From Hoeflea sp. (GTDB lineage: Bacteria > Pseudomonadota > Alphaproteobacteria > Rhizobiales > Rhizobiaceae): 64,000 bases of DNA. The notes under the pieces were generated by a model. That model ran no database searches, was not told where the DNA came from, and saw nothing but the letters and a program-made list of their open reading frames with translations. This document shows, in pieces, positions 1-64,000 of this stretch (within the stretch, counting starts at the first letter, position 1; every line of letters starts with the position of its first letter). The position numbers were made by a program, and so were the translations under genes. Location of the stretch: NCBI RefSeq assembly GCF_048261205.1, contig NZ_JBLXGF010000004.1; one strand, written 5' to 3'.

Positions 1-1
1 A

Positions 2-472
2 GTTTCGGGATGGTCGAGAACGCAAAAGCAGCTTGAAGGCGTCACCTGCCATGCGGGCGAGGACGGGCTCGATGCTTTTCTGGCCTCGGCCGACATTTTC
101 GTGGTTTTGTTGCCGCTGACCGGTGAAACCCGGGAAATCCTCAACCGGGATCTGTTCCGCCGGATGAGCAAGCGTGGCCCACTGGGAGCGCCGGTGATGA
201 TCAATGCCGGGCGCGGCGGATTGCAGAACGAGGCAGACATTCTGGCAGCGCTTGATGAAGGGTTGCTGTCAGCGGTGACACTGGATGTGTTTCAACAGGA
301 GCCGCTCGATCCCGATAGCCCGTTCTGGACCCACCCCAAGGTGACGCTGACGCCGCATGCGGCTGCGGCATCGATGCCGAGCTCTCTGATCGAACCCATG
401 GCCAGGCAGATGGACGCCTTTGAGCGCGGCGAAGCGCTGGTCAATCTGGTCGACCGCACGGCTGGATACTAA
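2..472 (+). CDS. ghrA: 2-hydroxyacid dehydrogenase, glyoxylate/hydroxypyruvate reductase A family (5' partial)
   Basis: Frame open from base 2 (GWSRTQK...LLPLTGETREILN, INAGRGG, LDVFQQEPL, TPHAAA), ends VDRTAGY as in the GhrA family. Confidence 0.8.
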   Translation, partial: VSGWSRTQKQLEGVTCHAGEDGLDAFLASADIFVVLLPLTGETREILNRDLFRRMSKRGPLGAPVMINAGRGGLQNEADILAALDEGLLSAVTLDVFQQEPLDPDSPFWTHPKVTLTPHAAAASMPSSLIEPMARQMDAFERGEALVNLVDRTAGY

Positions 473-502
473 GCCGGCTATCGAATAAATTACCGGGCCG
501 GT

Positions 503-1363
503 TCAAGGCCTGCGATAGACCGTGGGCAGACCATAGAGCCTGGCAATCCGGTCGATGGCGGCTTGAAGCGGTTCGCGGGTTACAGTCATGGTGCCGCCGG
601 AAGCGTGAAGCAGCGTGTCCGGGTCCTCGAGAAAGCCGACATGGCCTTTCCAGAACACCAGATCGCCCCGCAGCAAGCCATCGCGTTGCGGGTCGACGAC
701 AGCGCCGAGGCCTGACGCCTGTTGATCGGAATCGCGCGGTGCGGCTTTTCCGGTCATGGCCAGCGCCATCTGCACCAGACCGGAACAATCAATGCCCAGG
801 CCGGTGCGTCCACCCCACAGATAAGGCGTCTCGAGAAACCGGGCTGCCACGGACACGGCGTCTTGGGTGGCAGCTTCACCAACCGGGCGCAAATGCGTGG
901 CGACAATCGCTGAGCCGTCTTCCAGAAGCGCGTAGGGCGTGCCCCTTGTTTCCGCATCGCCGACGATGCTTACCCGGCTTCCCATCGACAGGACCATGCG
1001 ATGCGGAAACCGCAGATCCGGGCCCGGATAGACGAAACTGCGGGGCACCGCCACGACATGCGTGGCCAGTGTCGAACCTTGCCTGATTGCCTCTTGGCGC
1101 ACATAGCCGACGTAACCGTCGGCCGCCAACTGCACCCATGCCCATCCACCGGAAATGTCGAACACGATCAGCGCCTCCCCCAGAAGCGCCTGGGTGTCAA
1201 TGCTGCACTTTGCATCAGGTCTGGGGCGGATATCGGCGACGGGCACGATCACCTCGCCGGGCGCGCCTTCGGTATAGCGCTCAGCGGTCACCTGACCCTT
1301 GAGGCGGCTATCTGCCAGGTCAGCCCGGTAGGCATGGGACCGGTGATCCAGTGCATCGCTCAT
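503..1363 (-). CDS. NlpC/P60 (C40) peptidase with N-terminal SH3-like domain
   Basis: PYLWGG...GIDCSGLVQ catalytic Cys motif, FWKGHVG His motif; N-terminal DTQALLGE/GWAWVQ...DGYVGYV SH3b-like segment. Confidence 0.9.
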   Translation of the reverse strand: MSDALDHRSHAYRADLADSRLKGQVTAERYTEGAPGEVIVPVADIRPRPDAKCSIDTQALLGEALIVFDISGGWAWVQLAADGYVGYVRQEAIRQGSTLATHVVAVPRSFVYPGPDLRFPHRMVLSMGSRVSIVGDAETRGTPYALLEDGSAIVATHLRPVGEAATQDAVSVAARFLETPYLWGGRTGLGIDCSGLVQMALAMTGKAAPRDSDQQASGLGAVVDPQRDGLLRGDLVFWKGHVGFLEDPDTLLHASGGTMTVTREPLQAAIDRIARLYGLPTVYRRP

Positions 1364-1728
1364 GCGCTTGCTCCCTCGGCGGAGGACAGCTTGCGGCCTT
1401 CCGCGATGATGATATCGCCAAGCCTTTCGACAAACAGCGCGCCTTCCACCGTCCGCTTGATGATGACGTTGCGTCTGTCACGCTCATCGCGGACCCGGCG
1501 CACCAGCGCCATGTGGCCCATGGTATCGAGCGCCCGGGTGATCACCGGCTTGGTGACGCCCAGCATGGCGGCAAGCCCGCGCACCGTATGGGGCGGCGGC
1601 GCCAGATAGATGTGCAGCAGAATGGCCAGTTGCCTCATGGTCAGATCCGGCCCGATGACCCGCACATGTTCAAGCGTGGCGGCATGCCACAAGCCGAGTG
1701 CGTCGGATGGCCGGAGGTCAAGGGACAT
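1360..1728 (-). CDS. MarR family transcriptional regulator
   Basis: 122 aa winged HTH (TVRGLAAMLGVTKPVITRALDTM, RDERDRRNV); 4-bp overlap with the NlpC/P60 gene. Confidence 0.85.
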   Translation of the reverse strand: MSLDLRPSDALGLWHAATLEHVRVIGPDLTMRQLAILLHIYLAPPPHTVRGLAAMLGVTKPVITRALDTMGHMALVRRVRDERDRRNVIIKRTVEGALFVERLGDIIIAEGRKLSSAEGASA

Positions 1729-1805
1729 GGTTTGCGTGCTTATATCATTTCGGTACCGGATACATTGGCCGAAACACCAGCACTTCGCAAGCCAACCGGA
1801 ATCAG

Positions 1806-3200
1806 TCAGGCCGGATGGCGTTTGCTGATCACCTCGAACAGGGCGCGAATGCCCTGGGCTTCGCCGCCGGACGGCGCATGGGGCTTGTCCTTCGGTGACC
1901 AGGCGAAGATGTCGAAATGCGCCCAGCTGATGTCAGACCCGACGAAACGCTTGAGAAACAGCGCCGCGGTGATCGAACCGGCAAAGCCGCCAGCCGGGGC
2001 ATTGGTCAGATCAGCGATCTTGGCTTTGACGTCGGCTTCGTAGGGCTTGTACAGCGGCATGCGCCAGAGCGGATCAACCACATCCGCCGATGCCAAGGCC
2101 AGAGCGGAAGCCAGGGTTTCATCATCGGTGTAGAAGGGCGGCAGATCAGGGCCGAGCGCCACCCGCGCGGCGCCCGTCAAAGTGGCCATGTCGATCAGAA
2201 GCTCCGGCTGCTCCTCGCAGGCATAGGTGAGCGCATCGGCCAGCACCAGACGGCCTTCGGCATCGGTGTTGTCGATCTGAACCGTCAGACCCTTGCGGCT
2301 GGTGAGCACATCGCCGGGCCGGAAAGCGGAGGCCGAGATCGAATTTTCAACCGCCGGAACCAGCACGCGCAGATCCACCGGCAATCCTGCATCCATGACC
2401 ATCATCGCCAGCGCCATGACATTGGCAGCCCCGCCCATGTCCTTCTTCATGTTCAGCATGGAAGACGACGGCTTGATATCAAGACCACCGGTATCGAAAC
2501 AGACGCCCTTGCCGACCAGTGTCAGTTTCGGCGCGCCCACCTGCCCCCAGCGCATTTCGAGAAGACGTGGCGGCTGGGCGGCGGCGCGGCCAACCGCATG
2601 GATCATCGGAAAGCCCTGCGAGATGAGATCATCGCCTGCCACCACATTCACCTTGGCCTTGTAGTGGCCGGCAAGACCCCGGAAGGCCGCCTCCAGCGCA
2701 TCGGGGCCCATATCATTGGCGGGCATGTTGACCAGATCGCGGGCAAGCCAGACCGCGGCCACTGTCCGCTGGAGTGCCGCGGCATCCGCATCCTCGGGAA
2801 TGGCCAGCCTCGGGCCTTCCGGAGCGGATTTCCGGTAGCTCTCGAACCGGTAGGCCCCCATGCCGAAAGCCAGTGCCATGGTTGCACCCGGGATCGGCGA
2901 GGTCTCGATGTGCCAGTCGCCCTTGGGCAGTGCCTGCGCCAGCTTGCCAGCGGCAAGCGGGTGGCACTGTCCCTCTTCGCCCAGACCGAACAGCGCTCCG
3001 GCCAGCTTGCCGTCTTGACCGGGAACCAGCAGCACAGCGCCTGCCGCCGCCTGGAAGCCTGCGGCCTTGGCCCATGCCAGCGCTGCATCATCGAGATTGC
3101 CATTCTCGATATCTGCGGGCGACACCGCCCGGACCGGCAAGCTTGCTTCTGCCGCAGACGAGAACACGGAAGGACGGTCGATATAGGCATAGGGCGACAT
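1806..3200 (-). CDS. Leucyl aminopeptidase (M17 family)
   Basis: LVGKGVCFDTGGLDIK, MKKDMGGAA, NTDAEGRLVLAD and TLTGA M17 signatures. Confidence 0.95.
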   Translation of the reverse strand: MSPYAYIDRPSVFSSAAEASLPVRAVSPADIENGNLDDAALAWAKAAGFQAAAGAVLLVPGQDGKLAGALFGLGEEGQCHPLAAGKLAQALPKGDWHIETSPIPGATMALAFGMGAYRFESYRKSAPEGPRLAIPEDADAAALQRTVAAVWLARDLVNMPANDMGPDALEAAFRGLAGHYKAKVNVVAGDDLISQGFPMIHAVGRAAAQPPRLLEMRWGQVGAPKLTLVGKGVCFDTGGLDIKPSSSMLNMKKDMGGAANVMALAMMVMDAGLPVDLRVLVPAVENSISASAFRPGDVLTSRKGLTVQIDNTDAEGRLVLADALTYACEEQPELLIDMATLTGAARVALGPDLPPFYTDDETLASALALASADVVDPLWRMPLYKPYEADVKAKIADLTNAPAGGFAGSITAALFLKRFVGSDISWAHFDIFAWSPKDKPHAPSGGEAQGIRALFEVISKRHPA

Positions 3201-3245
3201 GATTTCTCCTTGCGGTTCTCCGCATCCGGCGGCGGAGAATCAATC

Positions 3246-3268
3246 GTTAACTCTTGATTAGGGTTAAC
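3246..3268. promoter_or_regulatory. CtrA-like box upstream of tadD
   Basis: GTTAA-N7-TTAG at 3246-3261 (one mismatch to TTAA-N7-TTAAC on the minus strand) plus an adjacent GGTTAAC half-site. Confidence 0.55.
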
Positions 3269-3343
3269 AGATTATTGCTGGTGTGAAGACTGTGGCGCTG
3301 CCGTTCAGGGCCGCCGCGACGTTCAATTATCGGGATCAGAGCA

Positions 3344-4159
3344 ATGTCAGCGACCCAAACACGTTCCATTTTCCCACGCCAGCTGCTCGGTGCGGTGTGC
3401 ATCGCAGCGCTCGGCCTTTCGCTCGCAGGATGCGCGTCAAAGGGACAGCTGACAACGGGTTCGATTCCCTCCATGAACAAGCCGCTTGAGGCGATGAATG
3501 CATCGGAGCTGCATTCCGCTGCCGAAAGCATTGGCCAGGCCTATGACCGTAACCCGAAGGACGCAGCGGTGGGCATGAAGTATGCATCGGTGCTGACCAT
3601 GGGTGGCCGCGCGGAACAGGCCCTGGCAGTGATGCAACAGGTTGCCATTCACAATCCGACAGACCGGACGGTACTGGCAGCCTATGGCAAGGCGCTTGCA
3701 GGCGCCGGCCAGTTCGACAAGGCGCTGGACTCCATCCAGCGGGCCCAGACACCGGATCGCCCGGACTGGCAATTGCTGTCCGCGGAAGGCGCTATTCACG
3801 ACCAGATGGGTGATCCCGCCACCGCGCGGCAACGCTACCGCAAGGCACTCGACCTCCAGCCCAATGAACCATCCATCCTGTCAAACCTGGGTATGTCCTA
3901 TGTTTTGCAGGGCGACCTGAGGACGGCAGAGACCTATCTTTCGACAGCGGTCAGGCAACCCGGCGCTGACAGCCGGGTCCGCCAGAACCTTGCGCTGGTG
4001 GTCGGTCTGCAGGGCCGCTTCCAGGAAGCCGAAAAAATCGCCGGAGCGGAACTTTCCCCGCAACAGGCGAGTGCCAACGTGACCTATTTGCGCGCCATGC
4101 TGTCCCAGCAAAACGCCTGGAACAAGCTCAAGGAAGCGGACGCAAAAAACACCAACTGA
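3344..4159 (+). CDS. tadD: Tad pilus TPR lipoprotein (TadD-like)
   Basis: Lipobox LSLAGC, TPR repeats (SILSNLGMSYVLQGD, RVRQNLALVVGLQGRF), adjacent to the tad locus. Confidence 0.85.
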   Translation: MSATQTRSIFPRQLLGAVCIAALGLSLAGCASKGQLTTGSIPSMNKPLEAMNASELHSAAESIGQAYDRNPKDAAVGMKYASVLTMGGRAEQALAVMQQVAIHNPTDRTVLAAYGKALAGAGQFDKALDSIQRAQTPDRPDWQLLSAEGAIHDQMGDPATARQRYRKALDLQPNEPSILSNLGMSYVLQGDLRTAETYLSTAVRQPGADSRVRQNLALVVGLQGRFQEAEKIAGAELSPQQASANVTYLRAMLSQQNAWNKLKEADAKNTN

Positions 4160-4498
4160 TGCGGTGGTCCATTCCGGCAAGGTGAGGCCAAGACTTGCCG
4201 CCCCCTCTTGCCGCCGTCGTTCCGCCCGGAATTGTATTTTGCCCACGCGCGGATCAGATCGACGCCAAGTGGGTTGATGCCGCCTGGCGCTGACGCATCC
4301 TGCTCCACAGCCGGCACGACCGGCTGCCCCCCGACTTTTGTTTATTACCGCAGTGATATCTTTTTGACCCAGAGCCACTGGTGGCAGCAGCTCAGTCGCC
4401 AGGATCGAGCCAAAGCCTCAATTGCGCCGAGAATGCCCACGGACTGCCGTCCCCCCCGACGCGCGGCGTTGGCCGAGTGGGTGGATGTGCCGTGGATT

Positions 4499-5500
4499 TT
4501 AGCCGCCGAAATTGTCCATCACCTGGATGGCGGCAGGCCCGAGAATCACGCCGACTAGCACGGGCAGGAAGAACAGGATCATCGGCACGGTGAGCTTCGG
4601 CGGCAGTGCGGCTGCCTTCTTTTCGGCCTCGGTCATCCGCTGGTCACGGCTTTCCTGGGCGAGAACACGAAGAGCCTGGGCAATCGGTGTGCCGTAACGC
4701 TCGGACTGGATCAGCGCCTGGGTGACGGATTTCACCATCTCCAGGCCGGTCCGGTTGCCCAGGTTTTCGAAGGCCATTCGCCGGTCCTGAAGATAGGACA
4801 ATTCAGCGGTTGTCAGCACGAACTCTTCAGCCAGAGCCGTCGACTGAACCGCAATTTCCTCTGCCACGCGCTTCAGCGCGGCCTCGATCGATACGCCGGA
4901 TTCCACGCAGATCAGCATCAGGTCCAGTGCATCTGGCCAGGCAAGCTTGATCGACGCCTGACGCTTGCCTGCCTGATTGGAGACGAACATGTTGGGCGTA
5001 TAAAAGCCGATATAGGCGACGACGATGCAGGCCAGAATCCGGACGGTCAGCGGCTTATCGACAAGATTCTCAAGCACAAAGACATAGACAATCGCGGCGA
5101 CAAGAAAAATGAACGGCAACACAAAGCGCGCCAGCAGGAACATATTCAGCGAATTCTGGGTCCGGTAGCCCGCCGCACGCAACTTGGCAATGGTGGCGCC
5201 ATCGGCAAGCGCATCCTTGAGATTGAGCTGCTCGACAATACCGCGCACAGAGGCATTGTCGCGGGATCTGAGGCCGGCACTCTTCTGGCCGTTGCGCGAC
5301 TGTTCGGCGTTGAGGCGGGCGCGTTCCCTGGCGCGGATTTCATCGCGCTCGAGAGCCGCGGATTTCATCCGCGTGTCGAGATCGCCCTTTTCGAAATAAG
5401 GCGCCAGAATGGTGAATAGCGTGGCGAAAACCGCAATCGCAATCAGGATGGGAACCAAATTGGCCGGGTCCATGATGGACGACGCAAGATCGGTTATCAT
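4499..5500 (-). CDS. tadC: Tad pilus inner membrane platform protein TadC
   Basis: T2SSF-like: WPDALDLMLICVESGVSIEAAL, KAAALPPKLTVPMILFFLP. Confidence 0.93.
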   Translation of the reverse strand: MITDLASSIMDPANLVPILIAIAVFATLFTILAPYFEKGDLDTRMKSAALERDEIRARERARLNAEQSRNGQKSAGLRSRDNASVRGIVEQLNLKDALADGATIAKLRAAGYRTQNSLNMFLLARFVLPFIFLVAAIVYVFVLENLVDKPLTVRILACIVVAYIGFYTPNMFVSNQAGKRQASIKLAWPDALDLMLICVESGVSIEAALKRVAEEIAVQSTALAEEFVLTTAELSYLQDRRMAFENLGNRTGLEMVKSVTQALIQSERYGTPIAQALRVLAQESRDQRMTEAEKKAAALPPKLTVPMILFFLPVLVGVILGPAAIQVMDNFGG

Positions 5501-5512
5501 GATTTTCGTCCC

Positions 5513-6523
5513 CTAGATGTCAAAGTTGATCATGTTACGCATCACCATAATGCCGATCGACATCCAGACGGCGGATGCTCCGAGGATCAGATGCCCGCGC
5601 GGGTCGGTGAAGAGAATCATGATGTATTCGGGTGATGTGAGGTAGACCAGCGTGGCAACAATGAACGGCAACGCACCAATGATGGCCGCGGAGGCCTTTG
5701 CCTCCATCGACATCGCATTGATCTTGCCCTTCATTTTCTTACGGTCACGCAAAACCCGGGAGAGGTTGCCAAGGGCCTCCGACAGATTGCCGCCAGCCTG
5801 AGCCTGGATGGTGATCACGATGGCGAAAAAGTTCGCTTCCGACAGCGGTATCCGGGTGTAGAGCCGGGTGCAGGCCTCCGGAATATTCATCCCCATCTGC
5901 TGGGCTTCGACAATGCGCTTGAACTCGGTGCGGACAGGCTCCTGACCTTCGGCCGATATCATCCGGATCGCGTCGTTCAGCGGCAGGCCCGACTTGATGG
6001 ACCGCACCATAACGTCAAGCGAGTTGGGAAATTCGTTCAGAAACGCCTTCATCCGCCGGTTGCGCAGGAAACCGATAACCCAGCGCGGCACGCCTGCCCC
6101 GAAAATAATCATCACGCCCAAGGCAACCAGCGGGTTGCCTTGAAGGACAAACGCCACAAATCCGGCGATGAAGCCAACAAGGGCTGAAATGATGTAGAAT
6201 TTCTGGACAGAAATGGTCAGACCAGCCTGGGCGATCCGGTCTTTCAGAGCCGGCGATTTGCGGCGGTCATTTTCCTTGTTCTTCTCTTCCAGCGTCTTGA
6301 GCGAATCCTGAACGGATTTGCGCCGCTTGTTGGCTTCATTGAGCCTGTCACGCGCAGCCGTTGCCTTGGAGCGGTCGGTTTCGGCCGACTTGACCCGTTT
6401 GACCCGGCTTTCCGCCTTGCGTTCGCCCTCGATACGGGAATAGAGAACGCCATAGCCCAGCGCCCCCGCCGAAAGCGCGGCCAGGCCGATGATGGCGACT
6501 ACCACTATATCCAGACCAAACAC
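5513..6523 (-). CDS. tadB: Tad pilus inner membrane platform protein TadB
   Basis: FPNSLDVMVRSIKSGLPL, GGNLSEALGNLSRVLRDR, AMSMEAKASA; GTG start with AAGGAGA RBS. Confidence 0.93.
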   Translation of the reverse strand: MFGLDIVVVAIIGLAALSAGALGYGVLYSRIEGERKAESRVKRVKSAETDRSKATAARDRLNEANKRRKSVQDSLKTLEEKNKENDRRKSPALKDRIAQAGLTISVQKFYIISALVGFIAGFVAFVLQGNPLVALGVMIIFGAGVPRWVIGFLRNRRMKAFLNEFPNSLDVMVRSIKSGLPLNDAIRMISAEGQEPVRTEFKRIVEAQQMGMNIPEACTRLYTRIPLSEANFFAIVITIQAQAGGNLSEALGNLSRVLRDRKKMKGKINAMSMEAKASAAIIGALPFIVATLVYLTSPEYIMILFTDPRGHLILGASAVWMSIGIMVMRNMINFDI

Positions 6524-6535
6524 GCACGCGTCTCC

Positions 6536-8050
6536 TTAATCGGTCATTTTTTCCATGGCATCAAGCGAAGCGGCCAGCCGCTTGTCTTCGCCATAGTAAC
6601 GGGCCCGGTCCCAGAAATTCGGCCGGCCGATACCGGTCGAACGATGTTCGCCGATGATCTTGCCGTTGGCGTCTTCGCCAATCATCTCGTATTTCATCAG
6701 ATCCTGGGTGATGATCACGTCGCCTTCCATCCCGATGACTTCGGTGATGTGGGTGATACGGCGGGAACCATCGCGCAGGCGCGTCGCCTGAATGACAATA
6801 TCGACGGATCCGGCAATGATTTCACGGACCGTCTTGGCAGGCAGCGTGAAGCCGCCCATGGCAATCATCGATTCCATACGGCTGAGGCATTCGCGCGGGC
6901 TGTTGGCGTGAATTGTGCCCATCGAACCATCATGGCCGGTGTTCATCGCCTGCAGAAGGTCGAACACTTCCGGGCCACGAACCTCACCAACGATGATGCG
7001 TTCAGGGCGCATACGGAGGCAGTTCTTGACCAGATCACGCATGGTGATCTCGCCCTCGCCCTCAATGTTGGGCGGGCGGGTTTCAAGCCGCACCACATGC
7101 GGCTGCTGAAGCTGAAGTTCCGCCGAATCTTCGCAGGTGATGATGCGCTCGTCAGAATCGATATAGGCGGTCAGGCAATTAAGCAGCGTGGTCTTACCGG
7201 AACCGGTACCGCCGGAAATCACCACGTTACAACGCACACGTCCGATAATCTGCAGAACCGCAGCGCCTTCCGGCGTAATCGCACCGAACCTGACCAACTG
7301 ATCAAGCGTCAGCTTGTCTTTCTTGAACTTACGAATGGTCAGCGCAGTGCCGTCGATTGCCAGCGGCGGCGCGATGACGTTGACACGCGAGCCGTCGGGA
7401 AGACGGGCGTCGCAGATCGGGCTGGATTCATCCACCCGGCGGCCGACCTGGCTGACGATACGCTGGCAGATCGACAGCAGCTGACTGTTGTCGCGGAACC
7501 GGACATCGGTTTCCAAAACCTTTCCAGCGACTTCGATGTAAGTCATGCCGGAACCGTTGACCATGATGTCGGCGATGTCGTCACGCGCCAGCAACGGTTC
7601 AAGCGGACCATAGCCGAGCACATCGTTGCAGATGTCATCAAGCAGTTCTTCCTGCTCGGCAATCGACAAGGCCAGGTTCTTGATCGTGATGATATCATTG
7701 ACGATATCACGAATTTCCTCACGAGCGCTCTCACCATCAAGCTTGGCAAGCTGTGAAAGGTCGATGGTGTCGATGAGCGCCGAGAAAACCTGGCTCTTGG
7801 TATCGTAATAGGCCTCGTTGCGGGCGGACTTGCGCTTGACCGGCGGTTCTTCGCGGCGCGGGGCCGGCTGCTGCACAGGCTGCGGGGCGGGAGCAGGTGC
7901 TGCCGGGGCCTGAGCGGCTGGAGCCGGAGCCTGTACCGAGACGCTGGCCTCAAGCGCCGGGGCTGCCGGTGCTTCGGCACGGACCACAGGCTTGGGTGCC
8001 GGAGCTTGCGGCAGCCTGCCGGATCCATCATTGCTGCGTTTGCCGAACAT
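6536..8050 (-). CDS. cpaF: Tad pilus assembly ATPase CpaF/TadA
   Basis: Walker [40 protein letters not shown]; start placed at MFGKR. Confidence 0.95.
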
Positions 8051-8076
8051 GTTGCGTTCCACTCCAGACTTACAGA

Positions 8077-9363
8077 TTACTTACGGCCCAGAAGGCCCAT
8101 CAGAGACGACAAACCTGCCTTCTTGCGTTTCTTCACTTCCGCTCTGCCGGTCACCACATGGGCGATCTGGGACAGCGATTCGGCAGTTGGTGATTTGGCC
8201 GAGGATTCGGCAATCATCAAACCGGAGTTCGCCGCTTCACCAAAGAGCGGGGCATCGAAAGGAATGATCGCAAGAGGATCAATGTCCAACGGATCGCAGA
8301 ACGCCTCGGGTGAGATTTCAGGCCGCTTGGCCATTCCCACCTGATTGAGAACCAGAAGCGGCGGATGATCATTCGGGCGCAGTTTGCGCAAGGTGTCGAA
8401 CAGGTTCTTGGTGTTGCGCAGATTGGCCAGATCCGGGGTTGCCGTAATCACGATCTCATCCGCGGCGCAAAGCACTTTGCGGGTCCAGTCATTCCAGACA
8501 TGCGGCACATCAAGCACCGAAACGGGTGCGTTGCGTTGAATGATGTCGAGGATCGGCAGGAATGCGTCACCCGAGAAGTCATAGGTCCGGTCCAGCATGG
8601 ACGGCGCCGCAAGCATGGAAAGATGCTCGGAGCATTTTGACAGCAACCGGTCGAGGAACACTTCATCGAGGCGGTCGGGCGAATATACCGCTTCAGCTAT
8701 GCCCTGTGTCGGGTCGGTATCAAAATTGAGATTAGCGGTGCCGAAAGCCAGATCGAGATCGGCCAGAATGACCTCGCTGGAAAACAGGTTGGAAATGCTC
8801 CAGGCGCAGTTGTGGGCGAGAGTGGAGGAGCCGACACCGCCTTTCGCTCCGACAAAAGCAATGGAGCGGCCCAGCGGGGCAGCGTCCGGATCGACGAAGA
8901 TAGTCGAGATGACACCGATCACATCGGCCATGGAAACAGGCGCAACAATGTACTCAGAGACGCCATTGCGCACCAGTTCACGGTACAAGGCGACATCATT
9001 GACATGACCGACGATAACCACCCGCGTGTCGGGATCACACACGCTCGCAAGTTCCCCAAGCTCATCGAGCAGGGCCTGACCTTCGACGCGGGTCTCCAGA
9101 ATCAGAAGATTGGGTGTCGGCGATCCTGCAAACATGTTTGCCGCAGCCGAAACTCCGCCGGAATTGATGCGCAGGTTGACCTTGGCCATGCGGCGGTCCT
9201 GAGAGCACCGTTCCATGGTCTTGGCCATGCCTTCGGTTTCGACGAAGGCGTGGACAGAAATACGCGGCAGAGGGCGGATCCGCTCGAAATCACCCCGTTC
9301 CGAAGCGATGTCTGCGTCATCGGACTGGGTTTGCTGCTCAAGCGCATAATCAAGATTGGTCAT
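8077..9363 (-). CDS. cpaE: Pilus assembly protein CpaE/TadZ (receiver-like plus MinD-like ATPase)
   Basis: Receiver-like N-terminus (VVIVGHVNDVALYRELVRNGVSEY), deviant Walker A GAKGGVGSST. Confidence 0.93.
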   Translation of the reverse strand: MTNLDYALEQQTQSDDADIASERGDFERIRPLPRISVHAFVETEGMAKTMERCSQDRRMAKVNLRINSGGVSAAANMFAGSPTPNLLILETRVEGQALLDELGELASVCDPDTRVVIVGHVNDVALYRELVRNGVSEYIVAPVSMADVIGVISTIFVDPDAAPLGRSIAFVGAKGGVGSSTLAHNCAWSISNLFSSEVILADLDLAFGTANLNFDTDPTQGIAEAVYSPDRLDEVFLDRLLSKCSEHLSMLAAPSMLDRTYDFSGDAFLPILDIIQRNAPVSVLDVPHVWNDWTRKVLCAADEIVITATPDLANLRNTKNLFDTLRKLRPNDHPPLLVLNQVGMAKRPEISPEAFCDPLDIDPLAIIPFDAPLFGEAANSGLMIAESSAKSPTAESLSQIAHVVTGRAEVKKRKKAGLSSLMGLLGRK

Positions 9364-9408
9364 AAACGTTGTCCTGCTTCGTAGAGCGCGTTGTGGTTTG
9401 CCTGGTCA

Positions 9409-10122
9409 TTATTCCAGTCCCGCACCCTTGGTCCGGTATGCCTCAATCACAGTGGAGCGCCGCTCGGCATCGATCGGGGTCATGCCGCGGGGCGCAATCA
9501 GATCACCTGGATTGGCGATCTGGGCGGCCAGATTGTTCTGGGTGGCGCAGCCGAAATTGGCATAGTGCTTGTTCTCGGTGGTGTCGGCAAGCATGTCTTC
9601 GGGCCAACGCCCGCACTCTCCGGTGGACGCGCTGATGGCCATGAAGGCTATGCGAATGGGCGCAGCATCGGTAGGGGACGAGACCGGATAGGGAGATGAA
9701 AGAATACGGTTGGCAGGAACGCCTTCCTTGCGCAGGACATCGGCCACCTGTGTTGAAAGCACCGAAGCCGCACCGGCATTGGCGGAGCCTGTCGGCACCA
9801 TGATGCGGATGGCACCGGATGCGCTGGATCTGTAACTCTGGGCCGCGCCGCGGACGGTCTCACGCATGGATGTCGTCAGTTTGCGGTCGCCTGAAGCAAC
9901 CGCCAGATCCACCGTATGCTCCTGTTCTGCGACAATGATCGGGTGGTTGGTGCGGTAATCATCGGGAACCGCGCCCACCGTAATGCTCTTGCCAGGCCAG
10001 CCGGCACAGCCTGAGAGCAGCAAGGAAGCGACCAGCATCGGCGCCGCGAAAGTCCGGAGCGGCCGGTGATCAGGATTAACGGGAACAGAGATCTTGCTCG
10101 ACATGGTGAGGTTCCTGATCAT
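9409..10122 (-). CDS. cpaD: Pilus assembly lipoprotein CpaD
   Basis: Lipobox LLLSGC, CGRWPED, NFGCATQNNLAAQIANPGDL. Confidence 0.92.
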   Translation of the reverse strand: MIRNLTMSSKISVPVNPDHRPLRTFAAPMLVASLLLSGCAGWPGKSITVGAVPDDYRTNHPIIVAEQEHTVDLAVASGDRKLTTSMRETVRGAAQSYRSSASGAIRIMVPTGSANAGAASVLSTQVADVLRKEGVPANRILSSPYPVSSPTDAAPIRIAFMAISASTGECGRWPEDMLADTTENKHYANFGCATQNNLAAQIANPGDLIAPRGMTPIDAERRSTVIEAYRTKGAGLE

Positions 10123-11678
10123 TTGTAGATGAAGCCGACAACGCCGTGGTAGCGGCCCGGTGGCAGATCGGTTTCCATCCGGCCGTAGACCCGGTTGACG
10201 CGGCCAAGAAAGAAACCGGCGCCATCGCTGGCTGCATTGAAGTTGTCATCGGGGCGGGCGATTTCGTTGCGCGCCACAGGCTTGACGATATAGGGCGTGG
10301 CAATGATGACCAGCTCGGTTTCGTTACGGACAAAATCCCTGCTGCGGAAAAGCGTGCCGAAAACCGGCACTTTGGAGAGCCCTGGATAACCCGACATGGC
10401 CTGGCGGATGTCGTCCTTGACCAGCCCGGCCAGCACAATCGATCCCCCGGAGGGCAGTTCCACAGCAGTCTCGGCCTCACGGCGCTTGATCGAAAGCCGG
10501 GTCAAGCCGGAATTGCGGCCCGCGCCCTGAAGTGAGGTTGAGCCTTCGAATGTGGGCTCGGATACTTCCGTCAGGATCTTGAGTGAAATGCGTCCCGGTG
10601 AGAGGACCACCGGCGTGAAGTTCAGCCGGATACCATATTCGACTTCGCGGTCGGTGTATGATGGAGGAGTCGTGGCGTCACCCGGATCGTATTCATCGCG
10701 GAGCTGGAATTCGCCACCGACATAGAACTTGGCGCTTTCGCCCGAAATCGCCGTCAGACTCGGCTCGGCCAGGGTGCGCATGACACCGGCCTGTTCCATG
10801 GCATTGACATAACTGGCGATCGAACGGCCGCCGATCGAACCTGCCAGCGCGGCATAGTTCAAGCCGGTGCTCAGCGAGCCCAAATTGGCCGGGTTGGAAT
10901 TGACAAATGCGGATGAAGCGCCGGTGATGCTGGAATTGAACCCAAGCTGCTTGAGCACCTGGCGGCTGACTTCGGCAATGGTGATCTTCAGTGTCACCTG
11001 ATCCTCGCCGTCAATCTTCAGCAGGTTGACGATCTTAGACTTCTGGCGGGCTTCCGCATAAATCGCCACGGCGCCTTCGCCACCGGTGCCGCTGCTTTCG
11101 GTGATGTTGCGTGTTGTTGCCTCACCACCGGTAAGGAAGATCTGCGCCAGATTCGCGGCTTGCGCGGCGTCCTGCGGTGTCCGCACAGAGCCAGTCAGAA
11201 CGATGTTGTCGGAGATGATTTCAACATTGATGTCCGAATCGGGAAGGAAGCGGGCGAGATGGGCCTGAAGACCCGAGACATCGCGTTCAATCTCCAGCTC
11301 GATGGCGACAATTTCCTCGCCGTTTGGTCCAAAAATGAAGATATTGGTCTGACCCACGGTCTTTCCAAAAAGATAGAGCCTGCGGGATGTCCGGGTGACC
11401 GCATCGGCCAGGCTGGGATCGGCGACCAGAATGTCATGCGCGTCGGTGGGCAGATCGATCACAAGCGCCTTGTTCAAGCCGAGCTTCACCCGCTTACTGA
11501 CGCCGGGACCGGTGCGCTTGATCTTGATGACGCTTTCAGCGGCGGCTGCAGACGACATGATCCGGCCGCTGGATGGATCCACACTCATTCCGGCAAACAT
11601 GGTCGAGCTCACCAGCGCGATACTGGTGATGGATGACAGGAGCGATTTTGCAAATGGACGCACGTTCATTCTCCGCAT
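10119..11678 (-). CDS. cpaC: Pilus secretin CpaC/RcpA
   Basis: LAEPSLTAISGESAKFYVGGE and VPVFGTLFRS...ETELVIIATP secretin motifs. Confidence 0.95.
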   Translation of the reverse strand: MRRMNVRPFAKSLLSSITSIALVSSTMFAGMSVDPSSGRIMSSAAAAESVIKIKRTGPGVSKRVKLGLNKALVIDLPTDAHDILVADPSLADAVTRTSRRLYLFGKTVGQTNIFIFGPNGEEIVAIELEIERDVSGLQAHLARFLPDSDINVEIISDNIVLTGSVRTPQDAAQAANLAQIFLTGGEATTRNITESSGTGGEGAVAIYAEARQKSKIVNLLKIDGEDQVTLKITIAEVSRQVLKQLGFNSSITGASSAFVNSNPANLGSLSTGLNYAALAGSIGGRSIASYVNAMEQAGVMRTLAEPSLTAISGESAKFYVGGEFQLRDEYDPGDATTPPSYTDREVEYGIRLNFTPVVLSPGRISLKILTEVSEPTFEGSTSLQGAGRNSGLTRLSIKRREAETAVELPSGGSIVLAGLVKDDIRQAMSGYPGLSKVPVFGTLFRSRDFVRNETELVIIATPYIVKPVARNEIARPDDNFNAASDGAGFFLGRVNRVYGRMETDLPPGRYHGVVGFIYK

Positions 11679-12487
11679 TAGTTGGTGGCGCCAACTTTGG
11701 TTATGGTGCCAGAGCGGATCAGCTGGATGGCTGCACTGCCGTCTTCGCCGCTCAATAGATAGTTTGCGCCGTCGCTGTCCGGTTCCTGGACGTCGGCGAC
11801 ACTGCGCAAGGCAAGGGTCAACCGATCGGCCATCTGCTGCGCGACGGTGATGATTTTTGTCTGTTCCGGCGTCAATTCGAGGGTTGCGGTGGTTCCGACC
11901 GCGGTCCGGCTGCCATCGGCGTTTTCTTCAATGCGCTGATCGATTGCCAGGATCCGGATGTTGGACAGGATGACCTCGGTCAGAAATCCCTCTTCGGCGG
12001 CCTTGCGACGGACCATGATCACATCCACCCGGTCGTTTGGCAGGATGAAGCCGCCGGCGCTTGTGGCTACCGAAATTTCCGTCGCGATCGCGCGCTTTCC
12101 GGCAGGAAGCAGCGAGGACATGATCCGGGACGACGAATCAACGATCTTTTCGTTGCGCAGGGGTTCTCCGGCAAACAGTGGAAGCCTTACAACTGCACCG
12201 CCAAGTTCGGCTATTGCGTCGGGACGGTTGTCACGACGGATCAGTCCTTCGATCACGCCATCTTCCGGCCAGCCTCTCCACTCCAGCGAATCTTCACCCA
12301 AACGAGCGCCAACCGGCAGGTTGGCGGTTGTCACCAACACATCAATGGTTGGCATTTTCTCGATGATCGGTTCAGAGGAGACTTCTGTTACCTGGACGGT
12401 GGGTGACGTCAGGTTCATGGCCAGATACCCGGCCAATCCTGCGGCCAGACCTGCCACTGACATGATGACGACGCGGGCGGTTTTCAT
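11678..12487 (-). CDS. cpaB: Pilus assembly protein CpaB/RcpC
   Basis: SAF domain and GKRAIA...AGGFILPNDRVDVI motif; position in the cpa operon. Confidence 0.93.
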   Translation of the reverse strand: MKTARVVIMSVAGLAAGLAGYLAMNLTSPTVQVTEVSSEPIIEKMPTIDVLVTTANLPVGARLGEDSLEWRGWPEDGVIEGLIRRDNRPDAIAELGGAVVRLPLFAGEPLRNEKIVDSSSRIMSSLLPAGKRAIATEISVATSAGGFILPNDRVDVIMVRRKAAEEGFLTEVILSNIRILAIDQRIEENADGSRTAVGTTATLELTPEQTKIITVAQQMADRLTLALRSVADVQEPDSDGANYLLSGEDGSAAIQLIRSGTITKVGATN

Positions 12488-12549
12488 ACTGTTTCCTCAA
12501 ACGGATATTGGGTACGCTGACCGGAGAATGCATTGGCAATCGTGTAATT

Positions 12550-12592
12550 ATGGTTAATGACCCGGTAGCAAACACGGTTAACGCAAAATTAC
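12550..12592 (-). promoter_or_regulatory. CtrA-like sites upstream of cpaB
   Basis: Minus strand reads TTAACCAT (12550-12557) and GTAA-N7-TTAAC (12577-12592). Confidence 0.65.
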
Positions 12593-12834
12593 CGGGCGGA
12601 TCGTGATCGGGCCGGGCGGAAGCCGACGCGTTCGAAGCCTGCTGATGTGAATGGATTGGCCGGAAACGGATCCGCCAGGACTTCAAGGGCCGTCGTCTCG
12701 GGAACTGGAAAAACCGTCCGCGAACGGGCGAAGCCCAATGCGTCAGAAATACGATTGGGGAGATCTGAACCGGCGTTTGCTGAGAGGCTTTGCCAGGAAG
12801 GACCGCAGTTTCGAGTGCTGCCCAAAAACGGCTG

Positions 12835-13350
12835 TCAGTTCAGCCGGCCCACCGCATGCAGGAAAAGCTCGGTCTCGGGATAGGTGGCAAACGCGGCCAC
12901 GCCTATGGCTACGCCGTAGGGTATTCCTTCGCGATCCTTGAAGAAATGCATGGGGATCGGAAGCGGCGCCACCAGAAGCAGGTTTTGGTTGGCGCGAATT
13001 GTCAGAACAACAAGGGCAAGGATACCGCCAAAGACTCCGGTGAACCCGAGAAACGTGACAAGATCGATGTTGAAACCGTACCAGAGTGCCGCAGCGCTGA
13101 GAATCTTGGCATCTCCGCCACCCATCACATTGAAGGCGAACAGGGCAAAACATCCGGCAAACACCGAAAGCGCTGCCGCCACGGACCATGCAAAGGTCAC
13201 CAGATCCATGCCGCTGAACGGCGCTATCACAAAGAATGAGGCCGCCAGGATAACCGAAATGCGATTTGGTATTTTCATCGAGATGAAATCGCAGAATGCT
13301 GCCATGGCCACGCAAAGCGGAAAGATGACAAAAATCGCGGCCTCGAACAT
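12835..13350 (-). CDS. cpaA: Prepilin peptidase CpaA/TadV (A24)
   Basis: AFCDFISMKIPN and MGGGDAKI catalytic Asp motifs; C-terminal IPYGVAI. Confidence 0.93.
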   Translation of the reverse strand: MFEAAIFVIFPLCVAMAAFCDFISMKIPNRISVILAASFFVIAPFSGMDLVTFAWSVAAALSVFAGCFALFAFNVMGGGDAKILSAAALWYGFNIDLVTFLGFTGVFGGILALVVLTIRANQNLLLVAPLPIPMHFFKDREGIPYGVAIGVAAFATYPETELFLHAVGRLN

Positions 13351-13420
13351 CGGTTCACTCCTGAATCTGCAGGAAAGACTAGGCGAAAGACCTTAACAAA
13401 GCGCAACAGCCGTCAAACAG

Positions 13421-13446
13421 AAAAGGCCGCCCTGAGGGCGGCCATT
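13421..13446 (-). terminator. Intrinsic terminator after the pilin gene
   Basis: GGCCGCCC-TCA-GGGCGGCC stem followed by TTTT on the minus strand, about 40 nt after the pilin stop. Confidence 0.75.
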
Positions 13447-13480
13447 TCGTGATCGTGTCTGTTCCGACTACCGCCAGTTA

Positions 13481-13657
13481 TTAACCGGCCGAGTAGTTCA
13501 GCTTCTTGGACAGCTGGTCGAACTGGTTGTTCAGCGAGTTGCCAAGCGTGGTAGCGCCTGTGATCAAGGCAACCGAGATCAGGGCAGCGATCAAGCCGTA
13601 TTCGATTGCGGTGGCGCCAGATTCGTCTTTGACAAAACGGTTCAAAAGATTCTTCAT
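13481..13657 (-). CDS. pilA: Flp family type IVb pilin (58 aa, not in ORF track)
   Basis: Manual translation MKNLLNRFVKDESGATAIEYGLIAALISVALITGATTLGNSLNNQFDQLSKKLNYSAG*, with G/ATAIEY cleavage and Flp motif. Confidence 0.95.
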   Translation of the reverse strand: MKNLLNRFVKDESGATAIEYGLIAALISVALITGATTLGNSLNNQFDQLSKKLNYSAG

Positions 13658-14028
13658 GGGTCTGTTCCTTCATCCACTAGTGTTTTTCAGCACTCCGCCA
13701 ACTGCTTCGGCTGGTCGGATAAGGCGATCTTAGGAGAGGGTGTTTTCAAACCGCTTAATGAACACGGTTAGCAAAACCTTTCACCGGCAAAGCCCGGCAC
13801 ATGGTAAATAAAGCGCTAAAAAACCGGGCGCTTTTCTAACCCCCAAACCGTCATAGCCAGCACCAAAAATCCTGGCGTTCAAAAGCTGGCCGAGGCTGCC
13901 GCTGCTGTTTGACCTGCGCTCTATTATAAAGAGTGGCGGCCACAGGCCGGGATTAGAGTGCAGGCGGGGGCCTTGGCGCACCCCAAAATGCCGATCCTTC
14001 AGAAAGAAATTGGCGGAACCACCTGACC

Positions 14029-14044
14029 TTAAGGCTTCGTTCAC
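14029..14044 (+). promoter_or_regulatory. CtrA-like box
   Basis: TTAA-GGCTTCG-TTCAC, one mismatch to consensus, about 50 nt upstream of the 14093 gene. Confidence 0.55.
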
Positions 14045-14092
14045 CAATCCCGGCGATTTTAGGGACGATATTCGCAATTCCGAGGACACGGC

Positions 14093-14506
14093 ATGACCCA
14101 ACCCAACCCTGCGCATCGCCAGCTAGCTATGCTCGCATGCGGCGCGGCATTGGCAGCGATGGTTTCATTCCCGGCGCAGGCCGCGGAAGATGTTATACGC
14201 GTCTTCATGGATCATGCACGGATTCTCAAACTCGACCGTGCGGTCAGCAAGGTCATCATTGGCAATGCCAATGTGGCAGATGTGGCCGTGTCCGATCCGC
14301 AGACAATCGTTCTGACCGGCAAGTCCTACGGCACGACAAACCTGGTCATTCTCGATCAGGCAGGCGATGCCATTGTAGACGAACGCATTCTGGTGTCGGT
14401 GGACGAGGCTAACACGCTTCGGGTCTTCAAACAGACAGCCCGGTCTGTCTATTCCTGTTCACCGGCCTGCGAAGAACATGTCCCGACCGTTGCGGCAAAC
14501 CCCTGA
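14093..14506 (+). CDS. Pilus assembly protein, secretin N-terminal-like domain
   Basis: Signal peptide (PAQA), then VIIGNANVADVAV...LTGKSYGTTNLVILD typical of the stand-alone CpaC N-terminal domain. Confidence 0.85.
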   Translation: MTQPNPAHRQLAMLACGAALAAMVSFPAQAAEDVIRVFMDHARILKLDRAVSKVIIGNANVADVAVSDPQTIVLTGKSYGTTNLVILDQAGDAIVDERILVSVDEANTLRVFKQTARSVYSCSPACEEHVPTVAANP

Positions 14507-14662
14507 TACAGATGGCTGATCCAGCTCATTGATCCAGCCCGGCAGATGTCGTGCTTAGACATTTGTTTACCACTTGCACGGCTTGCCGGCATCTGTGTTA
14601 CGAAAATTCAACCAGTTTGACCTAGCGTCGGTTCCAGGAAACGAAAGTCCGGGAGTCTGACG

Positions 14663-15271
14663 ATGGTTGTCGACGATCAAAGCAGTACGACACGCAAGGC
14701 GCCGCGGCGGTTACGGCGGATGCTGGCGCGTTTGCAGAGGTCGCGCGACGGCTCCACTGCCATCGAATTTGCGCTGCTGGCATTTCCCTTTTTTCTGCTG
14801 ATCTTCGCGACGATCGAAGCCTTCATCGCCTTTGCAGGTGAGCAGTTGCTGGAAAACGCCGTGGACACGATGGCGCGGCAGATCCGCACCGGACAAATCA
14901 AAAACCTGTCCGAGGATGAGTTCCGCACCAAATTCTGCGCTGAAATCAGTCTGATGATCAAGTGTGCTGCCGAGGAAGACCCTGATAATCAGAAGCTCTA
15001 TATCGATGTCCGGGAATTCGCGACTTTTGCGGCGATCCCCAATTACATTCCCAAGCAAGGCAGCAGTCAGTTTTCCGATCTGGATTCGTCCGAATTCGCT
15101 TACAGCCCCGGCGGGCCGAAAAGCATCAATATCGTCCGCGCCTATTATCGCTGGGAAGTCATGACGGACCTTGTCAGGCCGTTCATCACCAACATCCGCA
15201 AGGATGGCGAAATGCCGCGCGACTATCTCATGGTGGCTACGGCCGCCTTTCGTAACGAGAATTTTCCGTGA
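14663..15271 (+). CDS. tadE: TadE/TadG-like pseudopilin
   Basis: G/STAIEFALL prepilin motif, hydrophobic helix, ends AFRNENFP. Confidence 0.88.
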   Translation: MVVDDQSSTTRKAPRRLRRMLARLQRSRDGSTAIEFALLAFPFFLLIFATIEAFIAFAGEQLLENAVDTMARQIRTGQIKNLSEDEFRTKFCAEISLMIKCAAEEDPDNQKLYIDVREFATFAAIPNYIPKQGSSQFSDLDSSEFAYSPGGPKSINIVRAYYRWEVMTDLVRPFITNIRKDGEMPRDYLMVATAAFRNENFP

Positions 15272-15320
15272 TCGGGATCATGAATTTCTCGAAAGGCGAA
15301 ACACATAAGGAACCGCGGTC

Positions 15321-15902
15321 ATGACCGGCTTTCTAGCGAAACTGAACCGAAGTGCACGAAGGATCCGCGGTGACCGCTCAGGTGTCGGTGCGGTGGAATT
15401 CGCGTTGATAGCTCCGGTTCTGATCATGCTCTACATGGGGTCTCTGGAAATTTCGGTCGCCATGTCGGTCAACAAGAAACTGGCGCGCGCCGCCAGCACC
15501 GTGGCTGACCTGGTGACGCAAGACAGTTCGGTCGACAAGACCTTCCTCGCCTCCATGGTCAATGTGGCGCAAAGTGTCATGACACCGTTTCCTGCCGATG
15601 GTGTGAAGTTGAAGATCACCGGCATTGAGATCAACGCCTCAGGCGAGGCCAAGACAAAGTGGTCGTGGAAGGAAGACAATACTAAGCCCTACGCAACCGG
15701 TTCGGCACAAACGCTTCCGGCTGATCTGGCTATTCCAAATACGTTTCTGGTGCGCACTGAAATCGAGTTCGACCACAAGCTTCTGCTCTTCGTGCCGGAT
15801 CTTCCGAGCGTCGATATCCGCACCTTGCATATGAAGAAGACCTATCACCTGCGCCAGCGCATCGGCAATGAAGTGACCTGCGATAGCTGCTTGCTGAACT
15901 GA
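15321..15902 (+). CDS. TadE/TadF-like pseudopilin
   Basis: G/VGAVEFALIAPVLIMLYMG prepilin motif. Confidence 0.88.
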   Translation: MTGFLAKLNRSARRIRGDRSGVGAVEFALIAPVLIMLYMGSLEISVAMSVNKKLARAASTVADLVTQDSSVDKTFLASMVNVAQSVMTPFPADGVKLKITGIEINASGEAKTKWSWKEDNTKPYATGSAQTLPADLAIPNTFLVRTEIEFDHKLLLFVPDLPSVDIRTLHMKKTYHLRQRIGNEVTCDSCLLN

Positions 15903-15908
15903 TTTGCC

Positions 15909-16853
15909 TCAAGGCAGGTTTGACGCGGATTGCCGGTCGGGCATGGCTTCGACCAGTCCACTGATATTCTGGTATTCTTCCGGTCCCGGAATGACATAGC
16001 CACCGCCATAGGCAGGTTCGAAAATATCCAGCAGGCCCGGTGTCGATGCCGCCATTCCATCAAGAAACGTGCCGAGAGCCTCGACCAGATCATCGGGCAG
16101 AGAGCGGTTTGCGGCGTGCGGGCCATAAGGAATGCGCTGTGATGACCAGATTATCCTGAGCGGTTCAGCGTTCTCGAGCGCGGTCCGGTTCCAGCCTCCG
16201 AACAAGCGTTCGAGCCCACCCCCTCGGTCACCGGGGATATCGGGCAACCAGCCGAAGAACCCGTCGATCTCACCTGCCTGATAAGACGCGATAACGGCGC
16301 TGACACTGCCGCCGCGAATGAGCTCCGGCAAATCCAGACTGCCGGCCTTTATCGCCTGATGCGGGATCTGCCAGCCGGACACCGATGTTTCGTCGGAATA
16401 GCCGACTTTCAGTTCGGCGACAGGGATGGTGATGCTGTCACGCGCCACAAGCACCGATCTGAAACCGGTGGAGCCGTCAGCGGCAACAGGAATGCGAAAA
16501 GCCCTGACGCAGCCGCAGGCTGCCTGTGTTGCAGCAAATGACCTGGCTGAATGGATGGCATAGCCAACACGGCCGCTGGCGTGAGCATCGATCAAGGCCG
16601 CATAGCTGCCGAGCTTTATGATTTCGACGGGAATGCCAAGATCGTTGGCAAATGCACGCTGGATCGCTTCCAGTTTGACGGGATCGGTTGCCGCAACATG
16701 GGTTTCCACCATGCCGATGCGCAGCACTGCAATCGAATCGCGGTAGTCGGCTTTTGCCGTTCCGGCCCAGACCATGGCGCAGCAGATCGCCGCCCAGCCC
16801 GGCCTCCGAAGGCATCCCGCAAATCTGACAATGCGATCCATCATACCCATCAC
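15909..16853 (-). CDS. Orphan PhnD-like periplasmic substrate-binding protein
   Basis: Signal peptide (TAKA), LRIG, SYAALIDA, DGSTGFRSVLVAR, SDETSVSG, IWSSQRIPYGP: phosphonate/phosphate-binding family pattern. Confidence 0.75.
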   Translation of the reverse strand: MMGMMDRIVRFAGCLRRPGWAAICCAMVWAGTAKADYRDSIAVLRIGMVETHVAATDPVKLEAIQRAFANDLGIPVEIIKLGSYAALIDAHASGRVGYAIHSARSFAATQAACGCVRAFRIPVAADGSTGFRSVLVARDSITIPVAELKVGYSDETSVSGWQIPHQAIKAGSLDLPELIRGGSVSAVIASYQAGEIDGFFGWLPDIPGDRGGGLERLFGGWNRTALENAEPLRIIWSSQRIPYGPHAANRSLPDDLVEALGTFLDGMAASTPGLLDIFEPAYGGGYVIPGPEEYQNISGLVEAMPDRQSASNLP

Positions 16854-16881
16854 CGGTCTATATCACGATCACAGTGGAATG

Positions 16882-16907
16882 CACGGTTATGGTGAAAACA
16901 AGGTTAC
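16882..16907 (-). promoter_or_regulatory. CtrA-like box plus CACGGTTA motif upstream of the PhnD-like gene
   Basis: Minus strand GTAA-N7-TTCAC followed by CATAACCGTG. Confidence 0.45.
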
Positions 16908-17080
16908 CGGCCGCAGACAATCGGACGTCTTTCGATCACGTTCGAAACCGGCTAACTTGTCGGCCACTGCAGCGCCGCGCATCCAGCTGGATGGGCTGCG
17001 CTGTAACACATTGACATGATGCATGTGCGTTTGGTTCAGACGAATGCGGTTGAACGCGGCATGCATTGGGAGACTTTTCC

Positions 17081-18301
17081 ATGGCGCGTGCATTTCTGTT
17101 TGTTCTTGATTCCTTCGGTATCGGCGGAGCCCCCGATGCGGAAGCCTATGGCGATCTGGGCGCAGACACGCTTGGCCACATAGCAGAGCAATGCGCGGCG
17201 GGCCTCGCCGACCGGCCGGGGTTGCGCAAGGGGCCGTTGTCATTGCCGCACATGCAGTCGCTGGGGCTGGCCGAAGCTGCGCTCAATGCCACCGGCAACC
17301 TGCCTGCCGGCTGGTCTCTCACATCGAAGCCGCGCGGAATTCACGGTGCAGCCAGTGAAGTGTCGCATGGCAAGGACACGCCGTCCGGACATTGGGAGAT
17401 TGCCGGTCAGCCGGTGATGTTCGACTGGGGCTATTTTCCCGATGACGGGCCGGCATTCAGCGACGAGTTGGTTGCCAAAATTGTCGCGGAAGCCGAATTG
17501 CCGGGCATCCTGGGAAATTGCCACGCGTCGGGGACGGAAATCATTGCCCGGCTTGGCGCGGAACACATGAAGACCGGCAAACCGATCTGCTACACCTCGT
17601 CGGATTCGGTTTTCCAGATTGCCGCACATGAGGAAAGCTTCGGTCTGGAAAGGCTGATTGAGCTGTGCCAGATCGTGCGCAAGATCATCGATCCGCTGAA
17701 TATCGGCCGGGTCATCGCGCGGCCATTCGTCGGCTCGACCGAGACCGGGTTTGACCGCACGGGAAACCGGCGGGACTTTTCCGTTCCGCCGCCGGGGCCG
17801 ACATTGCTCGACCAGGTCAGCGACAGCGGACACCGGGTGTTTGCGGTCGGCAAGATCGGTGACATCTACGCCCATCAGGGGGTGACCGACATGCGCAAGG
17901 CGAGCGGCAATCCGGCGCTGTTCGAGGCGACGCTGAAGGCAACCAAGGAAGCCAAGGACGGCGATCTGGTGTTCACCAATTTCGTCGATTTCGACATGCT
18001 GTACGGGCATCGCCGGGATGTGGCGGGTTACGCCGCAGCGCTTGAAGCACTCGATGCCATGCTGCCGCGTTTCGCCAAATTGCTGAAACCGGGTGATCTG
18101 GTGCTGATGACGGCTGACCATGGCTGTGATCCGACCTGGCGCGGCACAGATCACACCCGGGAACGGGTGCCGATCCTTGGCTTCGGTCCCGGCGTTGCGG
18201 CCCGCGATATCGGCGTCCGCTCGACCTTCGCCGACATCGGTGCGACATTGGCACGGCACCTGGGCCTGCAGGCAACAGCCAATGGAAGAAGCTTCCTGTG
18301 A
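17081..18301 (+). CDS. deoB: Phosphopentomutase
   Basis: [41 protein letters not shown]; start set at MARAF after a GGGAGA RBS. Confidence 0.95.
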
Positions 18302-19284
18302 CTGAGCCACTCGATACAACCGCGATCAGGAAGGCCGAGCTGCACTGCCACATTGAAGGTGCGGCCTCTCCCTCGCTGGTAAAGGCACAGGCCCGCAAAT
18401 ACGATGCCGATGTCTCTGGATTCATCTCCGGCGACACATATGTCTGGTCCGATTTCACCGAATTCCTGACAGCCTATGACGGCGCCGCATCACTGTTTCG
18501 CACCGAGGAAGACTACGCGCTGCTGGCCCGGACCTATCTTGAGGAAATTGCCGCCGAAAACGCGATCTATGCAGAGATTTTCGTGTCACCCGATCATGCG
18601 GTGGCCGCCGGGCTGTCCAATGCAGCCTATTTTGGCGGGCTTGCCGAGGGCATCGCCCAGGCCAAGGCATCATCAGGGATCGAATGCCGGATGATCATCG
18701 TCGGCATCCGGCATCTGGGTGCGGAGAAGGTGGAAGCCGCAGCACGGCTGGCAGCCGCGCGGCCTCACCCGCTGATCACCGGGTTCGGCATGGCCGGTGA
18801 GGAACGGTTCGGCCAGGTTGCCGATTTCGCCCGGGCTTTCGACATTGCGCGCGACGCCGGGCTGGGCATTACGATCCATGCCGGGGAACTGGCAGGGCCG
18901 GAAAGCGTCCGGGCGGCGCTTGACCATGTTCGCCCGTCACGCCTTGGCCACGGCGTCAGGGCGATCGAGGATACAGCACTGGTCCAGCGGATTGCCGACG
19001 AGGGCGTGGTGCTGGAAGTCTGCCCGGGATCCAATCTGGCGCTGAACGTCTTTCCCGACATTTCCAGCCATCCCTTTGACCGGCTGCGGCGCGCTGGTGT
19101 GAAAGTTACTCTGAGTTCGGATGATCCGCCCCATTTCGCGAGTTCGGTGGGCCGGGAATACCAGATGGCGGCTGATGCATGGGGCTATGACGCACCGGAA
19201 CTGACCGAAATCACCAGGACCGCGATTGAAGCTGCATTCGTTGACGCGCAAACCCGTGCAAATCTCTTGGGACAGCTCGACTGA
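18298..19284 (+). CDS. add: Adenosine/adenine deaminase
   Basis: [20 protein letters not shown] and LSSDDP metal-binding motifs. Confidence 0.92.
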
Positions 19285-19462
19285 AATCCATTCCCGCGGT
19301 TGCCGGACTTAAGGAATACGTGTCTAAATCACGGTCAGCTCATGCTGCGCTCCCGGAGGATTTCCGCGGCGGAGCCGGCGGGAAATTTACGGAATGGGGC
19401 ACAGTGCGCATTGATAACGGTGATCAGCGCGGCACCCGCTCACAGCTTCAAGGCAGAACAAC

Positions 19463-20092
19463 ATGGACGGCGTTACAGTCATCAACCACCCACTGGTGCA
19501 GCACAAACTCACCATCATGCGCAAGAAGGAAACCTCGACGGCCGGCTTCAGGCGGCTGTTGAGAGAGATTTCGACGCTTTTGTGTTACGAGGTCACCCGC
19601 GATCTCGAGTTGACCATGGAGCGGATCGAAACGCCGCTGGTCGAAATCGAAGCGCCGGTTCTTGAAGGCAAGAAACTGGTCTTTGCCTCGATCCTGCGCG
19701 CCGGCAACGGCCTGCTGGAAGGCATGCTGGACCTGGTCCCTTCGGCGCGCGTCGCCCATATCGGCGTCTACCGCGATCACGAAACGCTGGAAGCCATCGA
19801 ATATTATTTCAAGGCACCCGAGGATGTCAGCAACCGCCTGATCATCGTTGTCGACCCGATGCTTGCCACCGGCAATTCGTCGATCGCCTCTATCGACAAG
19901 CTGAAAGAGCGCGGCGCGCGCAATATCCGCTTCCTCTGCCTGCTTGCGGCGCCGGAAGGGATCCGTAATTTTCAGGCCGCGCATCCGGATGTCCCGATCT
20001 ACACAGCCTCGATCGACAGCCATCTTAATGAACAGGGCTATATTGTTCCCGGTCTGGGCGATGCCGGCGACCGTATGTATGGCACCAAGTAA
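19463..20092 (+). CDS. upp: Uracil phosphoribosyltransferase
   Basis: [35 protein letters not shown]. Confidence 0.97.
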
Positions 20093-20157
20093 ACCGGTCA
20101 GACCCTTGGCGGCCGCCCACTGATGGATTCAATGGGCGGGTCCGGCAAGTGTTGAGG

Positions 20158-21168
20158 TCAGTTGAACAGCGTCAACAATGTCTGGGCGTTGGAATTGGCG
20201 ATGGAAAGTGACTGCAGGCCCAGTTGCTGTTGCGTCTGCAGCGCCTTCAATCTGCTGGATTCCTCATTCATGTCAGCATCAACGAGACGGCCAACGCCGA
20301 TATCGATGCTTTGAGACAGGTCTTGCACAAAGTCTGACTGCATATCGACCCGCCACTTTACCGTGCCGTAGGTCGAGGCTTTTTCGATGGCGTATTGCAG
20401 CATGGCATCGATGACCACGATCATTTCGTCCAGCTCGGCATCCGTTGTTGAGCTGGTGAGCGCAATCTCGGTGACACTGGGATAACCGGCGACAGTTGGG
20501 CTCGGGCTCTTGAAAAGCACCCAGCCCGTCGAAAACCCGGCGTCCCACGCAAAATTCGGGCTGGTGGCGATCCCCAGATCGCCAATGTGTCCGGTCATGA
20601 AATCGAACATCGCCCAGGTGTCGGACGGCTCGGCGACCTGTGTCTCGTCGTAGTAGTCAAGCTTGATCGTCTGCACCGAAATCAGGCCGTCACTGCTGCG
20701 CGTAAACCCGCCAACGAGTTCCTTGTCGGCAACATTGTTGGCGGCATCTTCGGGCGTGGCGAGATAAAGCCAGTTCTCGCCGCTGAACGTGGCTGACTGG
20801 GCGATACTGACGAGCTGATTCTTGAACTCGTTGAATTCCTTCTGCACCTTGCCCCGGTCGACCCCGGGCTCGCGCGCAGTGACGAAGCGGGCCTTGATCT
20901 CGTCAAGTATGTCTACAGAGGCTTCCATGCCATTGAAGGCGACATCAACCTTGGCGGCACTCAGCGCAAGGGCGTCTTCGACCGCGGACAGCGCCTTGTT
21001 GTCCGAACGCATGGTGGTGGCGATCGACCAGTAGGCCGCGTTGTCCGCGGCGGTTTCGACCCGATATCCGGTGGCGACCCGGCTCTGCGTGGTCTGCAAG
21101 TTATTGTTGATACCGCGAAGCGTTTGAAGGGCTACGGTTGCACCTGTATTGGTGTGAATACTCGTCAT
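20158..21168 (-). CDS. Flagellin (orphan)
   Basis: N-terminus MTSIHTN...ADNAAYWSIATTMRSD and C-terminus LVDADMNEESSRLKALQTQQQLGLQSLSIAN, typical of rhizobial flagellins. Confidence 0.95.
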   Translation of the reverse strand: MTSIHTNTGATVALQTLRGINNNLQTTQSRVATGYRVETAADNAAYWSIATTMRSDNKALSAVEDALALSAAKVDVAFNGMEASVDILDEIKARFVTAREPGVDRGKVQKEFNEFKNQLVSIAQSATFSGENWLYLATPEDAANNVADKELVGGFTRSSDGLISVQTIKLDYYDETQVAEPSDTWAMFDFMTGHIGDLGIATSPNFAWDAGFSTGWVLFKSPSPTVAGYPSVTEIALTSSTTDAELDEMIVVIDAMLQYAIEKASTYGTVKWRVDMQSDFVQDLSQSIDIGVGRLVDADMNEESSRLKALQTQQQLGLQSLSIANSNAQTLLTLFN

Positions 21169-21278
21169 ACAGAACTCGGCTACAGTTAAAACAGACCGCA
21201 ATAGCCGTGTACGTCGAGAGGCGACGTCCCAGTTGTCATGACTGGCTTGTTCGGCTCCCTAAAATTAGGCCGGAAAGA

Positions 21279-21293
21279 TTATCGTATTGTTAA
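21279..21293. promoter_or_regulatory. CtrA-like box upstream of the flagellin
   Basis: TTAT-CGTATTG-TTAA, one mismatch. Confidence 0.5.
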
Positions 21294-21328
21294 GCCTGCT
21301 GTTGAAAAGCGAAACCGGATTTACCTTT

Positions 21329-21350
21329 TCGCAAGGGTAAACCCTTGCGA
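21329..21350. repeat. Perfect 10-bp inverted repeat in the divergent intergenic region
   Basis: TCGCAAGGGT-AA-ACCCTTGCGA. Confidence 0.85.
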
Positions 21351-21390
21351 TCAAACAGAGACCCGCATTCAAGTACAAACCGTGCGCCCG

Positions 21391-21406
21391 TTAGGGTCTT
21401 CTTAAC
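21391..21406 (+). promoter_or_regulatory. CtrA-like box upstream of the aspartic protease
   Basis: TTAG-GGTCTTC-TTAAC, one mismatch. Confidence 0.55.
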
Positions 21407-21498
21407 CAATCGGGCTGTTTTTGGTTCTGAATCAATGCCGTTTCATCCTGTGTTAGCCTTAAACCTGTTGAATAGCCGGGATTAGCAAGGGTGCCGGC

Positions 21499-22059
21499 AT
21501 GATTAAAAACATTTTCTTCGTTTCCTGCGCAGTGCTCGTGATTTCGGGTCTGCCCTACTATGCCCAGGACATTTCCGCCCTGGTCTCACAACAGGCTGAA
21601 CCGGAAACCGGGACCCAGGCCCCTTCTCCCCTCGCCGCCAAGGTGCAGAAGACTGCTTCCAAACCGACCGCGCATTATGCGACCGGGGTGCGTGCCGCAC
21701 TTGTTCCCATAACCCGGGAGGGGCATTATTCTGCTGACTTCCGCATCAACGGCCGCAGCGTCAAAGGGCTCATCGACACCGGGGCCACCTATGTGGCCAT
21801 CAACGCGTCAACAGCACGCCATCTTGGGCTCAATCTTTCGAGATCGGATTTCAAACATCAGGTACAGACGGCCAACGGCAAGACCGGTGCTGCGCTGGTC
21901 AATCTTGAGCGGATGGAAATCGGAGCCATTTCGGTCGGCAATGTCGAGGCATTCGTGCTTGAGGACAAGGCGCTTACCTCAACCCTGATCGGCATGAGCT
22001 TCATGTCGAAGCTGCAATCCTATCGGGTCAGAAACAGCACAATGGAACTCATCAACTAG
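21499..22059 (+). CDS. TIGR02281-type clan AA aspartic protease (PerP-like)
   Basis: N-terminal hydrophobic segment, GHY, LIDTGATYVAI catalytic motif, VQTANG, LIGMSFMSKL. Confidence 0.9.
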   Translation: MIKNIFFVSCAVLVISGLPYYAQDISALVSQQAEPETGTQAPSPLAAKVQKTASKPTAHYATGVRAALVPITREGHYSADFRINGRSVKGLIDTGATYVAINASTARHLGLNLSRSDFKHQVQTANGKTGAALVNLERMEIGAISVGNVEAFVLEDKALTSTLIGMSFMSKLQSYRVRNSTMELIN

Positions 22060-22080
22060 ACCTGTTCCCTTCGTTCCGCG

Positions 22081-23397
22081 CTATCCATGCCGACCCAGGA
22101 CGACAGGTGATATATCCGGCGCCGCATCGCCAATCCTTACCGCCAAGCGCAATTGCCGATCAGCAGCTACCAATTGATCGTCGGTCCTGGCGTGGATGAA
22201 GGCCAACGGCGTGTCTTTTTCGACGCGCATGCCGATGGGCGGCAATTTCGTCAATCCGACAGCATGATCAACAGGGTCGCCTGGCCGGGTGCGGCCTCCG
22301 CCAAGTTCGACAACACTCAATCCGATCGCGCGGGTATCGTAGCCGGTTACATACCCTTCCTGCCCGGCGAGGCAGGCCGAGACGAGCGGTGCCGTTTCCA
22401 GATGACGGTCCGGATCGGCAAGGAAATCCAGCGGGCCACCGAGGTCGGCCACCATCCTGTTGAACCGCTCGGCAGCGCTTCCATCGTCCAGCGCGGCGAG
22501 GGCGCGTGCGTTTGCGTCTTCCGCACTGGTTGCCAGACCGCCAGAGACCAGCATCTCGGCAGCGAGCGCGAGCGTGACCTCCAGCAACCGGCTGTCGCGG
22601 GCCTTGCCGGTCAGAAAATCCGCCGCATTCCTGACTTCGACTGCGTTGCCGGCAGCACTCGCCAGAGGCTGGTTCATGTCAGTCACAAGCGCGGTGGTCG
22701 GCATCCCTGCGCCAACCGCAACCTCGACCAGCGACCGCGCCAGTTCATTGGCCCTATCCAGATTGTCCATGAACGCGCCATTGCCGCATTTGACATCAAG
22801 CACCAGCACGCCAAGCCCGGCGGCCAGTTTTTTCGACAGAATCGAGGCGGTGATCAGCGGCACCGATTCAACCGTCGCGGTGACATCCCGGATTCCGTAG
22901 AAGCGTTTGTCAGCAGGCGCCAGATTTCCGGTCTGACCGATGATGGCGCAGCCCGCCGAGGCAACCACCTTGCGAAACAGCGCATTGTCCGGCATCGCCG
23001 TGTAGCCGGGGATCGATTCCATCTTGTCGAGTGTTCCGCCGGTGTGGCCAAGACCACGGCCGGAAATCATCGGCACCGCCAGTCCACAGGCTGCTGCAAT
23101 CGGCGCCAGCATCAAAGAGACGTTGTCACCGACACCGCCGGTCGAGTGCTTGTCGACCACCGGGCGGTCGAGATCCGGCCATTGCAGAACTTCGCCCGAA
23201 TCGCGCATCGACACGGTCAGGGCCACCGCCTCCCTGCGGCTCATGCCCTTGAAAAACACCGCCATGGCAAAAGCCGCGACCTGACCTTCACTGACGCTTT
23301 CATCGCCAAACCCGCGGATGAAGGCTGCAATGTCCGCGGGATCAAGTTCACCACCATCGCGCTTGGTACGGATGATCTCCTGCGGGAGGAAACTCAA
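22081..23397 (-). CDS. deoA: Thymidine phosphorylase
   Basis: DKHSTGGVGD, SGRGLGHTGGTLDK, RDVTATVES, SILSKKLA. Confidence 0.96.
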   Translation of the reverse strand: MSFLPQEIIRTKRDGGELDPADIAAFIRGFGDESVSEGQVAAFAMAVFFKGMSRREAVALTVSMRDSGEVLQWPDLDRPVVDKHSTGGVGDNVSLMLAPIAAACGLAVPMISGRGLGHTGGTLDKMESIPGYTAMPDNALFRKVVASAGCAIIGQTGNLAPADKRFYGIRDVTATVESVPLITASILSKKLAAGLGVLVLDVKCGNGAFMDNLDRANELARSLVEVAVGAGMPTTALVTDMNQPLASAAGNAVEVRNAADFLTGKARDSRLLEVTLALAAEMLVSGGLATSAEDANARALAALDDGSAAERFNRMVADLGGPLDFLADPDRHLETAPLVSACLAGQEGYVTGYDTRAIGLSVVELGGGRTRPGDPVDHAVGLTKLPPIGMRVEKDTPLAFIHARTDDQLVAADRQLRLAVRIGDAAPDISPVVLGRHG

Positions 23398-24182
23398 TAG
23401 GCTTCTCCCTGCCCTGTTGCCGTGGAACGCCCTTCAAGCGTAGCGAGAATGTCGCCAAGCAGGCCGGACGCGCCAAAGCGGAACGTTGCGGGCGACACCC
23501 AGCCAGAACCGAGGATGTCTTCACACAAGGCGAAATAGGCTCGCGCATCATCCACCGTGCGGATACCTCCGGCGGGTTTGAAGCCAACATTCCTGCCTGA
23601 CCGCTGGATGACCTCGAGCATGATCCGTGCTGCTTCAAGTGTGGCGTTGACTTCGACCTTGCCGGTCGATGTCTTGATGAAATCGGCCTGTTCTTCCAAA
23701 GCGATATCGGCCGCGCGTGAAATCAGCGCCGGGTCCTTCAGCTCGCCTGTCTCCAGGATGGTCTTGAGCGTGACTGGCGCAGGCGCCGCTACACGGACGG
23801 CGCGGATCATGTCGCGCACGGGCTGCTCATCACCGGCAATCAGCGCTTTCCAGGGGATGACCAGATCGATCTCGTCCGCCCCGTCGGCCACAGCGCGAAC
23901 GGTTTCAGCAACTACCTCTTCGACAGGCAAGTCACCGGACGGAAAGTTGACCACTGTGGCGATCCGCACCGGAGAGCTCTGCCCCAATCTGGCGCGCGCG
24001 GCTGCAACGAAGCGCGGCCAGATGCATACGGCCGCCACCGAACCGTAGTCATTCACAGCGCGATCGACCAGCGCAAGCGTGGCCTCTTGTGTCGCCGCGT
24101 CACCAAGTTCGGTCAGGTCGAGGCAGGAAAGCGCTGCCAGAGCAACTGCCTTGGGTGAGGTGAGATCGATTGGGTCAGCCAT
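23394..24182 (-). CDS. deoC: Deoxyribose-phosphate aldolase
   Basis: ATVVNFP, ADEIDLV, LKTILETG, FIKTSTGK, GFKPAGG, RFGASGLL. Confidence 0.95.
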   Translation of the reverse strand: MADPIDLTSPKAVALAALSCLDLTELGDAATQEATLALVDRAVNDYGSVAAVCIWPRFVAAARARLGQSSPVRIATVVNFPSGDLPVEEVVAETVRAVADGADEIDLVIPWKALIAGDEQPVRDMIRAVRVAAPAPVTLKTILETGELKDPALISRAADIALEEQADFIKTSTGKVEVNATLEAARIMLEVIQRSGRNVGFKPAGGIRTVDDARAYFALCEDILGSGWVSPATFRFGASGLLGDILATLEGRSTATGQGEAY

Positions 24183-24984
24183 GGGTCGGGTCCGGATTTT
24201 CAAACATTGCGGTCAGGATTGCCGAGAGGCGTTTGCCGCCAATCGGCGCCATGTCCTTGGTTTCCTGATGACTGAGCTCGCCGCCCGTCATCCCGGCGCC
24301 AAAATTGGTGATCACCGAAGCTGCAATCACGTTGATACCGAAAAATCTTGCCAGAATGACTTCGGGAACTGTCGACATGCCAACGGCATCCGCGCCCAGG
24401 GTTCGCGCCATGCGGATTTCTGCCGGCGTTTCGAAACTGGGGCCGGAAAACCACATATAGACACCTTCATGCAGTTCGGTTCCGGTGTTTTGCGCCGCCG
24501 CCTTCATACGCTCGCCAAGCCCAGCGTCATAGGCGCTGGTCATGCCGACAAAGCGGCCATCACTGGGCTCGCCAAACAGCGGATTGGTTCCGGAGAAATT
24601 GATGTGGTCGGAGATCCGCATCACCGATCCGGGCGGCATGTCCTGGCGCAGCGATCCGGAGGAGTTGGTGAGGATGAGATTGGTGACACCGATGCCCTTG
24701 AGCGCCTCAAGCGGCGCCCGCATGGCATCGGCCTTGCCCTCCTCGTAATAGTGCACGCGGCCAGACAGGATCACCACAGGGGTTTTTCCGATCAGCCCGG
24801 CAACCACCTCTCCGGCATGCCCGGATACGCCGCTTTCAGGAAATCCCGGCAGATCGCCATAGGGGATGCGGATCGGATCGGTGACCGTTTTGACCAGCGA
24901 CCCGAGACCGGAACCGAGCACCAATGCGTGGCGCGGCATCAGGCCACGCAGCCGTTCCGTCAGCACATCGACCGCCGTCGTCAT
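24175..24984 (-). CDS. punA: Purine nucleoside phosphorylase (trimeric PNP I type)
   Basis: VLGSGLG, GRVHYYE, GPSFETPAE, GADAVGMSTVPE, TNFGAG. Confidence 0.93.
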   Translation of the reverse strand: MTTAVDVLTERLRGLMPRHALVLGSGLGSLVKTVTDPIRIPYGDLPGFPESGVSGHAGEVVAGLIGKTPVVILSGRVHYYEEGKADAMRAPLEALKGIGVTNLILTNSSGSLRQDMPPGSVMRISDHINFSGTNPLFGEPSDGRFVGMTSAYDAGLGERMKAAAQNTGTELHEGVYMWFSGPSFETPAEIRMARTLGADAVGMSTVPEVILARFFGINVIAASVITNFGAGMTGGELSHQETKDMAPIGGKRLSAILTAMFENPDPTHG

Positions 24985-25373
24985 CCAATCACCTCGGTCT
25001 CGAAGGCATAAGGCAGCAGCTCGTCCATGCGCAGTGTCTTCTTGACACCTTCGGCGTCACACAGATGGATGAGGGTGTCGGCATCGGCGAATTCCGCCAG
25101 CCGCTGCCGGCATCCGCCGCAAGGCGGACACAGCTCGAGCTTTTCGGCAATCACCGCAACTTCGCGAATACGGGTTCCACCCGCCATGACCATGTGGCTG
25201 ATCGCGGTGGTTTCCGCACACCATCCTTCGGGGAAGGAAAGCACCTCGATATTGGCGCCCGAATGGATCTTGCCGTCATCGGCGCGGATGGCCGCACCGA
25301 CGGGGAACTTCGAGTAAGGCGCATGGCATTTGGCCATGGCATCCCGGGCAGCCTCAAACAGATCATGGGCCAT
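24981..25373 (-). CDS. cdd: Cytidine deaminase
   Basis: APYSKFPVGA, GANIE, CAE and PCGGCRQ zinc motifs; start set at MAHDLF. Confidence 0.95.
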   Translation of the reverse strand: MAHDLFEAARDAMAKCHAPYSKFPVGAAIRADDGKIHSGANIEVLSFPEGWCAETTAISHMVMAGGTRIREVAVIAEKLELCPPCGGCRQRLAEFADADTLIHLCDAEGVKKTLRMDELLPYAFETEVIG

Positions 25374-25374
25374 T

Positions 25375-26346
25375 TTATCGTTCCTTGACATAAGGCACAC
25401 CGCCCGCCCGCGGCGGGATGGCCTTGCCGATGAAACCTGCAAGCAGGATTACGGTGAGCAGATAGGGCAGTGCCTGCATGAACTGCACCGGCACAACCCC
25501 GATGATCGGCAGCTCGTTGCCCTGCATGCGGATCGACATGGCATCAAGAAAGCCGAACAGCAGGCAGGCGAACATGACGTTGACCGGCTTCCACTTGGCA
25601 AAGATCAGCGCCGCAAGCGCAATGAAGCCCTTGCCGGCGGTCATGCCCTTGACGAACCCGGCGGTCATGGCCATCGACAGATAGGCCCCGGCAATGCCGC
25701 AGAGAATGCCGCAGCAGATCACAGCCCGGTAGCGCAGCCAGGTCACCGAAATTCCGGCCGTATCAACCGCGCCGGGGTTTTCGCCAACGGCACGAAGCCT
25801 GAGCCCGAAACGGGTCCGGTAAAGCACCCACCAGGTGAACGGAATCAGCGCAAAGGCCAGATAGGTGAGCAGGAAATGACCTGACAGCAAATTGGAATAG
25901 ATCGATCCCAGAACCGGAATGTCAGCAATCTCGGCGGCAAAGGGAAGCTCGACAGTGGTAAAGCGGGAGTCGCCGCTCAGCTGTGGCGTCCGCCCCCCCT
26001 GCCGGAACCAGGCCTGGCCGAGAATGACCGTGGCGCCCAGTGCGATAAAATTGATGGCCACCCCCGAGACGATCTGATTGCCGCGCTGGGTGATGGAGGC
26101 AAAACCATGCACCAGCGCCAGACAGACCGACACCGCAATTGCCCCACACAGTCCGATAAGGGCCGACCCGGTGACCGCGGCAGCGGCACCGCCGGCAAAG
26201 GCCGCAGCCAGCATCTTGCCTTCGAGGCCAATGTCGAAAATGCCGGCACGTTCGGAGTAGAGACCGGCCAGAGCCGCCAGGATCAATGGCACGGACACAC
26301 GAATGGTGGATTGCAGAATAACGATGAGCGTGTCGAAATATTCCAT
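25375..26346 (-). CDS. Nucleoside ABC transporter permease
   Basis: SERAGIFDIGLEGKML, GLRLRAVGENP, GKGFIALAALIF; start set at MEYFD. Confidence 0.9.
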   Translation of the reverse strand: MEYFDTLIVILQSTIRVSVPLILAALAGLYSERAGIFDIGLEGKMLAAAFAGGAAAAVTGSALIGLCGAIAVSVCLALVHGFASITQRGNQIVSGVAINFIALGATVILGQAWFRQGGRTPQLSGDSRFTTVELPFAAEIADIPVLGSIYSNLLSGHFLLTYLAFALIPFTWWVLYRTRFGLRLRAVGENPGAVDTAGISVTWLRYRAVICCGILCGIAGAYLSMAMTAGFVKGMTAGKGFIALAALIFAKWKPVNVMFACLLFGFLDAMSIRMQGNELPIIGVVPVQFMQALPYLLTVILLAGFIGKAIPPRAGGVPYVKER

Positions 26347-26350
26347 GGCC

Positions 26351-27484
26351 TTACTCCGCCGCTGGCAAGGGTTTGTCGGAGCGTGCGCCGCCGAGAGTCG
26401 CAAAGAACGACGTGATTGCCGGGCGGAACATGTTTTCGAGGGCGCCGGCAAACAGAATCACCAAACCCTGAATGATGGTGATCATGTCACGCGAGATCTG
26501 CGGCATCTCAAACGAGATCTCCGCACCGCCCTGATAGAGCATTCCGAACAGGATAGCCGCCGGGACAATGCCCACCGGATGCGAGCGGCCCATCAGGGCG
26601 ACCGCAATCCCGACAAATCCGGCTCCACTGACAAAATCAAGCTGCATGCGGTGCTGATCGCCCATGATCGGGTTGAGCGCCATCATGCCGGCCAGCGCGC
26701 CCGACATCATCATGGTGATGATGATGATGCGGCTTTGCCGGATGCCGGCATAGGCTGCCGCCGAAGGGCTGTGCCCCATGGTGCGGATCTCGTAGCCAAG
26801 TTTGGTCCGCCAGATCACCACCCAGACAACAAAGGCCGCGACCAGCGCCAGCAGGAAGGACAGGTTGAATGGCGCACCGCCGATATCAAGGCCGACAGAG
26901 GCCAGCAGCCAGTCGAGCCGCGGCAGCTGCCCGGCATCGGCAAAGGCGCGGGTTTGCGGGGCCATTGAACCGGCGGGCTTGAGCACATCGACCAGCACAT
27001 AGACCATGAGGCTGGAGGCAATGAAATTGAACATGATGGTGGTGATCACCACGTGGCTGCCGCGCTTGGCCTGCAGCCATCCCGGTATCATCGCCCACAG
27101 GCCGCCGACCAGGGCGGAGCCAAGGATGGCAGCAGGAAAGACGATATACCAGGGGGCAAACTGATCGAGCCACAGACAGGGCAGCGCCACGCCGAGGCCT
27201 GCAACATAGGCCTGGCCTTCGCCGCCGATGTTGAACAGCCCGCAATGAAAGGCGACGGCGACGGCCAGCCCGGTGAAGATGAAATTGGTGGCATAGTACA
27301 ACGTAAAGCCGATGCCCTCGCCATAGCCGAAGGCGCCCTCGATCAACAGGCCTGCAGCGCGCAGCGGGCTCTCGCCGACCGCCAGCACCACGAGACCGGC
27401 GACCAGAAAGGCGACGATGAGATTGATCAACGGGATCAATCCGTAATCCACCCAGGCGGGCAGCTTTGCATAGGGCACACTCAT
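26351..27484 (-). CDS. Nucleoside ABC transporter permease
   Basis: GLFNIGGEGQ, GFVGIAVALMGRSHP. Confidence 0.9.
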   Translation of the reverse strand: MSVPYAKLPAWVDYGLIPLINLIVAFLVAGLVVLAVGESPLRAAGLLIEGAFGYGEGIGFTLYYATNFIFTGLAVAVAFHCGLFNIGGEGQAYVAGLGVALPCLWLDQFAPWYIVFPAAILGSALVGGLWAMIPGWLQAKRGSHVVITTIMFNFIASSLMVYVLVDVLKPAGSMAPQTRAFADAGQLPRLDWLLASVGLDIGGAPFNLSFLLALVAAFVVWVVIWRTKLGYEIRTMGHSPSAAAYAGIRQSRIIIITMMMSGALAGMMALNPIMGDQHRMQLDFVSGAGFVGIAVALMGRSHPVGIVPAAILFGMLYQGGAEISFEMPQISRDMITIIQGLVILFAGALENMFRPAITSFFATLGGARSDKPLPAAE

Positions 27485-29022
27485 TGTGCTGCCTCCTTGG
27501 AATCTTCGACACCGGCCATCAGCAGCCCAAGCTCACCTTCGCTGGCGTCAGGCGCCCGCTCGCCGACAATGCGGCCATCAAACATCACCAGTACCCGGTC
27601 CGAGAGGGAACGGATCTCGTCCAGCTCGACCGAAACCAGAAGAACAGCCTTGCCCGCATCGCGCATCTCGATGATGCGTTTGTGAATGAATTCAATAGCG
27701 CCGACATCGACGCCACGGGTCGGCTGCCCAATCACCAGAACTGCCGGATCGCGTTCCATTTCGCGCGCCAGCACAATCTTCTGCTGATTGCCGCCGGAGA
27801 AGTTCGCGGTTTTCAGCCGTGGATTTGGCGGGCGGATATCGTATTTTTCAATCTTGTCGGCCGCGTCCTTGCGGATCGCATCGATATTGAGAAACATGCC
27901 GTTGAGATATTTCGGATCATCGTGATAGCCGAGAATCGAGTTCTCGCTTTCGTCGAATTTCAGTACCAGTCCCATGTGCTGGCGATCTTCCGGGACATGG
28001 GCAAGACCGCGATGACGCAGCTCCGAGGGATCGGCCGTGCCGGTGACATGGATCGGTTCTCCCTGCAACAGAACCTTGCCGGAAACCGCACGGCGGATGC
28101 CGGAAATGGCCTGCAGCAATTCGGACTGGCCGTTGCCCGCGACGCCGGCGATGCCGACGATCTCCCCGGCCCGGACATTGAACGAGACATTCTTGACCAT
28201 GTCGACGCCGCGGCCATCGCGCACCGACAGGTTCTCGACCGACAACATGACGTCGCCGGGTGATGCCGGACCTTTGTCGACCCGCAGCAGCACATGGCGG
28301 CCGACCATGAGTTCGGCGAGTTCCTCCACCGAGGTTTCCGCTGTTGTCCGGGTTGCAACCATTTCGCCGCGGCGCATCACCGAGACTTCGTCGGTGACCG
28401 CCATGATCTCCCGCAGCTTGTGGGTGATCAGCAGGATGGTCTTGCCCTGGGATTTGAGCTGCTCGAGGATGCGAAACAGATGGTCGGCTTCTGCCGGGGT
28501 CAACACGCCGGTCGGCTCGTCGAGGATCAGGATCTCGGCGCCGCGATAAAGCGCCTTGAGGATTTCGACGCGCTGCTGCAGTCCGACCGGCAGCTCCTCG
28601 ATGACCGCGTCCGGATCCACATCAAGCTCATACTCCCGTTCGAGCCGCTTGAGTTCCTGGCGGGCCTTGGTGATGCCGGCGTTGAGAACCTGGCTCTCCT
28701 CGGCGCCCAGCATAACGTTTTCAAGCACGGTGAAATTCTCAACCAGCATGAAATGCTGGTGGACCATGCCGATTCCGGCGGCGATGGCGGCGTTCGGATC
28801 CCGGATCACGGTTTTCTTGCCATCGACGAAAATGTCGCCGGCACCGGCCTGGTAGAAACCGTACAGGATCGACATCAGCGTCGATTTTCCAGCGCCGTTC
28901 TCGCCGATAATTCCGTGAATGGTGCCCTTGCGAACACGCATGTTGATGTTCTTGTTCGCGTGAACGAGGCCGAACTTCTTGTCGATCCCCTTCAACTCAA
29001 TGGCAATGTCGTTCATGTCCAC
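27481..29022 (-). CDS. Nucleoside/sugar ABC transporter ATP-binding protein (two domains)
   Basis: GENGAGKST, LILDEPT, FSGGNQQK, QPTRGVDVG. Confidence 0.93.
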   Translation of the reverse strand: MDMNDIAIELKGIDKKFGLVHANKNINMRVRKGTIHGIIGENGAGKSTLMSILYGFYQAGAGDIFVDGKKTVIRDPNAAIAAGIGMVHQHFMLVENFTVLENVMLGAEESQVLNAGITKARQELKRLEREYELDVDPDAVIEELPVGLQQRVEILKALYRGAEILILDEPTGVLTPAEADHLFRILEQLKSQGKTILLITHKLREIMAVTDEVSVMRRGEMVATRTTAETSVEELAELMVGRHVLLRVDKGPASPGDVMLSVENLSVRDGRGVDMVKNVSFNVRAGEIVGIAGVAGNGQSELLQAISGIRRAVSGKVLLQGEPIHVTGTADPSELRHRGLAHVPEDRQHMGLVLKFDESENSILGYHDDPKYLNGMFLNIDAIRKDAADKIEKYDIRPPNPRLKTANFSGGNQQKIVLAREMERDPAVLVIGQPTRGVDVGAIEFIHKRIIEMRDAGKAVLLVSVELDEIRSLSDRVLVMFDGRIVGERAPDASEGELGLLMAGVEDSKEAAQ

Positions 29023-29321
29023 TCGTCTTTTTCTTGGTTCGCCACCACCATCTTGTCGCGGGCGCGGTTTTCGGTCCTAAACGTCACTCCGCAAACTCGA
29101 AACGTGGAGTTCATTTGTCCCTTTGAACATCGTCTGAGGCTTCTCGAAAATCGATACAAATTTTCGGGCCGATGCTTTAGTCTCGACAGTTCTGATTGCA
29201 AAGTCCAGAATCAAATAGGCGCGCAGTTTCGTGGTCCGCTGTTTTCAACATGGCCGTAGCGGTGATGCGGCCTTGGCCTGCACTCTTGCTCTCGCGCCCA
29301 TGACATGGTGAAAGCTGGCTT

Positions 29322-29756
29322 ATGACACGATCTCCACCGCCTCTGCGCACCGATTTCAAGGTCTTTAGCAGCCTGCAGACCCGCTGGGCCGACAATGATG
29401 TCTATGGCCACATGAACAATGTGGTTCATTATCAGCTGTTCGATACCACTATTAATCAATGGCTGATGGAGAAAGGACTGCTCGACCCGCTGGCTGGCGC
29501 AATAGTCGGACTGGTGGTTGAGACCGGATGCCGCTACCACGCCGAAGCGATGTTTCCGGACAGGATCACGGCAGGCGTCAGCGTCGCGCGGCTTGGCGGA
29601 TCATCGGTGACCTACGCCATCGGGCTGTTCCGCAATGACGAGGACACAGCTTTCGCGGACGGCAGATTTGTCCATGTCTATGTCGACCGCACCACGCGGC
29701 GGCCAGTTCAGCTGCCGGATTCATGGCGGGCGACACTTGGGGAGATCGCGCAATGA
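29322..29756 (+). CDS. Acyl-CoA thioesterase (4HBT/YbgC family)
   Basis: RWADNDVYGHMNNVVHY hotdog-fold motif. Confidence 0.9.
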   Translation: MTRSPPPLRTDFKVFSSLQTRWADNDVYGHMNNVVHYQLFDTTINQWLMEKGLLDPLAGAIVGLVVETGCRYHAEAMFPDRITAGVSVARLGGSSVTYAIGLFRNDEDTAFADGRFVHVYVDRTTRRPVQLPDSWRATLGEIAQ

Positions 29757-29983
29757 GCGGCAAGGAAGAGGCGAACATGGACACTGAAACCCGTCTGGTG
29801 CGGCTTGAGGAACTGGTGGCCCATCAGCAGGCGGCGATCGAGGACCTGTCCCGGCAATTGACCGAAGGCTGGAAACAGAACGAGAAATTGCGCACCGAGC
29901 TGGGACGGCTGACGGACCGGTTTCAGGATCTCGAAGACGGCGCAGACAGCCCGCCCGCCAATCAGCCGCCGCCGCACTGGTAG
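29753..29983 (+). CDS. slyX: SlyX family protein
   Basis: RLVRLEELVAHQQAAIEDLS and C-terminal NQPPPHW; alternative start at 29777. Confidence 0.88.
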   Translation: MSGKEEANMDTETRLVRLEELVAHQQAAIEDLSRQLTEGWKQNEKLRTELGRLTDRFQDLEDGADSPPANQPPPHW

Positions 29984-30011
29984 GCTGGTTCAGGCTTCCG
30001 GTTGAGCACGC

Positions 30012-30845
30012 TCAGCTATCGCCCGGTAGATAGCGGACGAAGGCAAACCGGCTGCCATCGGGCGACCAACAGGGCACATTGATGGTGCCCTGACCGCCAA
30101 ACAGCGCCAGCAGCGTGCGGACCGAGCCGTCTGCCGTATCGAGCAACCGCAGTTCCACATCACGATCGCGCGGGTGCCCCTCGGTTCCGGGCTGATAGCT
30201 GAGATAAAGCACCGACCTGCCATCGGGGGCGGGATGCGGAAACCAGTTGACCCGGTCGTCATCGGTCATCCGCTCAGGAGCGCCGCCAGCGACTGGCACC
30301 CGCCACAGATCCATGCTGCCACCGCGGTCGGAATTGAACCAGATCCAGGCGCCATCGGGCGAATAATCCGGACCGTCATAATGGCCACCGCCGCTGACAA
30401 GGTGCTGTTCGACACCCCCTTCCACGCCGATCGTGTAGATGCCGAACCCACCCTCGCGGCGGCCGACATAGGCGAGCGTGCTGCCGTCAGGCGACCAGCC
30501 GTGCCACCAAGACGGAACCTCGGCGGTGACACGGCGCGGAGTGCCGCCGGCACTTGGCAGAACCCAGATGCAGGATTGTCCGGTACCGGTGGAATTGCTG
30601 ATCACCAGCTGTCTGCCATCGGGCGAGATGCCGTGGTCATTGTTGCAATTGACCGCGTGGTCGGTGTCAATTGCAACAAGCTCCGGCATATCGAGCGGAA
30701 CCCGGAACATGCGGCCATCGCCGTTGACGATCAGGGATGCGTTGTCGGGCGTCCAGTTCGGCGCCTCGATGAGGCGCGGAGTCGCCAGGACCTCCTGCAC
30801 CTTTCCGGTGGCAAGCTCATAGATGCAAAGCTGGCTGCGCATCAT
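30012..30845 (-). CDS. TolB-like PD40 beta-propeller protein, no signal peptide
   Basis: Repeated WTPD/ISPD/WSPD/YSPD/PAPD/WSPD blades. Confidence 0.85.
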   Translation of the reverse strand: MMRSQLCIYELATGKVQEVLATPRLIEAPNWTPDNASLIVNGDGRMFRVPLDMPELVAIDTDHAVNCNNDHGISPDGRQLVISNSTGTGQSCIWVLPSAGGTPRRVTAEVPSWWHGWSPDGSTLAYVGRREGGFGIYTIGVEGGVEQHLVSGGGHYDGPDYSPDGAWIWFNSDRGGSMDLWRVPVAGGAPERMTDDDRVNWFPHPAPDGRSVLYLSYQPGTEGHPRDRDVELRLLDTADGSVRTLLALFGGQGTINVPCWSPDGSRFAFVRYLPGDS

Positions 30846-32458
30846 TGGTCCACCGGTATATAGGCGAAGCGGTCAAAGTCTGCGGTGATGGCACTGCCCG
30901 ACGTGTCGAAGGCAGCCATTCCGGCAAAGGCGCCGGTGAAGGAGGCATGCTCGCCGCGGCCGCCTTCATCGGAGATCACGCTGGCATCAAGTACCGAGCC
31001 GACCGGGCGCCAGTTGCCGCCGGCAAGCCTGCAGAAGAACTGCAGGTCCGCACCATCAACATTCATCGCCAGATCGACCGGGCCGTCTTTCGGCAAGGCG
31101 ACCGGCTTTTCCAGCGGGAACTCGAGCTTGCCATGCGGCCAGTCGCCGGGACAGCTCAGGATGGTCAGTGAACGGCCGACGTCTTCATGCCAGGTTACAG
31201 CCAGATAGTGGAACTTGTGGCGGTTGTAGTAATGCACCAGCCCGGCGGCCTGCTGAAAATTGCGCGGCGCGAAATTCAGGGTCGTTTCGGCGCGGAAGCT
31301 CAGATGTTCCTGCCGCCGGGCGACCAGCGCCTGTTCGAACCAGCTGCCGATGGATTCGCGCGCATGAAGCCGCAGGGCCGAACCGGTCATCGTGAAGATC
31401 CGCTCCGGGTAAGGCGTGCGGAGCCACTGGAAGTCGTCGGGCAAAGTGTCGCCGGTGAAATCGCAGATGACCGGTTGATCCGGTGTCTTTCGGCTCGCCG
31501 GACCGGGCGCTTCGACCTCGACGTCAGGAACCAGACCGCCCTGGGCCAGCCGCAGCCAGCCATCCTCGCCCCAGACGCATTTCTGGATCGCCGTCTCGCG
31601 GCCGAGCGGTGACCGGCGCATGCCGGGCAGGGGCCGGGAACATAGATGGGTATGATAGACCTCGCCGTCCGGGGTCTCGACCATCTGGCCGTGCCCGGCG
31701 CGCTGCAACACGGCGTCGGGTGCGTCCTTGGAGGTCATCAGGAAGGTGTCGGGGTGCAGTTCGTAAGGACCGGTCAGCTTGTGTGAGCGCGCCATGGTGA
31801 CGGCGTGATCATAACCGGTGCCGCCCTCGGCCACGGTTATGTAGTACCAGCCATCGCGTCTGAACAGATGCGCGCCTTCGACCAGCCCGTGATCGCTGCC
31901 GGCAAAAATATTGACCGGTTCGCCCACCAGCTTGCCGGCGCCGGCATCATATTCCTGCGCCAGGATGCCCGCAAAGGCCGGGTGCTTGGGGTTTCCGCCC
32001 ACCGAATCGGTGCGATGGTTCCAGACCATGTTGAGGAACCATTTGCGGCCGTCATCATCATGAAACAGCGAGGGATCGAAGCCGGAAGAGTTGACGTAGA
32101 CCGGATCGGACCAGGGACCGGTGATATCCGGCGCGGTGACGATGTAGTTGTGGGCATCCTTGAAATTGCCGTCGAGCCGTTTGACATCGGTGTAGACCAG
32201 CCAGAACAGCCCGTCGGCATAAGACAGGCACGGCGCCCAGATGCCACAGGAATCGGGATTTCCGCGCATGTCGAGCTGGCTGGCGCGGTTGAGCGGACGG
32301 CCGACCAGGCGCCAGTTGACCAGATCCGTCGAGTGATGGATCTGGACGCCCGGGTACCACTCGAAAGTCGAGGTGGCGATATAATAGTCCGGTCCTGCCC
32401 GGCAGATCGAAGGGTCAGGATTGAAGCCGGGCAGAATCGGATTAACGATCTGGCTCAT
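30842..32458 (-). CDS. Glycoside hydrolase family 43 (beta-xylosidase/arabinofuranosidase-like), cytoplasmic
   Basis: NPILPGFNPDPS, ATSTFEWYPG, WAPCL, GFDPSLF, EGAHL, AEGGT, RAGHG; C-terminal beta-sandwich. Confidence 0.92.
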   Translation of the reverse strand: MSQIVNPILPGFNPDPSICRAGPDYYIATSTFEWYPGVQIHHSTDLVNWRLVGRPLNRASQLDMRGNPDSCGIWAPCLSYADGLFWLVYTDVKRLDGNFKDAHNYIVTAPDITGPWSDPVYVNSSGFDPSLFHDDDGRKWFLNMVWNHRTDSVGGNPKHPAFAGILAQEYDAGAGKLVGEPVNIFAGSDHGLVEGAHLFRRDGWYYITVAEGGTGYDHAVTMARSHKLTGPYELHPDTFLMTSKDAPDAVLQRAGHGQMVETPDGEVYHTHLCSRPLPGMRRSPLGRETAIQKCVWGEDGWLRLAQGGLVPDVEVEAPGPASRKTPDQPVICDFTGDTLPDDFQWLRTPYPERIFTMTGSALRLHARESIGSWFEQALVARRQEHLSFRAETTLNFAPRNFQQAAGLVHYYNRHKFHYLAVTWHEDVGRSLTILSCPGDWPHGKLEFPLEKPVALPKDGPVDLAMNVDGADLQFFCRLAGGNWRPVGSVLDASVISDEGGRGEHASFTGAFAGMAAFDTSGSAITADFDRFAYIPVDQ

Positions 32459-32874
32459 GGCGCTGCCTCCTCATAGGCGGGCACCCCGGCAGGCACGGAA
32501 TCCCAAGCCTGGCGTGTCCGCGTGAACTGGGCCTTTTGGGGCGTGAACAAATGACTGTCGTCGAGACTGCCCGCATAGATCGTGACAAGATCCGGCGCGG
32601 CCTCCGGCGTTCCGAAGAGCAGGCTGTGGCACCTGGCGCAGAAGTTCCTGACCGCCATCCTGCCGCTACCGCCGATGCTTTTCGACGCAACCGCCGGACC
32701 ATTCACGGTGAAGCCGGACCTGGCCACGCCCATGATCGGGACGTGGCCGGTTCCGGATGCCTTCTGGCAATCCACGCAATAGCACAGCAGGCTGAACAGC
32801 ACCGGGCCGTTCGCCTGGTAACGGGTCTGCCCGCACAGGCAACCGCCCGTTATGCGTATTGCGGCGGCTGTCAC
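32455..32874 (-). CDS. GFA/CENP-V family zinc protein
   Basis: GGCLCG, CYCVDCQK and FCARCHS zinc motifs. Confidence 0.9.
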   Translation of the reverse strand: MTAAAIRITGGCLCGQTRYQANGPVLFSLLCYCVDCQKASGTGHVPIMGVARSGFTVNGPAVASKSIGGSGRMAVRNFCARCHSLLFGTPEAAPDLVTIYAGSLDDSHLFTPQKAQFTRTRQAWDSVPAGVPAYEEAAP

Positions 32875-33914
32875 TTCCTCTTCGGCCCCTTGCGCTCGGC
32901 GGATGCCGCCCAGAGGTTGATGTCGGCATCACGGGCATAGGTATCGATTTCGGCAAGCTCGGCTTCGGTGAAATCCTGATTGTCGAGCGCGCCGACGCAA
33001 TCGATGATCTGCTGCGGCTTGCTGGCGCCGATCAGGGCTGTCGTGACACGGCCGCCACGCAGCACCCAGGCAAGCGCCATCTGCGCCAGCGTCTGACCGC
33101 GGCGCTTGGCGATTTCGTTAAGCGACTTGATATTGCCCAGATTGCGCTCGTTCAGGAAACCGGCCTGAAGCGACTTTTCCTGGGCGGCGCGGCTGTCATC
33201 GGGAATGCCATTGAGGTATTTGCTGGTCAGCATGCCCTGGGCCAGCGGGGAGAAGACGATCGATCCGATGCCTTCCTCGTCGAGCGTGTCGAGCAGGCCA
33301 TCGTCCTCGACCCAGCGGTTGATCATCGAATAGCTCGGCTGATGGATGAGGCACGGGGTGCCGAGCTGCTTGAGGATTGCGGCGGCTTCCTTGGTGCGCT
33401 TTGAATTGTAGCTCGAGATGCCGGCATAGAGCGCCCGGCCGGAGCGGACGATATGATCCAGCGCCATCATGGTTTCTTCGAGCGGCGTGTCGGGATCAAA
33501 GCGGTGCGAATAGAAGATATCGACGTAATCGAGCCCCATGCGCTTGAGGCTCTGGTCGCAGCTCGAAACCAGATATTTGCGGCTGCCCCATTCGCCGTAG
33601 GGACCGGGCCACATGCCGTAGCCGGCCTTGGACGAGATCACCATCTCGTCACGCAGGCCATGAAAATCGGTCTTGAGGATTTCGCCGAACGCGGTTTCGG
33701 CCGAGCCGGGAGGCGGACCGTAATTATTGGCCAGATCGAAATGGGTGATGCCAAGGTCAAACGCTGTGCGGCACAGTTCGCGCTTGAGCTCGTGCGGCGT
33801 GTCACCACCGAAATTGTGCCACAGACCAAGCGAGATCGCCGGCAGTTTGAGCCCGGATCGGCCGGTGCGGCGATAGCTCATGGAATCGTAGCGGTCGGGT
33901 GAGGGTGTCCACAT
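32871..33914 (-). CDS. Aldo/keto reductase, L-glyceraldehyde-3-phosphate reductase (YghZ/Gpr) type
   Basis: GLKLPAISLGLWHNFG, HFDLANNYGPPPGSAE, YVDIFYSHRFDP. Confidence 0.92.
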   Translation of the reverse strand: MWTPSPDRYDSMSYRRTGRSGLKLPAISLGLWHNFGGDTPHELKRELCRTAFDLGITHFDLANNYGPPPGSAETAFGEILKTDFHGLRDEMVISSKAGYGMWPGPYGEWGSRKYLVSSCDQSLKRMGLDYVDIFYSHRFDPDTPLEETMMALDHIVRSGRALYAGISSYNSKRTKEAAAILKQLGTPCLIHQPSYSMINRWVEDDGLLDTLDEEGIGSIVFSPLAQGMLTSKYLNGIPDDSRAAQEKSLQAGFLNERNLGNIKSLNEIAKRRGQTLAQMALAWVLRGGRVTTALIGASKPQQIIDCVGALDNQDFTEAELAEIDTYARDADINLWAASAERKGPKRK

Positions 33915-33916
33915 AT

Positions 33917-35062
33917 TCAGATGTCTTTCTTGTTCAGCAGCGCCGCCGCTTCCTCGATACCAAGCGGGGCCGCCTGCTCGCAGCTTGTGGTCGGGCGAAT
34001 GAACGCACCGGTTTCTCCCGAACGGAGAATAGCCGTCATCACATCTACCACATGGAGCGCAAATTCAAGCGAGCAACGGTGAGGCCGGTTCTCGAGAATA
34101 GCCAGCGCCATATCGGCCAGGCCCGCCGTACGATAATTGGCCATCATGCCTTGTTTGTGCTCCTGGTTGGGCACACCGAGCGCATGATCCCATGAAGGAA
34201 GGTCGATGGCTTCACCGCCCTGGCCTATCAGTTCGACCGTGCCACCGAAGAAATTCGGATCCGGAACCACGAGGCTGGCTTCGGTGCCGTAGAGCTCCAT
34301 CGGGCGATGGCCATGGGCCTTCACATCCCAGCTGGCGCCAAGGGTGACGACCGCGCCATTGGCGAATTCCAGAACCGCATGCACCGTGGTGGGCGTCTCG
34401 ACCTTGATCAACTCACCATGGCGCGGTTCGGAGGTGATCTTGCGCTCCGGGCTGGGGATCGAGGACATCGCAGCCACCCGGACGACCGGGCCAATCAGCT
34501 GCACCAGATTGGAAATGTAATAGGGTCCGAGATCGAGGATCGGGCCACCGCCGGGCTTGAAGAAAAAGTCCGGATTGGGATGCCAGTGCTCCATGCCGGG
34601 GCTCAACACATGACAGGTTCCGCCAGTGATGCGGCCGGCAGCACCACCCTCAACCAGATGCCGGGCCAGCTGATGGGCGCCACCGAGAAATGTGTCGGGA
34701 GCGGAGCCTACGCGGAGCCCTTTTTTGGCGGCCCGCTCAGCGAGATCCCGGCCCTCTTCGACGGACAGTACGAAGGGTTTTTCCGAATAAACATGCTTGC
34801 CCGCATCGAGCACCTGGGCCGAGACCGCATAATGCACTGCCGGTACCGTGAGGTTGACGACCATATCAATGTCGTCGGCGGCCAACATGTCCTCAACGCT
34901 TTGGGCGCGGATGCCATATTCGGCCGCACGGGCCTTGGCGGCCTCGGCATTGATGTCGGCGCAGGCGCGAATCTCGACGCCCTTGAACAGAGGCGCCAGG
35001 CCCAGATAGGAGGTTGATATGTTGCCGCATCCGATGATGCCAACGCCGAGAAGTTTCGCCAT
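33917..35062 (-). CDS. Gfo/Idh/MocA family oxidoreductase
   Basis: GIIGCGNIS, HVYSEKP, GGPILDLGPY; start set at MAKLL. Confidence 0.9.
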   Translation of the reverse strand: MAKLLGVGIIGCGNISTSYLGLAPLFKGVEIRACADINAEAAKARAAEYGIRAQSVEDMLAADDIDMVVNLTVPAVHYAVSAQVLDAGKHVYSEKPFVLSVEEGRDLAERAAKKGLRVGSAPDTFLGGAHQLARHLVEGGAAGRITGGTCHVLSPGMEHWHPNPDFFFKPGGGPILDLGPYYISNLVQLIGPVVRVAAMSSIPSPERKITSEPRHGELIKVETPTTVHAVLEFANGAVVTLGASWDVKAHGHRPMELYGTEASLVVPDPNFFGGTVELIGQGGEAIDLPSWDHALGVPNQEHKQGMMANYRTAGLADMALAILENRPHRCSLEFALHVVDVMTAILRSGETGAFIRPTTSCEQAAPLGIEEAAALLNKKDI

Positions 35063-35067
35063 ATCCG

Positions 35068-35820
35068 TTACTCCACTGCGCCACGGCACCAGTCGAGGGA
35101 TCGCGATGCGAACCGGCCGGCGTCCGAGGGGTTGTCATGTTCCATGACGAACAGTGTCGCCGGGGTACTGGTCTTGAGTTGCCCGAACAGCCCTGCCCAG
35201 TCGACGGTGCCGTGGCCGACATCGGCCCAGCCGTCTTCATCGGCCGCTTCACCTTCAGGCGCGATGTCCTTGACATGGACAGCGGTGATCCTGCCGCCGT
35301 GACGGGCAATCCAGTCCGCCGCATCCGCGCCGCCGCGAATGACCCAGGCAATGTCGGCTTCCCATTCCAGCTCCGGGGCGCTTTCCAGAAGTATCTGCAT
35401 CGGGATTGATCCGTCAGCGAGCGGCACGAATTCGAAATCATGGTTGTGCCAGCCAAAGCCGTAGCCGGCGGCGCGGACTTTTTCGCCCACCGCGCTCAGG
35501 CGTGCGGCGAAGGCCTGCCACCCGGCCTTGTCGGATGGGCGCTGCTCGGCGGCGATATGCGGGCAGTAAATCTTGCTGACACCAAGGGTCGAGGCGGTTG
35601 CGAGGACTCCGTCAAGATCGCCCTCCAGCGCATCAATGGAAAAATGGCCCGATGGCATGGCCAGACCGTTCTGGTCCATCAGCTTCCGGAAAGCAGACGG
35701 GTCTTCATAGACACCGCCGAAACCTTCGACATTCTTGTAGCCGGCGGCAGCGAGCATCGCCAAGACATCAGACCAGGGCTTGAAATTGCGGGCGCTGTAA
35801 AGCTGAAATGAGAAATTCAT
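35068..35820 (-). CDS. Sugar phosphate isomerase/epimerase (xylose isomerase-like TIM barrel)
   Basis: SFQLYSAR, GWHNHDFEF, VHVKD, VMEHD. Confidence 0.88.
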   Translation of the reverse strand: MNFSFQLYSARNFKPWSDVLAMLAAAGYKNVEGFGGVYEDPSAFRKLMDQNGLAMPSGHFSIDALEGDLDGVLATASTLGVSKIYCPHIAAEQRPSDKAGWQAFAARLSAVGEKVRAAGYGFGWHNHDFEFVPLADGSIPMQILLESAPELEWEADIAWVIRGGADAADWIARHGGRITAVHVKDIAPEGEAADEDGWADVGHGTVDWAGLFGQLKTSTPATLFVMEHDNPSDAGRFASRSLDWCRGAVE

Positions 35821-35943
35821 CGGTTTGAACTTTCCTGATTTTGGAGTGGCTCGATTTCATTCGGTTCGCCGGTTTTCATGGCCATATCCATGGCAAACAG
35901 ACGGAAACAGTATGGTCTCACACTGGCGCGGCAGACCGGCTCT

Positions 35944-37026
35944 TCAAAGCCGCAATTCGCTTGCCGCATCGAAGATCGAGGCCTTGGCCGGATCGAACCC
36001 GATGCGAACTGTTTGACCGGATTGCAGCACGCTCTGCCCGTCCACCCGGAAGCGGAACTCCTTGCCGTCGAGCACGGCCCAGACAAGAGTGTCCGCGCCC
36101 ATCGGTTCGACAACCTCGATTTCCACCTCGATGCTGAAAGGTTCATCAGCCGCAGCATCGCCGCAGCTCACATGCTCGGGCCTGATCCCGAAGACGGCCT
36201 TGTTCGGCCGGTCGTCGCGGACGAACGGATATCGCGAGAGCGGGATCTGGGTGGAGGCGAAATTGAAACTGGATTCACCGGCGCCGGAAATTTCGCCTTC
36301 GATGAAGTTCATGCCCGGTGAGCCCATGAAGCCGGCGACATAGAGATTGACCGGCCGGTTGTAGATTTCGTGGGGCGTGTCGAGCTGTTGAATGATGCCG
36401 TTGCGCATGATGGCAATCCGGTCCGCCAGTGTCAGCGCCTCGATCTGGTCGTGGGTGACGTAAATCATGGTGTTCTTGAGCCGGTGGTGCAGACGCTTGA
36501 TTTCAACCCGCAACTCGGCGCGAAGCTTGGCGTCAAGGTTTGACAGGGGCTCGTCAAACAGGAAGACATCGACATCGCGCACCAGGGCACGGCCGATGGC
36601 GACACGCTGGCGCTGACCGCCGGAGAGCTGCGCCGGTTTGCGCTGCAGAAGCGGCTCTATCTGCAGCACTTCAGCGGCGCGGGCGATCCGCTTGGCGATT
36701 TCATCTTTCGGCATGCGGGCGTTTTTCAGACCGAACGAAAGATTGCCCTCGACCGACATCTGCGGATAGAGCGCATAGGACTGGAACACCATGCCGATGC
36801 CACGGTCCTTGGGTTCCTCCCAGGTGACATTCTTGTCCTTGATGAAGATCTGGCCTTCCGAGACATCGAGCAGGCCGGCGATGCAATTGAGCAAAGTGGA
36901 TTTGCCACACCCCGAAGGGCCCAACAGAACAAGAAACTCGCCATCCGCGATATCGAGATTGAGATTCTTGAGGACCTTCACCTCGCCGAAATTCAGGCAC
37001 AGATCTTTGATGGATACGCTGGTCAT
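35944..37026 (-). CDS. Carbohydrate ABC transporter ATP-binding protein (MalK-like)
   Basis: [43 protein letters not shown]. Confidence 0.95.
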
Positions 37027-37029
37027 GGG

Positions 37030-37965
37030 TCAGCCTTTCACCGCGCCGGCGGCAATGCCGCGGACAAACAGTTTGCCCGATATGAAATAGATGATCAGGG
37101 GAACAAGCCCGGTGAGAATGGTTGCAGCCATATTGACGTTGTATTCCTTCACGCCCTGCACCGAGTTGACGATGTTGTTGAGCTGCACCGTCATCGGGTA
37201 GAGGTCGGGTTTGGTGTAGATGACGCCGAACAGGAAATCGTTCCAGATTCCGGTGACCTGCAGAATGATGGCCACCACGAAGATGGGCAGGCTCATCGGC
37301 AGCATGATCTTGAAATAGATGCCCCAGAAGCCGGCGCCATCGACCCGCGCGGCCTTGAACAACTCTTCCGGTACCGAGGTGAAGTAGTTTCGGAACAGAA
37401 GTGTCAGGATCGGCATGCCGAAGACCGTGTGCACCAGCACCAGCCCGGTCAGCGACCCGTAGAGCCCCATCTCCCTTAACAGGATGACGATCGGATAGAT
37501 CATCACCTGGTAAGGGATGAAGGCGCCGAAGATCAGGATGGTGAAAAAGGTGTCGGCGCCCTTGAACCTCCAGTTGGCCAGCGCATAGCCGTTGACCGAG
37601 GCCACGGCGATCGACAGCGCCACCGAGGGCATAAGAATCCGCACCGAGTTCCAGAAGCCACGCGACAGACCTTCGCAGTTAAGACCGGTGCAGGCCGTCG
37701 CCCAGGCCTTGACCCAAGGCTCGAAGGTGATTTCCACCGGTGGCGAAAAGATGTTGCCCAGGCGGATCTCCGGCATGCCCTTGAGCGAGGTGACAATCAT
37801 CACATAGAGCGGCAACAGATAGTAGAGCGCGAAGACGATGAGGGTCCCGTAGAGAAAGATGTTGGCGCGGCTGATCGACCGGCGTGGTTTGCGACCGCGC
37901 GGTCCGGCTTCGAGCCGCGGGGAATCGGCCAGTTCGGGGCCGGCTGTAACAAGACGGTCAGCCAC
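37030..37965 (-). CDS. Carbohydrate ABC transporter permease
   Basis: EELFKAARVDGAG EAA loop, WNDFL; probable GTG start overlapping the upstream stop. Confidence 0.9.
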   Translation of the reverse strand: MADRLVTAGPELADSPRLEAGPRGRKPRRSISRANIFLYGTLIVFALYYLLPLYVMIVTSLKGMPEIRLGNIFSPPVEITFEPWVKAWATACTGLNCEGLSRGFWNSVRILMPSVALSIAVASVNGYALANWRFKGADTFFTILIFGAFIPYQVMIYPIVILLREMGLYGSLTGLVLVHTVFGMPILTLLFRNYFTSVPEELFKAARVDGAGFWGIYFKIMLPMSLPIFVVAIILQVTGIWNDFLFGVIYTKPDLYPMTVQLNNIVNSVQGVKEYNVNMAATILTGLVPLIIYFISGKLFVRGIAAGAVKG

Positions 37966-38851
37966 GCTTCTTTCCTCCGAATTCGAGATAGGCCCAGGGA
38001 ACCAGTACAATCAGCACGGTGAGCAGCATCATGGTCGAGCCGGCAAAGCCCTGGCCGAGATTCTGCGACAGGAACATGGCGTCATAGACATATTTGGCCG
38101 GCACTTCCGAGGCGATGCCGGGTCCGCCACCGGTCTGTGCGACGATCAGATCGTAGAGCTTGACGATGCCCGAGGCGATGATCACCAGCGTGGTGATGAA
38201 CACCGGGCGCATCATCGGGATAATGATCATCAGATAAGTCTTCCACATCGGAATGCCATCGACGCGCGCGGCCTTCCAGATGTCCTCGTCAATGCCGCGC
38301 AGGCCCGCCAGCATCAGGCACATCACCAGCCCGGTTCCCTGCCAAATCCCGGCGATCAGCACGCCGTAGATGACGATTTCGGCATTGTAGAGCGGATCGA
38401 AGGTAAAACTTTCCCAGCCGAGATTGCGCACAACCCTCTGAACGCCGAAATCGGGGTTGAGAATCCATTGCCAGACCAACCCGGTAACGATGAAGGACAG
38501 GGCGAAGGGATAAAGAAAGATAGTGCGAAAAGTGTTCTCGAAGCGGATCTTCTGGTCGAGCAACGCCGCCAGCAGGAAGCCTATCAGCAACGAGAATATC
38601 AACGAGAGGATGCCATAGATGAACAGGTTCTCGATGGAGATCAGCCACTTGTTCGAGTTCCAGAGCCGTTCGTACTGGTCGAGCCCGACGAATTTCTCCC
38701 GCGGCAACAGCTTGGAATTGGTGAACGAGTAGGTGATCGTCCACAAGGTTCCGCCAAGGAAGACGACGCAGGCTGTCAGGATCATCGGAACAGCCGCGAT
38801 TTTCGCGTTCATGTTCCGCAACAGTTGACTCGGTTTCCGGTCCGCCGTCAT
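37958..38851 (-). CDS. Carbohydrate ABC transporter permease
   Basis: LAGLRGIDEDIWKAARVDG EAA loop. Confidence 0.9.
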   Translation of the reverse strand: MTADRKPSQLLRNMNAKIAAVPMILTACVVFLGGTLWTITYSFTNSKLLPREKFVGLDQYERLWNSNKWLISIENLFIYGILSLIFSLLIGFLLAALLDQKIRFENTFRTIFLYPFALSFIVTGLVWQWILNPDFGVQRVVRNLGWESFTFDPLYNAEIVIYGVLIAGIWQGTGLVMCLMLAGLRGIDEDIWKAARVDGIPMWKTYLMIIIPMMRPVFITTLVIIASGIVKLYDLIVAQTGGGPGIASEVPAKYVYDAMFLSQNLGQGFAGSTMMLLTVLIVLVPWAYLEFGGKKRG

Positions 38852-38881
38852 GTCGCCTTACCCCAGATTGCTGGTTTCGAG

Positions 38882-38912
38882 CCCCGCCACCGGCTATCGG
38901 CCGGTGGCGGGG
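38882..38912. other. 13-bp perfect stem-loop after the binding-protein gene (mRNA stabiliser or terminator)
   Basis: CCCCGCCACCGGC-TATCG-GCCGGTGGCGGGG. Confidence 0.8.
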
Positions 38913-38932
38913 TCACTGCTTTGCTGTCAGGC

Positions 38933-40165
38933 TCAGTCGGCGCTGGCGACGATATCGGCGAAGCGCTTCTGGGCGTCCTCCGCAGTGATCGATGTCGTGT
39001 TGAAGAACTCGACGAACAGATCGTTGACCTGGGTCAGGGAGTCCGCGCTCATCAATTGGTCCGGCGCCTGGATGATGTTGCCCTTGTTGAGAATCTCAAG
39101 GCCTTTCTTCATGCAGTCGTTGGCCGCGTTGATATCGACATCGCCGCGCACCGGCAGCGAGCCCTTCTTGAGATTGAAGGCGACCTGGACCTCCGGCGAC
39201 AGCATCAAGCGGGCGAGTTCGCCCTGCGCGGCTGTCTTTTCCGCGTCGTCAAGGACAGGGAAATAGAACGCGTCGCCGCCGGTCTGGATCACTTCATTGA
39301 CACCCAGGCCCGGAAGGCAAGTGTAATCGGTGCCCGCAACCTGGCCGGCCACCGCGAATTCGCCCTGCGCCCAGTCGCCCATGATCTGGCCGCCAGCCTG
39401 ACCGGTGATCACCATATTGGTGGCCTGGTTCCAGTCCTGCACCTTGGATTCGGCCGACATGGAACGGGCCTGGTCAGCGGCGCGGAAGACCTTCGCAAGC
39501 TCGGGTCCGCCGGCAAGCTCGGCATCTTTCTCGCCAAAGATCTTGGTGTAGGCGTCGGGGCCGGCGAGCGCGACCAGCAGAACCTGGAAGGCAAGCGTGG
39601 TCTGCCAGGGCTGCTGGCCCATGGCGAGCGGGATTTTGCCCGCCTTTTCCAGTGCCGGGGCGGCGGCGGCAAACTCTTCCCAGTTGGTGGGAACGGCGAC
39701 ACCTGCGTCTTCAAAGGCCTTGTTGGACAGCCAGAGCCACTGCTGCGAGTGGATGTTGACCGGCACGCAGTAGATCTTGCCGTCGAGCGTGCAGCTGTCG
39801 AGCAGGCTCGACGGACGCACCTTTTCCCTCCAGCCCTCTTCCTCGGCGATGTTGGTGAGGTCGCGCATAAGGCCGGCTTCGACCAGTTCTTCGGCCTGAC
39901 GGCCATGGTTGAACTGGGTGGCGGCCATCGGGTCGCCGCCGGTGATGCGGCTGATCATAATCGGCCGCGCCGTGCCGCCGGAGCCGGCGATGGCGCCATC
40001 GACCCATTTGTTGCCGGTGGCATCGAAAGCCTTGGCGAATTCGGCGACGGCCGCGGCTTCGCCGCCGGATGTCCACCAGTGGGTGACTTCCAGGTCTGTT
40101 GCATTTACGGATGTCGAGAGTGCCAGAGCGGACGCGCCAGCCAGAAAAAGCTTGAATGTGTTCAT
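38933..40165 (-). CDS. Carbohydrate ABC transporter substrate-binding protein
   Basis: Signal peptide MNTFKLFLAGASALAL, THWWTSGGE, QIMGDWA. Confidence 0.92.
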   Translation of the reverse strand: MNTFKLFLAGASALALSTSVNATDLEVTHWWTSGGEAAAVAEFAKAFDATGNKWVDGAIAGSGGTARPIMISRITGGDPMAATQFNHGRQAEELVEAGLMRDLTNIAEEEGWREKVRPSSLLDSCTLDGKIYCVPVNIHSQQWLWLSNKAFEDAGVAVPTNWEEFAAAAPALEKAGKIPLAMGQQPWQTTLAFQVLLVALAGPDAYTKIFGEKDAELAGGPELAKVFRAADQARSMSAESKVQDWNQATNMVITGQAGGQIMGDWAQGEFAVAGQVAGTDYTCLPGLGVNEVIQTGGDAFYFPVLDDAEKTAAQGELARLMLSPEVQVAFNLKKGSLPVRGDVDINAANDCMKKGLEILNKGNIIQAPDQLMSADSLTQVNDLFVEFFNTTSITAEDAQKRFADIVASAD

Positions 40166-40249
40166 CGAGTTCCCTCCCAGGAATGTTCCTCCTCCCGGCC
40201 TCGCTGCTCTGCCGCAACGTTCCGGGCCCACCGGTGTCCTCACACCGTT

Positions 40250-40298
40250 TTCAATCGATTACATCGGCGATGAAAATGCTGCAGTGCAATCGATTACA
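40250..40298. promoter_or_regulatory. Two LacI-type operators
   Basis: TTCAATCGATTACA (40250-40263) and TGCAATCGATTACA (40285-40298), both near the palindrome TGTAATCGATTACA. Confidence 0.8.
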
Positions 40299-40389
40299 TA
40301 AAGGTTGACCGCGAAGAGATTTGGAGTCAAGTGCTATTTGCGAACGGCCCGTCAACCCCGTTTCCGCAGAGCCAGGAATGCAGTTCACC

Positions 40390-41415
40390 ATGGAAACAAA
40401 AGCGCCGAAGATTACCGATGTCGCAAGGCTTGCAGGAGTCTCGACGGCGACTGTAAGCCGGGCGTTGAGCAAACCGGAAACCGTTGCGGAATCAACGCGT
40501 AACGCCGTACTTGCCGCGGCGGAAAAGAGTGGATACCGGGTCAATCTGTCGGCCCGCAATCTCCGGCGCCAACGCACCGGCGCAATTGTGGTGCTGGTTC
40601 CAAATCTGGGAAATCCGTTTTTCTCGGAGATTCTTGCAGGCATCGAGACGGCTCTTTCGGAAGTCGATATCAACATGCTTGTCGTCGATACAAGGCAGGC
40701 CCATACCAAGCCGCAGCTCGTGCGGGAGTATCTGCACGCAACGCGGGCCGACGGAATCATTGCGCTGGACGGCTCGCTGCCCGATGAATTCCTGTCCGTG
40801 GCGAGTTCCGGCAACGGAGCGCCCCCAATCATCTTTGCCTGTGAATGGACGCCCAGAGGCGAGTTTTCATCGGTCCGCACGAACAATGCCTGTGGCGCCG
40901 GGATGGCGATCGGGCATCTTGCGGAACTGGGGCACCGCCGGATCGGAATACTCACCGGTCCGCAAGACAATGTGCTGACCCACACAAGAAGCGCGGGCGC
41001 GAGAGAAGAGATGGCCAAGAGGGGCCTCACGCTGGACCCTTCTCATGTTTTTAACGGCGACTTCAGTCTTGAATCGGGCGCGCGCGCAGCTCAGGCCTGG
41101 CTTGCACTCGGCCTGCGCCCCAGCGCGCTTTTCTGCCAATCCGACCAGATGGCTTTCGGATTCATCTCCGAACTGGCGCGGCACGGCGTGTCGGTGCCCA
41201 ACGATGTATCGGTGGTCGGATTTGACGATATCGGCATCGCAAGCCGTTTCATTCCGGCGCTGACCACTGTTCACCAACCTCGTCAGCAGCTGGGATTGTA
41301 TGCTGCCCGGATGCTGTTTGACCATATCCGGACAAACGCCAGCCCGGCGATCGAGACCACAATTCTCGATGTCGAACTCATCGTGCGCGACAGTACCCGG
41401 GAATTTGCCAGTTGA
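40390..41415 (+). CDS. LacI family transcriptional regulator
   Basis: ITDVARLAGVSTATVSRAL HTH, DVSVVGFDD, LTTVHQP; divergent from the sugar operon. Confidence 0.95.
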   Translation: METKAPKITDVARLAGVSTATVSRALSKPETVAESTRNAVLAAAEKSGYRVNLSARNLRRQRTGAIVVLVPNLGNPFFSEILAGIETALSEVDINMLVVDTRQAHTKPQLVREYLHATRADGIIALDGSLPDEFLSVASSGNGAPPIIFACEWTPRGEFSSVRTNNACGAGMAIGHLAELGHRRIGILTGPQDNVLTHTRSAGAREEMAKRGLTLDPSHVFNGDFSLESGARAAQAWLALGLRPSALFCQSDQMAFGFISELARHGVSVPNDVSVVGFDDIGIASRFIPALTTVHQPRQQLGLYAARMLFDHIRTNASPAIETTILDVELIVRDSTREFAS

Positions 41416-41426
41416 AATGCCCAGGG

Positions 41427-41450
41427 AATATTCTTATATAAAAGATTATT
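41427..41450. promoter_or_regulatory. AT-rich imperfect inverted repeat, likely ArsR operator
   Basis: AATATTCTT-ATATAA-AAGATTATT (arms match 8/9) at the start of the ArsR gene. Confidence 0.5.
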
Positions 41451-41802
41451 GATGTTTGCCGACGGGACCGCTGTGATGCTTGATGCACAAGACATGCTCG
41501 AAATGGAACCGCGCATGGCCGAAGCGGCGAAGCTGATGGAAATGCTGTCCCAGCCGGTGCGTCTGCGCATTCTGTGCATTCTGCTTGATGGCGAACAAAG
41601 TGTCCTCAAGCTTGCAGACATGACGGGCCTCTCCCAGCCTGCGATGTCGCATCATCTGCGCAAATTGCGTGACGCCGATCTGGTCAACACCCGCCGCGAT
41701 GCCCAGACCATCTACTATTCGCTGAAGGGCAAAGAAGTCGCCGCGGTGCTCGAGGTGCTGCATGGCCTGTATTGCACCACTTCCCGCGACGCCACCTGCT
41801 GA
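41449..41802 (+). CDS. ArsR/SmtB regulator, SqrR/BigR-like
   Basis: RLRILC and LSQPAMSHHLRKLR HTH; Cys43 and Cys109 (LYC) 66 residues apart. Start codon uncertain. Confidence 0.85.
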   Translation: MMFADGTAVMLDAQDMLEMEPRMAEAAKLMEMLSQPVRLRILCILLDGEQSVLKLADMTGLSQPAMSHHLRKLRDADLVNTRRDAQTIYYSLKGKEVAAVLEVLHGLYCTTSRDATC

Positions 41803-41838
41803 TACAGGCGGGTCCCGCGGCAGATGCTGCGGGGATGC

Positions 41839-41873
41839 TGTCGATTTATGTTTGAAACTGAGACTCGCGCATT
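41839..41873 (+). repeat. Left terminal inverted repeat
   Basis: TGTCGATTTATGTTTGAAACTGAGACTCGCGCATT; an internal copy CGCTTTACACTTCA at 41911-41924 matches right-end positions 4-17 exactly. Confidence 0.8.
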
Positions 41874-41990
41874 GAGTGTTTTCAATGGTTTGCGTGGGAT
41901 TGAAGTGCAACGCTTTACACTTCATATGAGGCTCGAGCGCGCATTTATTACACTCTAATTGGGATTGATTGACCGCGCTGCGCAACAGTG

Positions 41991-42205
41991 AGAGCCACAC
42001 CTGCACGGAATTGCTGAACTCCTTCTTCTATCCATTCATGGCGCTTCGCTCGCGTCAGGCGGAAACCCGAAGAACCGGGCCGGTTTGCTCTATTTCCGGC
42101 GGGTTTCGGATTGCCCGCACCCCGGGTGCGGCCTTCGCCAAACCCATTGATCTTGAACCAAACCGGCCCCGCAGAATGGTTCCATCTAACCATGAAACGC
42201 TCTAG
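41991..42205. repeat. Structured palindromic miniature element (MITE/RIME-like)
   Basis: Ends AGAGC...GCTCTAG; internal IRs GGGCCGGTTTG/CAAACCGGCCC, AAACCCG/CGGGTTT, CCGCACC/GGTGCGG. Confidence 0.5.
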
Positions 42206-42321
42206 CTGTGAGCTTTCAACAGAGCCGCGTCTGCCGTTGCCCAACTCAAATTAATCACTCCCGATTCGCACACTTGAATAGAAAGCGTCACTGGTTGAGG
42301 GCGCCCATCGTTTGGGCGCGC

Positions 42322-43098
42322 TCACGAGCCCTTCGGCAGGTGGATCGAATTCGCCACCTCGATCAGATGCGGGGCGATTTCGGCGCGAACCCTGTCGACG
42401 CTCCATTTCAGGCTGGACACCGAACATTGCACCGTCGCCACCGGGCGACCGTCGCCGGACAGGACCGGCGCGGCGATGCCGATCTCGTTCATGATGTTCT
42501 CGCTGTGGGTCAGCCCGTAGCCGCAGGCGACCGCATCCTCGATGGCCTCGGCGATCTTGCGCCTGTCGGTCGTCGTCTTCGACGTCACAACCCGGACCGG
42601 CCAGGTCTCGACCGCCTCCTTGCGCTCCGCCTCGCTCATGCGCGCAATCATGGCGCGGCCGCTCGAGGTGGTGAGCGCCGGCAGCCGGCGCCCGGCGACC
42701 ATGGCGCCAAAGGCGGTCAGTTGCGTCGGGATGCGGATGACATAGACGATTTCGCGTCCCGCCAGCCGCGCGACATTGACCCGCTCGCTGAGCAAGCGGC
42801 CGAGTTCGATGAGTTTCGGCATGGCGAGCTGCACCAGCGGATCAGCCCAAAGATAGGCATTGCCCAGTTCCAGAAACTTGATCGAGGGACTGTAGCGCCG
42901 CGATTCCGGGTCCTTGTTCAGGTAGCCGACCTTGTGAAGCGTGTTGGTCAGGCGCTGAACCGCGCTCTTGTCGAGCCCGGTCAGTTCGGCGATCTCAGTC
43001 AGTCCCAGCACCGTGTGATGTTCGTTGAAGGCATGGAGGACCCGCATCCCCTTCTCCAGCGAACCAACAAACAAGGTGTCCTGTTTTTCTTTTGTCAA
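42322..43098 (-). CDS. IclR family transcriptional regulator
   Basis: SLEKGMRVL HTH, TSSGRAMIA, GIAAPV; TTG start with AGGAGAGG RBS gives 258 aa. Confidence 0.92.
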   Translation of the reverse strand: MTKEKQDTLFVGSLEKGMRVLHAFNEHHTVLGLTEIAELTGLDKSAVQRLTNTLHKVGYLNKDPESRRYSPSIKFLELGNAYLWADPLVQLAMPKLIELGRLLSERVNVARLAGREIVYVIRIPTQLTAFGAMVAGRRLPALTTSSGRAMIARMSEAERKEAVETWPVRVVTSKTTTDRRKIAEAIEDAVACGYGLTHSENIMNEIGIAAPVLSGDGRPVATVQCSVSSLKWSVDRVRAEIAPHLIEVANSIHLPKGS

Positions 43099-43199
43099 AG
43101 ATCCTCTCCTTTCGGCCTGCCCGCAAGGCGCGCAAGGACGTTGCGGGGTTGGGTAGACTACATTCTTGACACATTCCAGACCTCCCAATAGTCTAAACC

Positions 43200-43221
43200 A
43201 TAATACGGTGCTACGTATTAT
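43200..43221. promoter_or_regulatory. Palindromic operator, candidate IclR site
   Basis: ATAATACG-GTGCTA-CGTATTAT in the divergent promoter region. Confidence 0.6.
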
Positions 43222-43274
43222 AATATAATAAATGGGAACCAGAGGGGCCGGTTTCGTGCCGGTTAAGTGAGCAG

Positions 43275-44789
43275 ATGAAAACACGTCTATTGATGAGTTC
43301 CGTCGCGCTGTCTGTCGTGATGACCGCCAGCGCCGCCCTGGCCGACAAGGCCAGCGATACGCTGAACACCACCTTTACCAAGGAACTGGAATCGGTCGAC
43401 AGCTATTTCAATTCAGCCCGTGAGGGCGTCATCCTGCAGCGTTCCGTCTGGGACGGCCTGCTCTATCTCAACCAGGAAACCGGCGAGTACGAAGGCAACC
43501 TTGCGACCTCCTGGAAATGGGTTGACGACACGACGCTGGAACTGACCCTGCGCGAGGGCGTCAAGTTCCACAATGGCGAGGAGTTCGATGCCGACGACGT
43601 GGTCTACACCGTCGAGTTCGTTTCCAACCCGGAGAACGGCGTCGTCGTTCAGCGCAACGTCAACTGGATGAAGGGCGCGGAGAAGATCGACCAGTACACC
43701 GTCCGCATCTTCACCAACGGAGCCTTCCCCGCGGCGCTCGAATATCTGGCCGGCCCGGTTTCGATCTATCCGAACGAGTATTACGCTGAGGCCGGCCCCG
43801 CCGGCATGGCGCTGAAGCCGGTCGGCACCGGTCCCTACCGGGTCGAGAGCGTCGAGCCCGGCAAGCACTTCGTGCTGAAGAAATACGACGGCTATCACGG
43901 CGGCCCGAAGGGCATGGCGTCGATCGGCACGGTCGACATCCGCACCATTCCCGACGTCAACACCCAGCTCGCAGAGCTGTTCAGCGGCGGCCTCGACTTC
44001 GTCTGGGGCGTGCCTTCGGACCAGGCTGAGAAGCTTGCCGCGATGGACCGGCTCAACGTCGTCAACGAGAGCACCATGCGGATCGGCTATCTCGAGCTAG
44101 ACGCGGCCGGCCGCAGCGGTGCCGACAACCCGATGACCAGCAAGCTGGTGCGTCAGGCGCTGGCCCATGCGATCGACCGCCAGGCTATTGTCGACAATCT
44201 GCTCAAGGGCGCCTCGAAGGTGGTGAACTCGGCCTGCTTCCCCAGCCAGTTCGGCTGCGAACAGGACGTCACGGCCTATGATTTCGATCCGGAAAAGGCC
44301 AAGGCGCTGCTCGCCGAAGCCGGCTATCCGGACGGCCTGACGATCGACCTCTATGCCTATCGCGACCGTCCCTATGCCGAGGCGATGCTCTCTTATCTCG
44401 CCAATGTCGGTATCACCGCAAACCTGAAATACCTGCAATATTCGGCTCTGCGCGACCTGCGTCAGAAGGGTGAGACCAGCATGAGCTTCCAGACCTGGGG
44501 CTCCTACTCGATCAACGACGCCTCCGCCATCACCAGCCAGTTCTTCAAGCACGGCGCCGAGGACTTCGCCCGTGACGACGAGATCTTGGCCTGGCTCGAT
44601 ATCGCCGACACCGCGGTGGACACCGAAGTGCGCAAGGAAAACTACTCGAAGGCCCTGAAGAAGATCGCCGAAGAGGCTTACTGGGTGCCGCTGTTCTCCT
44701 ACAATGCGAACTACGTGTTTACCAAGGAGGCCAGCTTCACACCGACCCCGGACGAGGTCGTGCGCTTCTTCGACGTCAGCTGGAACTAG
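43275..44789 (+). CDS. Peptide/nickel-family ABC transporter substrate-binding protein
   Basis: Signal peptide, LREGVKFHNGEEFDADDV, PVGTGPY, VRQALAHAIDR. Confidence 0.93.
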   Translation: MKTRLLMSSVALSVVMTASAALADKASDTLNTTFTKELESVDSYFNSAREGVILQRSVWDGLLYLNQETGEYEGNLATSWKWVDDTTLELTLREGVKFHNGEEFDADDVVYTVEFVSNPENGVVVQRNVNWMKGAEKIDQYTVRIFTNGAFPAALEYLAGPVSIYPNEYYAEAGPAGMALKPVGTGPYRVESVEPGKHFVLKKYDGYHGGPKGMASIGTVDIRTIPDVNTQLAELFSGGLDFVWGVPSDQAEKLAAMDRLNVVNESTMRIGYLELDAAGRSGADNPMTSKLVRQALAHAIDRQAIVDNLLKGASKVVNSACFPSQFGCEQDVTAYDFDPEKAKALLAEAGYPDGLTIDLYAYRDRPYAEAMLSYLANVGITANLKYLQYSALRDLRQKGETSMSFQTWGSYSINDASAITSQFFKHGAEDFARDDEILAWLDIADTAVDTEVRKENYSKALKKIAEEAYWVPLFSYNANYVFTKEASFTPTPDEVVRFFDVSWN

Positions 44790-44800
44790 GCGGCTCGACA

Positions 44801-44839
44801 AGGTCCGCGCCGGGCTTTCCTCCAGCCCGGAGCGGACCT
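44801..44839. other. Stem-loop after the binding-protein gene
   Basis: AGGTCCGC-G-CCGGGCT / AGCCCGG-A-GCGGACCT, 15 paired bases. Confidence 0.7.
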
Positions 44840-44893
44840 CAGCTTCCGCAGATCCACCGGCGCGCCGCCGCCAGCTGACGATTGGAACCCGAG

Positions 44894-45811
44894 ATGCTCA
44901 TCTTTACCCTCAAACGGCTGGGCCTTGCCATTCTGGTGACCTTCACCGTCTCGCTGCTCAGTTTCAGCCTGCTGTTCATGGCCGGTGACCCGGCCTCCGC
45001 CATCGCCGGCGAGAACGCCAGCGCCACCGACATCGAAGCGATCCGCGCGCTCTACGGTTTCGACCGGCCCTTCCTGGTGCAGTATGCCGATTGGCTGACA
45101 AGCGCGCTCACCGGTGATTTCGGCCAGAGCTATTATTTCAAGCTGCCGGTCTCAACGCTGATCGGCGAGCGGCTTTCCACCACCATGCTGCTTGGCGTTT
45201 GCGGCATTTCCTTTGCGCTCGTGACCGCCATCCCGCTCGGGGTCGCCGCCGCAATGCGCCCCAATTCCCTGATCGACCGCACCGCGCTGTTCCTCTCGGT
45301 GATGGGACAGGCAATGCCGAGCTTCTGGTTCGGGCTGGTGCTGATCGTCGTTTTCTCGATCCAGCTCGGCTGGTTGCCTCCATCGGGCTCTGACAGCTGG
45401 AAGCACTTCATCATGCCGACCATCGTGCTCGGCTACTATGCCATGCCGGCGATCATGCGCCTTACCCGCGCGGGCATGCTGGAAGTGCTCAACGCCGACT
45501 ATATCCGCACCGCGCGCGCCAAGGGCGCCAGCGAAATGCGGGTGATGTTCAAGCATGCGCTGCGCAACGCCGTGGTGCCTGTGGTCAGTCTCGCGGCGGT
45601 GCAGATGGGATTCATGCTGGGCGGCTCCATCGTGGTGGAATCCATTTTCGCCCTGCACGGCGCCGGCTACCTCGCCTGGGAGTCGATAGGCCGCAACGAC
45701 CTGCCGACCGTGCAGGCGCTGATCCTGATCTTCTCCTGCTTCTACATCGTCTTCACGTTCCTGTCGGATCTGCTCAATGCCTGGCTAGACCCGCGAATCC
45801 GGGTGGGCTGA
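44894..45811 (+). CDS. Peptide ABC transporter permease (DppB-like)
   Basis: ADYIRTARAKG, HALRNA, GGSIVVESIF. Confidence 0.93.
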   Translation: MLIFTLKRLGLAILVTFTVSLLSFSLLFMAGDPASAIAGENASATDIEAIRALYGFDRPFLVQYADWLTSALTGDFGQSYYFKLPVSTLIGERLSTTMLLGVCGISFALVTAIPLGVAAAMRPNSLIDRTALFLSVMGQAMPSFWFGLVLIVVFSIQLGWLPPSGSDSWKHFIMPTIVLGYYAMPAIMRLTRAGMLEVLNADYIRTARAKGASEMRVMFKHALRNAVVPVVSLAAVQMGFMLGGSIVVESIFALHGAGYLAWESIGRNDLPTVQALILIFSCFYIVFTFLSDLLNAWLDPRIRVG

Positions 45812-45814
45812 GAC

Positions 45815-46714
45815 ATGGCGCGCACAATCGAAACCGTCGCGGAGGAACTCCGCACCCCGAGCCCGGCCAGCCTCCTGCGCAAGCGGGTCTTCGGCCACTA
45901 CGGCCTGGTCTTCGGCATCTGTGTCCTTGTGATCGTCGTGGCGCTGGCGCTCTTCGCGCCGCTGCTGACCCCGCATGATCCTTACGCGCAGGATCTGGTG
46001 GCCCGCATGCGACCGCCCTTCTGGATGACGGGCAGCGACCCCGACCATCTGCTCGGTACCGATTATCTGGGGCGCGACTATCTGGCGCGGCTGTTATACG
46101 GCGCACGCATCTCGCTCGCCATCGGCCTCTTCGCGGCGCTGATCTCCGGCCTCATCGGCACGGCGATGGGCGTTGCGGCGGGCTATTTCGGCGGCCGGGT
46201 CGACCTCGTCGTCACCTTTCTGATCAATGTCCGCCTTGCCATGCCGGTGGTTCTGGTGGCGCTCGCCGTCGTCGCCCTCCTCGGCGGTTCGCTGCAGGTG
46301 GTCGTCTGCGTCCTCGGTCTGCTGCTGTGGGACCGGTTTGCGGTGGTCATGCGCTCCTCGGTGCTGCAGGTGCGCGATCTCGAATATGTCAATGCTGCAA
46401 GGGCCATCGGCTGCTCGACCAGGCGCATCATCCTGCTCGAGATCATGCCCAACGTGGTCAACAACCTGATCGTCGTGGTCACGCTCGAGATGGCCCATGC
46501 CATCCTGCTGGAGGCGGCACTGTCCTTCCTCGGCCTCGGCGTCCAGCCGCCGACCCCCTCTTGGGGTCTGATGATCTCGGAGGGCAAGCAGATGATGCTG
46601 TTCGAGCCCTGGCTGATCGCCATTCCGGGCGTCGCGCTGTTTATCCTCGTGCTGGCCATCAATCTTCTTGGCGATGGTCTGCGCGACGTCACCGCGCCGG
46701 AAAACAGGGGATGA
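45815..46714 (+). CDS. Peptide ABC transporter permease (DppC-like)
   Basis: HLLGTDYLGRD, EYVNAARAIG, EAALSFLGLG. Confidence 0.93.
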   Translation: MARTIETVAEELRTPSPASLLRKRVFGHYGLVFGICVLVIVVALALFAPLLTPHDPYAQDLVARMRPPFWMTGSDPDHLLGTDYLGRDYLARLLYGARISLAIGLFAALISGLIGTAMGVAAGYFGGRVDLVVTFLINVRLAMPVVLVALAVVALLGGSLQVVVCVLGLLLWDRFAVVMRSSVLQVRDLEYVNAARAIGCSTRRIILLEIMPNVVNNLIVVVTLEMAHAILLEAALSFLGLGVQPPTPSWGLMISEGKQMMLFEPWLIAIPGVALFILVLAINLLGDGLRDVTAPENRG

Positions 46715-47709
46715 GTACGACCATGAACGAAACCGTCCTCACAGTAAAAAATCTCACCATCGACATCCCCATGGCGCGAGGCACCCTGCATGCAGTGCGC
46801 GGCATCGACTTCGAACTGAAGCGCGGCGAGACGCTCTGTATCGTCGGCGAAAGCGGCAGCGGCAAGTCGCTGACCTCGCTCGCTATCATGGGCCTGTTGT
46901 CGAAGAAGATGCGCTGCAACGCCACCAGCCTCGACTTCTCCGGCCTTGACCTGCGCAAACAATCGCCGCGCGCCATGCGGGCACTGCGCGGCGACCGCAT
47001 GGCGATGATCTTCCAGGAGCCGATGACCTCGCTGAACCCGGCCTACACCATCGGCGACCAGTTGATGGAGGCGTTGCAACTGCACCGTCCGGTCAGCCGG
47101 CAAGAGGCGCGCGCCCGCGCCGCCGAACTGCTCGGCAAGGTCGGCATTACCGCGGCCGAAAGCCGGCTCGGCCAGTATCCGCACCAGCTCTCCGGCGGCC
47201 TTCGCCAGCGCGTCATGATCGCCATGGCGCTGATGTGCGAGCCGGAGCTGATCATCGCCGACGAGCCGACCACCGCGCTGGACGTGACCATCCAGGCACA
47301 GATCCTGCGCCTGCTCGCCGACCTGCAGCGCGAGATGAACATGGCGATGATGCTCGTCACCCACGATCTCGGCGTCGTCGCCCGCATCGCCGACAAGGTT
47401 GTCGTCATGTATGCCGGCGAAGTGGTCGAGAGCGGCAGCGCGCGCGAGATCTTTGAAAACCCGCGCCATCCCTACACGCGCGGTCTGCTGCGCTGCATCC
47501 CGATTCCCGGCAGGACGAAGCCGGGTGAGCATCTCGGCTCCATCCCCGGCATCGTCCCCTCGCTGATCGGCGCCGTCGAGGGCTGCGCCTTCCGCTCGCG
47601 TTGCGACGTGGCCAAGGACGCCTGCGCAGCGGCAATACCGGTATGCCACAGCGGCAGCGACCACATCTATCGCTGCATCCATGATGCCCAGGCAGGAGTT
47701 TCGACATGA
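46711..47709 (+). CDS. Peptide ABC transporter ATP-binding protein (DppD-like)
   Basis: GESGSGKS, FQEPMTSLNP, LSGGLRQR, ADEPTTALD; ATG overlaps the upstream stop. Confidence 0.94.
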   Translation: MSTTMNETVLTVKNLTIDIPMARGTLHAVRGIDFELKRGETLCIVGESGSGKSLTSLAIMGLLSKKMRCNATSLDFSGLDLRKQSPRAMRALRGDRMAMIFQEPMTSLNPAYTIGDQLMEALQLHRPVSRQEARARAAELLGKVGITAAESRLGQYPHQLSGGLRQRVMIAMALMCEPELIIADEPTTALDVTIQAQILRLLADLQREMNMAMMLVTHDLGVVARIADKVVVMYAGEVVESGSAREIFENPRHPYTRGLLRCIPIPGRTKPGEHLGSIPGIVPSLIGAVEGCAFRSRCDVAKDACAAAIPVCHSGSDHIYRCIHDAQAGVST

Positions 47710-48683
47710 GCGTGACCATCACTCCTCCCGTCCTGGAACTCGCCTCCGTCGCCAAGACCTACCAGGTCCGGCAGGGCATGTTCTCCGCACCAAAGCCGCT
47801 GCATGCGCTCGGCGGCGTCAGCCTGCGCATTCACAAGAAGGACGTGCTCGGCCTAGTCGGTGAGAGCGGCTGCGGCAAGTCGACCCTCGCCAAGATCCTG
47901 CTCGGCCTCGAGGCGCCCACGTCTGGCCAGGTGCTGGTCGACGGGCGCGAGATCACCGCGCGCGACCGCACGGTGCTTGCCCGCCGCATCCAGCCGATCT
48001 TCCAGGATCCGTACTCCTCGCTTAATCCGCGAAAGAGCATCGAGGACATCATCGCCCTGCCGCTTGTCGTTCACAGGATCGGCGACGGCGCGTCGCGGGC
48101 CAAGGCGGTCTCCCGCATGCTCGATCTCGTCGGCCTGCCGCAGCGAGTGCTGAAAGGCTATCCCAACCAGCTCTCCGGCGGCCAGCGCCAGCGCGTGGCG
48201 ATTGCCCGGGCGCTGGTGATGAACCCGGAGATTGTCATCTGCGACGAGCCGACCTCGGCGCTCGATGTCTCCGTTCAGTCGCAGATCCTCAACCTGCTCG
48301 GCGATCTGCGCGAGGAACTGGGGCTCACCTATCTCTTCATCAGCCACAACCTCGCCGTGGTCGAACATCTGGCGACGCGGGTGGCGGTAATGTATCTGGG
48401 GCGGATCGTCGAGGAGGCGCCGTCAGCTGAACTCTTCGCCGGGCCGCGCCACCCCTATACGCGCGCCCTGCTTGAATCCGTGCTGACGCCGGATCCTGAC
48501 CTGTCAGTCCCCGACACCCAGCTCGGCGCCGCCTATCCCAACCCGATCGACCCGCCGTCCGGCTGCCATTTCCATCCCCGTTGCGCCATGGCGATTGATA
48601 CCTGCAAGACCACGCCTCCGCCCCATGTCACGCGATCGACCGGTCATGTCGACTGCCACCTGCATTCCGTACCCACGTCTTGA
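47706..48683 (+). CDS. Peptide ABC transporter ATP-binding protein (DppF-like)
   Basis: [36 protein letters not shown]. Confidence 0.94.
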   Translation: MSVTITPPVLELASVAKTYQVRQGMFSAPKPLHALGGVSLRIHKKDVLGLVGESGCGKSTLAKILLGLEAPTSGQVLVDGREITARDRTVLARRIQPIFQDPYSSLNPRKSIEDIIALPLVVHRIGDGASRAKAVSRMLDLVGLPQRVLKGYPNQLSGGQRQRVAIARALVMNPEIVICDEPTSALDVSVQSQILNLLGDLREELGLTYLFISHNLAVVEHLATRVAVMYLGRIVEEAPSAELFAGPRHPYTRALLESVLTPDPDLSVPDTQLGAAYPNPIDPPSGCHFHPRCAMAIDTCKTTPPPHVTRSTGHVDCHLHSVPTS

Positions 48684-48693
48684 AGACTAGGCC

Positions 48694-50268
48694 ATGAGCA
48701 ATTTTTCCCGCACCCAAACCGTGCGCAAGCACGTCATCGAGACAAAGGGCGGCATCGTCGCCTCGCAGCACCGGGTGGCCGCAGAAACCGGTGCTGCCGT
48801 GCTTTCCGCCGGCGGCGACGCGGTGGATGCAGCGGTCGCCGTTTCCTTCGCGATCGGTGTCGTCGAACCCTGGATGAGCGGACCTGCCGGAGGCGGCGCC
48901 ATGGTCGTGTGGCGCGAGAACAAGCAACGCGCCCATACCGTCCAGTTCGGCATGCGCTCGCCGGCCGGGCTCGATCCGGCCAACTATCCGCTCACGGGCG
49001 GCAAGACCGCGGGCGACCTGTTCCCATGGCCATCAGTTGCCGGAGACCGCAACATCCAGGGCGCCACAGCCATTGCCGTACCGGGCACCGTCGCCGGTAT
49101 GGAACTGGCGCACGCAACGTGGGGCCGGGCAGACTGGAAGGATCTCGTCCTGCCGGCAGCCGACCTTGCGGCGAAGGGGATGCAGGTCGACTGGTACGCC
49201 TCGCTGATCATCGCTTCGGTCGCCCGCGATCTGGCGGCGGATGCGGACGCGGCGGCGATGTTCCTCGACGACGGCACCTGGCCAAAATCAGCCGGCTGGA
49301 CAGCGATTTCCAACATCCGCCTCGACCAGGCCCGGATGGCCGACACCTTGCGGCGCATCGCCGATGCCGGCGCCCGCGACTTCTACGAGGGCGACATCGC
49401 AGCTGCCCTTGCCGCCGACGTCCAGGCCAAGGGCGGTTCGCTCTCGCGTGCCGATCTCGCCGCCTATCGGGCCAGGTTGACGCCGGCCCTCGACGTCTCC
49501 TATCGCGGTGGCACCGTTCATGCAGCGGCTGGGCTGACTGCCGGTGCCAATCTCGCCGAATGCCTGCAGATGATGGAATCGGCCTTTGTCCCCGGCGCTG
49601 CTCCCGATGGCACAAGCTATGCCGAGATGGCGCGGGCGCTCTCCGCCAGCTACGAACGGCGGCTGCGCGAGATGGGCGACACCGAGGCTGTGAACGCGCC
49701 CTCCTGCACCACCCATTTCAGCATCGTCGACCGGCATGGCAATATGTGCGCCGTCACCCAGACCCTGCTGTCGGTGTTTGGCTCGCGGGTGGTCTCGCCC
49801 TCCACCGGCCTTCTGATGAACAACGGCATCATGTGGTTCGATCCCGAGCCCGGCAAGCCGAATTCGCTTGCGCCGAACAAGGCCTGCCTGATGAACGTCT
49901 GTCCGGCGATCGGCGCCAAGGACGGCCGTCGCTTCGCCATCGGCGCTTCGGGCGGACGCAAGATCCTGCCGGCGGTGCTCAACCTCACATCTTTTCTGAT
50001 GGATTTCGACATGTCGCTGGAGCAGGCCTTCCACCATCCGCGCATCGACAACAGCGGCGGCGGCGCCATCATCACCGACGAGACGCTGCCGCCGGAAATC
50101 ATTGCTGCACTCGCGGCCGTCCATCCTGTCACGACCACGCGACGAACTGTCTTCCCCTATGCCTTCGCCTGCCCGGCGGGCGTGCTGCGGCGGGACGGAG
50201 TGAATATGGGCTGCACGGAAATCATGTCGCCATGGGGCGACGCCGTGCCCGAAACCGAAGGAGCCTGA
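48694..50268 (+). CDS. Gamma-glutamyltransferase-family Ntn hydrolase (atypical active site)
   Basis: [17 protein letters not shown], autoprocessing site [14 protein letters not shown]. Confidence 0.9.
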
Positions 50269-50269
50269 C

Positions 50270-51679
50270 TTGGCAAACCGTGACCGCGCCATCGCGCGCA
50301 TCGAGACCTATCTGACCAGCGGCGGCTACGAGACCGAGCTTGCGCGCATGCTCGCCTTCGAGACCGAGAGCCAGGAGCCTGCACGCCGGCCGGAGCTGAT
50401 GCGTTATTTGGTCGAGGAGATGGAGCCGAAGCTGTCCGCTCTCGGTTTCTCTTGCCGCATCATGGAGAATCCTGTCGACCGGACGGTCCCCTTCCTTTTC
50501 GCCGAGCGGATCGAGGATCCCGGCTTCGAAACCGTGCTGAGCTATGGCCATGGCGACGTCATCCGCGCCCAGACCGAGCAGTGGCGCGAGGGGCTGCATC
50601 CCTTCCGGCTGGAGCGCGAGGGCGATAGGCTCTACGGCCGCGGTACCGCCGACAACAAGGGCCAGCATTGCATCAACATCGCCGCGCTCAGAACCATCAT
50701 CGAGGAACGCGGCGCACTCGGCTTCAACTGCAAGATCATCATCGAGATGGGCGAGGAATGCGGCTCGCCCGGCCTTGCCGAGCTGTTCGCGCAGAACCGT
50801 GAGACCTTCGCGGCAGACGTGTTGATCGCCTCTGATGGCCCGCGCCTGCATCCCGAGCGGCCGACGCTGTTCATGGGTTCGCGCGGCGCGGTCAATTTCG
50901 ATCTGCGGGTCGAGCTGCGCGAAGGGGCCCACCATTCCGGCAACTGGGGCGGGCTGTTGCGCGATCCGGCCATCCTGCTCGCTCATGCCCTGGCTGCAAT
51001 CACCGACCGGCGCGGGCAGATCAAGGTGCCCGAGTGGCGCCCGACCAGCCTTACCGCAGCGGTACGCGAGGCGCTGAAGGACTGCCCGGTCGGCGGCTTC
51101 GACGGCCCGAGCATTGATACCGACTGGGGCGAGGAAAGCCTTAGCCCGTCGGAGCGGGTCTTCGGTTGGAACAGCTTCGCCGTGCTCGCCCAGACCAGCG
51201 GGGTGCCCTCGGCTCCGGTCAATGCCATCTCGGGACGTGCCGATGCCCATTGCCAGCTGCGCTATGTCGTCGGCACCGATCCCGATGACATTTTGCCGGC
51301 ACTGCGGCGCCATCTCGACGCAAACGGCTTCCAGTTGGTGGAGATCGTTCCCGCCGAGCGCGGCTTCTTCCATGCGACCCGGCTTGATCCAGACCACCCC
51401 TGGGTGGAGCGAGTGAAGGCATCCATTGAGGCAACAACCGGCAAGAAGACTGCCATCCTCCCCAATCTCGCCGGTTCCCTGCCCAACGAAACCTTTGCCG
51501 ACATTCTCGGCCTGCCGACGGTCTGGGTGCCGCATTCCTATCCGGGCTGCTCGCAGCACGCGCCGAACGAGCATGCGCTGCATTCTATGACCCGGGAAGC
51601 GCTGGCGATGATGGCCGGCCTGTTCTGGGACATCGGCGAAGCAAATGTCTCCCGCCGCTCCCAAGACATCGAGAGATGA
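50270..51679 (+). CDS. M20 family metallo-amidohydrolase/peptidase
   Basis: [30 protein letters not shown]; TTG start. Confidence 0.92.
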
Positions 51680-51683
51680 TGAT

Positions 51684-51789
51684 CGGTTGCCGGTTGGCGA
51701 AGAGTTTGCAGCAATGCCGCTTCGATGACCTGCGTCAGCTGGTCAAACGCCATGAGGACGCAGTGGTGTGGGGCAACAGCCCTCCCTGA
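51684..51789 (+). pseudogene. 3' remnant of a LysR regulator paralogous to 62197-63147
   Basis: 51721-51774 translates FDDLRQLVKRHEDAVVWG versus FDNLKHIIKRHENAVVWG in the intact LysR (12/18 identical). Confidence 0.8.
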
Positions 51790-51830
51790 GCGATCTTGAG
51801 CCGATCCTGTCGAAGCGGAAAGTGCGCGGC

Positions 51831-52379
51831 TCACCGGAAATGCGATGAATCCAAAAGCGAGGCAGCGCCATCGAGTTCCTCGCGCAGACGATGCCAGCGA
51901 CGGTCGAGATAGACCAGCGAACGCGCCTCCGGGCGCTCCTCGTCGGGCCGCACCTCGCCTGCCAACAACTCGGCCGCGACGATCGTCGCGCCTTCGATTG
52001 GCAAGACCCCGAGCCGGCGGGCACGGAACCAGCTGGCGACGCCGGTGTAGCGCGGCTCGCCCGTGGGAAGCCGCTCCCAGTCCCCTCCCGGCGGGAAGCG
52101 GTCCGCGCCACTCGACGCGCAGAGCTGCGCCAGGTCGATGTCATCATAGCGCAGCAGGTGAATCACCATGGTCTCGGCCCGCAGCAACGGTTCGGACGAG
52201 CCCGACTTCATCGAAAGGGAAAAGGCGACGATTGGCGGCGCGGCGCTTACAGAGATCAGCGAGGAAACGGTCATCGCCACCGGACGGTCGCCGGGATCGG
52301 CCGTGATCACCGCAACGCCAGCGGGATGGCGGCGAAAGGCTTCGCGGAAATGTTCGGTCATCGGATGCGGCAGGCTCAT
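51831..52379 (-). CDS. Flavin reductase (HpaC-like)
   Basis: FREAFRRHPAGVAVIT, MTVSSLISVSAAPP, LVYLDRRW. Confidence 0.9.
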   Translation of the reverse strand: MSLPHPMTEHFREAFRRHPAGVAVITADPGDRPVAMTVSSLISVSAAPPIVAFSLSMKSGSSEPLLRAETMVIHLLRYDDIDLAQLCASSGADRFPPGGDWERLPTGEPRYTGVASWFRARRLGVLPIEGATIVAAELLAGEVRPDEERPEARSLVYLDRRWHRLREELDGAASLLDSSHFR

Positions 52380-52440
52380 CGATATATCTCTTCCAAGTCA
52401 TGAGAGGAGGCAGGGCGGCATTCACCGCCCTGCCTTCGGA

Positions 52441-53661
52441 CTACTTCTTTTCGATCAGGTCGTAGAATTGCCAAACACGATCGCTCCACAGGCCGCCAAT
52501 TTCGCGACCCGCAGAGGTGACGATCGAGGGCGCGATGGTGAAGTGGTTCGCGGCGACCAGCATCTCGCGGTAGGTCCGCTGCATCACACCGGCGCGCAGC
52601 GACATCCCGCCGGCGGCGCGATAAGCGAAGTTGCAGACATCGACACCGACCTCGTGAATCTCGGACTTTGCCAGGTGAACGAGGCTGATCTGGCGGGTTG
52701 AGACACTGTGGCCGGCCTCGACGGAGGCCTCGATATCACGCCATGTCTCGAAGACGAAAGCGCGGGCGGCGCGGTAACGGGCCTCGGCACGACCGTAGTC
52801 GAACCAGAACTTCTCGCTCTCGCCGAGCATGCCGGCGCGGCCTGACTTCGAACGCGCGAACTTGGCAATCTCGTCGAGCATCCGCCGTCCCGTGCCCAGT
52901 GCCCAGCCGGTGTGGCCGATAGCGGCGAGCCCGACGACGCCGAGACTGAAGAATTCCTTCTGGCGCAGGGGCGGGGCGGTCTGGATCGGGAAGACAAGAT
53001 CATCAGCGATGAAGACGTCCTCGGCCGCATAGTCGATGCTGCCGGTACCACCGAGGCCCAGCACGTCCCAGTTGCCGAGCTGCTTGTGCTCGGAGACGGG
53101 CGCATGAGTGGCCATGATGATGGCGTTGCCGTTTTCGTCGGTCGCGGGCTTGCCGGTTCCGTCATCAACGAAGGCAGCACTGTGGGTATAGGTGGCGTGG
53201 CTGAAGCCGCTGCCATAGCTCCATTTGCCGGTCAGCCGGTAACCGCCATCGACCTTTTTCAACATTCCGAGCGGAGCACCCTGGCCGGAGAAGCGGTTGT
53301 CAGTCCCCGGCCCAAAAAGGCGTTCGACGGCGCTGTCGGGCAGGAAGGCCGCCGACATTGCGCCGATGCAGCAATGCACCATCGAAACCCAGCCCGCCGA
53401 TCCCGAATGCCAGGTGATCGCCTCAATCAGTTCCAGCCCCTGGGTCGGAGGCAGTTGCGCGCCACCGAGATTTTCCGACGCAAAAATATGCGACATCCGC
53501 AGCGGCTTCAACGCTTCGAAGGTGGACGCTGTCAGTTCGCCCTTCTCTTCATCGGCCGCGGCGTTGGCTTCCAGAAGCGGTCCAATCTCCGCGATCGTCT
53601 TGAGCATGTCCTTATAGTCAATACTGGTGCCCCAATAGGGGTGCTTCATGGGCTTGTTCAT
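52441..53661 (-). CDS. Two-component flavin-dependent monooxygenase, oxygenase subunit (acyl-CoA dehydrogenase fold, group D)
   Basis: GSAGWV, GYRLTGKWSYGSG, WDVLGLGGTGS.D, MQRTYREM; adjacent flavin reductase. Confidence 0.88.
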   Translation of the reverse strand: MNKPMKHPYWGTSIDYKDMLKTIAEIGPLLEANAAADEEKGELTASTFEALKPLRMSHIFASENLGGAQLPPTQGLELIEAITWHSGSAGWVSMVHCCIGAMSAAFLPDSAVERLFGPGTDNRFSGQGAPLGMLKKVDGGYRLTGKWSYGSGFSHATYTHSAAFVDDGTGKPATDENGNAIIMATHAPVSEHKQLGNWDVLGLGGTGSIDYAAEDVFIADDLVFPIQTAPPLRQKEFFSLGVVGLAAIGHTGWALGTGRRMLDEIAKFARSKSGRAGMLGESEKFWFDYGRAEARYRAARAFVFETWRDIEASVEAGHSVSTRQISLVHLAKSEIHEVGVDVCNFAYRAAGGMSLRAGVMQRTYREMLVAANHFTIAPSIVTSAGREIGGLWSDRVWQFYDLIEKK

Positions 53662-53684
53662 TGTGATTCCTCCTCAAATTGCGT

Positions 53685-54473
53685 TCAGCCGGCGAGAAAG
53701 TCGCCGATCTTGGTGAGCGTTTCTGGCTTTTCCTGCAGTACGAAATGGCCGGCGTCCTCGACCAGGATCAGCCGCGCATCGGGCAGCGCCTCAATCCAGA
53801 GCGGAGCCTGGCTGGCTGGCAGCAGACGGTCCTGCGTGCCCCAGACGACAAGAGTCGGGTTGGTATTCCGCGCCAGGAAATGGCGCAGGTTGGGATGGCC
53901 CATGCCGAAGGGCGTAAGCAGACGGCCGAGCGTCTCGCCTTCCCGGGCGCGATCGGCACCGAAGGCCTCTGCGAAGGCGGCGTCCGATCCGTCAGGGAAA
54001 TAGCGCAATGCGACAGCGACATCATGCGCCAGATATCCGGGCAGATCCTGAGGCGCGACCTCGCCCAGATTGGTAGCTGGATGAGCCGGATCGTTCAGGC
54101 CGGCGGGCGCAATCAGCACGATCTTATCAAACCGCTCGCGCGCGACGGCCGCCAGTTCGGTGGCCATCCACCCGCCCATGGAAAAGCCGATGAGATGCGG
54201 CTTCTGATCGAGATCCAGCGCGTCAAGCAGGTTCAAATAGTGCAGCACCATGTCGGACATGCCTGCCACGTGCGGCGCGTCGCCCGAGAAACCGAAGCCG
54301 GGGTGGCTGGCGCAGAGGACGCGGAAGCGGTCGGCCAGGCCTTCTGCGAAATCAAAGCCTTCAAGCGTCGAAGCGCCGTGCAGAAACAGCACTGGCTTGC
54401 CTTGTCCGATGGCTTTGACCACCGTTTTCGTCCCGTCGATATCGTATTCAAGCGTTTCGAACTGAACGGCCAT
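53685..54473 (-). CDS. Alpha/beta hydrolase
   Basis: VLFLHG, GFSMGG nucleophile elbow, WGTQDRL, DAGHF; AGGAGG RBS before MAVQF. Confidence 0.9.
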   Translation of the reverse strand: MAVQFETLEYDIDGTKTVVKAIGQGKPVLFLHGASTLEGFDFAEGLADRFRVLCASHPGFGFSGDAPHVAGMSDMVLHYLNLLDALDLDQKPHLIGFSMGGWMATELAAVARERFDKIVLIAPAGLNDPAHPATNLGEVAPQDLPGYLAHDVAVALRYFPDGSDAAFAEAFGADRAREGETLGRLLTPFGMGHPNLRHFLARNTNPTLVVWGTQDRLLPASQAPLWIEALPDARLILVEDAGHFVLQEKPETLTKIGDFLAG

Positions 54474-54486
54474 TTCTGTTTCCTCC

Positions 54487-55503
54487 TCAGGCATGTGCCG
54501 GCTGGATCAATACCTTGCACTGCGTGGTGCGGTGGCGAAGGCTCTCGAAGATCTGCGGAACCGGCGAAAGATCGATTCGGTCTGTAATCAACGCTTGCGG
54601 CGCAAACGGGCCACCTCGCAGGGCATCGAGCGCCACGCCGAATTCGTTGCGTTGGTGGAAGAACACGGAAAAGAGCAGGTTCACTTCCTTGGTCAGCGCG
54701 ACAAACGGGTCCCATTCGTCGCCGCCGACGCAGAGGCCGACACCAACGACGGTGCCCTGCAGCCGGACAGCGCCGACAGCCGCCGCAATCAGGCCGCGCT
54801 TGCCGACGCATTCGAAGACGATATCCGGCGCTCCGCCACAGGCATCGGCGAGGTTTTCGGTCAGCCTGTCGCCGGAAAGAGCGAAGCCGGTTGCGCCGAG
54901 TGCGAAGGCCCGGTCGCGTTGATGGTCGTGAAGATCGGCCACGACCACACAGGATGCCCCCATCCGCCGGGCCCAGAAGGCAACGAGAAGCCCGATCGGT
55001 CCCGCGCCCAGGATCGCCACCCGGTCCCCTGGCTTCATGCCGGATCGGATGATGCAATGCAGCGCGACCGAGAGTGGCTCGGCCAGGGCGCCGTCCTCGA
55101 GCGCCACTTCGTCCGGCAGGATATGGCATTGCCGGGCGGCGACGGTCACGTATTCGGCATAGCCGCCGCCGATCAGGACCATCTCGGGACAGCGGCCGGG
55201 GTCGCCCCGTCTGCAGGCTTCGCAATGCCCGCAGCCGCGCATTGGCACGACGGCCACACGGTCTCCAACGCCAAGACCGGTCACCTCCGTTCCGACCGCG
55301 ACGATGTCGCCTGCAAATTCGTGACCAAGAACGAAACCGCCCGCGATCCCGAAGGGGACTGGGTCCTCGGTGATGTGGAGGTCGCTGCCGCAAATGCCGC
55401 AGGCGGCAACGCGTAACACAACCTCATCTGGCGCGGGCGCCGGCTCGGGCATCATACCGATCCGCAGCGGACTGCCGACACTGTCAAAGATAACTGCTTT
55501 CAC
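54487..55503 (-). CDS. Zinc-dependent alcohol dehydrogenase (MDR)
   Basis: CGICGSDLH, LGHEFAG, CGHCEAC...C, GAGPIG. Confidence 0.92.
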   Translation of the reverse strand: MKAVIFDSVGSPLRIGMMPEPAPAPDEVVLRVAACGICGSDLHITEDPVPFGIAGGFVLGHEFAGDIVAVGTEVTGLGVGDRVAVVPMRGCGHCEACRRGDPGRCPEMVLIGGGYAEYVTVAARQCHILPDEVALEDGALAEPLSVALHCIIRSGMKPGDRVAILGAGPIGLLVAFWARRMGASCVVVADLHDHQRDRAFALGATGFALSGDRLTENLADACGGAPDIVFECVGKRGLIAAAVGAVRLQGTVVGVGLCVGGDEWDPFVALTKEVNLLFSVFFHQRNEFGVALDALRGGPFAPQALITDRIDLSPVPQIFESLRHRTTQCKVLIQPAHA

Positions 55504-55516
55504 GGAAACCTCCTTC

Positions 55517-56542
55517 TCAGCGGTTTGGGTCGAGGAGCTTGCGCCTGATCGGGAACCAGGGCGCGTCCCATCGCTTCGAAGCCAGCCCCCAGATGCCGCT
55601 TCGAGCGTAAAGCGCCACGAGCAGTGTCATCAGGCCGAGAACGACGAAATAGGTTGCGCCATACTCACCGAACCAACGGTCCGCAATGAAGTAGATCAGC
55701 GACCCGATCAGGACGCCTTCGATTGACCCGATGCCGCCGATCATGACGATGAAGATCACGATATTCGTCCACATCGGATCGAAGGCCGAGCCCGGGGTTA
55801 TCCTGAGCTGGGCCATGAAGTAGATCGCGCCGGCAAGGCCGCAGCCGACCGCCGATGCGACATAAACGAGGAAGCGCAGCTTGGCGACGTTGACGCCCTG
55901 ACTGGCCGCCGCGATGGGATTGTCGCGCATGGCGATCAGCGCGAGGCCAAAGCGCGAGCGCAGCAGCCAGTAGCTGCCGCCCAGCGTGACAATGAGCATC
56001 ATCGTGCAGAGCAGCGACATGGCGACATTGCGCTCAAACAGCGAATAGTCCTTCATCACGCGGAGCGACATACCGGCACCGGAATTGACCAGCGGCAGGT
56101 TCGATGCAATCAGCCGGAAGACCTCTGCCAACACCCATGTTCCAATCGCGAAATACGGACCGTCCAGACGGTGAAGCAGCAAGTACATCGGCACGGCCAG
56201 CACTGCCGGCACCAGCAGAGAAAGGAAGACCGCCATGAAGGGATTGATGCCGTAGGTCTGGGCCAGAACGAACAACGCATAGCCCGACGCGCCCATGAAG
56301 GCATGCTGGCCGACGGAGACCAGGCCGGCATAGCCGGCGAGCAGATTCCACATCTGAGCGACTGCGATATAGCAGCACAGAATGAGAACCGACCGGATCG
56401 TTCCAGTCGAGGCCCACCACGGCATGGCGGCCAATGCCAGCAACGCCAGCACTGCCAGCGTCATCGCGATGCGGCCCGACCGCGTCTGGCGCTGGACGGT
56501 GACCTCGGGCAATGCGATTTCGGCATAGGGGACTGCGCTCAT
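55517..56542 (-). CDS. Branched-chain-type ABC permease (LivM-like)
   Basis: WNLLAGYAGLVSVGQ, GPYFAIGT, IAMRDNP. Confidence 0.92.
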   Translation of the reverse strand: MSAVPYAEIALPEVTVQRQTRSGRIAMTLAVLALLALAAMPWWASTGTIRSVLILCCYIAVAQMWNLLAGYAGLVSVGQHAFMGASGYALFVLAQTYGINPFMAVFLSLLVPAVLAVPMYLLLHRLDGPYFAIGTWVLAEVFRLIASNLPLVNSGAGMSLRVMKDYSLFERNVAMSLLCTMMLIVTLGGSYWLLRSRFGLALIAMRDNPIAAASQGVNVAKLRFLVYVASAVGCGLAGAIYFMAQLRITPGSAFDPMWTNIVIFIVMIGGIGSIEGVLIGSLIYFIADRWFGEYGATYFVVLGLMTLLVALYARSGIWGLASKRWDAPWFPIRRKLLDPNR

Positions 56543-57402
56543 GATAACGCCTTTCCGAACAGGCCCTGCGGGCGGGTCGCCAGCACGATCAGGAAAACAA
56601 GATGTCCGGCGAGAACGCCGAAACCAGGGTCGATGCGGAAGCCGATCGCCTGCGAAATTCCGAGCACCATCGAGCCGATGAAGGCGCCCCAGACGGAGCC
56701 CATGCCGCCGATGATCACGGCCTCGAAGGCATAGATCAGCTGGGCAGGTCCGTCAGCCGGTGCAACGGTCGAGCGCAGCGCCTGGAAGACCGCTGCAAAG
56801 CCGAGGATACCGACCGCAACCGCTGTTGCCATTGCATAGACGGCGCGGGTGTTGATGCCGGTCATCGCCGCCGCCTCGACATCGGCCGACGCGGCACGAA
56901 GCGCCCGGCCGAAGCGGGTGCGCTTCAACACCAGATCGAGGCCTCCGGTCAATCCCGTGGCAACCGCGAGCACGATCAGCGGGAGCAAGCCGATATAAAT
57001 GCCACCGATCTCGATGGATTGGCTCTCGATTCCCTGGCCGGGCAGCGAACGGCTGTTGGCAGACCAGATCTGCAGCATCAGGTTCTGCAGCGCGATCGAC
57101 AGCCCGAATGTCGCGATCAGCGAGGGCAACGGATCATCGCCCACCACCTTGTTCAGCACGGCCTTTTGCAGGACCCATCCCATCATCACCGCGAGTGGCA
57201 CCAATATGATGAGCACAGGAAGCGGTCCGAGACCCCAGGCCATCGCGATCGAAATGCCGATCAGCGACAGCAGAATCACCAGATCGCCATGGCTGATGTT
57301 CACGATCCGCATCACCCCGAACATCAACGCCATACCGAGTGCATATTGGGCATACATACCGCCCAGCAGTACCCCCTGAACCAATGCGTCAAACCACACC
57401 AT
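56539..57402 (-). CDS. Branched-chain-type ABC permease (LivH-like)
   Basis: FGVMRIVNISHG, TRFGRALRA, IIGGMGS; start set at MVWFD. Confidence 0.92.
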   Translation of the reverse strand: MVWFDALVQGVLLGGMYAQYALGMALMFGVMRIVNISHGDLVILLSLIGISIAMAWGLGPLPVLIILVPLAVMMGWVLQKAVLNKVVGDDPLPSLIATFGLSIALQNLMLQIWSANSRSLPGQGIESQSIEIGGIYIGLLPLIVLAVATGLTGGLDLVLKRTRFGRALRAASADVEAAAMTGINTRAVYAMATAVAVGILGFAAVFQALRSTVAPADGPAQLIYAFEAVIIGGMGSVWGAFIGSMVLGISQAIGFRIDPGFGVLAGHLVFLIVLATRPQGLFGKALS

Positions 57403-58117
57403 GGCTGGCTCCAAAATAAGCTTCACCGATTTGCTCGCGGGTGACGTCAGCGGATCTGCCTGTCAGCGTCACTCGCCCCTCAAGCATGCAGTAGAGACGG
57501 TCGGTTGCCGACTGCGCCAGGCCCACATCTTGTTCGACCAGGATCACCGCCGTCCCGGTTGCCCGGATCTCGGGCAAGGCAGCGTAGATCTCGCGGATTA
57601 CCTTGGGCGCCAGGCCGAGACTGATCTCGTCGCACAGCAGTACACGCGGCTGGCAGAGCAAGGCACGGCCGATGGACACCATCTGCTGTTGTCCGCCCGA
57701 GAGGCTCTGCACTTCCGTGCGGGCCTTTTCCTTGAGGATCGGGAACAGCTGGTACAACCGCTCGAGCGTCCACCCGCCTTTGGTGCCCATGCGCGCGGCC
57801 TGATCGATGGCGACGCGCAAATTGTCCTCGACCGACATGCCGGTGAAGAGACGGCGGCCCTCGGGCACGATCGCAACCCCCTTCTGCACCATGCGGTCCG
57901 TGGCCGCGCCCCCGATGGGCTCGCCGTCGAGCCAGACCATCTCGCGCGCCACCGGCAAGAGGCCCATGATGGCGCGCAGAAAGGTGGATTTCCCTGCCCC
58001 GTTCGCACCGATCAGGGCGACGGCCTCGCCCTGATGCAGCTCGGTGTCGACACCGTAGAGCGCCTGAAAATCCCCATAGCGGGCGATGAGCCCCCGGGTG
58101 GAAAGAATGGCCGTCAT
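57389..58117 (-). CDS. ABC ATP-binding protein (LivF-like)
   Basis: GANGAGKST, VPEGRRLF, LSGGQQQM, DEISLGLAP. Confidence 0.93.
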   Translation of the reverse strand: MTAILSTRGLIARYGDFQALYGVDTELHQGEAVALIGANGAGKSTFLRAIMGLLPVAREMVWLDGEPIGGAATDRMVQKGVAIVPEGRRLFTGMSVEDNLRVAIDQAARMGTKGGWTLERLYQLFPILKEKARTEVQSLSGGQQQMVSIGRALLCQPRVLLCDEISLGLAPKVIREIYAALPEIRATGTAVILVEQDVGLAQSATDRLYCMLEGRVTLTGRSADVTREQIGEAYFGASHGVV

Positions 58118-58842
58118 GCCTCGATCCCCATGTAAACCCGCTGCACCTCGGGCAGCGCAATGACTTCGGCCGGCACGCCATCGGCGATCATTTCGCCGAA
58201 ATTCAGCACGATCAGCCGATCGGCGACCGCAAGCAGCGCGTGCAGCACATGCTCGATCCAGACAACGGTGACACCACGGTCACGGATGCGCCGCACCAGC
58301 GCCACCAGCGCCTTCGATTCATCGTCGGTCAGCCCACCCGCGATTTCGTCCAGAAGCAGCAGCTTCGGATCCGAGGCCAGCGCGCGCGCCAGTTCCAGCC
58401 GTTTGCGGTCGAGCAATGTCAGAGCGCCTGCAGAAACATTGGCCTTGTCGGAGAGCTCGCAATCGCGCAGCACCTGGGCGCAAAAGGCATAGCTCTGCTT
58501 CTCGGACCGGCCGCCGCCGAAAGCGGCGGCGACCAGCAGGTTCTCGAAAGTGGTCATGCCGGAATAGGGACGCGGGATCTGATAGGTCCGCCCGATTCCC
58601 ATCTGGCAGCGCCTGAACGGCGGCTCACGACGCAACAACGTGTCGCCGAGCTGGATCTCACCGCCCGAGGCACTCAGATCGCCGCTGATCATATTGAACA
58701 GCGTCGTCTTGCCCGCGCCGTTCGGGCCGAGAATGCCGAGCACCTCGCCCCGGTTTACGTCGAAACTCACGTCGTGCAGGACGCGAACGGCGCCGAAGGA
58801 CTTCGACACACCGCGCGCTTTCAGCAGGATTTCTCTGTCCAT
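58114..58842 (-). CDS. ABC ATP-binding protein (LivG-like)
   Basis: GPNGAGKTT, LLLDEIAGGL, IEH; start set at MDREI. Confidence 0.93.
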   Translation of the reverse strand: MDREILLKARGVSKSFGAVRVLHDVSFDVNRGEVLGILGPNGAGKTTLFNMISGDLSASGGEIQLGDTLLRREPPFRRCQMGIGRTYQIPRPYSGMTTFENLLVAAAFGGGRSEKQSYAFCAQVLRDCELSDKANVSAGALTLLDRKRLELARALASDPKLLLLDEIAGGLTDDESKALVALVRRIRDRGVTVVWIEHVLHALLAVADRLIVLNFGEMIADGVPAEVIALPEVQRVYMGIEA

Positions 58843-58867
58843 CACTTTGTCCGCGTCCTGTCTCGTA

Positions 58868-60178
58868 TCACCAGGTGATCGGCACAATGGCCTGTTCAGG
58901 CGCGAAGAGCTGATTGACCGTGTTGTCAACGATCTTCAGATCATAGGGCCACTTCTCGCCCTTCACCCACTGGCCGCCAAAGATCGGCGTCTTGCAGACA
59001 TTCTTGTGGGTCGAACCGTCGAACTTGATATTGCCGACCAGCGTCTGCAGATCTGTGGCGGCCATCGCGTCGCGGTTTGCCGTGCGGTCGAGCGGATCGG
59101 ACGAGCGCTTCAGGATATCCAGGGCAACCTCTAGCAGCGCATGCGAATAACCCAGCGGCTGTGTCCACTGGCGGTTGGTATCGGTTTCCCACTGATTGGC
59201 AATGTCGCTGCTGACCTCGCCGGTCAGCGACGACTTGAACGGGAAAGCCGGTGTCCACCAGACCTCCGAGGACATGCCATTGCCAAGCGGCCCCATGGCT
59301 TCCACGCCACCGGGGAACAGCAACGCCGCCGCGACCGTCACTGCCTTTGGCTTGAAGCCCTGCTGGTTGCACTGGGTGATGAAGGTCTTGAGATCGTCCG
59401 GATAGGTGATGCCGCCGATGATCTCGCAGTTCTGGTTCTTGAACTCGGCGATCTGCGCCGAGAAGTCATTGGTGCGCGGCTGGAAATAGCCGGGTACCAC
59501 CACCTCGTAGCCCGCAGCGCGGGTCGGCACCGGCAGGCCGTAATCGTCGTTGCCCCAGGTCTCGCCGTCGATGTTCTGGGGGAACAGCATGCCGACCTTC
59601 TTGTTGCTATCGAGGCCCTTCCACAGACCGACAAAGGTGTTGAGCGCCTCATCGAGGCCCCAGAAGAAGTGATAGGTCCAGTCGAAAGACGCCTCGGCTC
59701 CGCCGCGCGGCATGACCACCGCTTGCCAGGGCGCACCCGACGAGATGCAGGGGGTCTCGTAGAGCTCCGCCTGCTCGGCGGCGGGCAGAATGGTGTCGGT
59801 GGTCGACGCCGGAACCAGCAGATGGACTTCGTCATTGAGGATGAGATCGCCCGCGATTTCCGCTGATTTGTTCGGATTTGACTGGCTGTCGCGATCGAGG
59901 ATCTCGATTTCGTAGGTCTTGCCATTGTCACATTGCAGTTGACCGCCGAGCAGAGTGCGGATCTTCTCCAAAGTGTAGCCGTCGGTTTCACCGAACAGGG
60001 CAAGCGGGCCGGTGGTGGGGCTGATATAGCCGATCTTGATCTTGCCCGCAGTGGCTGCGCGCGCGTAGCCGGGCAAGGCAAGCGTGCTGACCGCAGCGCT
60101 GGCTCCAAGCCCCTTGAGCACGGTCCGGCGACTGGGGTTCAGGCCCGCTTTCACCAGCTTGTTGTTGATGTTGGTCAT
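58868..60178 (-). CDS. Tat-exported ABC substrate-binding protein (Leu/Ile/Val-binding fold)
   Basis: Twin-arginine SRRTVLK, KIGYISPTTGPLA, DSQSNPN. Confidence 0.9.
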   Translation of the reverse strand: MTNINNKLVKAGLNPSRRTVLKGLGASAAVSTLALPGYARAATAGKIKIGYISPTTGPLALFGETDGYTLEKIRTLLGGQLQCDNGKTYEIEILDRDSQSNPNKSAEIAGDLILNDEVHLLVPASTTDTILPAAEQAELYETPCISSGAPWQAVVMPRGGAEASFDWTYHFFWGLDEALNTFVGLWKGLDSNKKVGMLFPQNIDGETWGNDDYGLPVPTRAAGYEVVVPGYFQPRTNDFSAQIAEFKNQNCEIIGGITYPDDLKTFITQCNQQGFKPKAVTVAAALLFPGGVEAMGPLGNGMSSEVWWTPAFPFKSSLTGEVSSDIANQWETDTNRQWTQPLGYSHALLEVALDILKRSSDPLDRTANRDAMAATDLQTLVGNIKFDGSTHKNVCKTPIFGGQWVKGEKWPYDLKIVDNTVNQLFAPEQAIVPITW

Positions 60179-60252
60179 TGTCGTTTCCTCCCGTTGATAA
60201 GCTGTATCCGGCCCTGCCTCCTCTACAGAGCCGGCCTCACTTCGAAACGTCT

Positions 60253-61071
60253 TCAGGTCATCCGCAGCAGTGCACCTCCATCGATGACGATCTGCGCGCC
60301 CGTCACGTAGGACGAGGCAGGCGAGGCCAGATAAAGTGCCAGGCCTTTGATTTCTTCCGGATCGCCGATCCGGCCGATCAGCGACTGGTCCTCGAAGGCC
60401 TTGCGGTCCGCCGGATTGCGCAACCGGCCGCCGGCGATGTTGGTGATGAACGGACCAGGCAGGATGGCGTTGATGCGGATGTTGTATGCCCCGAGCTCCA
60501 TCGCCATGTGGCGAACCAGATGGTTCACCGCGGCCTTTGCGGGCATGTAAGGCGTGCCAACGATGCTCTCGTTGATCAGCGAGGCGATAGACGATGTGAC
60601 GATGATCTGGCCGCCGCCATTGGGCTTCATGTGCCGGACAGCGTGTTTGATCGTGGTGTAGACCGAGGTCAGGTTGATTTCGATCACCTTGTCCCAGTGT
60701 TCGTCGGACAGGTTCTCAATGGCGCCCTCGGGATTACGCTCGCCCGTCGGGGTGTTGAAGCCAGGCCCGGCGTCGATCCCAGCATTGGCGAACACCACAT
60801 CGATCGCGCCCGCCTTTTCGGCCACCTTGTCAAAGGCCTCCGCCATGGCTGCGCGGTCGCCCACGTCGACAAGCAAGCCCCAGACATCGCCGCCCGCGGC
60901 GCTGATCTCGGCGACGGTTTTCTCCAGCCCTGCAGGATTCAGATCGAAAATGCAGACCCTGGCTCCGTGCTCGGCCATGATCTCGGCATAGGCCTGACCA
61001 ATTCCGCTGGCGCCGCCGGTGACGATCACCGACTTGCCTCGGACATCGAACATTTTTTCAAGCGCGGCCAT
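60253..61071 (-). CDS. Short-chain dehydrogenase/reductase
   Basis: TGGASGIG, FANAG, TSS, YMPAK, INAILPG. Confidence 0.93.
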   Translation of the reverse strand: MAALEKMFDVRGKSVIVTGGASGIGQAYAEIMAEHGARVCIFDLNPAGLEKTVAEISAAGGDVWGLLVDVGDRAAMAEAFDKVAEKAGAIDVVFANAGIDAGPGFNTPTGERNPEGAIENLSDEHWDKVIEINLTSVYTTIKHAVRHMKPNGGGQIIVTSSIASLINESIVGTPYMPAKAAVNHLVRHMAMELGAYNIRINAILPGPFITNIAGGRLRNPADRKAFEDQSLIGRIGDPEEIKGLALYLASPASSYVTGAQIVIDGGALLRMT

Positions 61072-61202
61072 CAGTTTCCTCCTGCTTCCCTAACACCAAC
61101 CTGTGCACAAGCGCCCCCGGAAGCCCTGCAGCGCAGGGTCACTTCGTCTTTCACGACACCGCAATCCCGGCCTTCGTGGCGGCAGCCGCTGCTACGAGCC
61201 AT
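61071..61202 (-). CDS. Small 43-aa ORF or gene relic between the dioxygenase and the SDR
   Basis: AAGGAGA RBS 6 nt before ATG; stop overlaps the SDR start (TGATG); MARSSGCRHEGRDCGVVKDEVTLRCRASGGACAQVGVREAGGN. Confidence 0.3.
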   Translation of the reverse strand: MARSSGCRHEGRDCGVVKDEVTLRCRASGGACAQVGVREAGGN

Positions 61203-62103
61203 CGGTTGTCTCCTTGCCGGACATTCCGGTTTCATTCGGCTGTTGCGGGCAGAGAACAAGGTCGAGCTCGAGCGCATGCTGCCGTTTCTTGCCATTGAGC
61301 GGAAGCGCGCGGAACTCAGCCAGGAGTTCGGGCTTGACGCCGAAAATGGCATCCCGGCCGATCGCAGGGTCCAATTGGTCAAAAATGTGGGTCGTCAGCG
61401 TCTCGAAGCCCTCGGCTGAAACGCGAAAATGAATATGGGCCGGCCGCTCCAGGCCAAGGCCGAGCGTCGACATCAGCTGACCGACCGGCCCGTCGGAAGG
61501 AAGCGCGTAGCCCTTCGGCTTGACTGTCAAGAAATGGAACCGTCCCTGCGGATCGGCACGGAACCGTCCGCGCAGATTGAATTCCGGCTGACGATCCGGT
61601 TCCTGGTTCTCGTAAAGACCCTCGGCATTGGCATGCCAGACCTCAACAATCGCCCCACCGATCCCTGCGCCGTCGAGCGCGACGATCCGGCCCGAAACTT
61701 CCAGCGGCTCACCCTTGGCATCGCGCGAGATGTTTGCGCCGAGTGGCATTTCCGGCGCGTCGGCGCGGTAGAAAGGTCCGGCGACCGTGTTTGGCGTGGC
61801 TCCAACGGGGCGCGGGCTGTTCTGATCCTCGATCAGCGAGGACACGCCGAGAACATCGACGAACAAGACCCATTCCTGCCGCCGCGCATCCGCGTAATGG
61901 CCAACCTCGGTCAGGAAGTCGATCACCAGCCTGAATTCCTCTCCCGTGGGTTGAAGCTCGGCAACCAGCGTGTGCAGTCCATCGACGATCGTTCGCGCGG
62001 CCGCCGTCAGGCGGGACTGATCAGCTGCCGCAAGACGCCTCGAGAACTCCTTGGCTTGGGCGGAGATGTGCTGGGTGAGTTCATCCCTTTGCTTATCCTC
62101 CAT
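61192..62103 (-). CDS. Intradiol ring-cleavage dioxygenase (hydroxyquinol/catechol 1,2-dioxygenase-like)
   Basis: GPFY, VWHANAEGLY (Tyr ligand), KGYALPSDGPVG (Tyr ligand), RPAHIHF (two His ligands); start set at MEDKQ. Confidence 0.9.
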   Translation of the reverse strand: MEDKQRDELTQHISAQAKEFSRRLAAADQSRLTAAARTIVDGLHTLVAELQPTGEEFRLVIDFLTEVGHYADARRQEWVLFVDVLGVSSLIEDQNSPRPVGATPNTVAGPFYRADAPEMPLGANISRDAKGEPLEVSGRIVALDGAGIGGAIVEVWHANAEGLYENQEPDRQPEFNLRGRFRADPQGRFHFLTVKPKGYALPSDGPVGQLMSTLGLGLERPAHIHFRVSAEGFETLTTHIFDQLDPAIGRDAIFGVKPELLAEFRALPLNGKKRQHALELDLVLCPQQPNETGMSGKETTDGS

Positions 62104-62183
62104 CGCTCCAGGGCCTCCACTCCCCTTGCCAATTGGGATAGCACGGCCCGATGCGATTCTTGATGAGTTGTGGGATCGCCTGT

Positions 62184-62198
62184 ATAGCAAATTGCTAT
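62184..62198. promoter_or_regulatory. LysR T-N11-A palindrome
   Basis: ATAGCAA-A-TTGCTAT, overlapping the LysR start codon. Confidence 0.75.
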
Positions 62199-63147
62199 GA
62201 AGCTGAACGAGCACCACTTGATGCAACTCGCCGCGGTGCTGGACGCCGGGGGTGTCACGGAAGGAGCCGCCATGCTGGGCATGACCCAGCCTGCGGTCAG
62301 CCGTTCGCTTTCCAAGCTGGAGGCGCGGGTCGGAGAACCGCTCTTCCTCAAGGGCCGCCGTCCGCTACAGGCGACACCGCTCGGCGAACAACTGGCAGCG
62401 CAAGGACGCATGATCATCATCGCGTCGCGCAGGGCCTCCGATGCCGTACAGGGCTTTGTGACCGGCACGAAGGGTGTCATCCGCGTCGGCGGCGTGCCCT
62501 TTTTCATGGATGCGATGATCAGCCGGATGATCGCGGAGTTCCAGAACTTCGAACCAGAGGTCACTGTGCAGCAAAGTTACCTCAACCAGCCCGAAATGAT
62601 CGCTGCGCTGCAGGGCAACCAGATCGATCTCGGCATCGTGCCGATCGGCACGCCCGATATCGGAGCGGGCTTTGAATTCACCGAAATCCTGCCCGGCCGC
62701 AATATCGTGGCTTGCCGGCCTGACCACCCTCTGCTGCGCAATCCCCGCCTCAAGGCACAAGACCTGGCCAGTTTTCCCTGGGTGGCCCCCCTGCCAGGTT
62801 CGCCGCTGATGTCGGACCTGCAAATGATCCTGATGAGCATCGGCATGTCGGACTTGAATGTCCGTTATTCAGGGGGCTCACTGATGAGCGTGATCAACTA
62901 TATTGCCGGGACCGACGCAATGGCGGTGCTGCCATTCTCCGTGGTTTTCGCGCAGCGCTACGAAAACCGGGTGACCGTGCTTCCTTATGAAATCCCGCAA
63001 CCCAACCGTTCACTCGGCATCCTGCGCCGGGTTGGAGGGCCGCGCACGCCTGCGGCAGAGCGCTTCGCCAGCCACATCACGACCTCGTTCGACAATCTGA
63101 AGCACATCATCAAGCGGCATGAGAACGCCGTCGTCTGGGGCCGCTAA
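62197..63147 (+). CDS. LysR family transcriptional regulator
   Basis: GGVTEGAAMLGMTQPAVSRSLSKLE HTH; divergent from the dioxygenase operon. Confidence 0.95.
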   Translation: MKLNEHHLMQLAAVLDAGGVTEGAAMLGMTQPAVSRSLSKLEARVGEPLFLKGRRPLQATPLGEQLAAQGRMIIIASRRASDAVQGFVTGTKGVIRVGGVPFFMDAMISRMIAEFQNFEPEVTVQQSYLNQPEMIAALQGNQIDLGIVPIGTPDIGAGFEFTEILPGRNIVACRPDHPLLRNPRLKAQDLASFPWVAPLPGSPLMSDLQMILMSIGMSDLNVRYSGGSLMSVINYIAGTDAMAVLPFSVVFAQRYENRVTVLPYEIPQPNRSLGILRRVGGPRTPAAERFASHITTSFDNLKHIIKRHENAVVWGR

Positions 63148-63151
63148 AGCA

Positions 63152-63402
63152 TGGGCCGCCTGTCCGGAGTTCCAGGAATTGGTCCCCGCAATTCTGCGCA
63201 GTCTACCGCTTAAACCTCCATCCGCCTTATCGAGCCAAGACTGAGACGCCTTGCCCGCCTCGGCGACGGCATAACCGCGCGCATATTCGGGATACTGAAC
63301 GAACTCGCAAGTGAAGCCATTCAGGACGGCACAGAGCGCATTACCGATGAAGACATTGATTCCTGGAAGCCAGCCTTGGAAAAGGAGGCGGCTTTCGCAT
63401 AG
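63152..63402 (+). pseudogene. tniB: Frameshifted C-terminal remnant of a TniB/TnsC-like NTP-binding transposition protein
   Basis: WAACPEFQELVPAILRSLPLKPPSAL, frameshift near 63240, then LRRLARLGDGITARIFGILNELASEAIQDGTERITDEDIDSWKP...*; recognised by eye as TniB-like. Confidence 0.7.
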
Positions 63403-63411
63403 CCAACAAAA

Positions 63412-63446
63412 ACTGCCCGAGTCCCAGTTTGAAGTGTAAAGCGACA
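63412..63446 (-). repeat. Right terminal inverted repeat
   Basis: Minus strand TGTCGCTTTACACTTCAAACTGGGACTCGGGCAGT. Confidence 0.8.
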
Positions 63447-63546
63447 GATGAATTTGGCCCTGCCCTGACAATCCTGCTGGCCCAGCGAATGGATGAACGG
63501 TCTTCCTGACACCCCCGCGCAACCCAATCTGGACTTAGAGGTAGAC

Positions 63547-63569
63547 AGTCTGGCTTTACGCGCCAGACT
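63547..63569. promoter_or_regulatory. 8-bp inverted repeat upstream of the molybdoenzyme gene
   Basis: AGTCTGGC-TTTACGC-GCCAGACT. Confidence 0.45.
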
Positions 63570-63700
63570 TGACTTTCGTTCGTCTGCGCGGTCCGTTTGA
63601 CCTTGCGATGGCGGAGGCGGTCGCTGTCAATTTGCCAAAGCGGCGAGGACTAAAACGTGGTGCAACCGAAACATCGGGCGGCGCGTCTTGGGGAGGGTGA

Positions 63701-64000
63701 ATGAACCAGACCAGCAGGGCTTCAGGCGCAGCTGACGGCAAGACCGGAATTCGCAAAACCACCTGTTACATGTGCGCCTGCCGCTGCGGCATCAATGTCC
63801 ATATGTCAGACGGCAAGGTCAGCTATATCGAAGGCAACCGCGATCACCCGATCAACAAAGGCGTGCTGTGCGCCAAGGGATCGGCGGGGATCATGCAGCA
63901 TTATTCGCCGGCACGGCTGAGGAAGCCGCTCTTGAGAACCGGCGAACGCGGCTCAGGTCAATTCAAGGAAATCGAGTGGGATGAGGCGCTGGCGCTCGCC
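63701..64000 (+). CDS. soeA: Molybdopterin oxidoreductase, SoeA (sulfite dehydrogenase)-like (3' partial, not in ORF track)
   Basis: GGAGG RBS; MNQTSR...RKTTCYMCACRCGINVH...IEGNRDHPINKGVLCAKGSAGIMQ with [4Fe-4S] motif and no Tat leader; frame open to the window end. Confidence 0.8.
   Translation, partial: MNQTSRASGAADGKTGIRKTTCYMCACRCGINVHMSDGKVSYIEGNRDHPINKGVLCAKGSAGIMQHYSPARLRKPLLRTGERGSGQFKEIEWDEALALA

Follow-up and report, generated by a model that had tools for sequence, protein, structure and literature searches.

A 21.6-kb block of catabolic and transport genes in Hoeflea as a probable non-autonomous derivative of a two-gene TniA/TniB element

Positions 41839-63446 of the window (the whole 64,000-nucleotide stretch of Hoeflea sp. 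DNA analysed here) form a single block of 21,608 bp that is very probably one non-autonomous derivative of a TniA/TniB ("TnsBC"-type) element. The block behaves as a single presence/absence unit whose limits are exactly its TGT/ACA termini. The fact that some wild strains of the species carry the filled site and others an intact empty site argues that the block arrived by transposition. This supports the original prediction, which described a non-autonomous DDE transposon of the TnsB/TniA type bounded by its two ends, and the predicted boundaries turn out to be exact.

The left end, TGTCGATTTATGTTTGAAACTGAGACTCGCGCATT, begins at the left terminus (41839), and the right end, the reverse complement of which is TGTCGCTTTACACTTCAAACTGGGACTCGGGCAGT, terminates at 63446. 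The two ends match at 27 of 35 positions, with 23 of 29 in the terminal part, as had been reported when the ends were first recognized. A degenerate end pattern allowing up to 3 mismatches occurs at 2 places only in the 64 kb, both of which are block ends, compared with an expectation of 0 from 100 shuffles. The TGT/ACA termini correspond to the repeat boundaries of an intact 2,767-bp element, and it is clear that the same ends flank intact tniA-tniB pairs elsewhere. The block is not a composite transposon with complete IS copies at both ends, as just 137 bp of the element on the left and 282 bp on the right are present as fragments. A TnsB/TniA transposase gene (rve plus Mu-transpos_C domains) is absent from the block and from the whole window, nor does the window hold a second tniA or tniB; the block is therefore a non-autonomous derivative.

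Further evidence comes from the target site, an ordinary intergenic region of the chromosome with an arsR-family gene on one side and a gene for a molybdopterin oxidoreductase on the other. The left copy of the target duplication is GATGC (41834-41838) and the right copy is GATGA (63447-63451), a 5-bp duplication with one mismatch. The filled site with identical junctions was found in sequencing runs X1, X3, X7, and X9, and run X2 has the same right-end relic with its 64-bp deletion. The empty site was recovered at about 98% identity to the flanks in contigs from three public metagenomes (X5, X10, and X29) and reads GCGGG-GATGA-TTTTGG with a single GATGA; X5 and X29 show this reading from either side, X10 from the left flank. 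GATGC stands at the left junction in all carrier strains, while the empty site has GATGA. Among 22 other Hoeflea-group loci, all 20 that reach far enough are empty, with the flanks adjacent. The empty breakpoint falls exactly at 41838/63447 and not elsewhere, and the 5-bp flanks of the original prediction, mismatch included, are confirmed. No intermediate states were observed: the site is filled in the window and in five runs, and in three runs and 20 genomes it is cleanly empty. No matching 5-bp flanks surround six related copies (L006, L009, L126, L127, L128, and L129), and the 5-bp duplication is therefore not independently established for the subfamily. A near-identity search of PLSDB plasmids with both junctions returned nothing, or the conserved oxidoreductase gene alone.

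The intact 2,767-bp element is present in multiple copies and has the same sequence in Hoeflea, Nitratireductor, and Antarcticimicrobium. It encodes TniA followed by TniB, with no tnsA, tniQ, or resolvase gene. Its TniA has rve, Mu-transpos_C, and Mu HTH domains and matches TnsB of Tn6677 (E 6e-44) and of ShCAST (9e-33), and its TniB belongs to PF05621 and matches VchTnsC (8e-13). No autonomous copy found comes closer to the ends of the block than about 83-90% identity. On Roseobacter-group plasmids there are more distant relatives that carry tniQ, and internally deleted related copies exist, such as a 1.3-kb copy on the Aminobacter plasmid pMET1. Assigned by gene content, the parent type would be a two-gene "TnsBC"-type element. 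The earlier label of a Tn7/Tn5053-like transposon thus holds for the TnsB/TniA-type DDE transposase, but not in the strict sense. Neither the 2,767-bp element nor the block in the window has the TnsA and the TnsD/TniQ or TnsE of Tn7 sensu stricto, and the tniQ, the tniR with res, and the res-site target of Tn5053/Tn402 are likewise missing, the genes being absent from the parent-type element.

The left-end remnant of 137 bp (41839-41975, plus strand) shares about 85% identity with the left ends of L001, L006, and L009, and its homology to them ends about 25 bp short of the would-be tniA start. Its terminal TGT site (41839-41867) is followed by an inverted inner site (about 41896-41912) that is the counterpart of a conserved inverted site in relatives, and two direct inner sites (41915-41932 and 41948-41965) that fit the inner-site consensus of intact relatives. 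The terminal site and all three inner sites are homologous to those of four relatives, and the architecture is kept in Martelella, Aminobacter, and Methylocystis copies. The repeats listed in the original prediction are all present, namely the exact 14-mer CGCTTTACACTTCA (41911-41924), the inverted partial copy, and a weaker site at about 41948. In one carrier strain, 68 bp of the left end have been deleted.

At the right end, 282 bp are homologous to the end of the intact element. The tniB pseudogene at 63165-63402 (plus strand) comprises the last 79 or so codons with a frameshift. Its stop codon (63400-63402) lies 44 bp inside the right terminus, just where a tniB relic had been predicted to stop. 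The relic has about 83% nucleotide identity to tniB of L001, and its last 46 codons have 91% amino-acid identity to TniB of the intact element; runs X3 and X9 show extra indels within it. Comparison with related copies indicates that the right end itself (63403-63446, minus strand) retains the terminal TniA site (63418-63446) only, and not the several transposase-binding repeats seen on the left. A 64-bp deletion at 63411|63412 took out both inner sites, R2 and R3, which are retained in 4 of 4 related copies compared, and the same deletion is found in runs X1, X2, X3, and X9. A short right end as a natural variant was considered and rejected, since the inner sites occur in all four relatives. 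The missing repeats are a secondary loss and give no reason to assign a different family. The original prediction listed extra sites in the left end and none in the right; the right-end sites are indeed absent, but through this deletion and not as the normal architecture.

Pfam and NCBIfam searches resolve the cargo into two modules which, judged by their closest homologs, are foreign to Hoeflea. Module 1 (42322-51679) encodes an IclR regulator (42322-43284, minus strand), a Dpp/Gsi-type peptide ABC importer (43275-48683), a gamma-glutamyltransferase (48694-50268), and an M20 peptidase (50270-51679). As a contiguous block it has 82-86% nucleotide identity to Stappia spp. and is also found in Nitratireductor, Chelativorans, and Mesorhizobium alhagi. 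Module 2 (51831-63147) encodes a flavin reductase with an acyl-CoA-dehydrogenase-fold monooxygenase, an alpha/beta hydrolase, a Zn-dehydrogenase, a Liv-type ABC importer (55517-60178), an SDR, an intradiol (catechol/hydroxyquinol-type) dioxygenase (61192-62226, minus strand), and a LysR regulator (62197-63147, plus strand). This module is syntenic with Paracoccus and other Rhodobacterales at 75-79% nucleotide identity, the LysR and dioxygenase genes have 80-83% identity to Kaistia and Mesorhizobium, and Hoeflea is not among the 80 best loci. Homology of module 2 stops at the LysR stop codon, and an exact-protein look-up of the LysR regulator gave no match. All relatives of the cargo lie outside Hoeflea and no tni genes adjoin them. 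The composition is also distinct, with a GC content of 0.630 inside the block vs. 0.597 outside and a GC3 of 0.79 vs. 0.72 (p = 3e-5). The view that about 21 kb of uptake and degradation genes were delivered to this site is thus supported. The likely benefit to the host is the uptake and hydrolysis of gamma-glutamyl compounds or peptides, together with aromatic catabolism via intradiol ring-cleavage.

We envisage that in the donor the interior of the element, comprising tniA and most of tniB, would have been lost, and that about 21 kb from at least two sources would have been placed between the left end and the 3' remnant of tniB. TniA and TniB supplied in trans may then have bound the repeated end sites and transferred the 3' ends to a target staggered by 5 bp, and the outcome would have been a simple insertion, either direct or after resolution of a cointegrate by homologous recombination. 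Afterwards the block was probably inherited vertically, with decay, in one lineage of the species, so that it would now behave as a fixed genomic island.

A different order of events would have an intact 2.8-kb element, or a composite of two copies on either side of the cargo, inserting first and making the duplication, with the cargo gained or the transposase genes lost in place, so that the present 21.6-kb structure never transposed as such. Two internal junctions, at 41975/41976 and about 63165, are needed under any history, internally deleted relatives like that on pMET1 are known, and the element was not found at a second site: when the metagenome collection was scanned with the left-end/cargo junction, its known variable positions being left degenerate, there were 0 matches, and the case for movement as a unit therefore depends on a single insertion event. 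We nevertheless consider assembly in place improbable, as the site is only ever filled or cleanly empty, the same 2.8-kb target would need to have received two foreign modules unrelated to each other, and pattern and homology searches of the window found no other end sequence or tni fragment inside the cargo. An island brought in by an integrase or ICE, or by homologous recombination of the flanks, with an incidental similarity of the ends, would account for a foreign, island-like block and for nothing further. Domain searches of the block found no integrase, tRNA or att target, or conjugation genes, Rfam and tRNA scans were negative across the whole window, and no att-type repeat is present. 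The breakpoints instead lie to the base at TGT/ACA termini homologous to transposon ends over 137 and 282 bp, flanked by a duplicated target that is single-copy in empty sites. The empty-site comparison effectively refutes this route, to which we give hardly any credence.

It is also important to consider whether the block still functions as a non-autonomous transposon that cognate TniA and TniB could mobilize in trans, as the original prediction had allowed. Both terminal sites and all inner sites of the left end are kept, autonomous relatives are active and pass from genus to genus, Hoeflea plasmids included, and class 1 integrons without tni genes can be mobilized in trans (PMC3575428). Against this, the inner right-end sites conserved in the relatives are gone, the ends differ from those of the known autonomous copies to the extent given above, and the 68-bp deletion in one carrier suggests that the ends are not under selection. 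The high-depth carrier runs X1 and X2 moreover hold no full-length cognate element at a threshold of at least 80% identity and genome depth. The element is decaying, as seen in the 64-bp loss at the right end, the frameshifted tniB relic, and the left-end loss. Continued function is therefore doubtful, and mobilization in trans today seems unlikely. We prefer to regard the block as a derivative that transposed once as a unit and has since become fixed.

Among known systems, the parent element resembles the described "TnsBC" elements in its content of tniA then tniB, its TGT/ACA termini, and its repeated subterminal sites. A replicative Mu-like mechanism is expected in both cases, and TniA and TniB match TnsB and TnsC of solved CAST structures. 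The described elements are, however, mainly from Streptomyces and cyanobacteria and many are telomeric or one-ended, whereas the parent here, likened to them by gene content, is a two-ended, IS-like element of 2.77 kb from marine and soil Alphaproteobacteria, and what lies in the window is a derivative of it, loaded with cargo and stripped of its transposition genes. With Tn5053/Tn402 and Tn7 the parent type shares the TnsB/TniA-type DDE transposase (rve and Mu-transposase C-terminal domains), the TniB/TnsC ATPase, TGT/ACA ends with several transposase sites each, and the 5-bp duplication, but there is no TnsA, no TniQ/TnsD/TnsE selector, no resolvase or res, and no attTn7-type site. As in phage Mu (MuA and MuB) and IS21 (IstA and IstB), a transposase and an ATPase helper are the sole proteins encoded by the element. 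The Mu-type HTH and C-terminal domains of TniA are a further likeness to Mu, although the element is not a phage. Membership of IS21 was considered in view of the position of the ATPase gene, which ends beside the terminus. It was rejected, as the NCBIfam model for the IS21 transposase reaches 20 bits where the cutoff is 160 and the helper is a TniB of PF05621 rather than an IstB/DnaC-type ATPase.

A close analogy is to class 1 integrons such as In0, In2, and In5, which are defective members of the Tn402/Tn5053 family. These have cargo between TniA-type ends, their tni genes are deleted or truncated so that a remnant of tniB is left at one end, they are flanked by a 5-bp duplication, and they can move only with tni functions supplied in trans (PMC3575428). 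Their Tn402 parent has tniA-tniB-tniQ-tniR and hunts res sites, whereas the parent here has tniA-tniB only; the Hoeflea cargo consists of catabolic and transport operons with no integron, and its remnant is entirely without tniA and damaged at one end. The block is a further case of a known kind and can be set beside class 1 integrons, which are likewise defective derivatives, in their case of Tn402; knowledge of how such transposons work is unchanged. On this reading a minimal element of the TnsB/TnsC type, without TniQ or TnsA, has brought a cargo of more than 20 kb onto a chromosome, and the block explains why strains of one marine Hoeflea species differ in catabolic potential. End sequence of about 140 and 280 bp is thus enough to place an island with no recognizable mobility gene in a specific transposon family, and natural empty sites provide a check on that placement. 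We put forward only tentatively, as a somewhat speculative generalization, that small tniA-tniB elements on alphaproteobacterial plasmids may routinely yield large gene-less cargo derivatives that are moved in trans. If so, this would be a general and currently unannotated route for catabolic and transport islands into marine bacterial chromosomes, with the Hoeflea island as the first documented example with a population-level empty site.

A further observation concerns the non-coding junction between the left end and the cargo (41976-42321), which matches only itself in the window and all fetched loci. Within it, about 42053-42207 is multi-copy in Hoeflea sequencing runs, as seen from contig breaks and a depth of up to about 8-fold, and copies of this stretch are also present in runs X5 and X10, which represent empty-site strains without the element.

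Transposon termini delimit the 21.6-kb element at 41839-63446 to the exact base, with a duplicated 5-bp target around it. The left end starts with TGTCG at 41839 and the right end finishes with CGACA, the last base of which is 63446; the two ends are identical at 27/35 positions (23 of 29 for the terminal 29-mers), with 5-bp flanks of GATGC on the left and GATGA on the right, all as described in the original prediction. A degenerate two-end pattern, allowing up to 3 mismatches, occurs in only two places in the window, both of which are ends of the element, with 0 expected by chance from 100 shuffles. In the left end, the exact 14-mer (41911) and the inner sites at 41915 and 41948 were verified, and the ORF with its stop 44 bp inside the right end, which had been taken for a tniB relic, does carry the TniB C-terminus.

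The metagenome contigs that read across the empty site establish insertion with these exact boundaries decisively. Twenty-two Hoeflea-group loci were collected via the neighbouring LacI gene, and the arsR-family gene of the left flank adjoins the molybdopterin oxidoreductase gene of the right flank in 20/20 that reach far enough (the remaining 2 end or diverge ahead of the site). At the closest locus (94% identity) the flanks join within 1-2 bases of 41838/63447. Empty-site contigs about 98% identical to the flanks were found in three marine metagenome runs (X5, X10, and X29), each with a single GATGA; those of X5 and X29 cross the site from both sides (...GCTGCGGG-GATGA-TTTTGGCCCTG...), and in X10 the crossing is seen from the left flank only. 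Of the carrier runs, X2 has the same right-end relic, and X1, X3, X7, and X9 contain the two junctions (about 97% identity) and match the window in their target copies, GATGC to the left of the element and GATGA to its right. The comparison of empty and filled runs means that the element is a presence/absence polymorphism within one species, and the natural empty site makes this an unusually clean case. The left target copy has an A-to-C change in all carriers; a 4-bp duplication with one extra base is a possible alternative to the 5-bp duplication.

The parent type is seen in intact copies. When one genome per species was scanned, 11 loci had the end pattern. Two of them, from Hoeflea sp. CAU 1731 and Nitratireductor alexandrii, each make up an entire contig (2,767 bp exactly) that starts with TGTCG, finishes with CGACA, and looks like the collapsed multi-copy repeat of an assembly. 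The 2,767-bp element encodes a 539-aa transposase (rve, Mu-transposase C-terminal, and Mu HTH domains) followed by a 295-aa TniB (PF05621), with no further genes. The transposase matches the solved TnsB structures of Tn6677 (E 6e-44) and ShCAST (E 9e-33), and the ATPase matches VchTnsC (E 8e-13). Hoeflea, Nitratireductor, and Antarcticimicrobium share copies whose proteins are 100% identical, and a Hoeflea sp. Naph1 plasmid has a copy 98-100% identical. There are at least 4 distinct right-end flanks in N. alexandrii and 3 in Hoeflea sp. CAU 1731, and thus the element is active, with recent movement between genera. Two orders are represented among the hosts of the protein-identical element (Hoeflea sp. 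CAU 1731, N. alexandrii, and Antarcticimicrobium luteum). Hoeflea sp. CAU 1731 and N. alexandrii also have contigs with one and the same right-end flank, GTCAGGCACAGG, which suggests a plasmid or island common to the two.

Related tniA-tniB pairs are present on 195 plasmids, mostly alphaproteobacterial, under generic annotation only ("Mu transposase C-terminal domain-containing protein" and "TniB family NTP-binding protein"). More distant relatives additionally have tniQ. Since one of these, on the Pseudosulfitobacter plasmid pDSM107133_g, is tniA-tniB-tniQ, the two-gene form may have arisen by tniQ loss within a TniABQ lineage. Elements with TnsB and TnsC, without TnsA or TniQ, and with Mu-like replicative transposition have been described as "TnsBC elements" (preprint, bioRxiv 10.1101/2024.11.13.623437), and gene content places the parent among them. 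The earlier Tn7/Tn5053 label does not hold in the strict sense: the parent has just two genes, tniA and tniB.

Little of this parent is left in the window. The left-end remnant (41839-41975, 137 bp, about 85% identity) spans all conserved sites, its homology stopping about 25 bp short of the expected tniA start; the right-end remnant (63165-63446) holds the last ~79 tniB codons, with a frameshift, and then the terminus. No further tniA, tniB, or end sequence occurs elsewhere in the window. At 63411|63412 a 64-bp segment is absent which, in Hoeflea, Martelella, Aminobacter, and Methylocystis copies, contains two inner sites, one direct and the other inverted. This deletion is common to all carriers, with an extra 68-bp left-end deletion (41864-41931) in X1 and extra indels in the tniB relic in X3 and X9. 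The carrier strain reaches a depth of 800-1300x in X1 and X2, and neither run contains a full-length tniA-tniB element of at least 80% identity at comparable depth. Class 1 integrons without tni genes have been mobilised in trans (PMC3575428), so by analogy the mobilisation suggested in the original prediction would be possible in principle; given the end deletions and the lack of a cognate element in X1 and X2 it is unlikely for the window copy, which looks fossil-like at present and is probably no longer mobilisable.

The cargo consists of two modules. Module 1 (42322-51679: IclR regulator, Dpp/Gsi-type peptide ABC importer, gamma-glutamyltransferase, M20 peptidase) is one contiguous block with 82-86% nucleotide identity to Stappia species, and is found too in Nitratireductor, Chelativorans, and Mesorhizobium alhagi. 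Module 2 (51831-63147: two-component flavin monooxygenase, alpha/beta hydrolase, two dehydrogenases, Liv-type ABC importer, intradiol dioxygenase, LysR regulator) has relatives in Paracoccus and other Rhodobacterales (75-79%), with those of the LysR and dioxygenase genes in Kaistia and Mesorhizobium (80-83%) and no Hoeflea among the best 80 loci. Homology to other genomes stops at the IclR and LysR stop codons, and in none of the relatives' genomes are the modules adjacent or beside tni genes. GC is 0.630 inside the element vs. 0.597 outside, and the GC3 comparison gave 0.79 vs. 0.72 (p = 3e-5). The separate foreign relatives and this compositional difference mean that the cargo is mosaic, made up of two or more foreign modules.

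Assembly in place at this locus is formally conceivable and agrees with the metagenome scan, in which the 21.6-kb element was found at no second site, but none of the strains showed an intermediate state; assembly after arrival is less likely than assembly between the ends beforehand. The window element is also the only copy examined with a 5-bp target duplication, as none of six related copies (L006, L009, and L126-L129) has matching 5-bp flanks. The most economical explanation for those six is replicative transposition without a resolvase, which would produce cointegrates and rearrangements on IS-rich plasmids and so divide duplications between copies.

The finding is real and the original reading essentially correct, apart from parent type and mobilisability. 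The element is a defective TnsB-family transposon with cargo, a kind already known, with the same underlying logic as the Tn402-derived class 1 integrons; it is mechanistically unsurprising. It is worth recording for its natural empty site and its invisibility to annotation, on which we agree with the original prediction.

Other derivatives were also seen. The Aminobacter sp. NyZ550 plasmid pMET1 carries a 1.3-kb internally deleted related copy (L127 6001-7299) with both ends and tniB and no tniA, and thus the family repeatedly gives rise to non-autonomous derivatives. In the seawater metagenome X1, a low-depth 422-bp contig matching 1-95 and 2618-2662 of the intact element L001 joins right end to left end across just 54 bp, and represents a miniature, MITE-like derivative in the same family. 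In the carrier metagenomes X9 and X7, contigs matching window 41837-41899 with other flanks are L001-type left ends at other sites; X9 also has pieces on L001 2355-2767, and its additional ends have a depth similar to the Hoeflea strain, with the element interior absent. A second truncated copy may be present.

Just inside the left end, a non-coding segment (42053-42207) is multi-copy in Hoeflea sequencing runs, with depth up to ~8-fold, many contig breaks, and ~90% identical copies in runs of element-free strains. It includes a 22-nt imperfect hairpin (42101-42145), matches nothing in Rfam, occurs once in the window, and may represent a REP- or MITE-like repeat of the host that inserted once the element had arrived. 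Elsewhere, a Tad/Flp pilus cluster (9409-15902: CpaD, secretin, CpaB/RcpC, prepilin peptidase, TadE-like proteins) has the lowest GC in the window (0.53-0.58) and reads as ordinary chromosomal content, and a 186-aa ORF (21499-22059) in locally low-GC surroundings encodes a retropepsin-like aspartyl protease domain (gag-asp_proteas, E 2e-24).

Follow-up and report, generated by a model that had tools for sequence, protein, structure and literature searches.

The phenolic degradation cluster in the window (the whole 64-kb stretch of DNA that was analysed) is in all likelihood a deletion derivative of a larger hydroxyquinol island that lost its maleylacetate reductase (MAR) gene with a block of ~10 kb, and the MAR step is probably supplied from elsewhere. 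The locus consists of lysR (62197–63147, plus strand) divergent from 11 intact minus-strand genes, with families confirmed by Pfam and NCBIfam. The initial annotation had described an aromatic degradation cluster with a divergent LysR gene; its gene list and family assignments were borne out, every gene being intact, and the cluster is supported as LysR-controlled and of the hydroxyquinol type. The same arrangement was found, at 98.7–98.8% nucleotide identity, in two contigs (L177 and L178), one from an ENA marine metagenome and one from Logan, and four further runs contain contigs with it. Because it recurs in this way, it is not an assembly artifact.

The gene facing lysR, dio1 (61192–62103, minus strand), encodes a 303-aa intradiol dioxygenase starting with MEDKQ, and the same limits were called on contig L177; a 344-aa ORF overlapping lysR was rejected as an ORF-calling artifact. 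Based on its nearest PDB relatives, the dio1 product is of the hydroxyquinol type: the top five matches were all hydroxyquinol or chlorohydroxyquinol 1,2-dioxygenases (E = 3.5e-62 to 4e-45), led by the 6-chlorohydroxyquinol 1,2-dioxygenase 8r2x (E = 3.5e-62), and catechol dioxygenases ranked lower. Its Fe ligands are recognizable in the motifs GLYENQ, KGYALP and HIH, and its identity to GraB, from the gra cluster, is 52%. The best NCBIfam match of the lysR product was PcaQ (E = 1.5e-32, below the cut-off). A predicted LysR-type T-N11-A palindrome, ATAGCAAATTGCTAT (62184–62198), abuts the lysR start codon, lies ~81–95 nt upstream of the dioxygenase start and occurs only once in the window. This predicted LysR box (ATAGCA-N3-TGCTAT) was present at the equivalent position in L164, L163, L081 and L177 and was degenerate (ATA-N9-TAT) in more distant islands.

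The hydroxyquinol island of ~21 genes is widespread in Alphaproteobacteria, and in its full form it is a co-directional array found in Mesorhizobium, Kaistia and Prosthecomicrobium, including Mesorhizobium sp. LjNodule214 (L083), Kaistia nematophila (L090) and Prosthecomicrobium pneumaticum (L164). In these arrays, LysR/dio1 is followed by a VOC dioxygenase, a carboxylesterase/dienelactone-hydrolase-like protein, MAR, binding protein 2 with ABC importer 2, an FAD (group A) phenol monooxygenase and dio2, and then by an SDR, binding protein 1 with ABC importer 1, a Zn-ADH, an alpha/beta hydrolase, an ACAD-fold monooxygenase and a flavin reductase. Genes shared between this uncharacterized island and the window are in identical order and orientation, with 74–95% protein identity, and the LysR box is alike. 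The window LysR is 84–87% identical to the regulators at the head of the full L164 and L163 islands, and dio1 is a full-length orthologue of its counterparts in L083 (83%) and L164 (74%), so that a dio1/dio2 chimera was rejected. What the window lacks is the internal block running from the VOC gene through the carboxylesterase, MAR, binding protein 2, ABC importer 2 and the FAD monooxygenase to dio2.

The edges of this block are still visible as a scar between dio1 and sdr. Its first part (61176–61202, minus strand; 27 nt) holds the first nine codons of the VOC-family dioxygenase gene, ATGGCTCGTAGCAGCGGCTGCCGCCAC, and aligns to the VOC gene start that comes next after dio1 in L083 (where it reads ATGGCACGAGTCAGCGGCTACCACCAC), L164, L090, L081 and L165. 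The second part (61139–61175, minus strand; ~37 nt) holds the last ~12 codons and the stop of dio2, and its alignment to the dio2 3' end runs on into the dio2–sdr spacer of L083, L001, L090 and L004. The dio1 stop codon is displaced five codons into the VOC remnant, and a GC-rich palindrome lies at the scar (61123–61138). Junction contigs in four sequencing runs join position 714 of L083 to position 10963, skipping 10,248 nt. A deletion of ~10 kb, taking out seven genes entirely and the greater part of two others, would thus have fused VOC codon 9 to the final ~12 dio2 codons and would have placed the accessory module, from SDR to reductase, right behind dio1 and its LysR-controlled promoter.

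The module begins with a classical SDR (60253–61071; adh_short_C2, E = 8.6e-61) that is 95% identical to its Mesorhizobium orthologue and carries TGGASGIG, YxxxK and, in VCIFDL, the Asp at the end of beta-2 that marks NAD-type enzymes; it has no specific NCBIfam equivalog above cut-off, and none of the module enzymes passes an equivalog cut-off. All module genes are on the minus strand. The cluster-B, Liv-type periplasmic binding protein (58868–60178; Peripla_BP_6, E = 4.9e-35) bears a twin-arginine motif, SRRTVLKG, scoring 20.3 bits against TAT_signal (just below the 22.7 cut-off), and has no close solved relative, its best PDB match being 4q6w (E = 7e-6). The two ATPases (58114–58842 and 57389–58117; ABC_tran) and two permeases (56539–57402 and 55517–56542; BPD_transp_2) are encoded by genes with overlapping or abutting starts and stops. 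The Zn-ADH (54487–55503; ADH_N and ADH_zinc_N) belongs to the polyol-dehydrogenase subfamily, with the NAD-type motif VVVADL, catalytic and structural Zn ligands present in the sequence, and ketose reductase, butanediol dehydrogenase and sorbitol dehydrogenase as best PDB matches (E = 1e-46 to 1e-42). By its motifs, the alpha/beta hydrolase (53685–54473; Abhydrolase_1, E = 3e-28) is an esterase- or lactonase-like serine hydrolase: the Ser-Asp-His triad is present (GFSMGG, QDR, GHF), and HsaD residues Asn113, Arg192 and Trp270, which form the signature of meta-cleavage-product hydrolases, are replaced by Phe, Ala and Phe. The oxygenase component of the ACAD-fold (group D) monooxygenase (52441–53661; PF08028/PF00441, Acyl-CoA_dh_2) scored 94 bits against HsaA (cut-off 450) and 67 against C2-HpaH (cut-off 650) in NCBIfam, and its best PDB match was Rv3094c (E = 1.8e-31). 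The gene for the NAD(P)H:flavin reductase (51831–52379; PF01613, Flavin_Reduct, E = 4.9e-27) lies 61 nt downstream.

Orthologues of the monooxygenase, 65–90% identical, were found by tblastn in 79 alphaproteobacterial loci at the species level. The module was complete in 64 of these, the hydrolase and monooxygenase co-occurred in 77, an intradiol dioxygenase lay within 10 kb in 66, and MAR was in the locus or just beyond it in 67. This distribution bears on whether the module serves hydroxyquinol cleavage at all or merely adjoins dio1. In a cyclohexanol-type route, for example, the SDR would oxidize an alcohol to a ketone, the monooxygenase would form a lactone by Baeyer–Villiger oxidation, the hydrolase would open it and the ADH would oxidize the omega-hydroxy acid. 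Such a scheme parallels the enzyme classes of the cyclohexanol pathway (ChnA, ChnB, ChnC and ChnD) and suits a Zn-ADH of the polyol/secondary-alcohol subfamily, and many Rhizobium and Mesorhizobium genomes have the base hydroxyquinol operon (LysR/dio1-MAR-ABC-FAD monooxygenase-dio2) by itself, with no module attached. We nonetheless consider an independent module unlikely. Besides the proximity of the dioxygenase in most loci, the hydrolase–monooxygenase–reductase trio lies within hydroxyquinol operons that show at least four different gene orders, among them a single operon on an Agrobacterium LN-1 plasmid (LysR/dio1-VOC-DLH-MAR-hydrolase-monooxygenase-reductase) in which the trio directly follows MAR. 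The module's binding protein is 44% identical to that of the full island's second importer, which suggests related ligands, and we know of no ACAD-fold flavin monooxygenase with Baeyer–Villiger activity.

No homologue of MAR, muconate cycloisomerase, the VOC dioxygenase or the FAD monooxygenase was detected by tblastn in the 64-kb window, in agreement with the initial annotation on the first two. That annotation had proposed, as one of two options, a non-canonical route with the SDR, Zn-ADH and hydrolase acting on the intradiol product in place of MAR or muconate cycloisomerase, a reading compatible with the missing genes, with the hydrolase's best full-length NCBIfam alignments (3-oxoadipate enol-lactonase models, far under their cut-offs) and with the purifying selection that persists after the locus lost MAR. 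We regard it as very improbable. The three enzymes share an array with MAR in most relatives and are therefore not MAR replacements, and minimal clusters drop the SDR and ADH but keep the hydrolase, monooxygenase and MAR. By its match to PDB 3W5S (E = 1e-145), the MAR of related islands is itself genuine. Both dehydrogenases also have NAD-type, alcohol-oxidizing signatures and are without enoate-reductase features. MAR is gone from the locus because of the deletion visible as the scar, and its absence can be explained without invoking new chemistry.

Loss by deletion, with MAR supplied from another locus, is also favoured by companion contigs in the four junction-bearing runs. Each run had other contigs with VOC and FAD-monooxygenase homologues at depths matching those of the window-type contigs (612 versus 822, 6.7 versus 6.9, ~10.4 versus 11.5 and 7–8 versus 8.8). 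These contigs also showed binding-protein-2 homology, and permease homology was present in runs X2 and X1. MAR-gene homology was found in two of the four runs, in X4 as a 2-kb contig spanning VOC and MAR and in X2 as depth bins over the MAR gene. On the basis of these equal depths in metagenome-like runs and patchy 80–85% nucleotide matches, MAR probably lies at another site of the same genome.

Decay of the locus into a non-functional leftover, as the extent of the deletion and the shifted dio1 stop might suggest, is hardly credible given twelve intact ORFs, a pN/pS of 0.04 between two deletion-bearing lineages (126 synonymous and 15 non-synonymous differences), coverage of the cluster genes by RNA-type contigs from two runs and the presence of the window-type form in at least six samples. 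The genes have been under purifying selection after the deletion. RNA-type contigs cross the binding protein/ATPase and SDR/binding protein junctions, and none of those found crosses the dio1–sdr scar. Taken as a whole, the sequence evidence indicates a real, still-functional gene cluster for phenolic breakdown.

In the pathway we propose, the Tat-exported binding protein and its importer would take up a phenolic with secondary-alcohol and/or ester or lactone functions. The two NAD-type dehydrogenases would oxidize the alcohol function(s), and the serine hydrolase would open the ester or lactone, either before hydroxylation or on the hydroxylation product. Hydroxylation of the product, a phenol of the resorcinol or hydroquinone type, by the monooxygenase and reductase would give hydroxyquinol, which dio1 would cleave to maleylacetate, and a canonical Fe-ADH-type MAR from a second locus in the same genome would yield 3-oxoadipate.

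Finally, we compared the cluster with characterized systems. As the initial annotation had suspected, the set of SDR, ABC importer, ADH, hydrolase, monooxygenase and reductase matched none of the pathways compared (gra, hcd and iif); the genes of the hcd 7-hydroxycoumarin and iif indole pathways belong to different families from the module genes. In the gra gamma-resorcylate/resorcinol cluster of Rhizobium sp. MTP-10005, located in A. tumefaciens ATCC 4720 (L179; GraF matches PDB 2DVT with E = 1e-229, and GraC shares 99% identity with 3W5S), a two-component ACAD-fold monooxygenase and flavin reductase likewise feed a hydroxyquinol 1,2-dioxygenase. However, the window monooxygenase is 29% identical, over the N-terminal 243 residues only, to GraA, the one ACAD-fold resorcinol hydroxylase with which it was compared, and the reductase shares 30% identity with GraD, indicating that the pair are not gra orthologues. 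The window also has no decarboxylase or MAR, has the additional SDR, ADH, hydrolase and ABC importer, and is headed by a LysR rather than the MarR-type GraR.

Classical resorcinol/hydroxyquinol pathways (Corynebacterium glutamicum and the tsd genes of Rhodococcus jostii) combine a single-component FAD hydroxylase, a hydroxyquinol dioxygenase and MAR, the composition of the deleted block and of the stand-alone rhizobial base operon. Of these steps the window retains dioxygenation, the FAD hydroxylase and MAR having been lost, and it has a two-component hydroxylase. The tcp, tft, had and npc routes for chlorophenols and nitrophenols pair a two-component monooxygenase with a (chloro)hydroxyquinol dioxygenase and MAR, and so share the logic of a reduced-flavin hydroxylase with a separate reductase supplying hydroxyquinol for intradiol cleavage. 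A 6-chlorohydroxyquinol dioxygenase is the best solved relative of dio1. Their oxygenases are of the HpaB type (~500 aa) rather than the ACAD fold, and an SDR, ADH, hydrolase and ABC importer are all absent from these routes. In the hcd pathway of Pseudomonas mandelii 7HK4, a Zn-ADH-family enzyme and lactone opening lead to a resorcinol-type intermediate, which next undergoes hydroxylation and ring cleavage (PMC7913881, PMC6222606). The hcd set also includes a chorismate-mutase-like protein, a cupin, an FMN reductase, a single-component hydroxylase, an extradiol dioxygenase and a meta-cleavage hydrolase, and HcdE uses NADPH only, whereas the window ADH has an NAD-type motif (PMC7913881, PMC6222606). 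The gene sets differ; what the two would share is the pairing of a Zn-ADH with lactone opening.

Profile searches with Pfam and NCBIfam models and tblastn of the window confirmed the gene set described in the initial annotation, comprising 12 genes with all ORFs intact. A LysR regulator (62197-63147, plus strand) is divergent from a minus-strand array encoding, in order, the intradiol dioxygenase dio1 (61192-62103), a classical SDR (60253-61071), a Peripla_BP_6 binding protein (58868-60178), two ATPases and two permeases (55517-58842), a Zn-dependent alcohol dehydrogenase (Zn-ADH; 54487-55503), an alpha/beta hydrolase (53685-54473), a 406-aa acyl-CoA-dehydrogenase (ACAD)-fold monooxygenase (52441-53661; PF08028, PF00441) and a flavin reductase (51831-52379; PF01613, Flavin_Reduct). 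The Pfam complement of the importer (Peripla_BP_6 binding protein, two BPD_transp_2 permeases, two ATPases) is that of a Liv-type (HAAT) system. Its binding protein carries an SRRTVLKG twin-arginine leader and scored 20.3 bits against TAT_signal (gathering score 22.7), making Tat export likely but not certain. A 344-aa dioxygenase ORF overlapping lysR was discarded as an artefact of ORF calling; the true start lies at 62103, and the same call was obtained on L177, a marine metagenome contig from ENA. No homologues of maleylacetate reductase (MAR), cycloisomerase, VOC-family dioxygenase (VOC) or FAD monooxygenase were found within the 64-kb window, in agreement with the lack of MAR noted initially.

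The remaining genes of the window concern peptide and sugar uptake and metabolism (gamma-glutamyltransferase (GGT), M20 peptidase, peptide- and sugar-type binding proteins and a MalK-type ATPase). Upstream, 30842-51679 holds unrelated genes for a GH43 beta-xylosidase, an aldo-keto reductase, a GFO/IDH/MocA oxidoreductase, a sugar ABC system, a peptide ABC system, the GGT and the M20 peptidase, and Sulfitobacter plasmids carry a block similar to the peptide/GGT/M20 genes (73-75% nucleotide identity). Read depth peaked 10- to 80-fold at 58687-58740 in every run mapped to the region, with many loose ends. This spike is a mapping artefact and not a repeat, as the ABC ATPase nucleotide-binding motif collects contigs of unrelated ATPase genes.

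The dioxygenase dio1 is, by sequence, of the hydroxyquinol type and is predicted to cleave hydroxyquinol to maleylacetate. It matched NCBIfam intradiol models (catechol and chlorocatechol 1,2-dioxygenase) at E values of 1e-41 to 1e-46, its translation contains the 2-Tyr/2-His Fe(III) ligand motifs GLYENQ, KGYALP and HIH, and the dio1 product of L177 carries Pfam Dioxygenase_N and Dioxygenase_C. Of the hydroxyquinol and catechol types named in the initial annotation, PDB matches favoured the former: the top five were all hydroxyquinol or chlorohydroxyquinol 1,2-dioxygenases (E 3.5e-62 to 4e-45), with catechol enzymes following from E 4e-39. Identity to GraB of the gamma-resorcylate/resorcinol (gra) cluster was 52%.

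We compared the window with loci centred on dioxygenases, in which a full island of about 21 genes could be seen. In Mesorhizobium sp. LjNodule214 (L083), Kaistia nematophila (L090) and Prosthecomicrobium pneumaticum (L164), LysR is divergent from a co-directional array that runs from dio1 through VOC, carboxylesterase, MAR, a second binding protein, four importer genes, FAD monooxygenase and a second intradiol dioxygenase (dio2) to SDR and onward to reductase. The window LysR is 84-87% identical to its full-island counterparts, and the window dioxygenase is 74-83% identical to full-island dio1 compared to only about 50% to dio2. A dio1/dio2 recombinant was ruled out, since the window protein is a full-length dio1 orthologue. 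The 120-nt interval between dio1 and sdr contains remnants of two genes on the minus strand: the first nine codons of VOC (61202-61176; window ATGGCTCGTAGCAGCGGCTGCCGCCAC versus L083 ATGGCACGAGTCAGCGGCTACCACCAC) and, directly adjoining it, the last ~12 codons and stop of dio2 (61175-61139). After these come the spacer usual between dio2 and sdr and the ribosome-binding site of sdr. Because its stop codon has mutated, dio1 now runs on through five codons of the VOC remnant. No insertion in the relatives could leave such remnants, so the window form is the derived one and arose by a deletion of about 10 kb.

The deleted arrangement is genuine: in four public sequencing runs (X1, X2, X4 and X5), contigs join L083 position 714 to position 10963, and the gene order of the window recurs in L177 (98.65% nucleotide identity over 12.9 kb) and in the Logan contig L178. 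Between the scar and the sdr ribosome-binding site lies a GC-rich palindrome (CCCTGCGCTGCAGGGC, 61123-61138) with no T-tail, which might act in processing or attenuation or belong to an internal promoter region; L083 has a similar GC-rich palindrome in its spacer between dio2 and sdr.

At the other end of the cluster, the window and L177 cease to be homologous at 63167, 20 nt past the lysR stop. Beyond the break, L177 (1-2552) encodes ffh and chorismate mutase, and the window (63148-64000) and L178 have about 600 nt without a Pfam hit followed by the beginning of a molybdopterin oxidoreductase gene, whose Fe4S4 domain runs from about 63780. As L177 and the window/L178 diverge after lysR, the cluster lies at a rearrangement boundary. 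A candidate transposition-protein remnant downstream of lysR had no Pfam support and was dropped.

Orthologues of the monooxygenase (65-90% identity) were found at 79 species-level alphaproteobacterial loci, for example in Mesorhizobium, Kaistia, Paracoccus, Tabrizicola, Rhizobium and Martelella. The SDR-importer-ADH-hydrolase-monooxygenase-reductase module was complete and syntenic at 64 of these, hydrolase and monooxygenase occurred together at 77 and an intradiol dioxygenase lay within 10 kb at 66. MAR was assigned to 67 of the 79 loci, a figure combining 40 with the gene inside the fetched locus and 27 where it is expected just beyond the edge, which cuts FAD monooxygenase, by analogy with L083, L090 and L164. 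The MAR of the related islands matches PDB 3W5S at E 1e-145 and, by this comparison, is genuine.

Annotated plasmids showed several other arrangements. The Martelella sp. AD-3 plasmid has the module followed by a second importer, dioxygenase, LysR, MAR and FAD monooxygenase, and in Rhizobium sp. NZLR1 the same parts are divided among three adjacent operons. A compact, transporter-less operon with the order LysR/dio1-VOC-DLH-MAR-hydrolase-monooxygenase-reductase is present on the Agrobacterium tumefaciens LN-1 plasmid pLN1-233332 (L081, 5421-21143); this plasmid is conjugative, and IS3 and ISL3 transposases flank the operon. In many genomes of Rhizobium and Mesorhizobium, the base operon (LysR/dio1-MAR-Liv-type importer 2-FAD monooxygenase-dio2) occurs on its own, and the SDR-to-reductase block is therefore an accessory module. 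Stand-alone copies occur among loci L115-L162 (for example, L148 of Rhizobium leguminosarum and L122 of Mesorhizobium sp. AR07), where the operon's two intradiol dioxygenases share 50-60% identity. Hydroxyquinol operons enclose the hydrolase-monooxygenase-reductase trio in no fewer than four different arrangements. The related Logan contig L176 (2252-10751) has a 5'-truncated hydrolase, the monooxygenase and the reductase (93.9% nucleotide identity to window 54152-51717) directly between a DctM gene and a different LysR/dioxygenase-VOC-DLH-MAR-binding protein island. L176 shows the mobility of these parts, with the trio moving between contexts. Islands of the Paracoccus/Martelella type also encode a 110-aa protein between dioxygenase and LysR (L080 of Martelella, 6873-7205); its start, MPNVKIF, suggests a tautomerase from the Pro-1 position. 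The window lacks this protein, which gave no NCBIfam match at E ≤ 1e-10.

The initial annotation had proposed, as one option, that the SDR, ADH and hydrolase might replace the usual lower pathway. Such a replacement of MAR is not supported: MAR is present in the parent island and assigned to 67 of the 79 related loci, the missing block corresponds to the deletion and the apparent anomaly of an absent MAR is explained by it. Other contigs in the same four runs match the window-type contig in depth (612 versus 822, 6.7 versus 6.9, about 10.4 versus 11.5 and 7-8 versus 8.8) and show VOC, FAD monooxygenase and binding-protein-2 homology at 80-85% nucleotide identity to L083, with permease homology on those of X2 and X1. 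In X4, a run labelled as an organism instead of a metagenome, homology to both VOC and MAR lies on a single 2-kb contig (depth 6.7 versus 6.9), and X2 has a high-depth signal over the MAR gene; the equal-depth contigs listed for X1 and X5 cover VOC, binding protein 2 and FAD monooxygenase, and not MAR. From these data, the same genome probably has a second island that carries MAR.

No protein of the SDR-to-reductase module reached an NCBIfam equivalog threshold. The initial annotation is upheld in treating the substrate and the set of enzymes as uncharacterised. By Pfam, the monooxygenase and the reductase, whose gene lies 61 nt downstream, form a two-component group D (ACAD-fold) flavin monooxygenase. 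The oxygenase scored 94 bits against HsaA (cut-off 450) and 67 bits against C2-HpaH (cut-off 650), and the reductase models of the HsaB/HpaH-C1 comparison gave 29-57 bits against cut-offs of 200-340; the best PDB match of the monooxygenase was Rv3094c (E 1.8e-31). For comparison with the gra cluster of Rhizobium sp. MTP-10005, we recovered that cluster in A. tumefaciens ATCC 4720 via the sequence of PDB 3W5S (99% identity to GraC) and checked it with 2DVT (matched by GraF at E 1e-229). GraA is 29% identical to the window monooxygenase over only the N-terminal 243 of 406 residues, and GraD is 30% identical to the reductase. These identities and the different gene context rule out orthology, although the enzymes are of the same kind. 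The monooxygenase is distant from the known ACAD-fold hydroxylases.

Sequence features point to likely roles for the other module enzymes. In an alignment to HsaD, the hydrolase keeps the Ser-Asp-His triad, but the Asn before the nucleophile Ser, Arg190/192 and the Trp after the catalytic His are replaced by Phe, Ala and Phe. With these three signature residues absent, a meta-cleavage C-C hydrolase (BphD/HsaD/MhpC) was rejected, and for the same reason an esterase or lactonase is the more likely assignment. In Rossmann folds, an Asp after beta-2 points to NAD+ and alcohol oxidation. This residue is present in both dehydrogenases (VVVADL in the Zn-ADH, which belongs to the polyol/secondary-alcohol subfamily, and VCIFDL in the SDR) and points to NAD+ use and alcohol oxidation by both. 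The iif indole operon, which also combines a hydrolase-fold oxygenase, an SDR and a two-component monooxygenase, is not homologous (IifC resembles StyA, and IifA is a DLH-family protein). The hcd 7-hydroxycoumarin route is only a loose analogy, as its gene set differs and HcdE uses NADPH only (PMC7913881, PMC6222606). Literature searches returned nothing relevant on the gene combination, on Martelella or Agrobacterium LN-1 work or on rhizobial hydroxyquinol genes.

Promoter and spacing features were examined along the cluster. The regulator matches NCBIfam LysR-family models, best PcaQ, and the L177 LysR product carries Pfam HTH_1 and LysR_substrate. A predicted T-N11-A site, the palindrome ATAGCAAATTGCTAT (62184-62198), abuts the lysR start, has no second copy in the window and is retained in orthologous promoters; such an intergenic site together with an HTH_1/LysR_substrate regulator is characteristic of a LysR-regulated divergent operon. 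Genes overlap or are spaced by 13-74 nt, and terminator-like sites were not above chance (11 found versus 8.5 expected). Contigs of two RNA-type runs extend over the genes and span the SDR/binding protein and binding protein/ATPase junctions, but the 120-nt dio1-sdr scar is bridged by none of them; joint transcription of dio1 and the module is plausible. Between the window and L177, both of which bear the deletion, the twelve genes differ by 126 synonymous and 15 non-synonymous substitutions (pN/pS 0.04).

In the most economical reading, for which we infer both substrate and step order, a phenolic compound bearing alcohol and/or ester or lactone groups would be imported, oxidised and hydrolysed, then hydroxylated to hydroxyquinol; dio1 would cleave the ring, and a MAR encoded elsewhere would reduce the maleylacetate. 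Another reading, which we consider improbable, is that the module is an undescribed peripheral pathway in which a new-subfamily ACAD-fold monooxygenase and a serine hydrolase remove the side chain of an acyl- or 1-hydroxyalkyl-phenol. Here the two NAD-dependent dehydrogenases would first oxidise a benzylic alcohol, the monooxygenase would perform an ipso-hydroxylation or a formal Baeyer-Villiger step and the hydrolase would split the resulting ester, giving hydroquinone or hydroxyquinol for ring cleavage. If true, this chemistry would be new for the flavoenzyme fold, with the module present in rhizobia and marine Rhodobacterales.

More generally, the 'missing enzyme' of a catabolic cluster can stem from a recent deletion rather than new chemistry, a question settled here by a 64-nt scar and comparative loci. 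The comparison also defines a ten-gene uptake-and-activation module (SDR, Liv-type importer, Zn-ADH, esterase-like hydrolase and two-component ACAD-fold monooxygenase) that is conserved beside hydroxyquinol genes in Alphaproteobacteria associated with plants, wastewater and marine habitats, across at least 64 species-level genomes. Looking for the substrate of this conserved orphan is reasonable, and its identification would extend the hydroxyquinol branch by a peripheral route and provide a function for a new subfamily of group D flavin monooxygenases. The locus is placed in the hydroxyquinol branch of the 3-oxoadipate pathway, with the full island as its closest relative; it would work like gra, tcp and tft, which pair a two-component hydroxylase with a hydroxyquinol dioxygenase, but is a member of none of those families.
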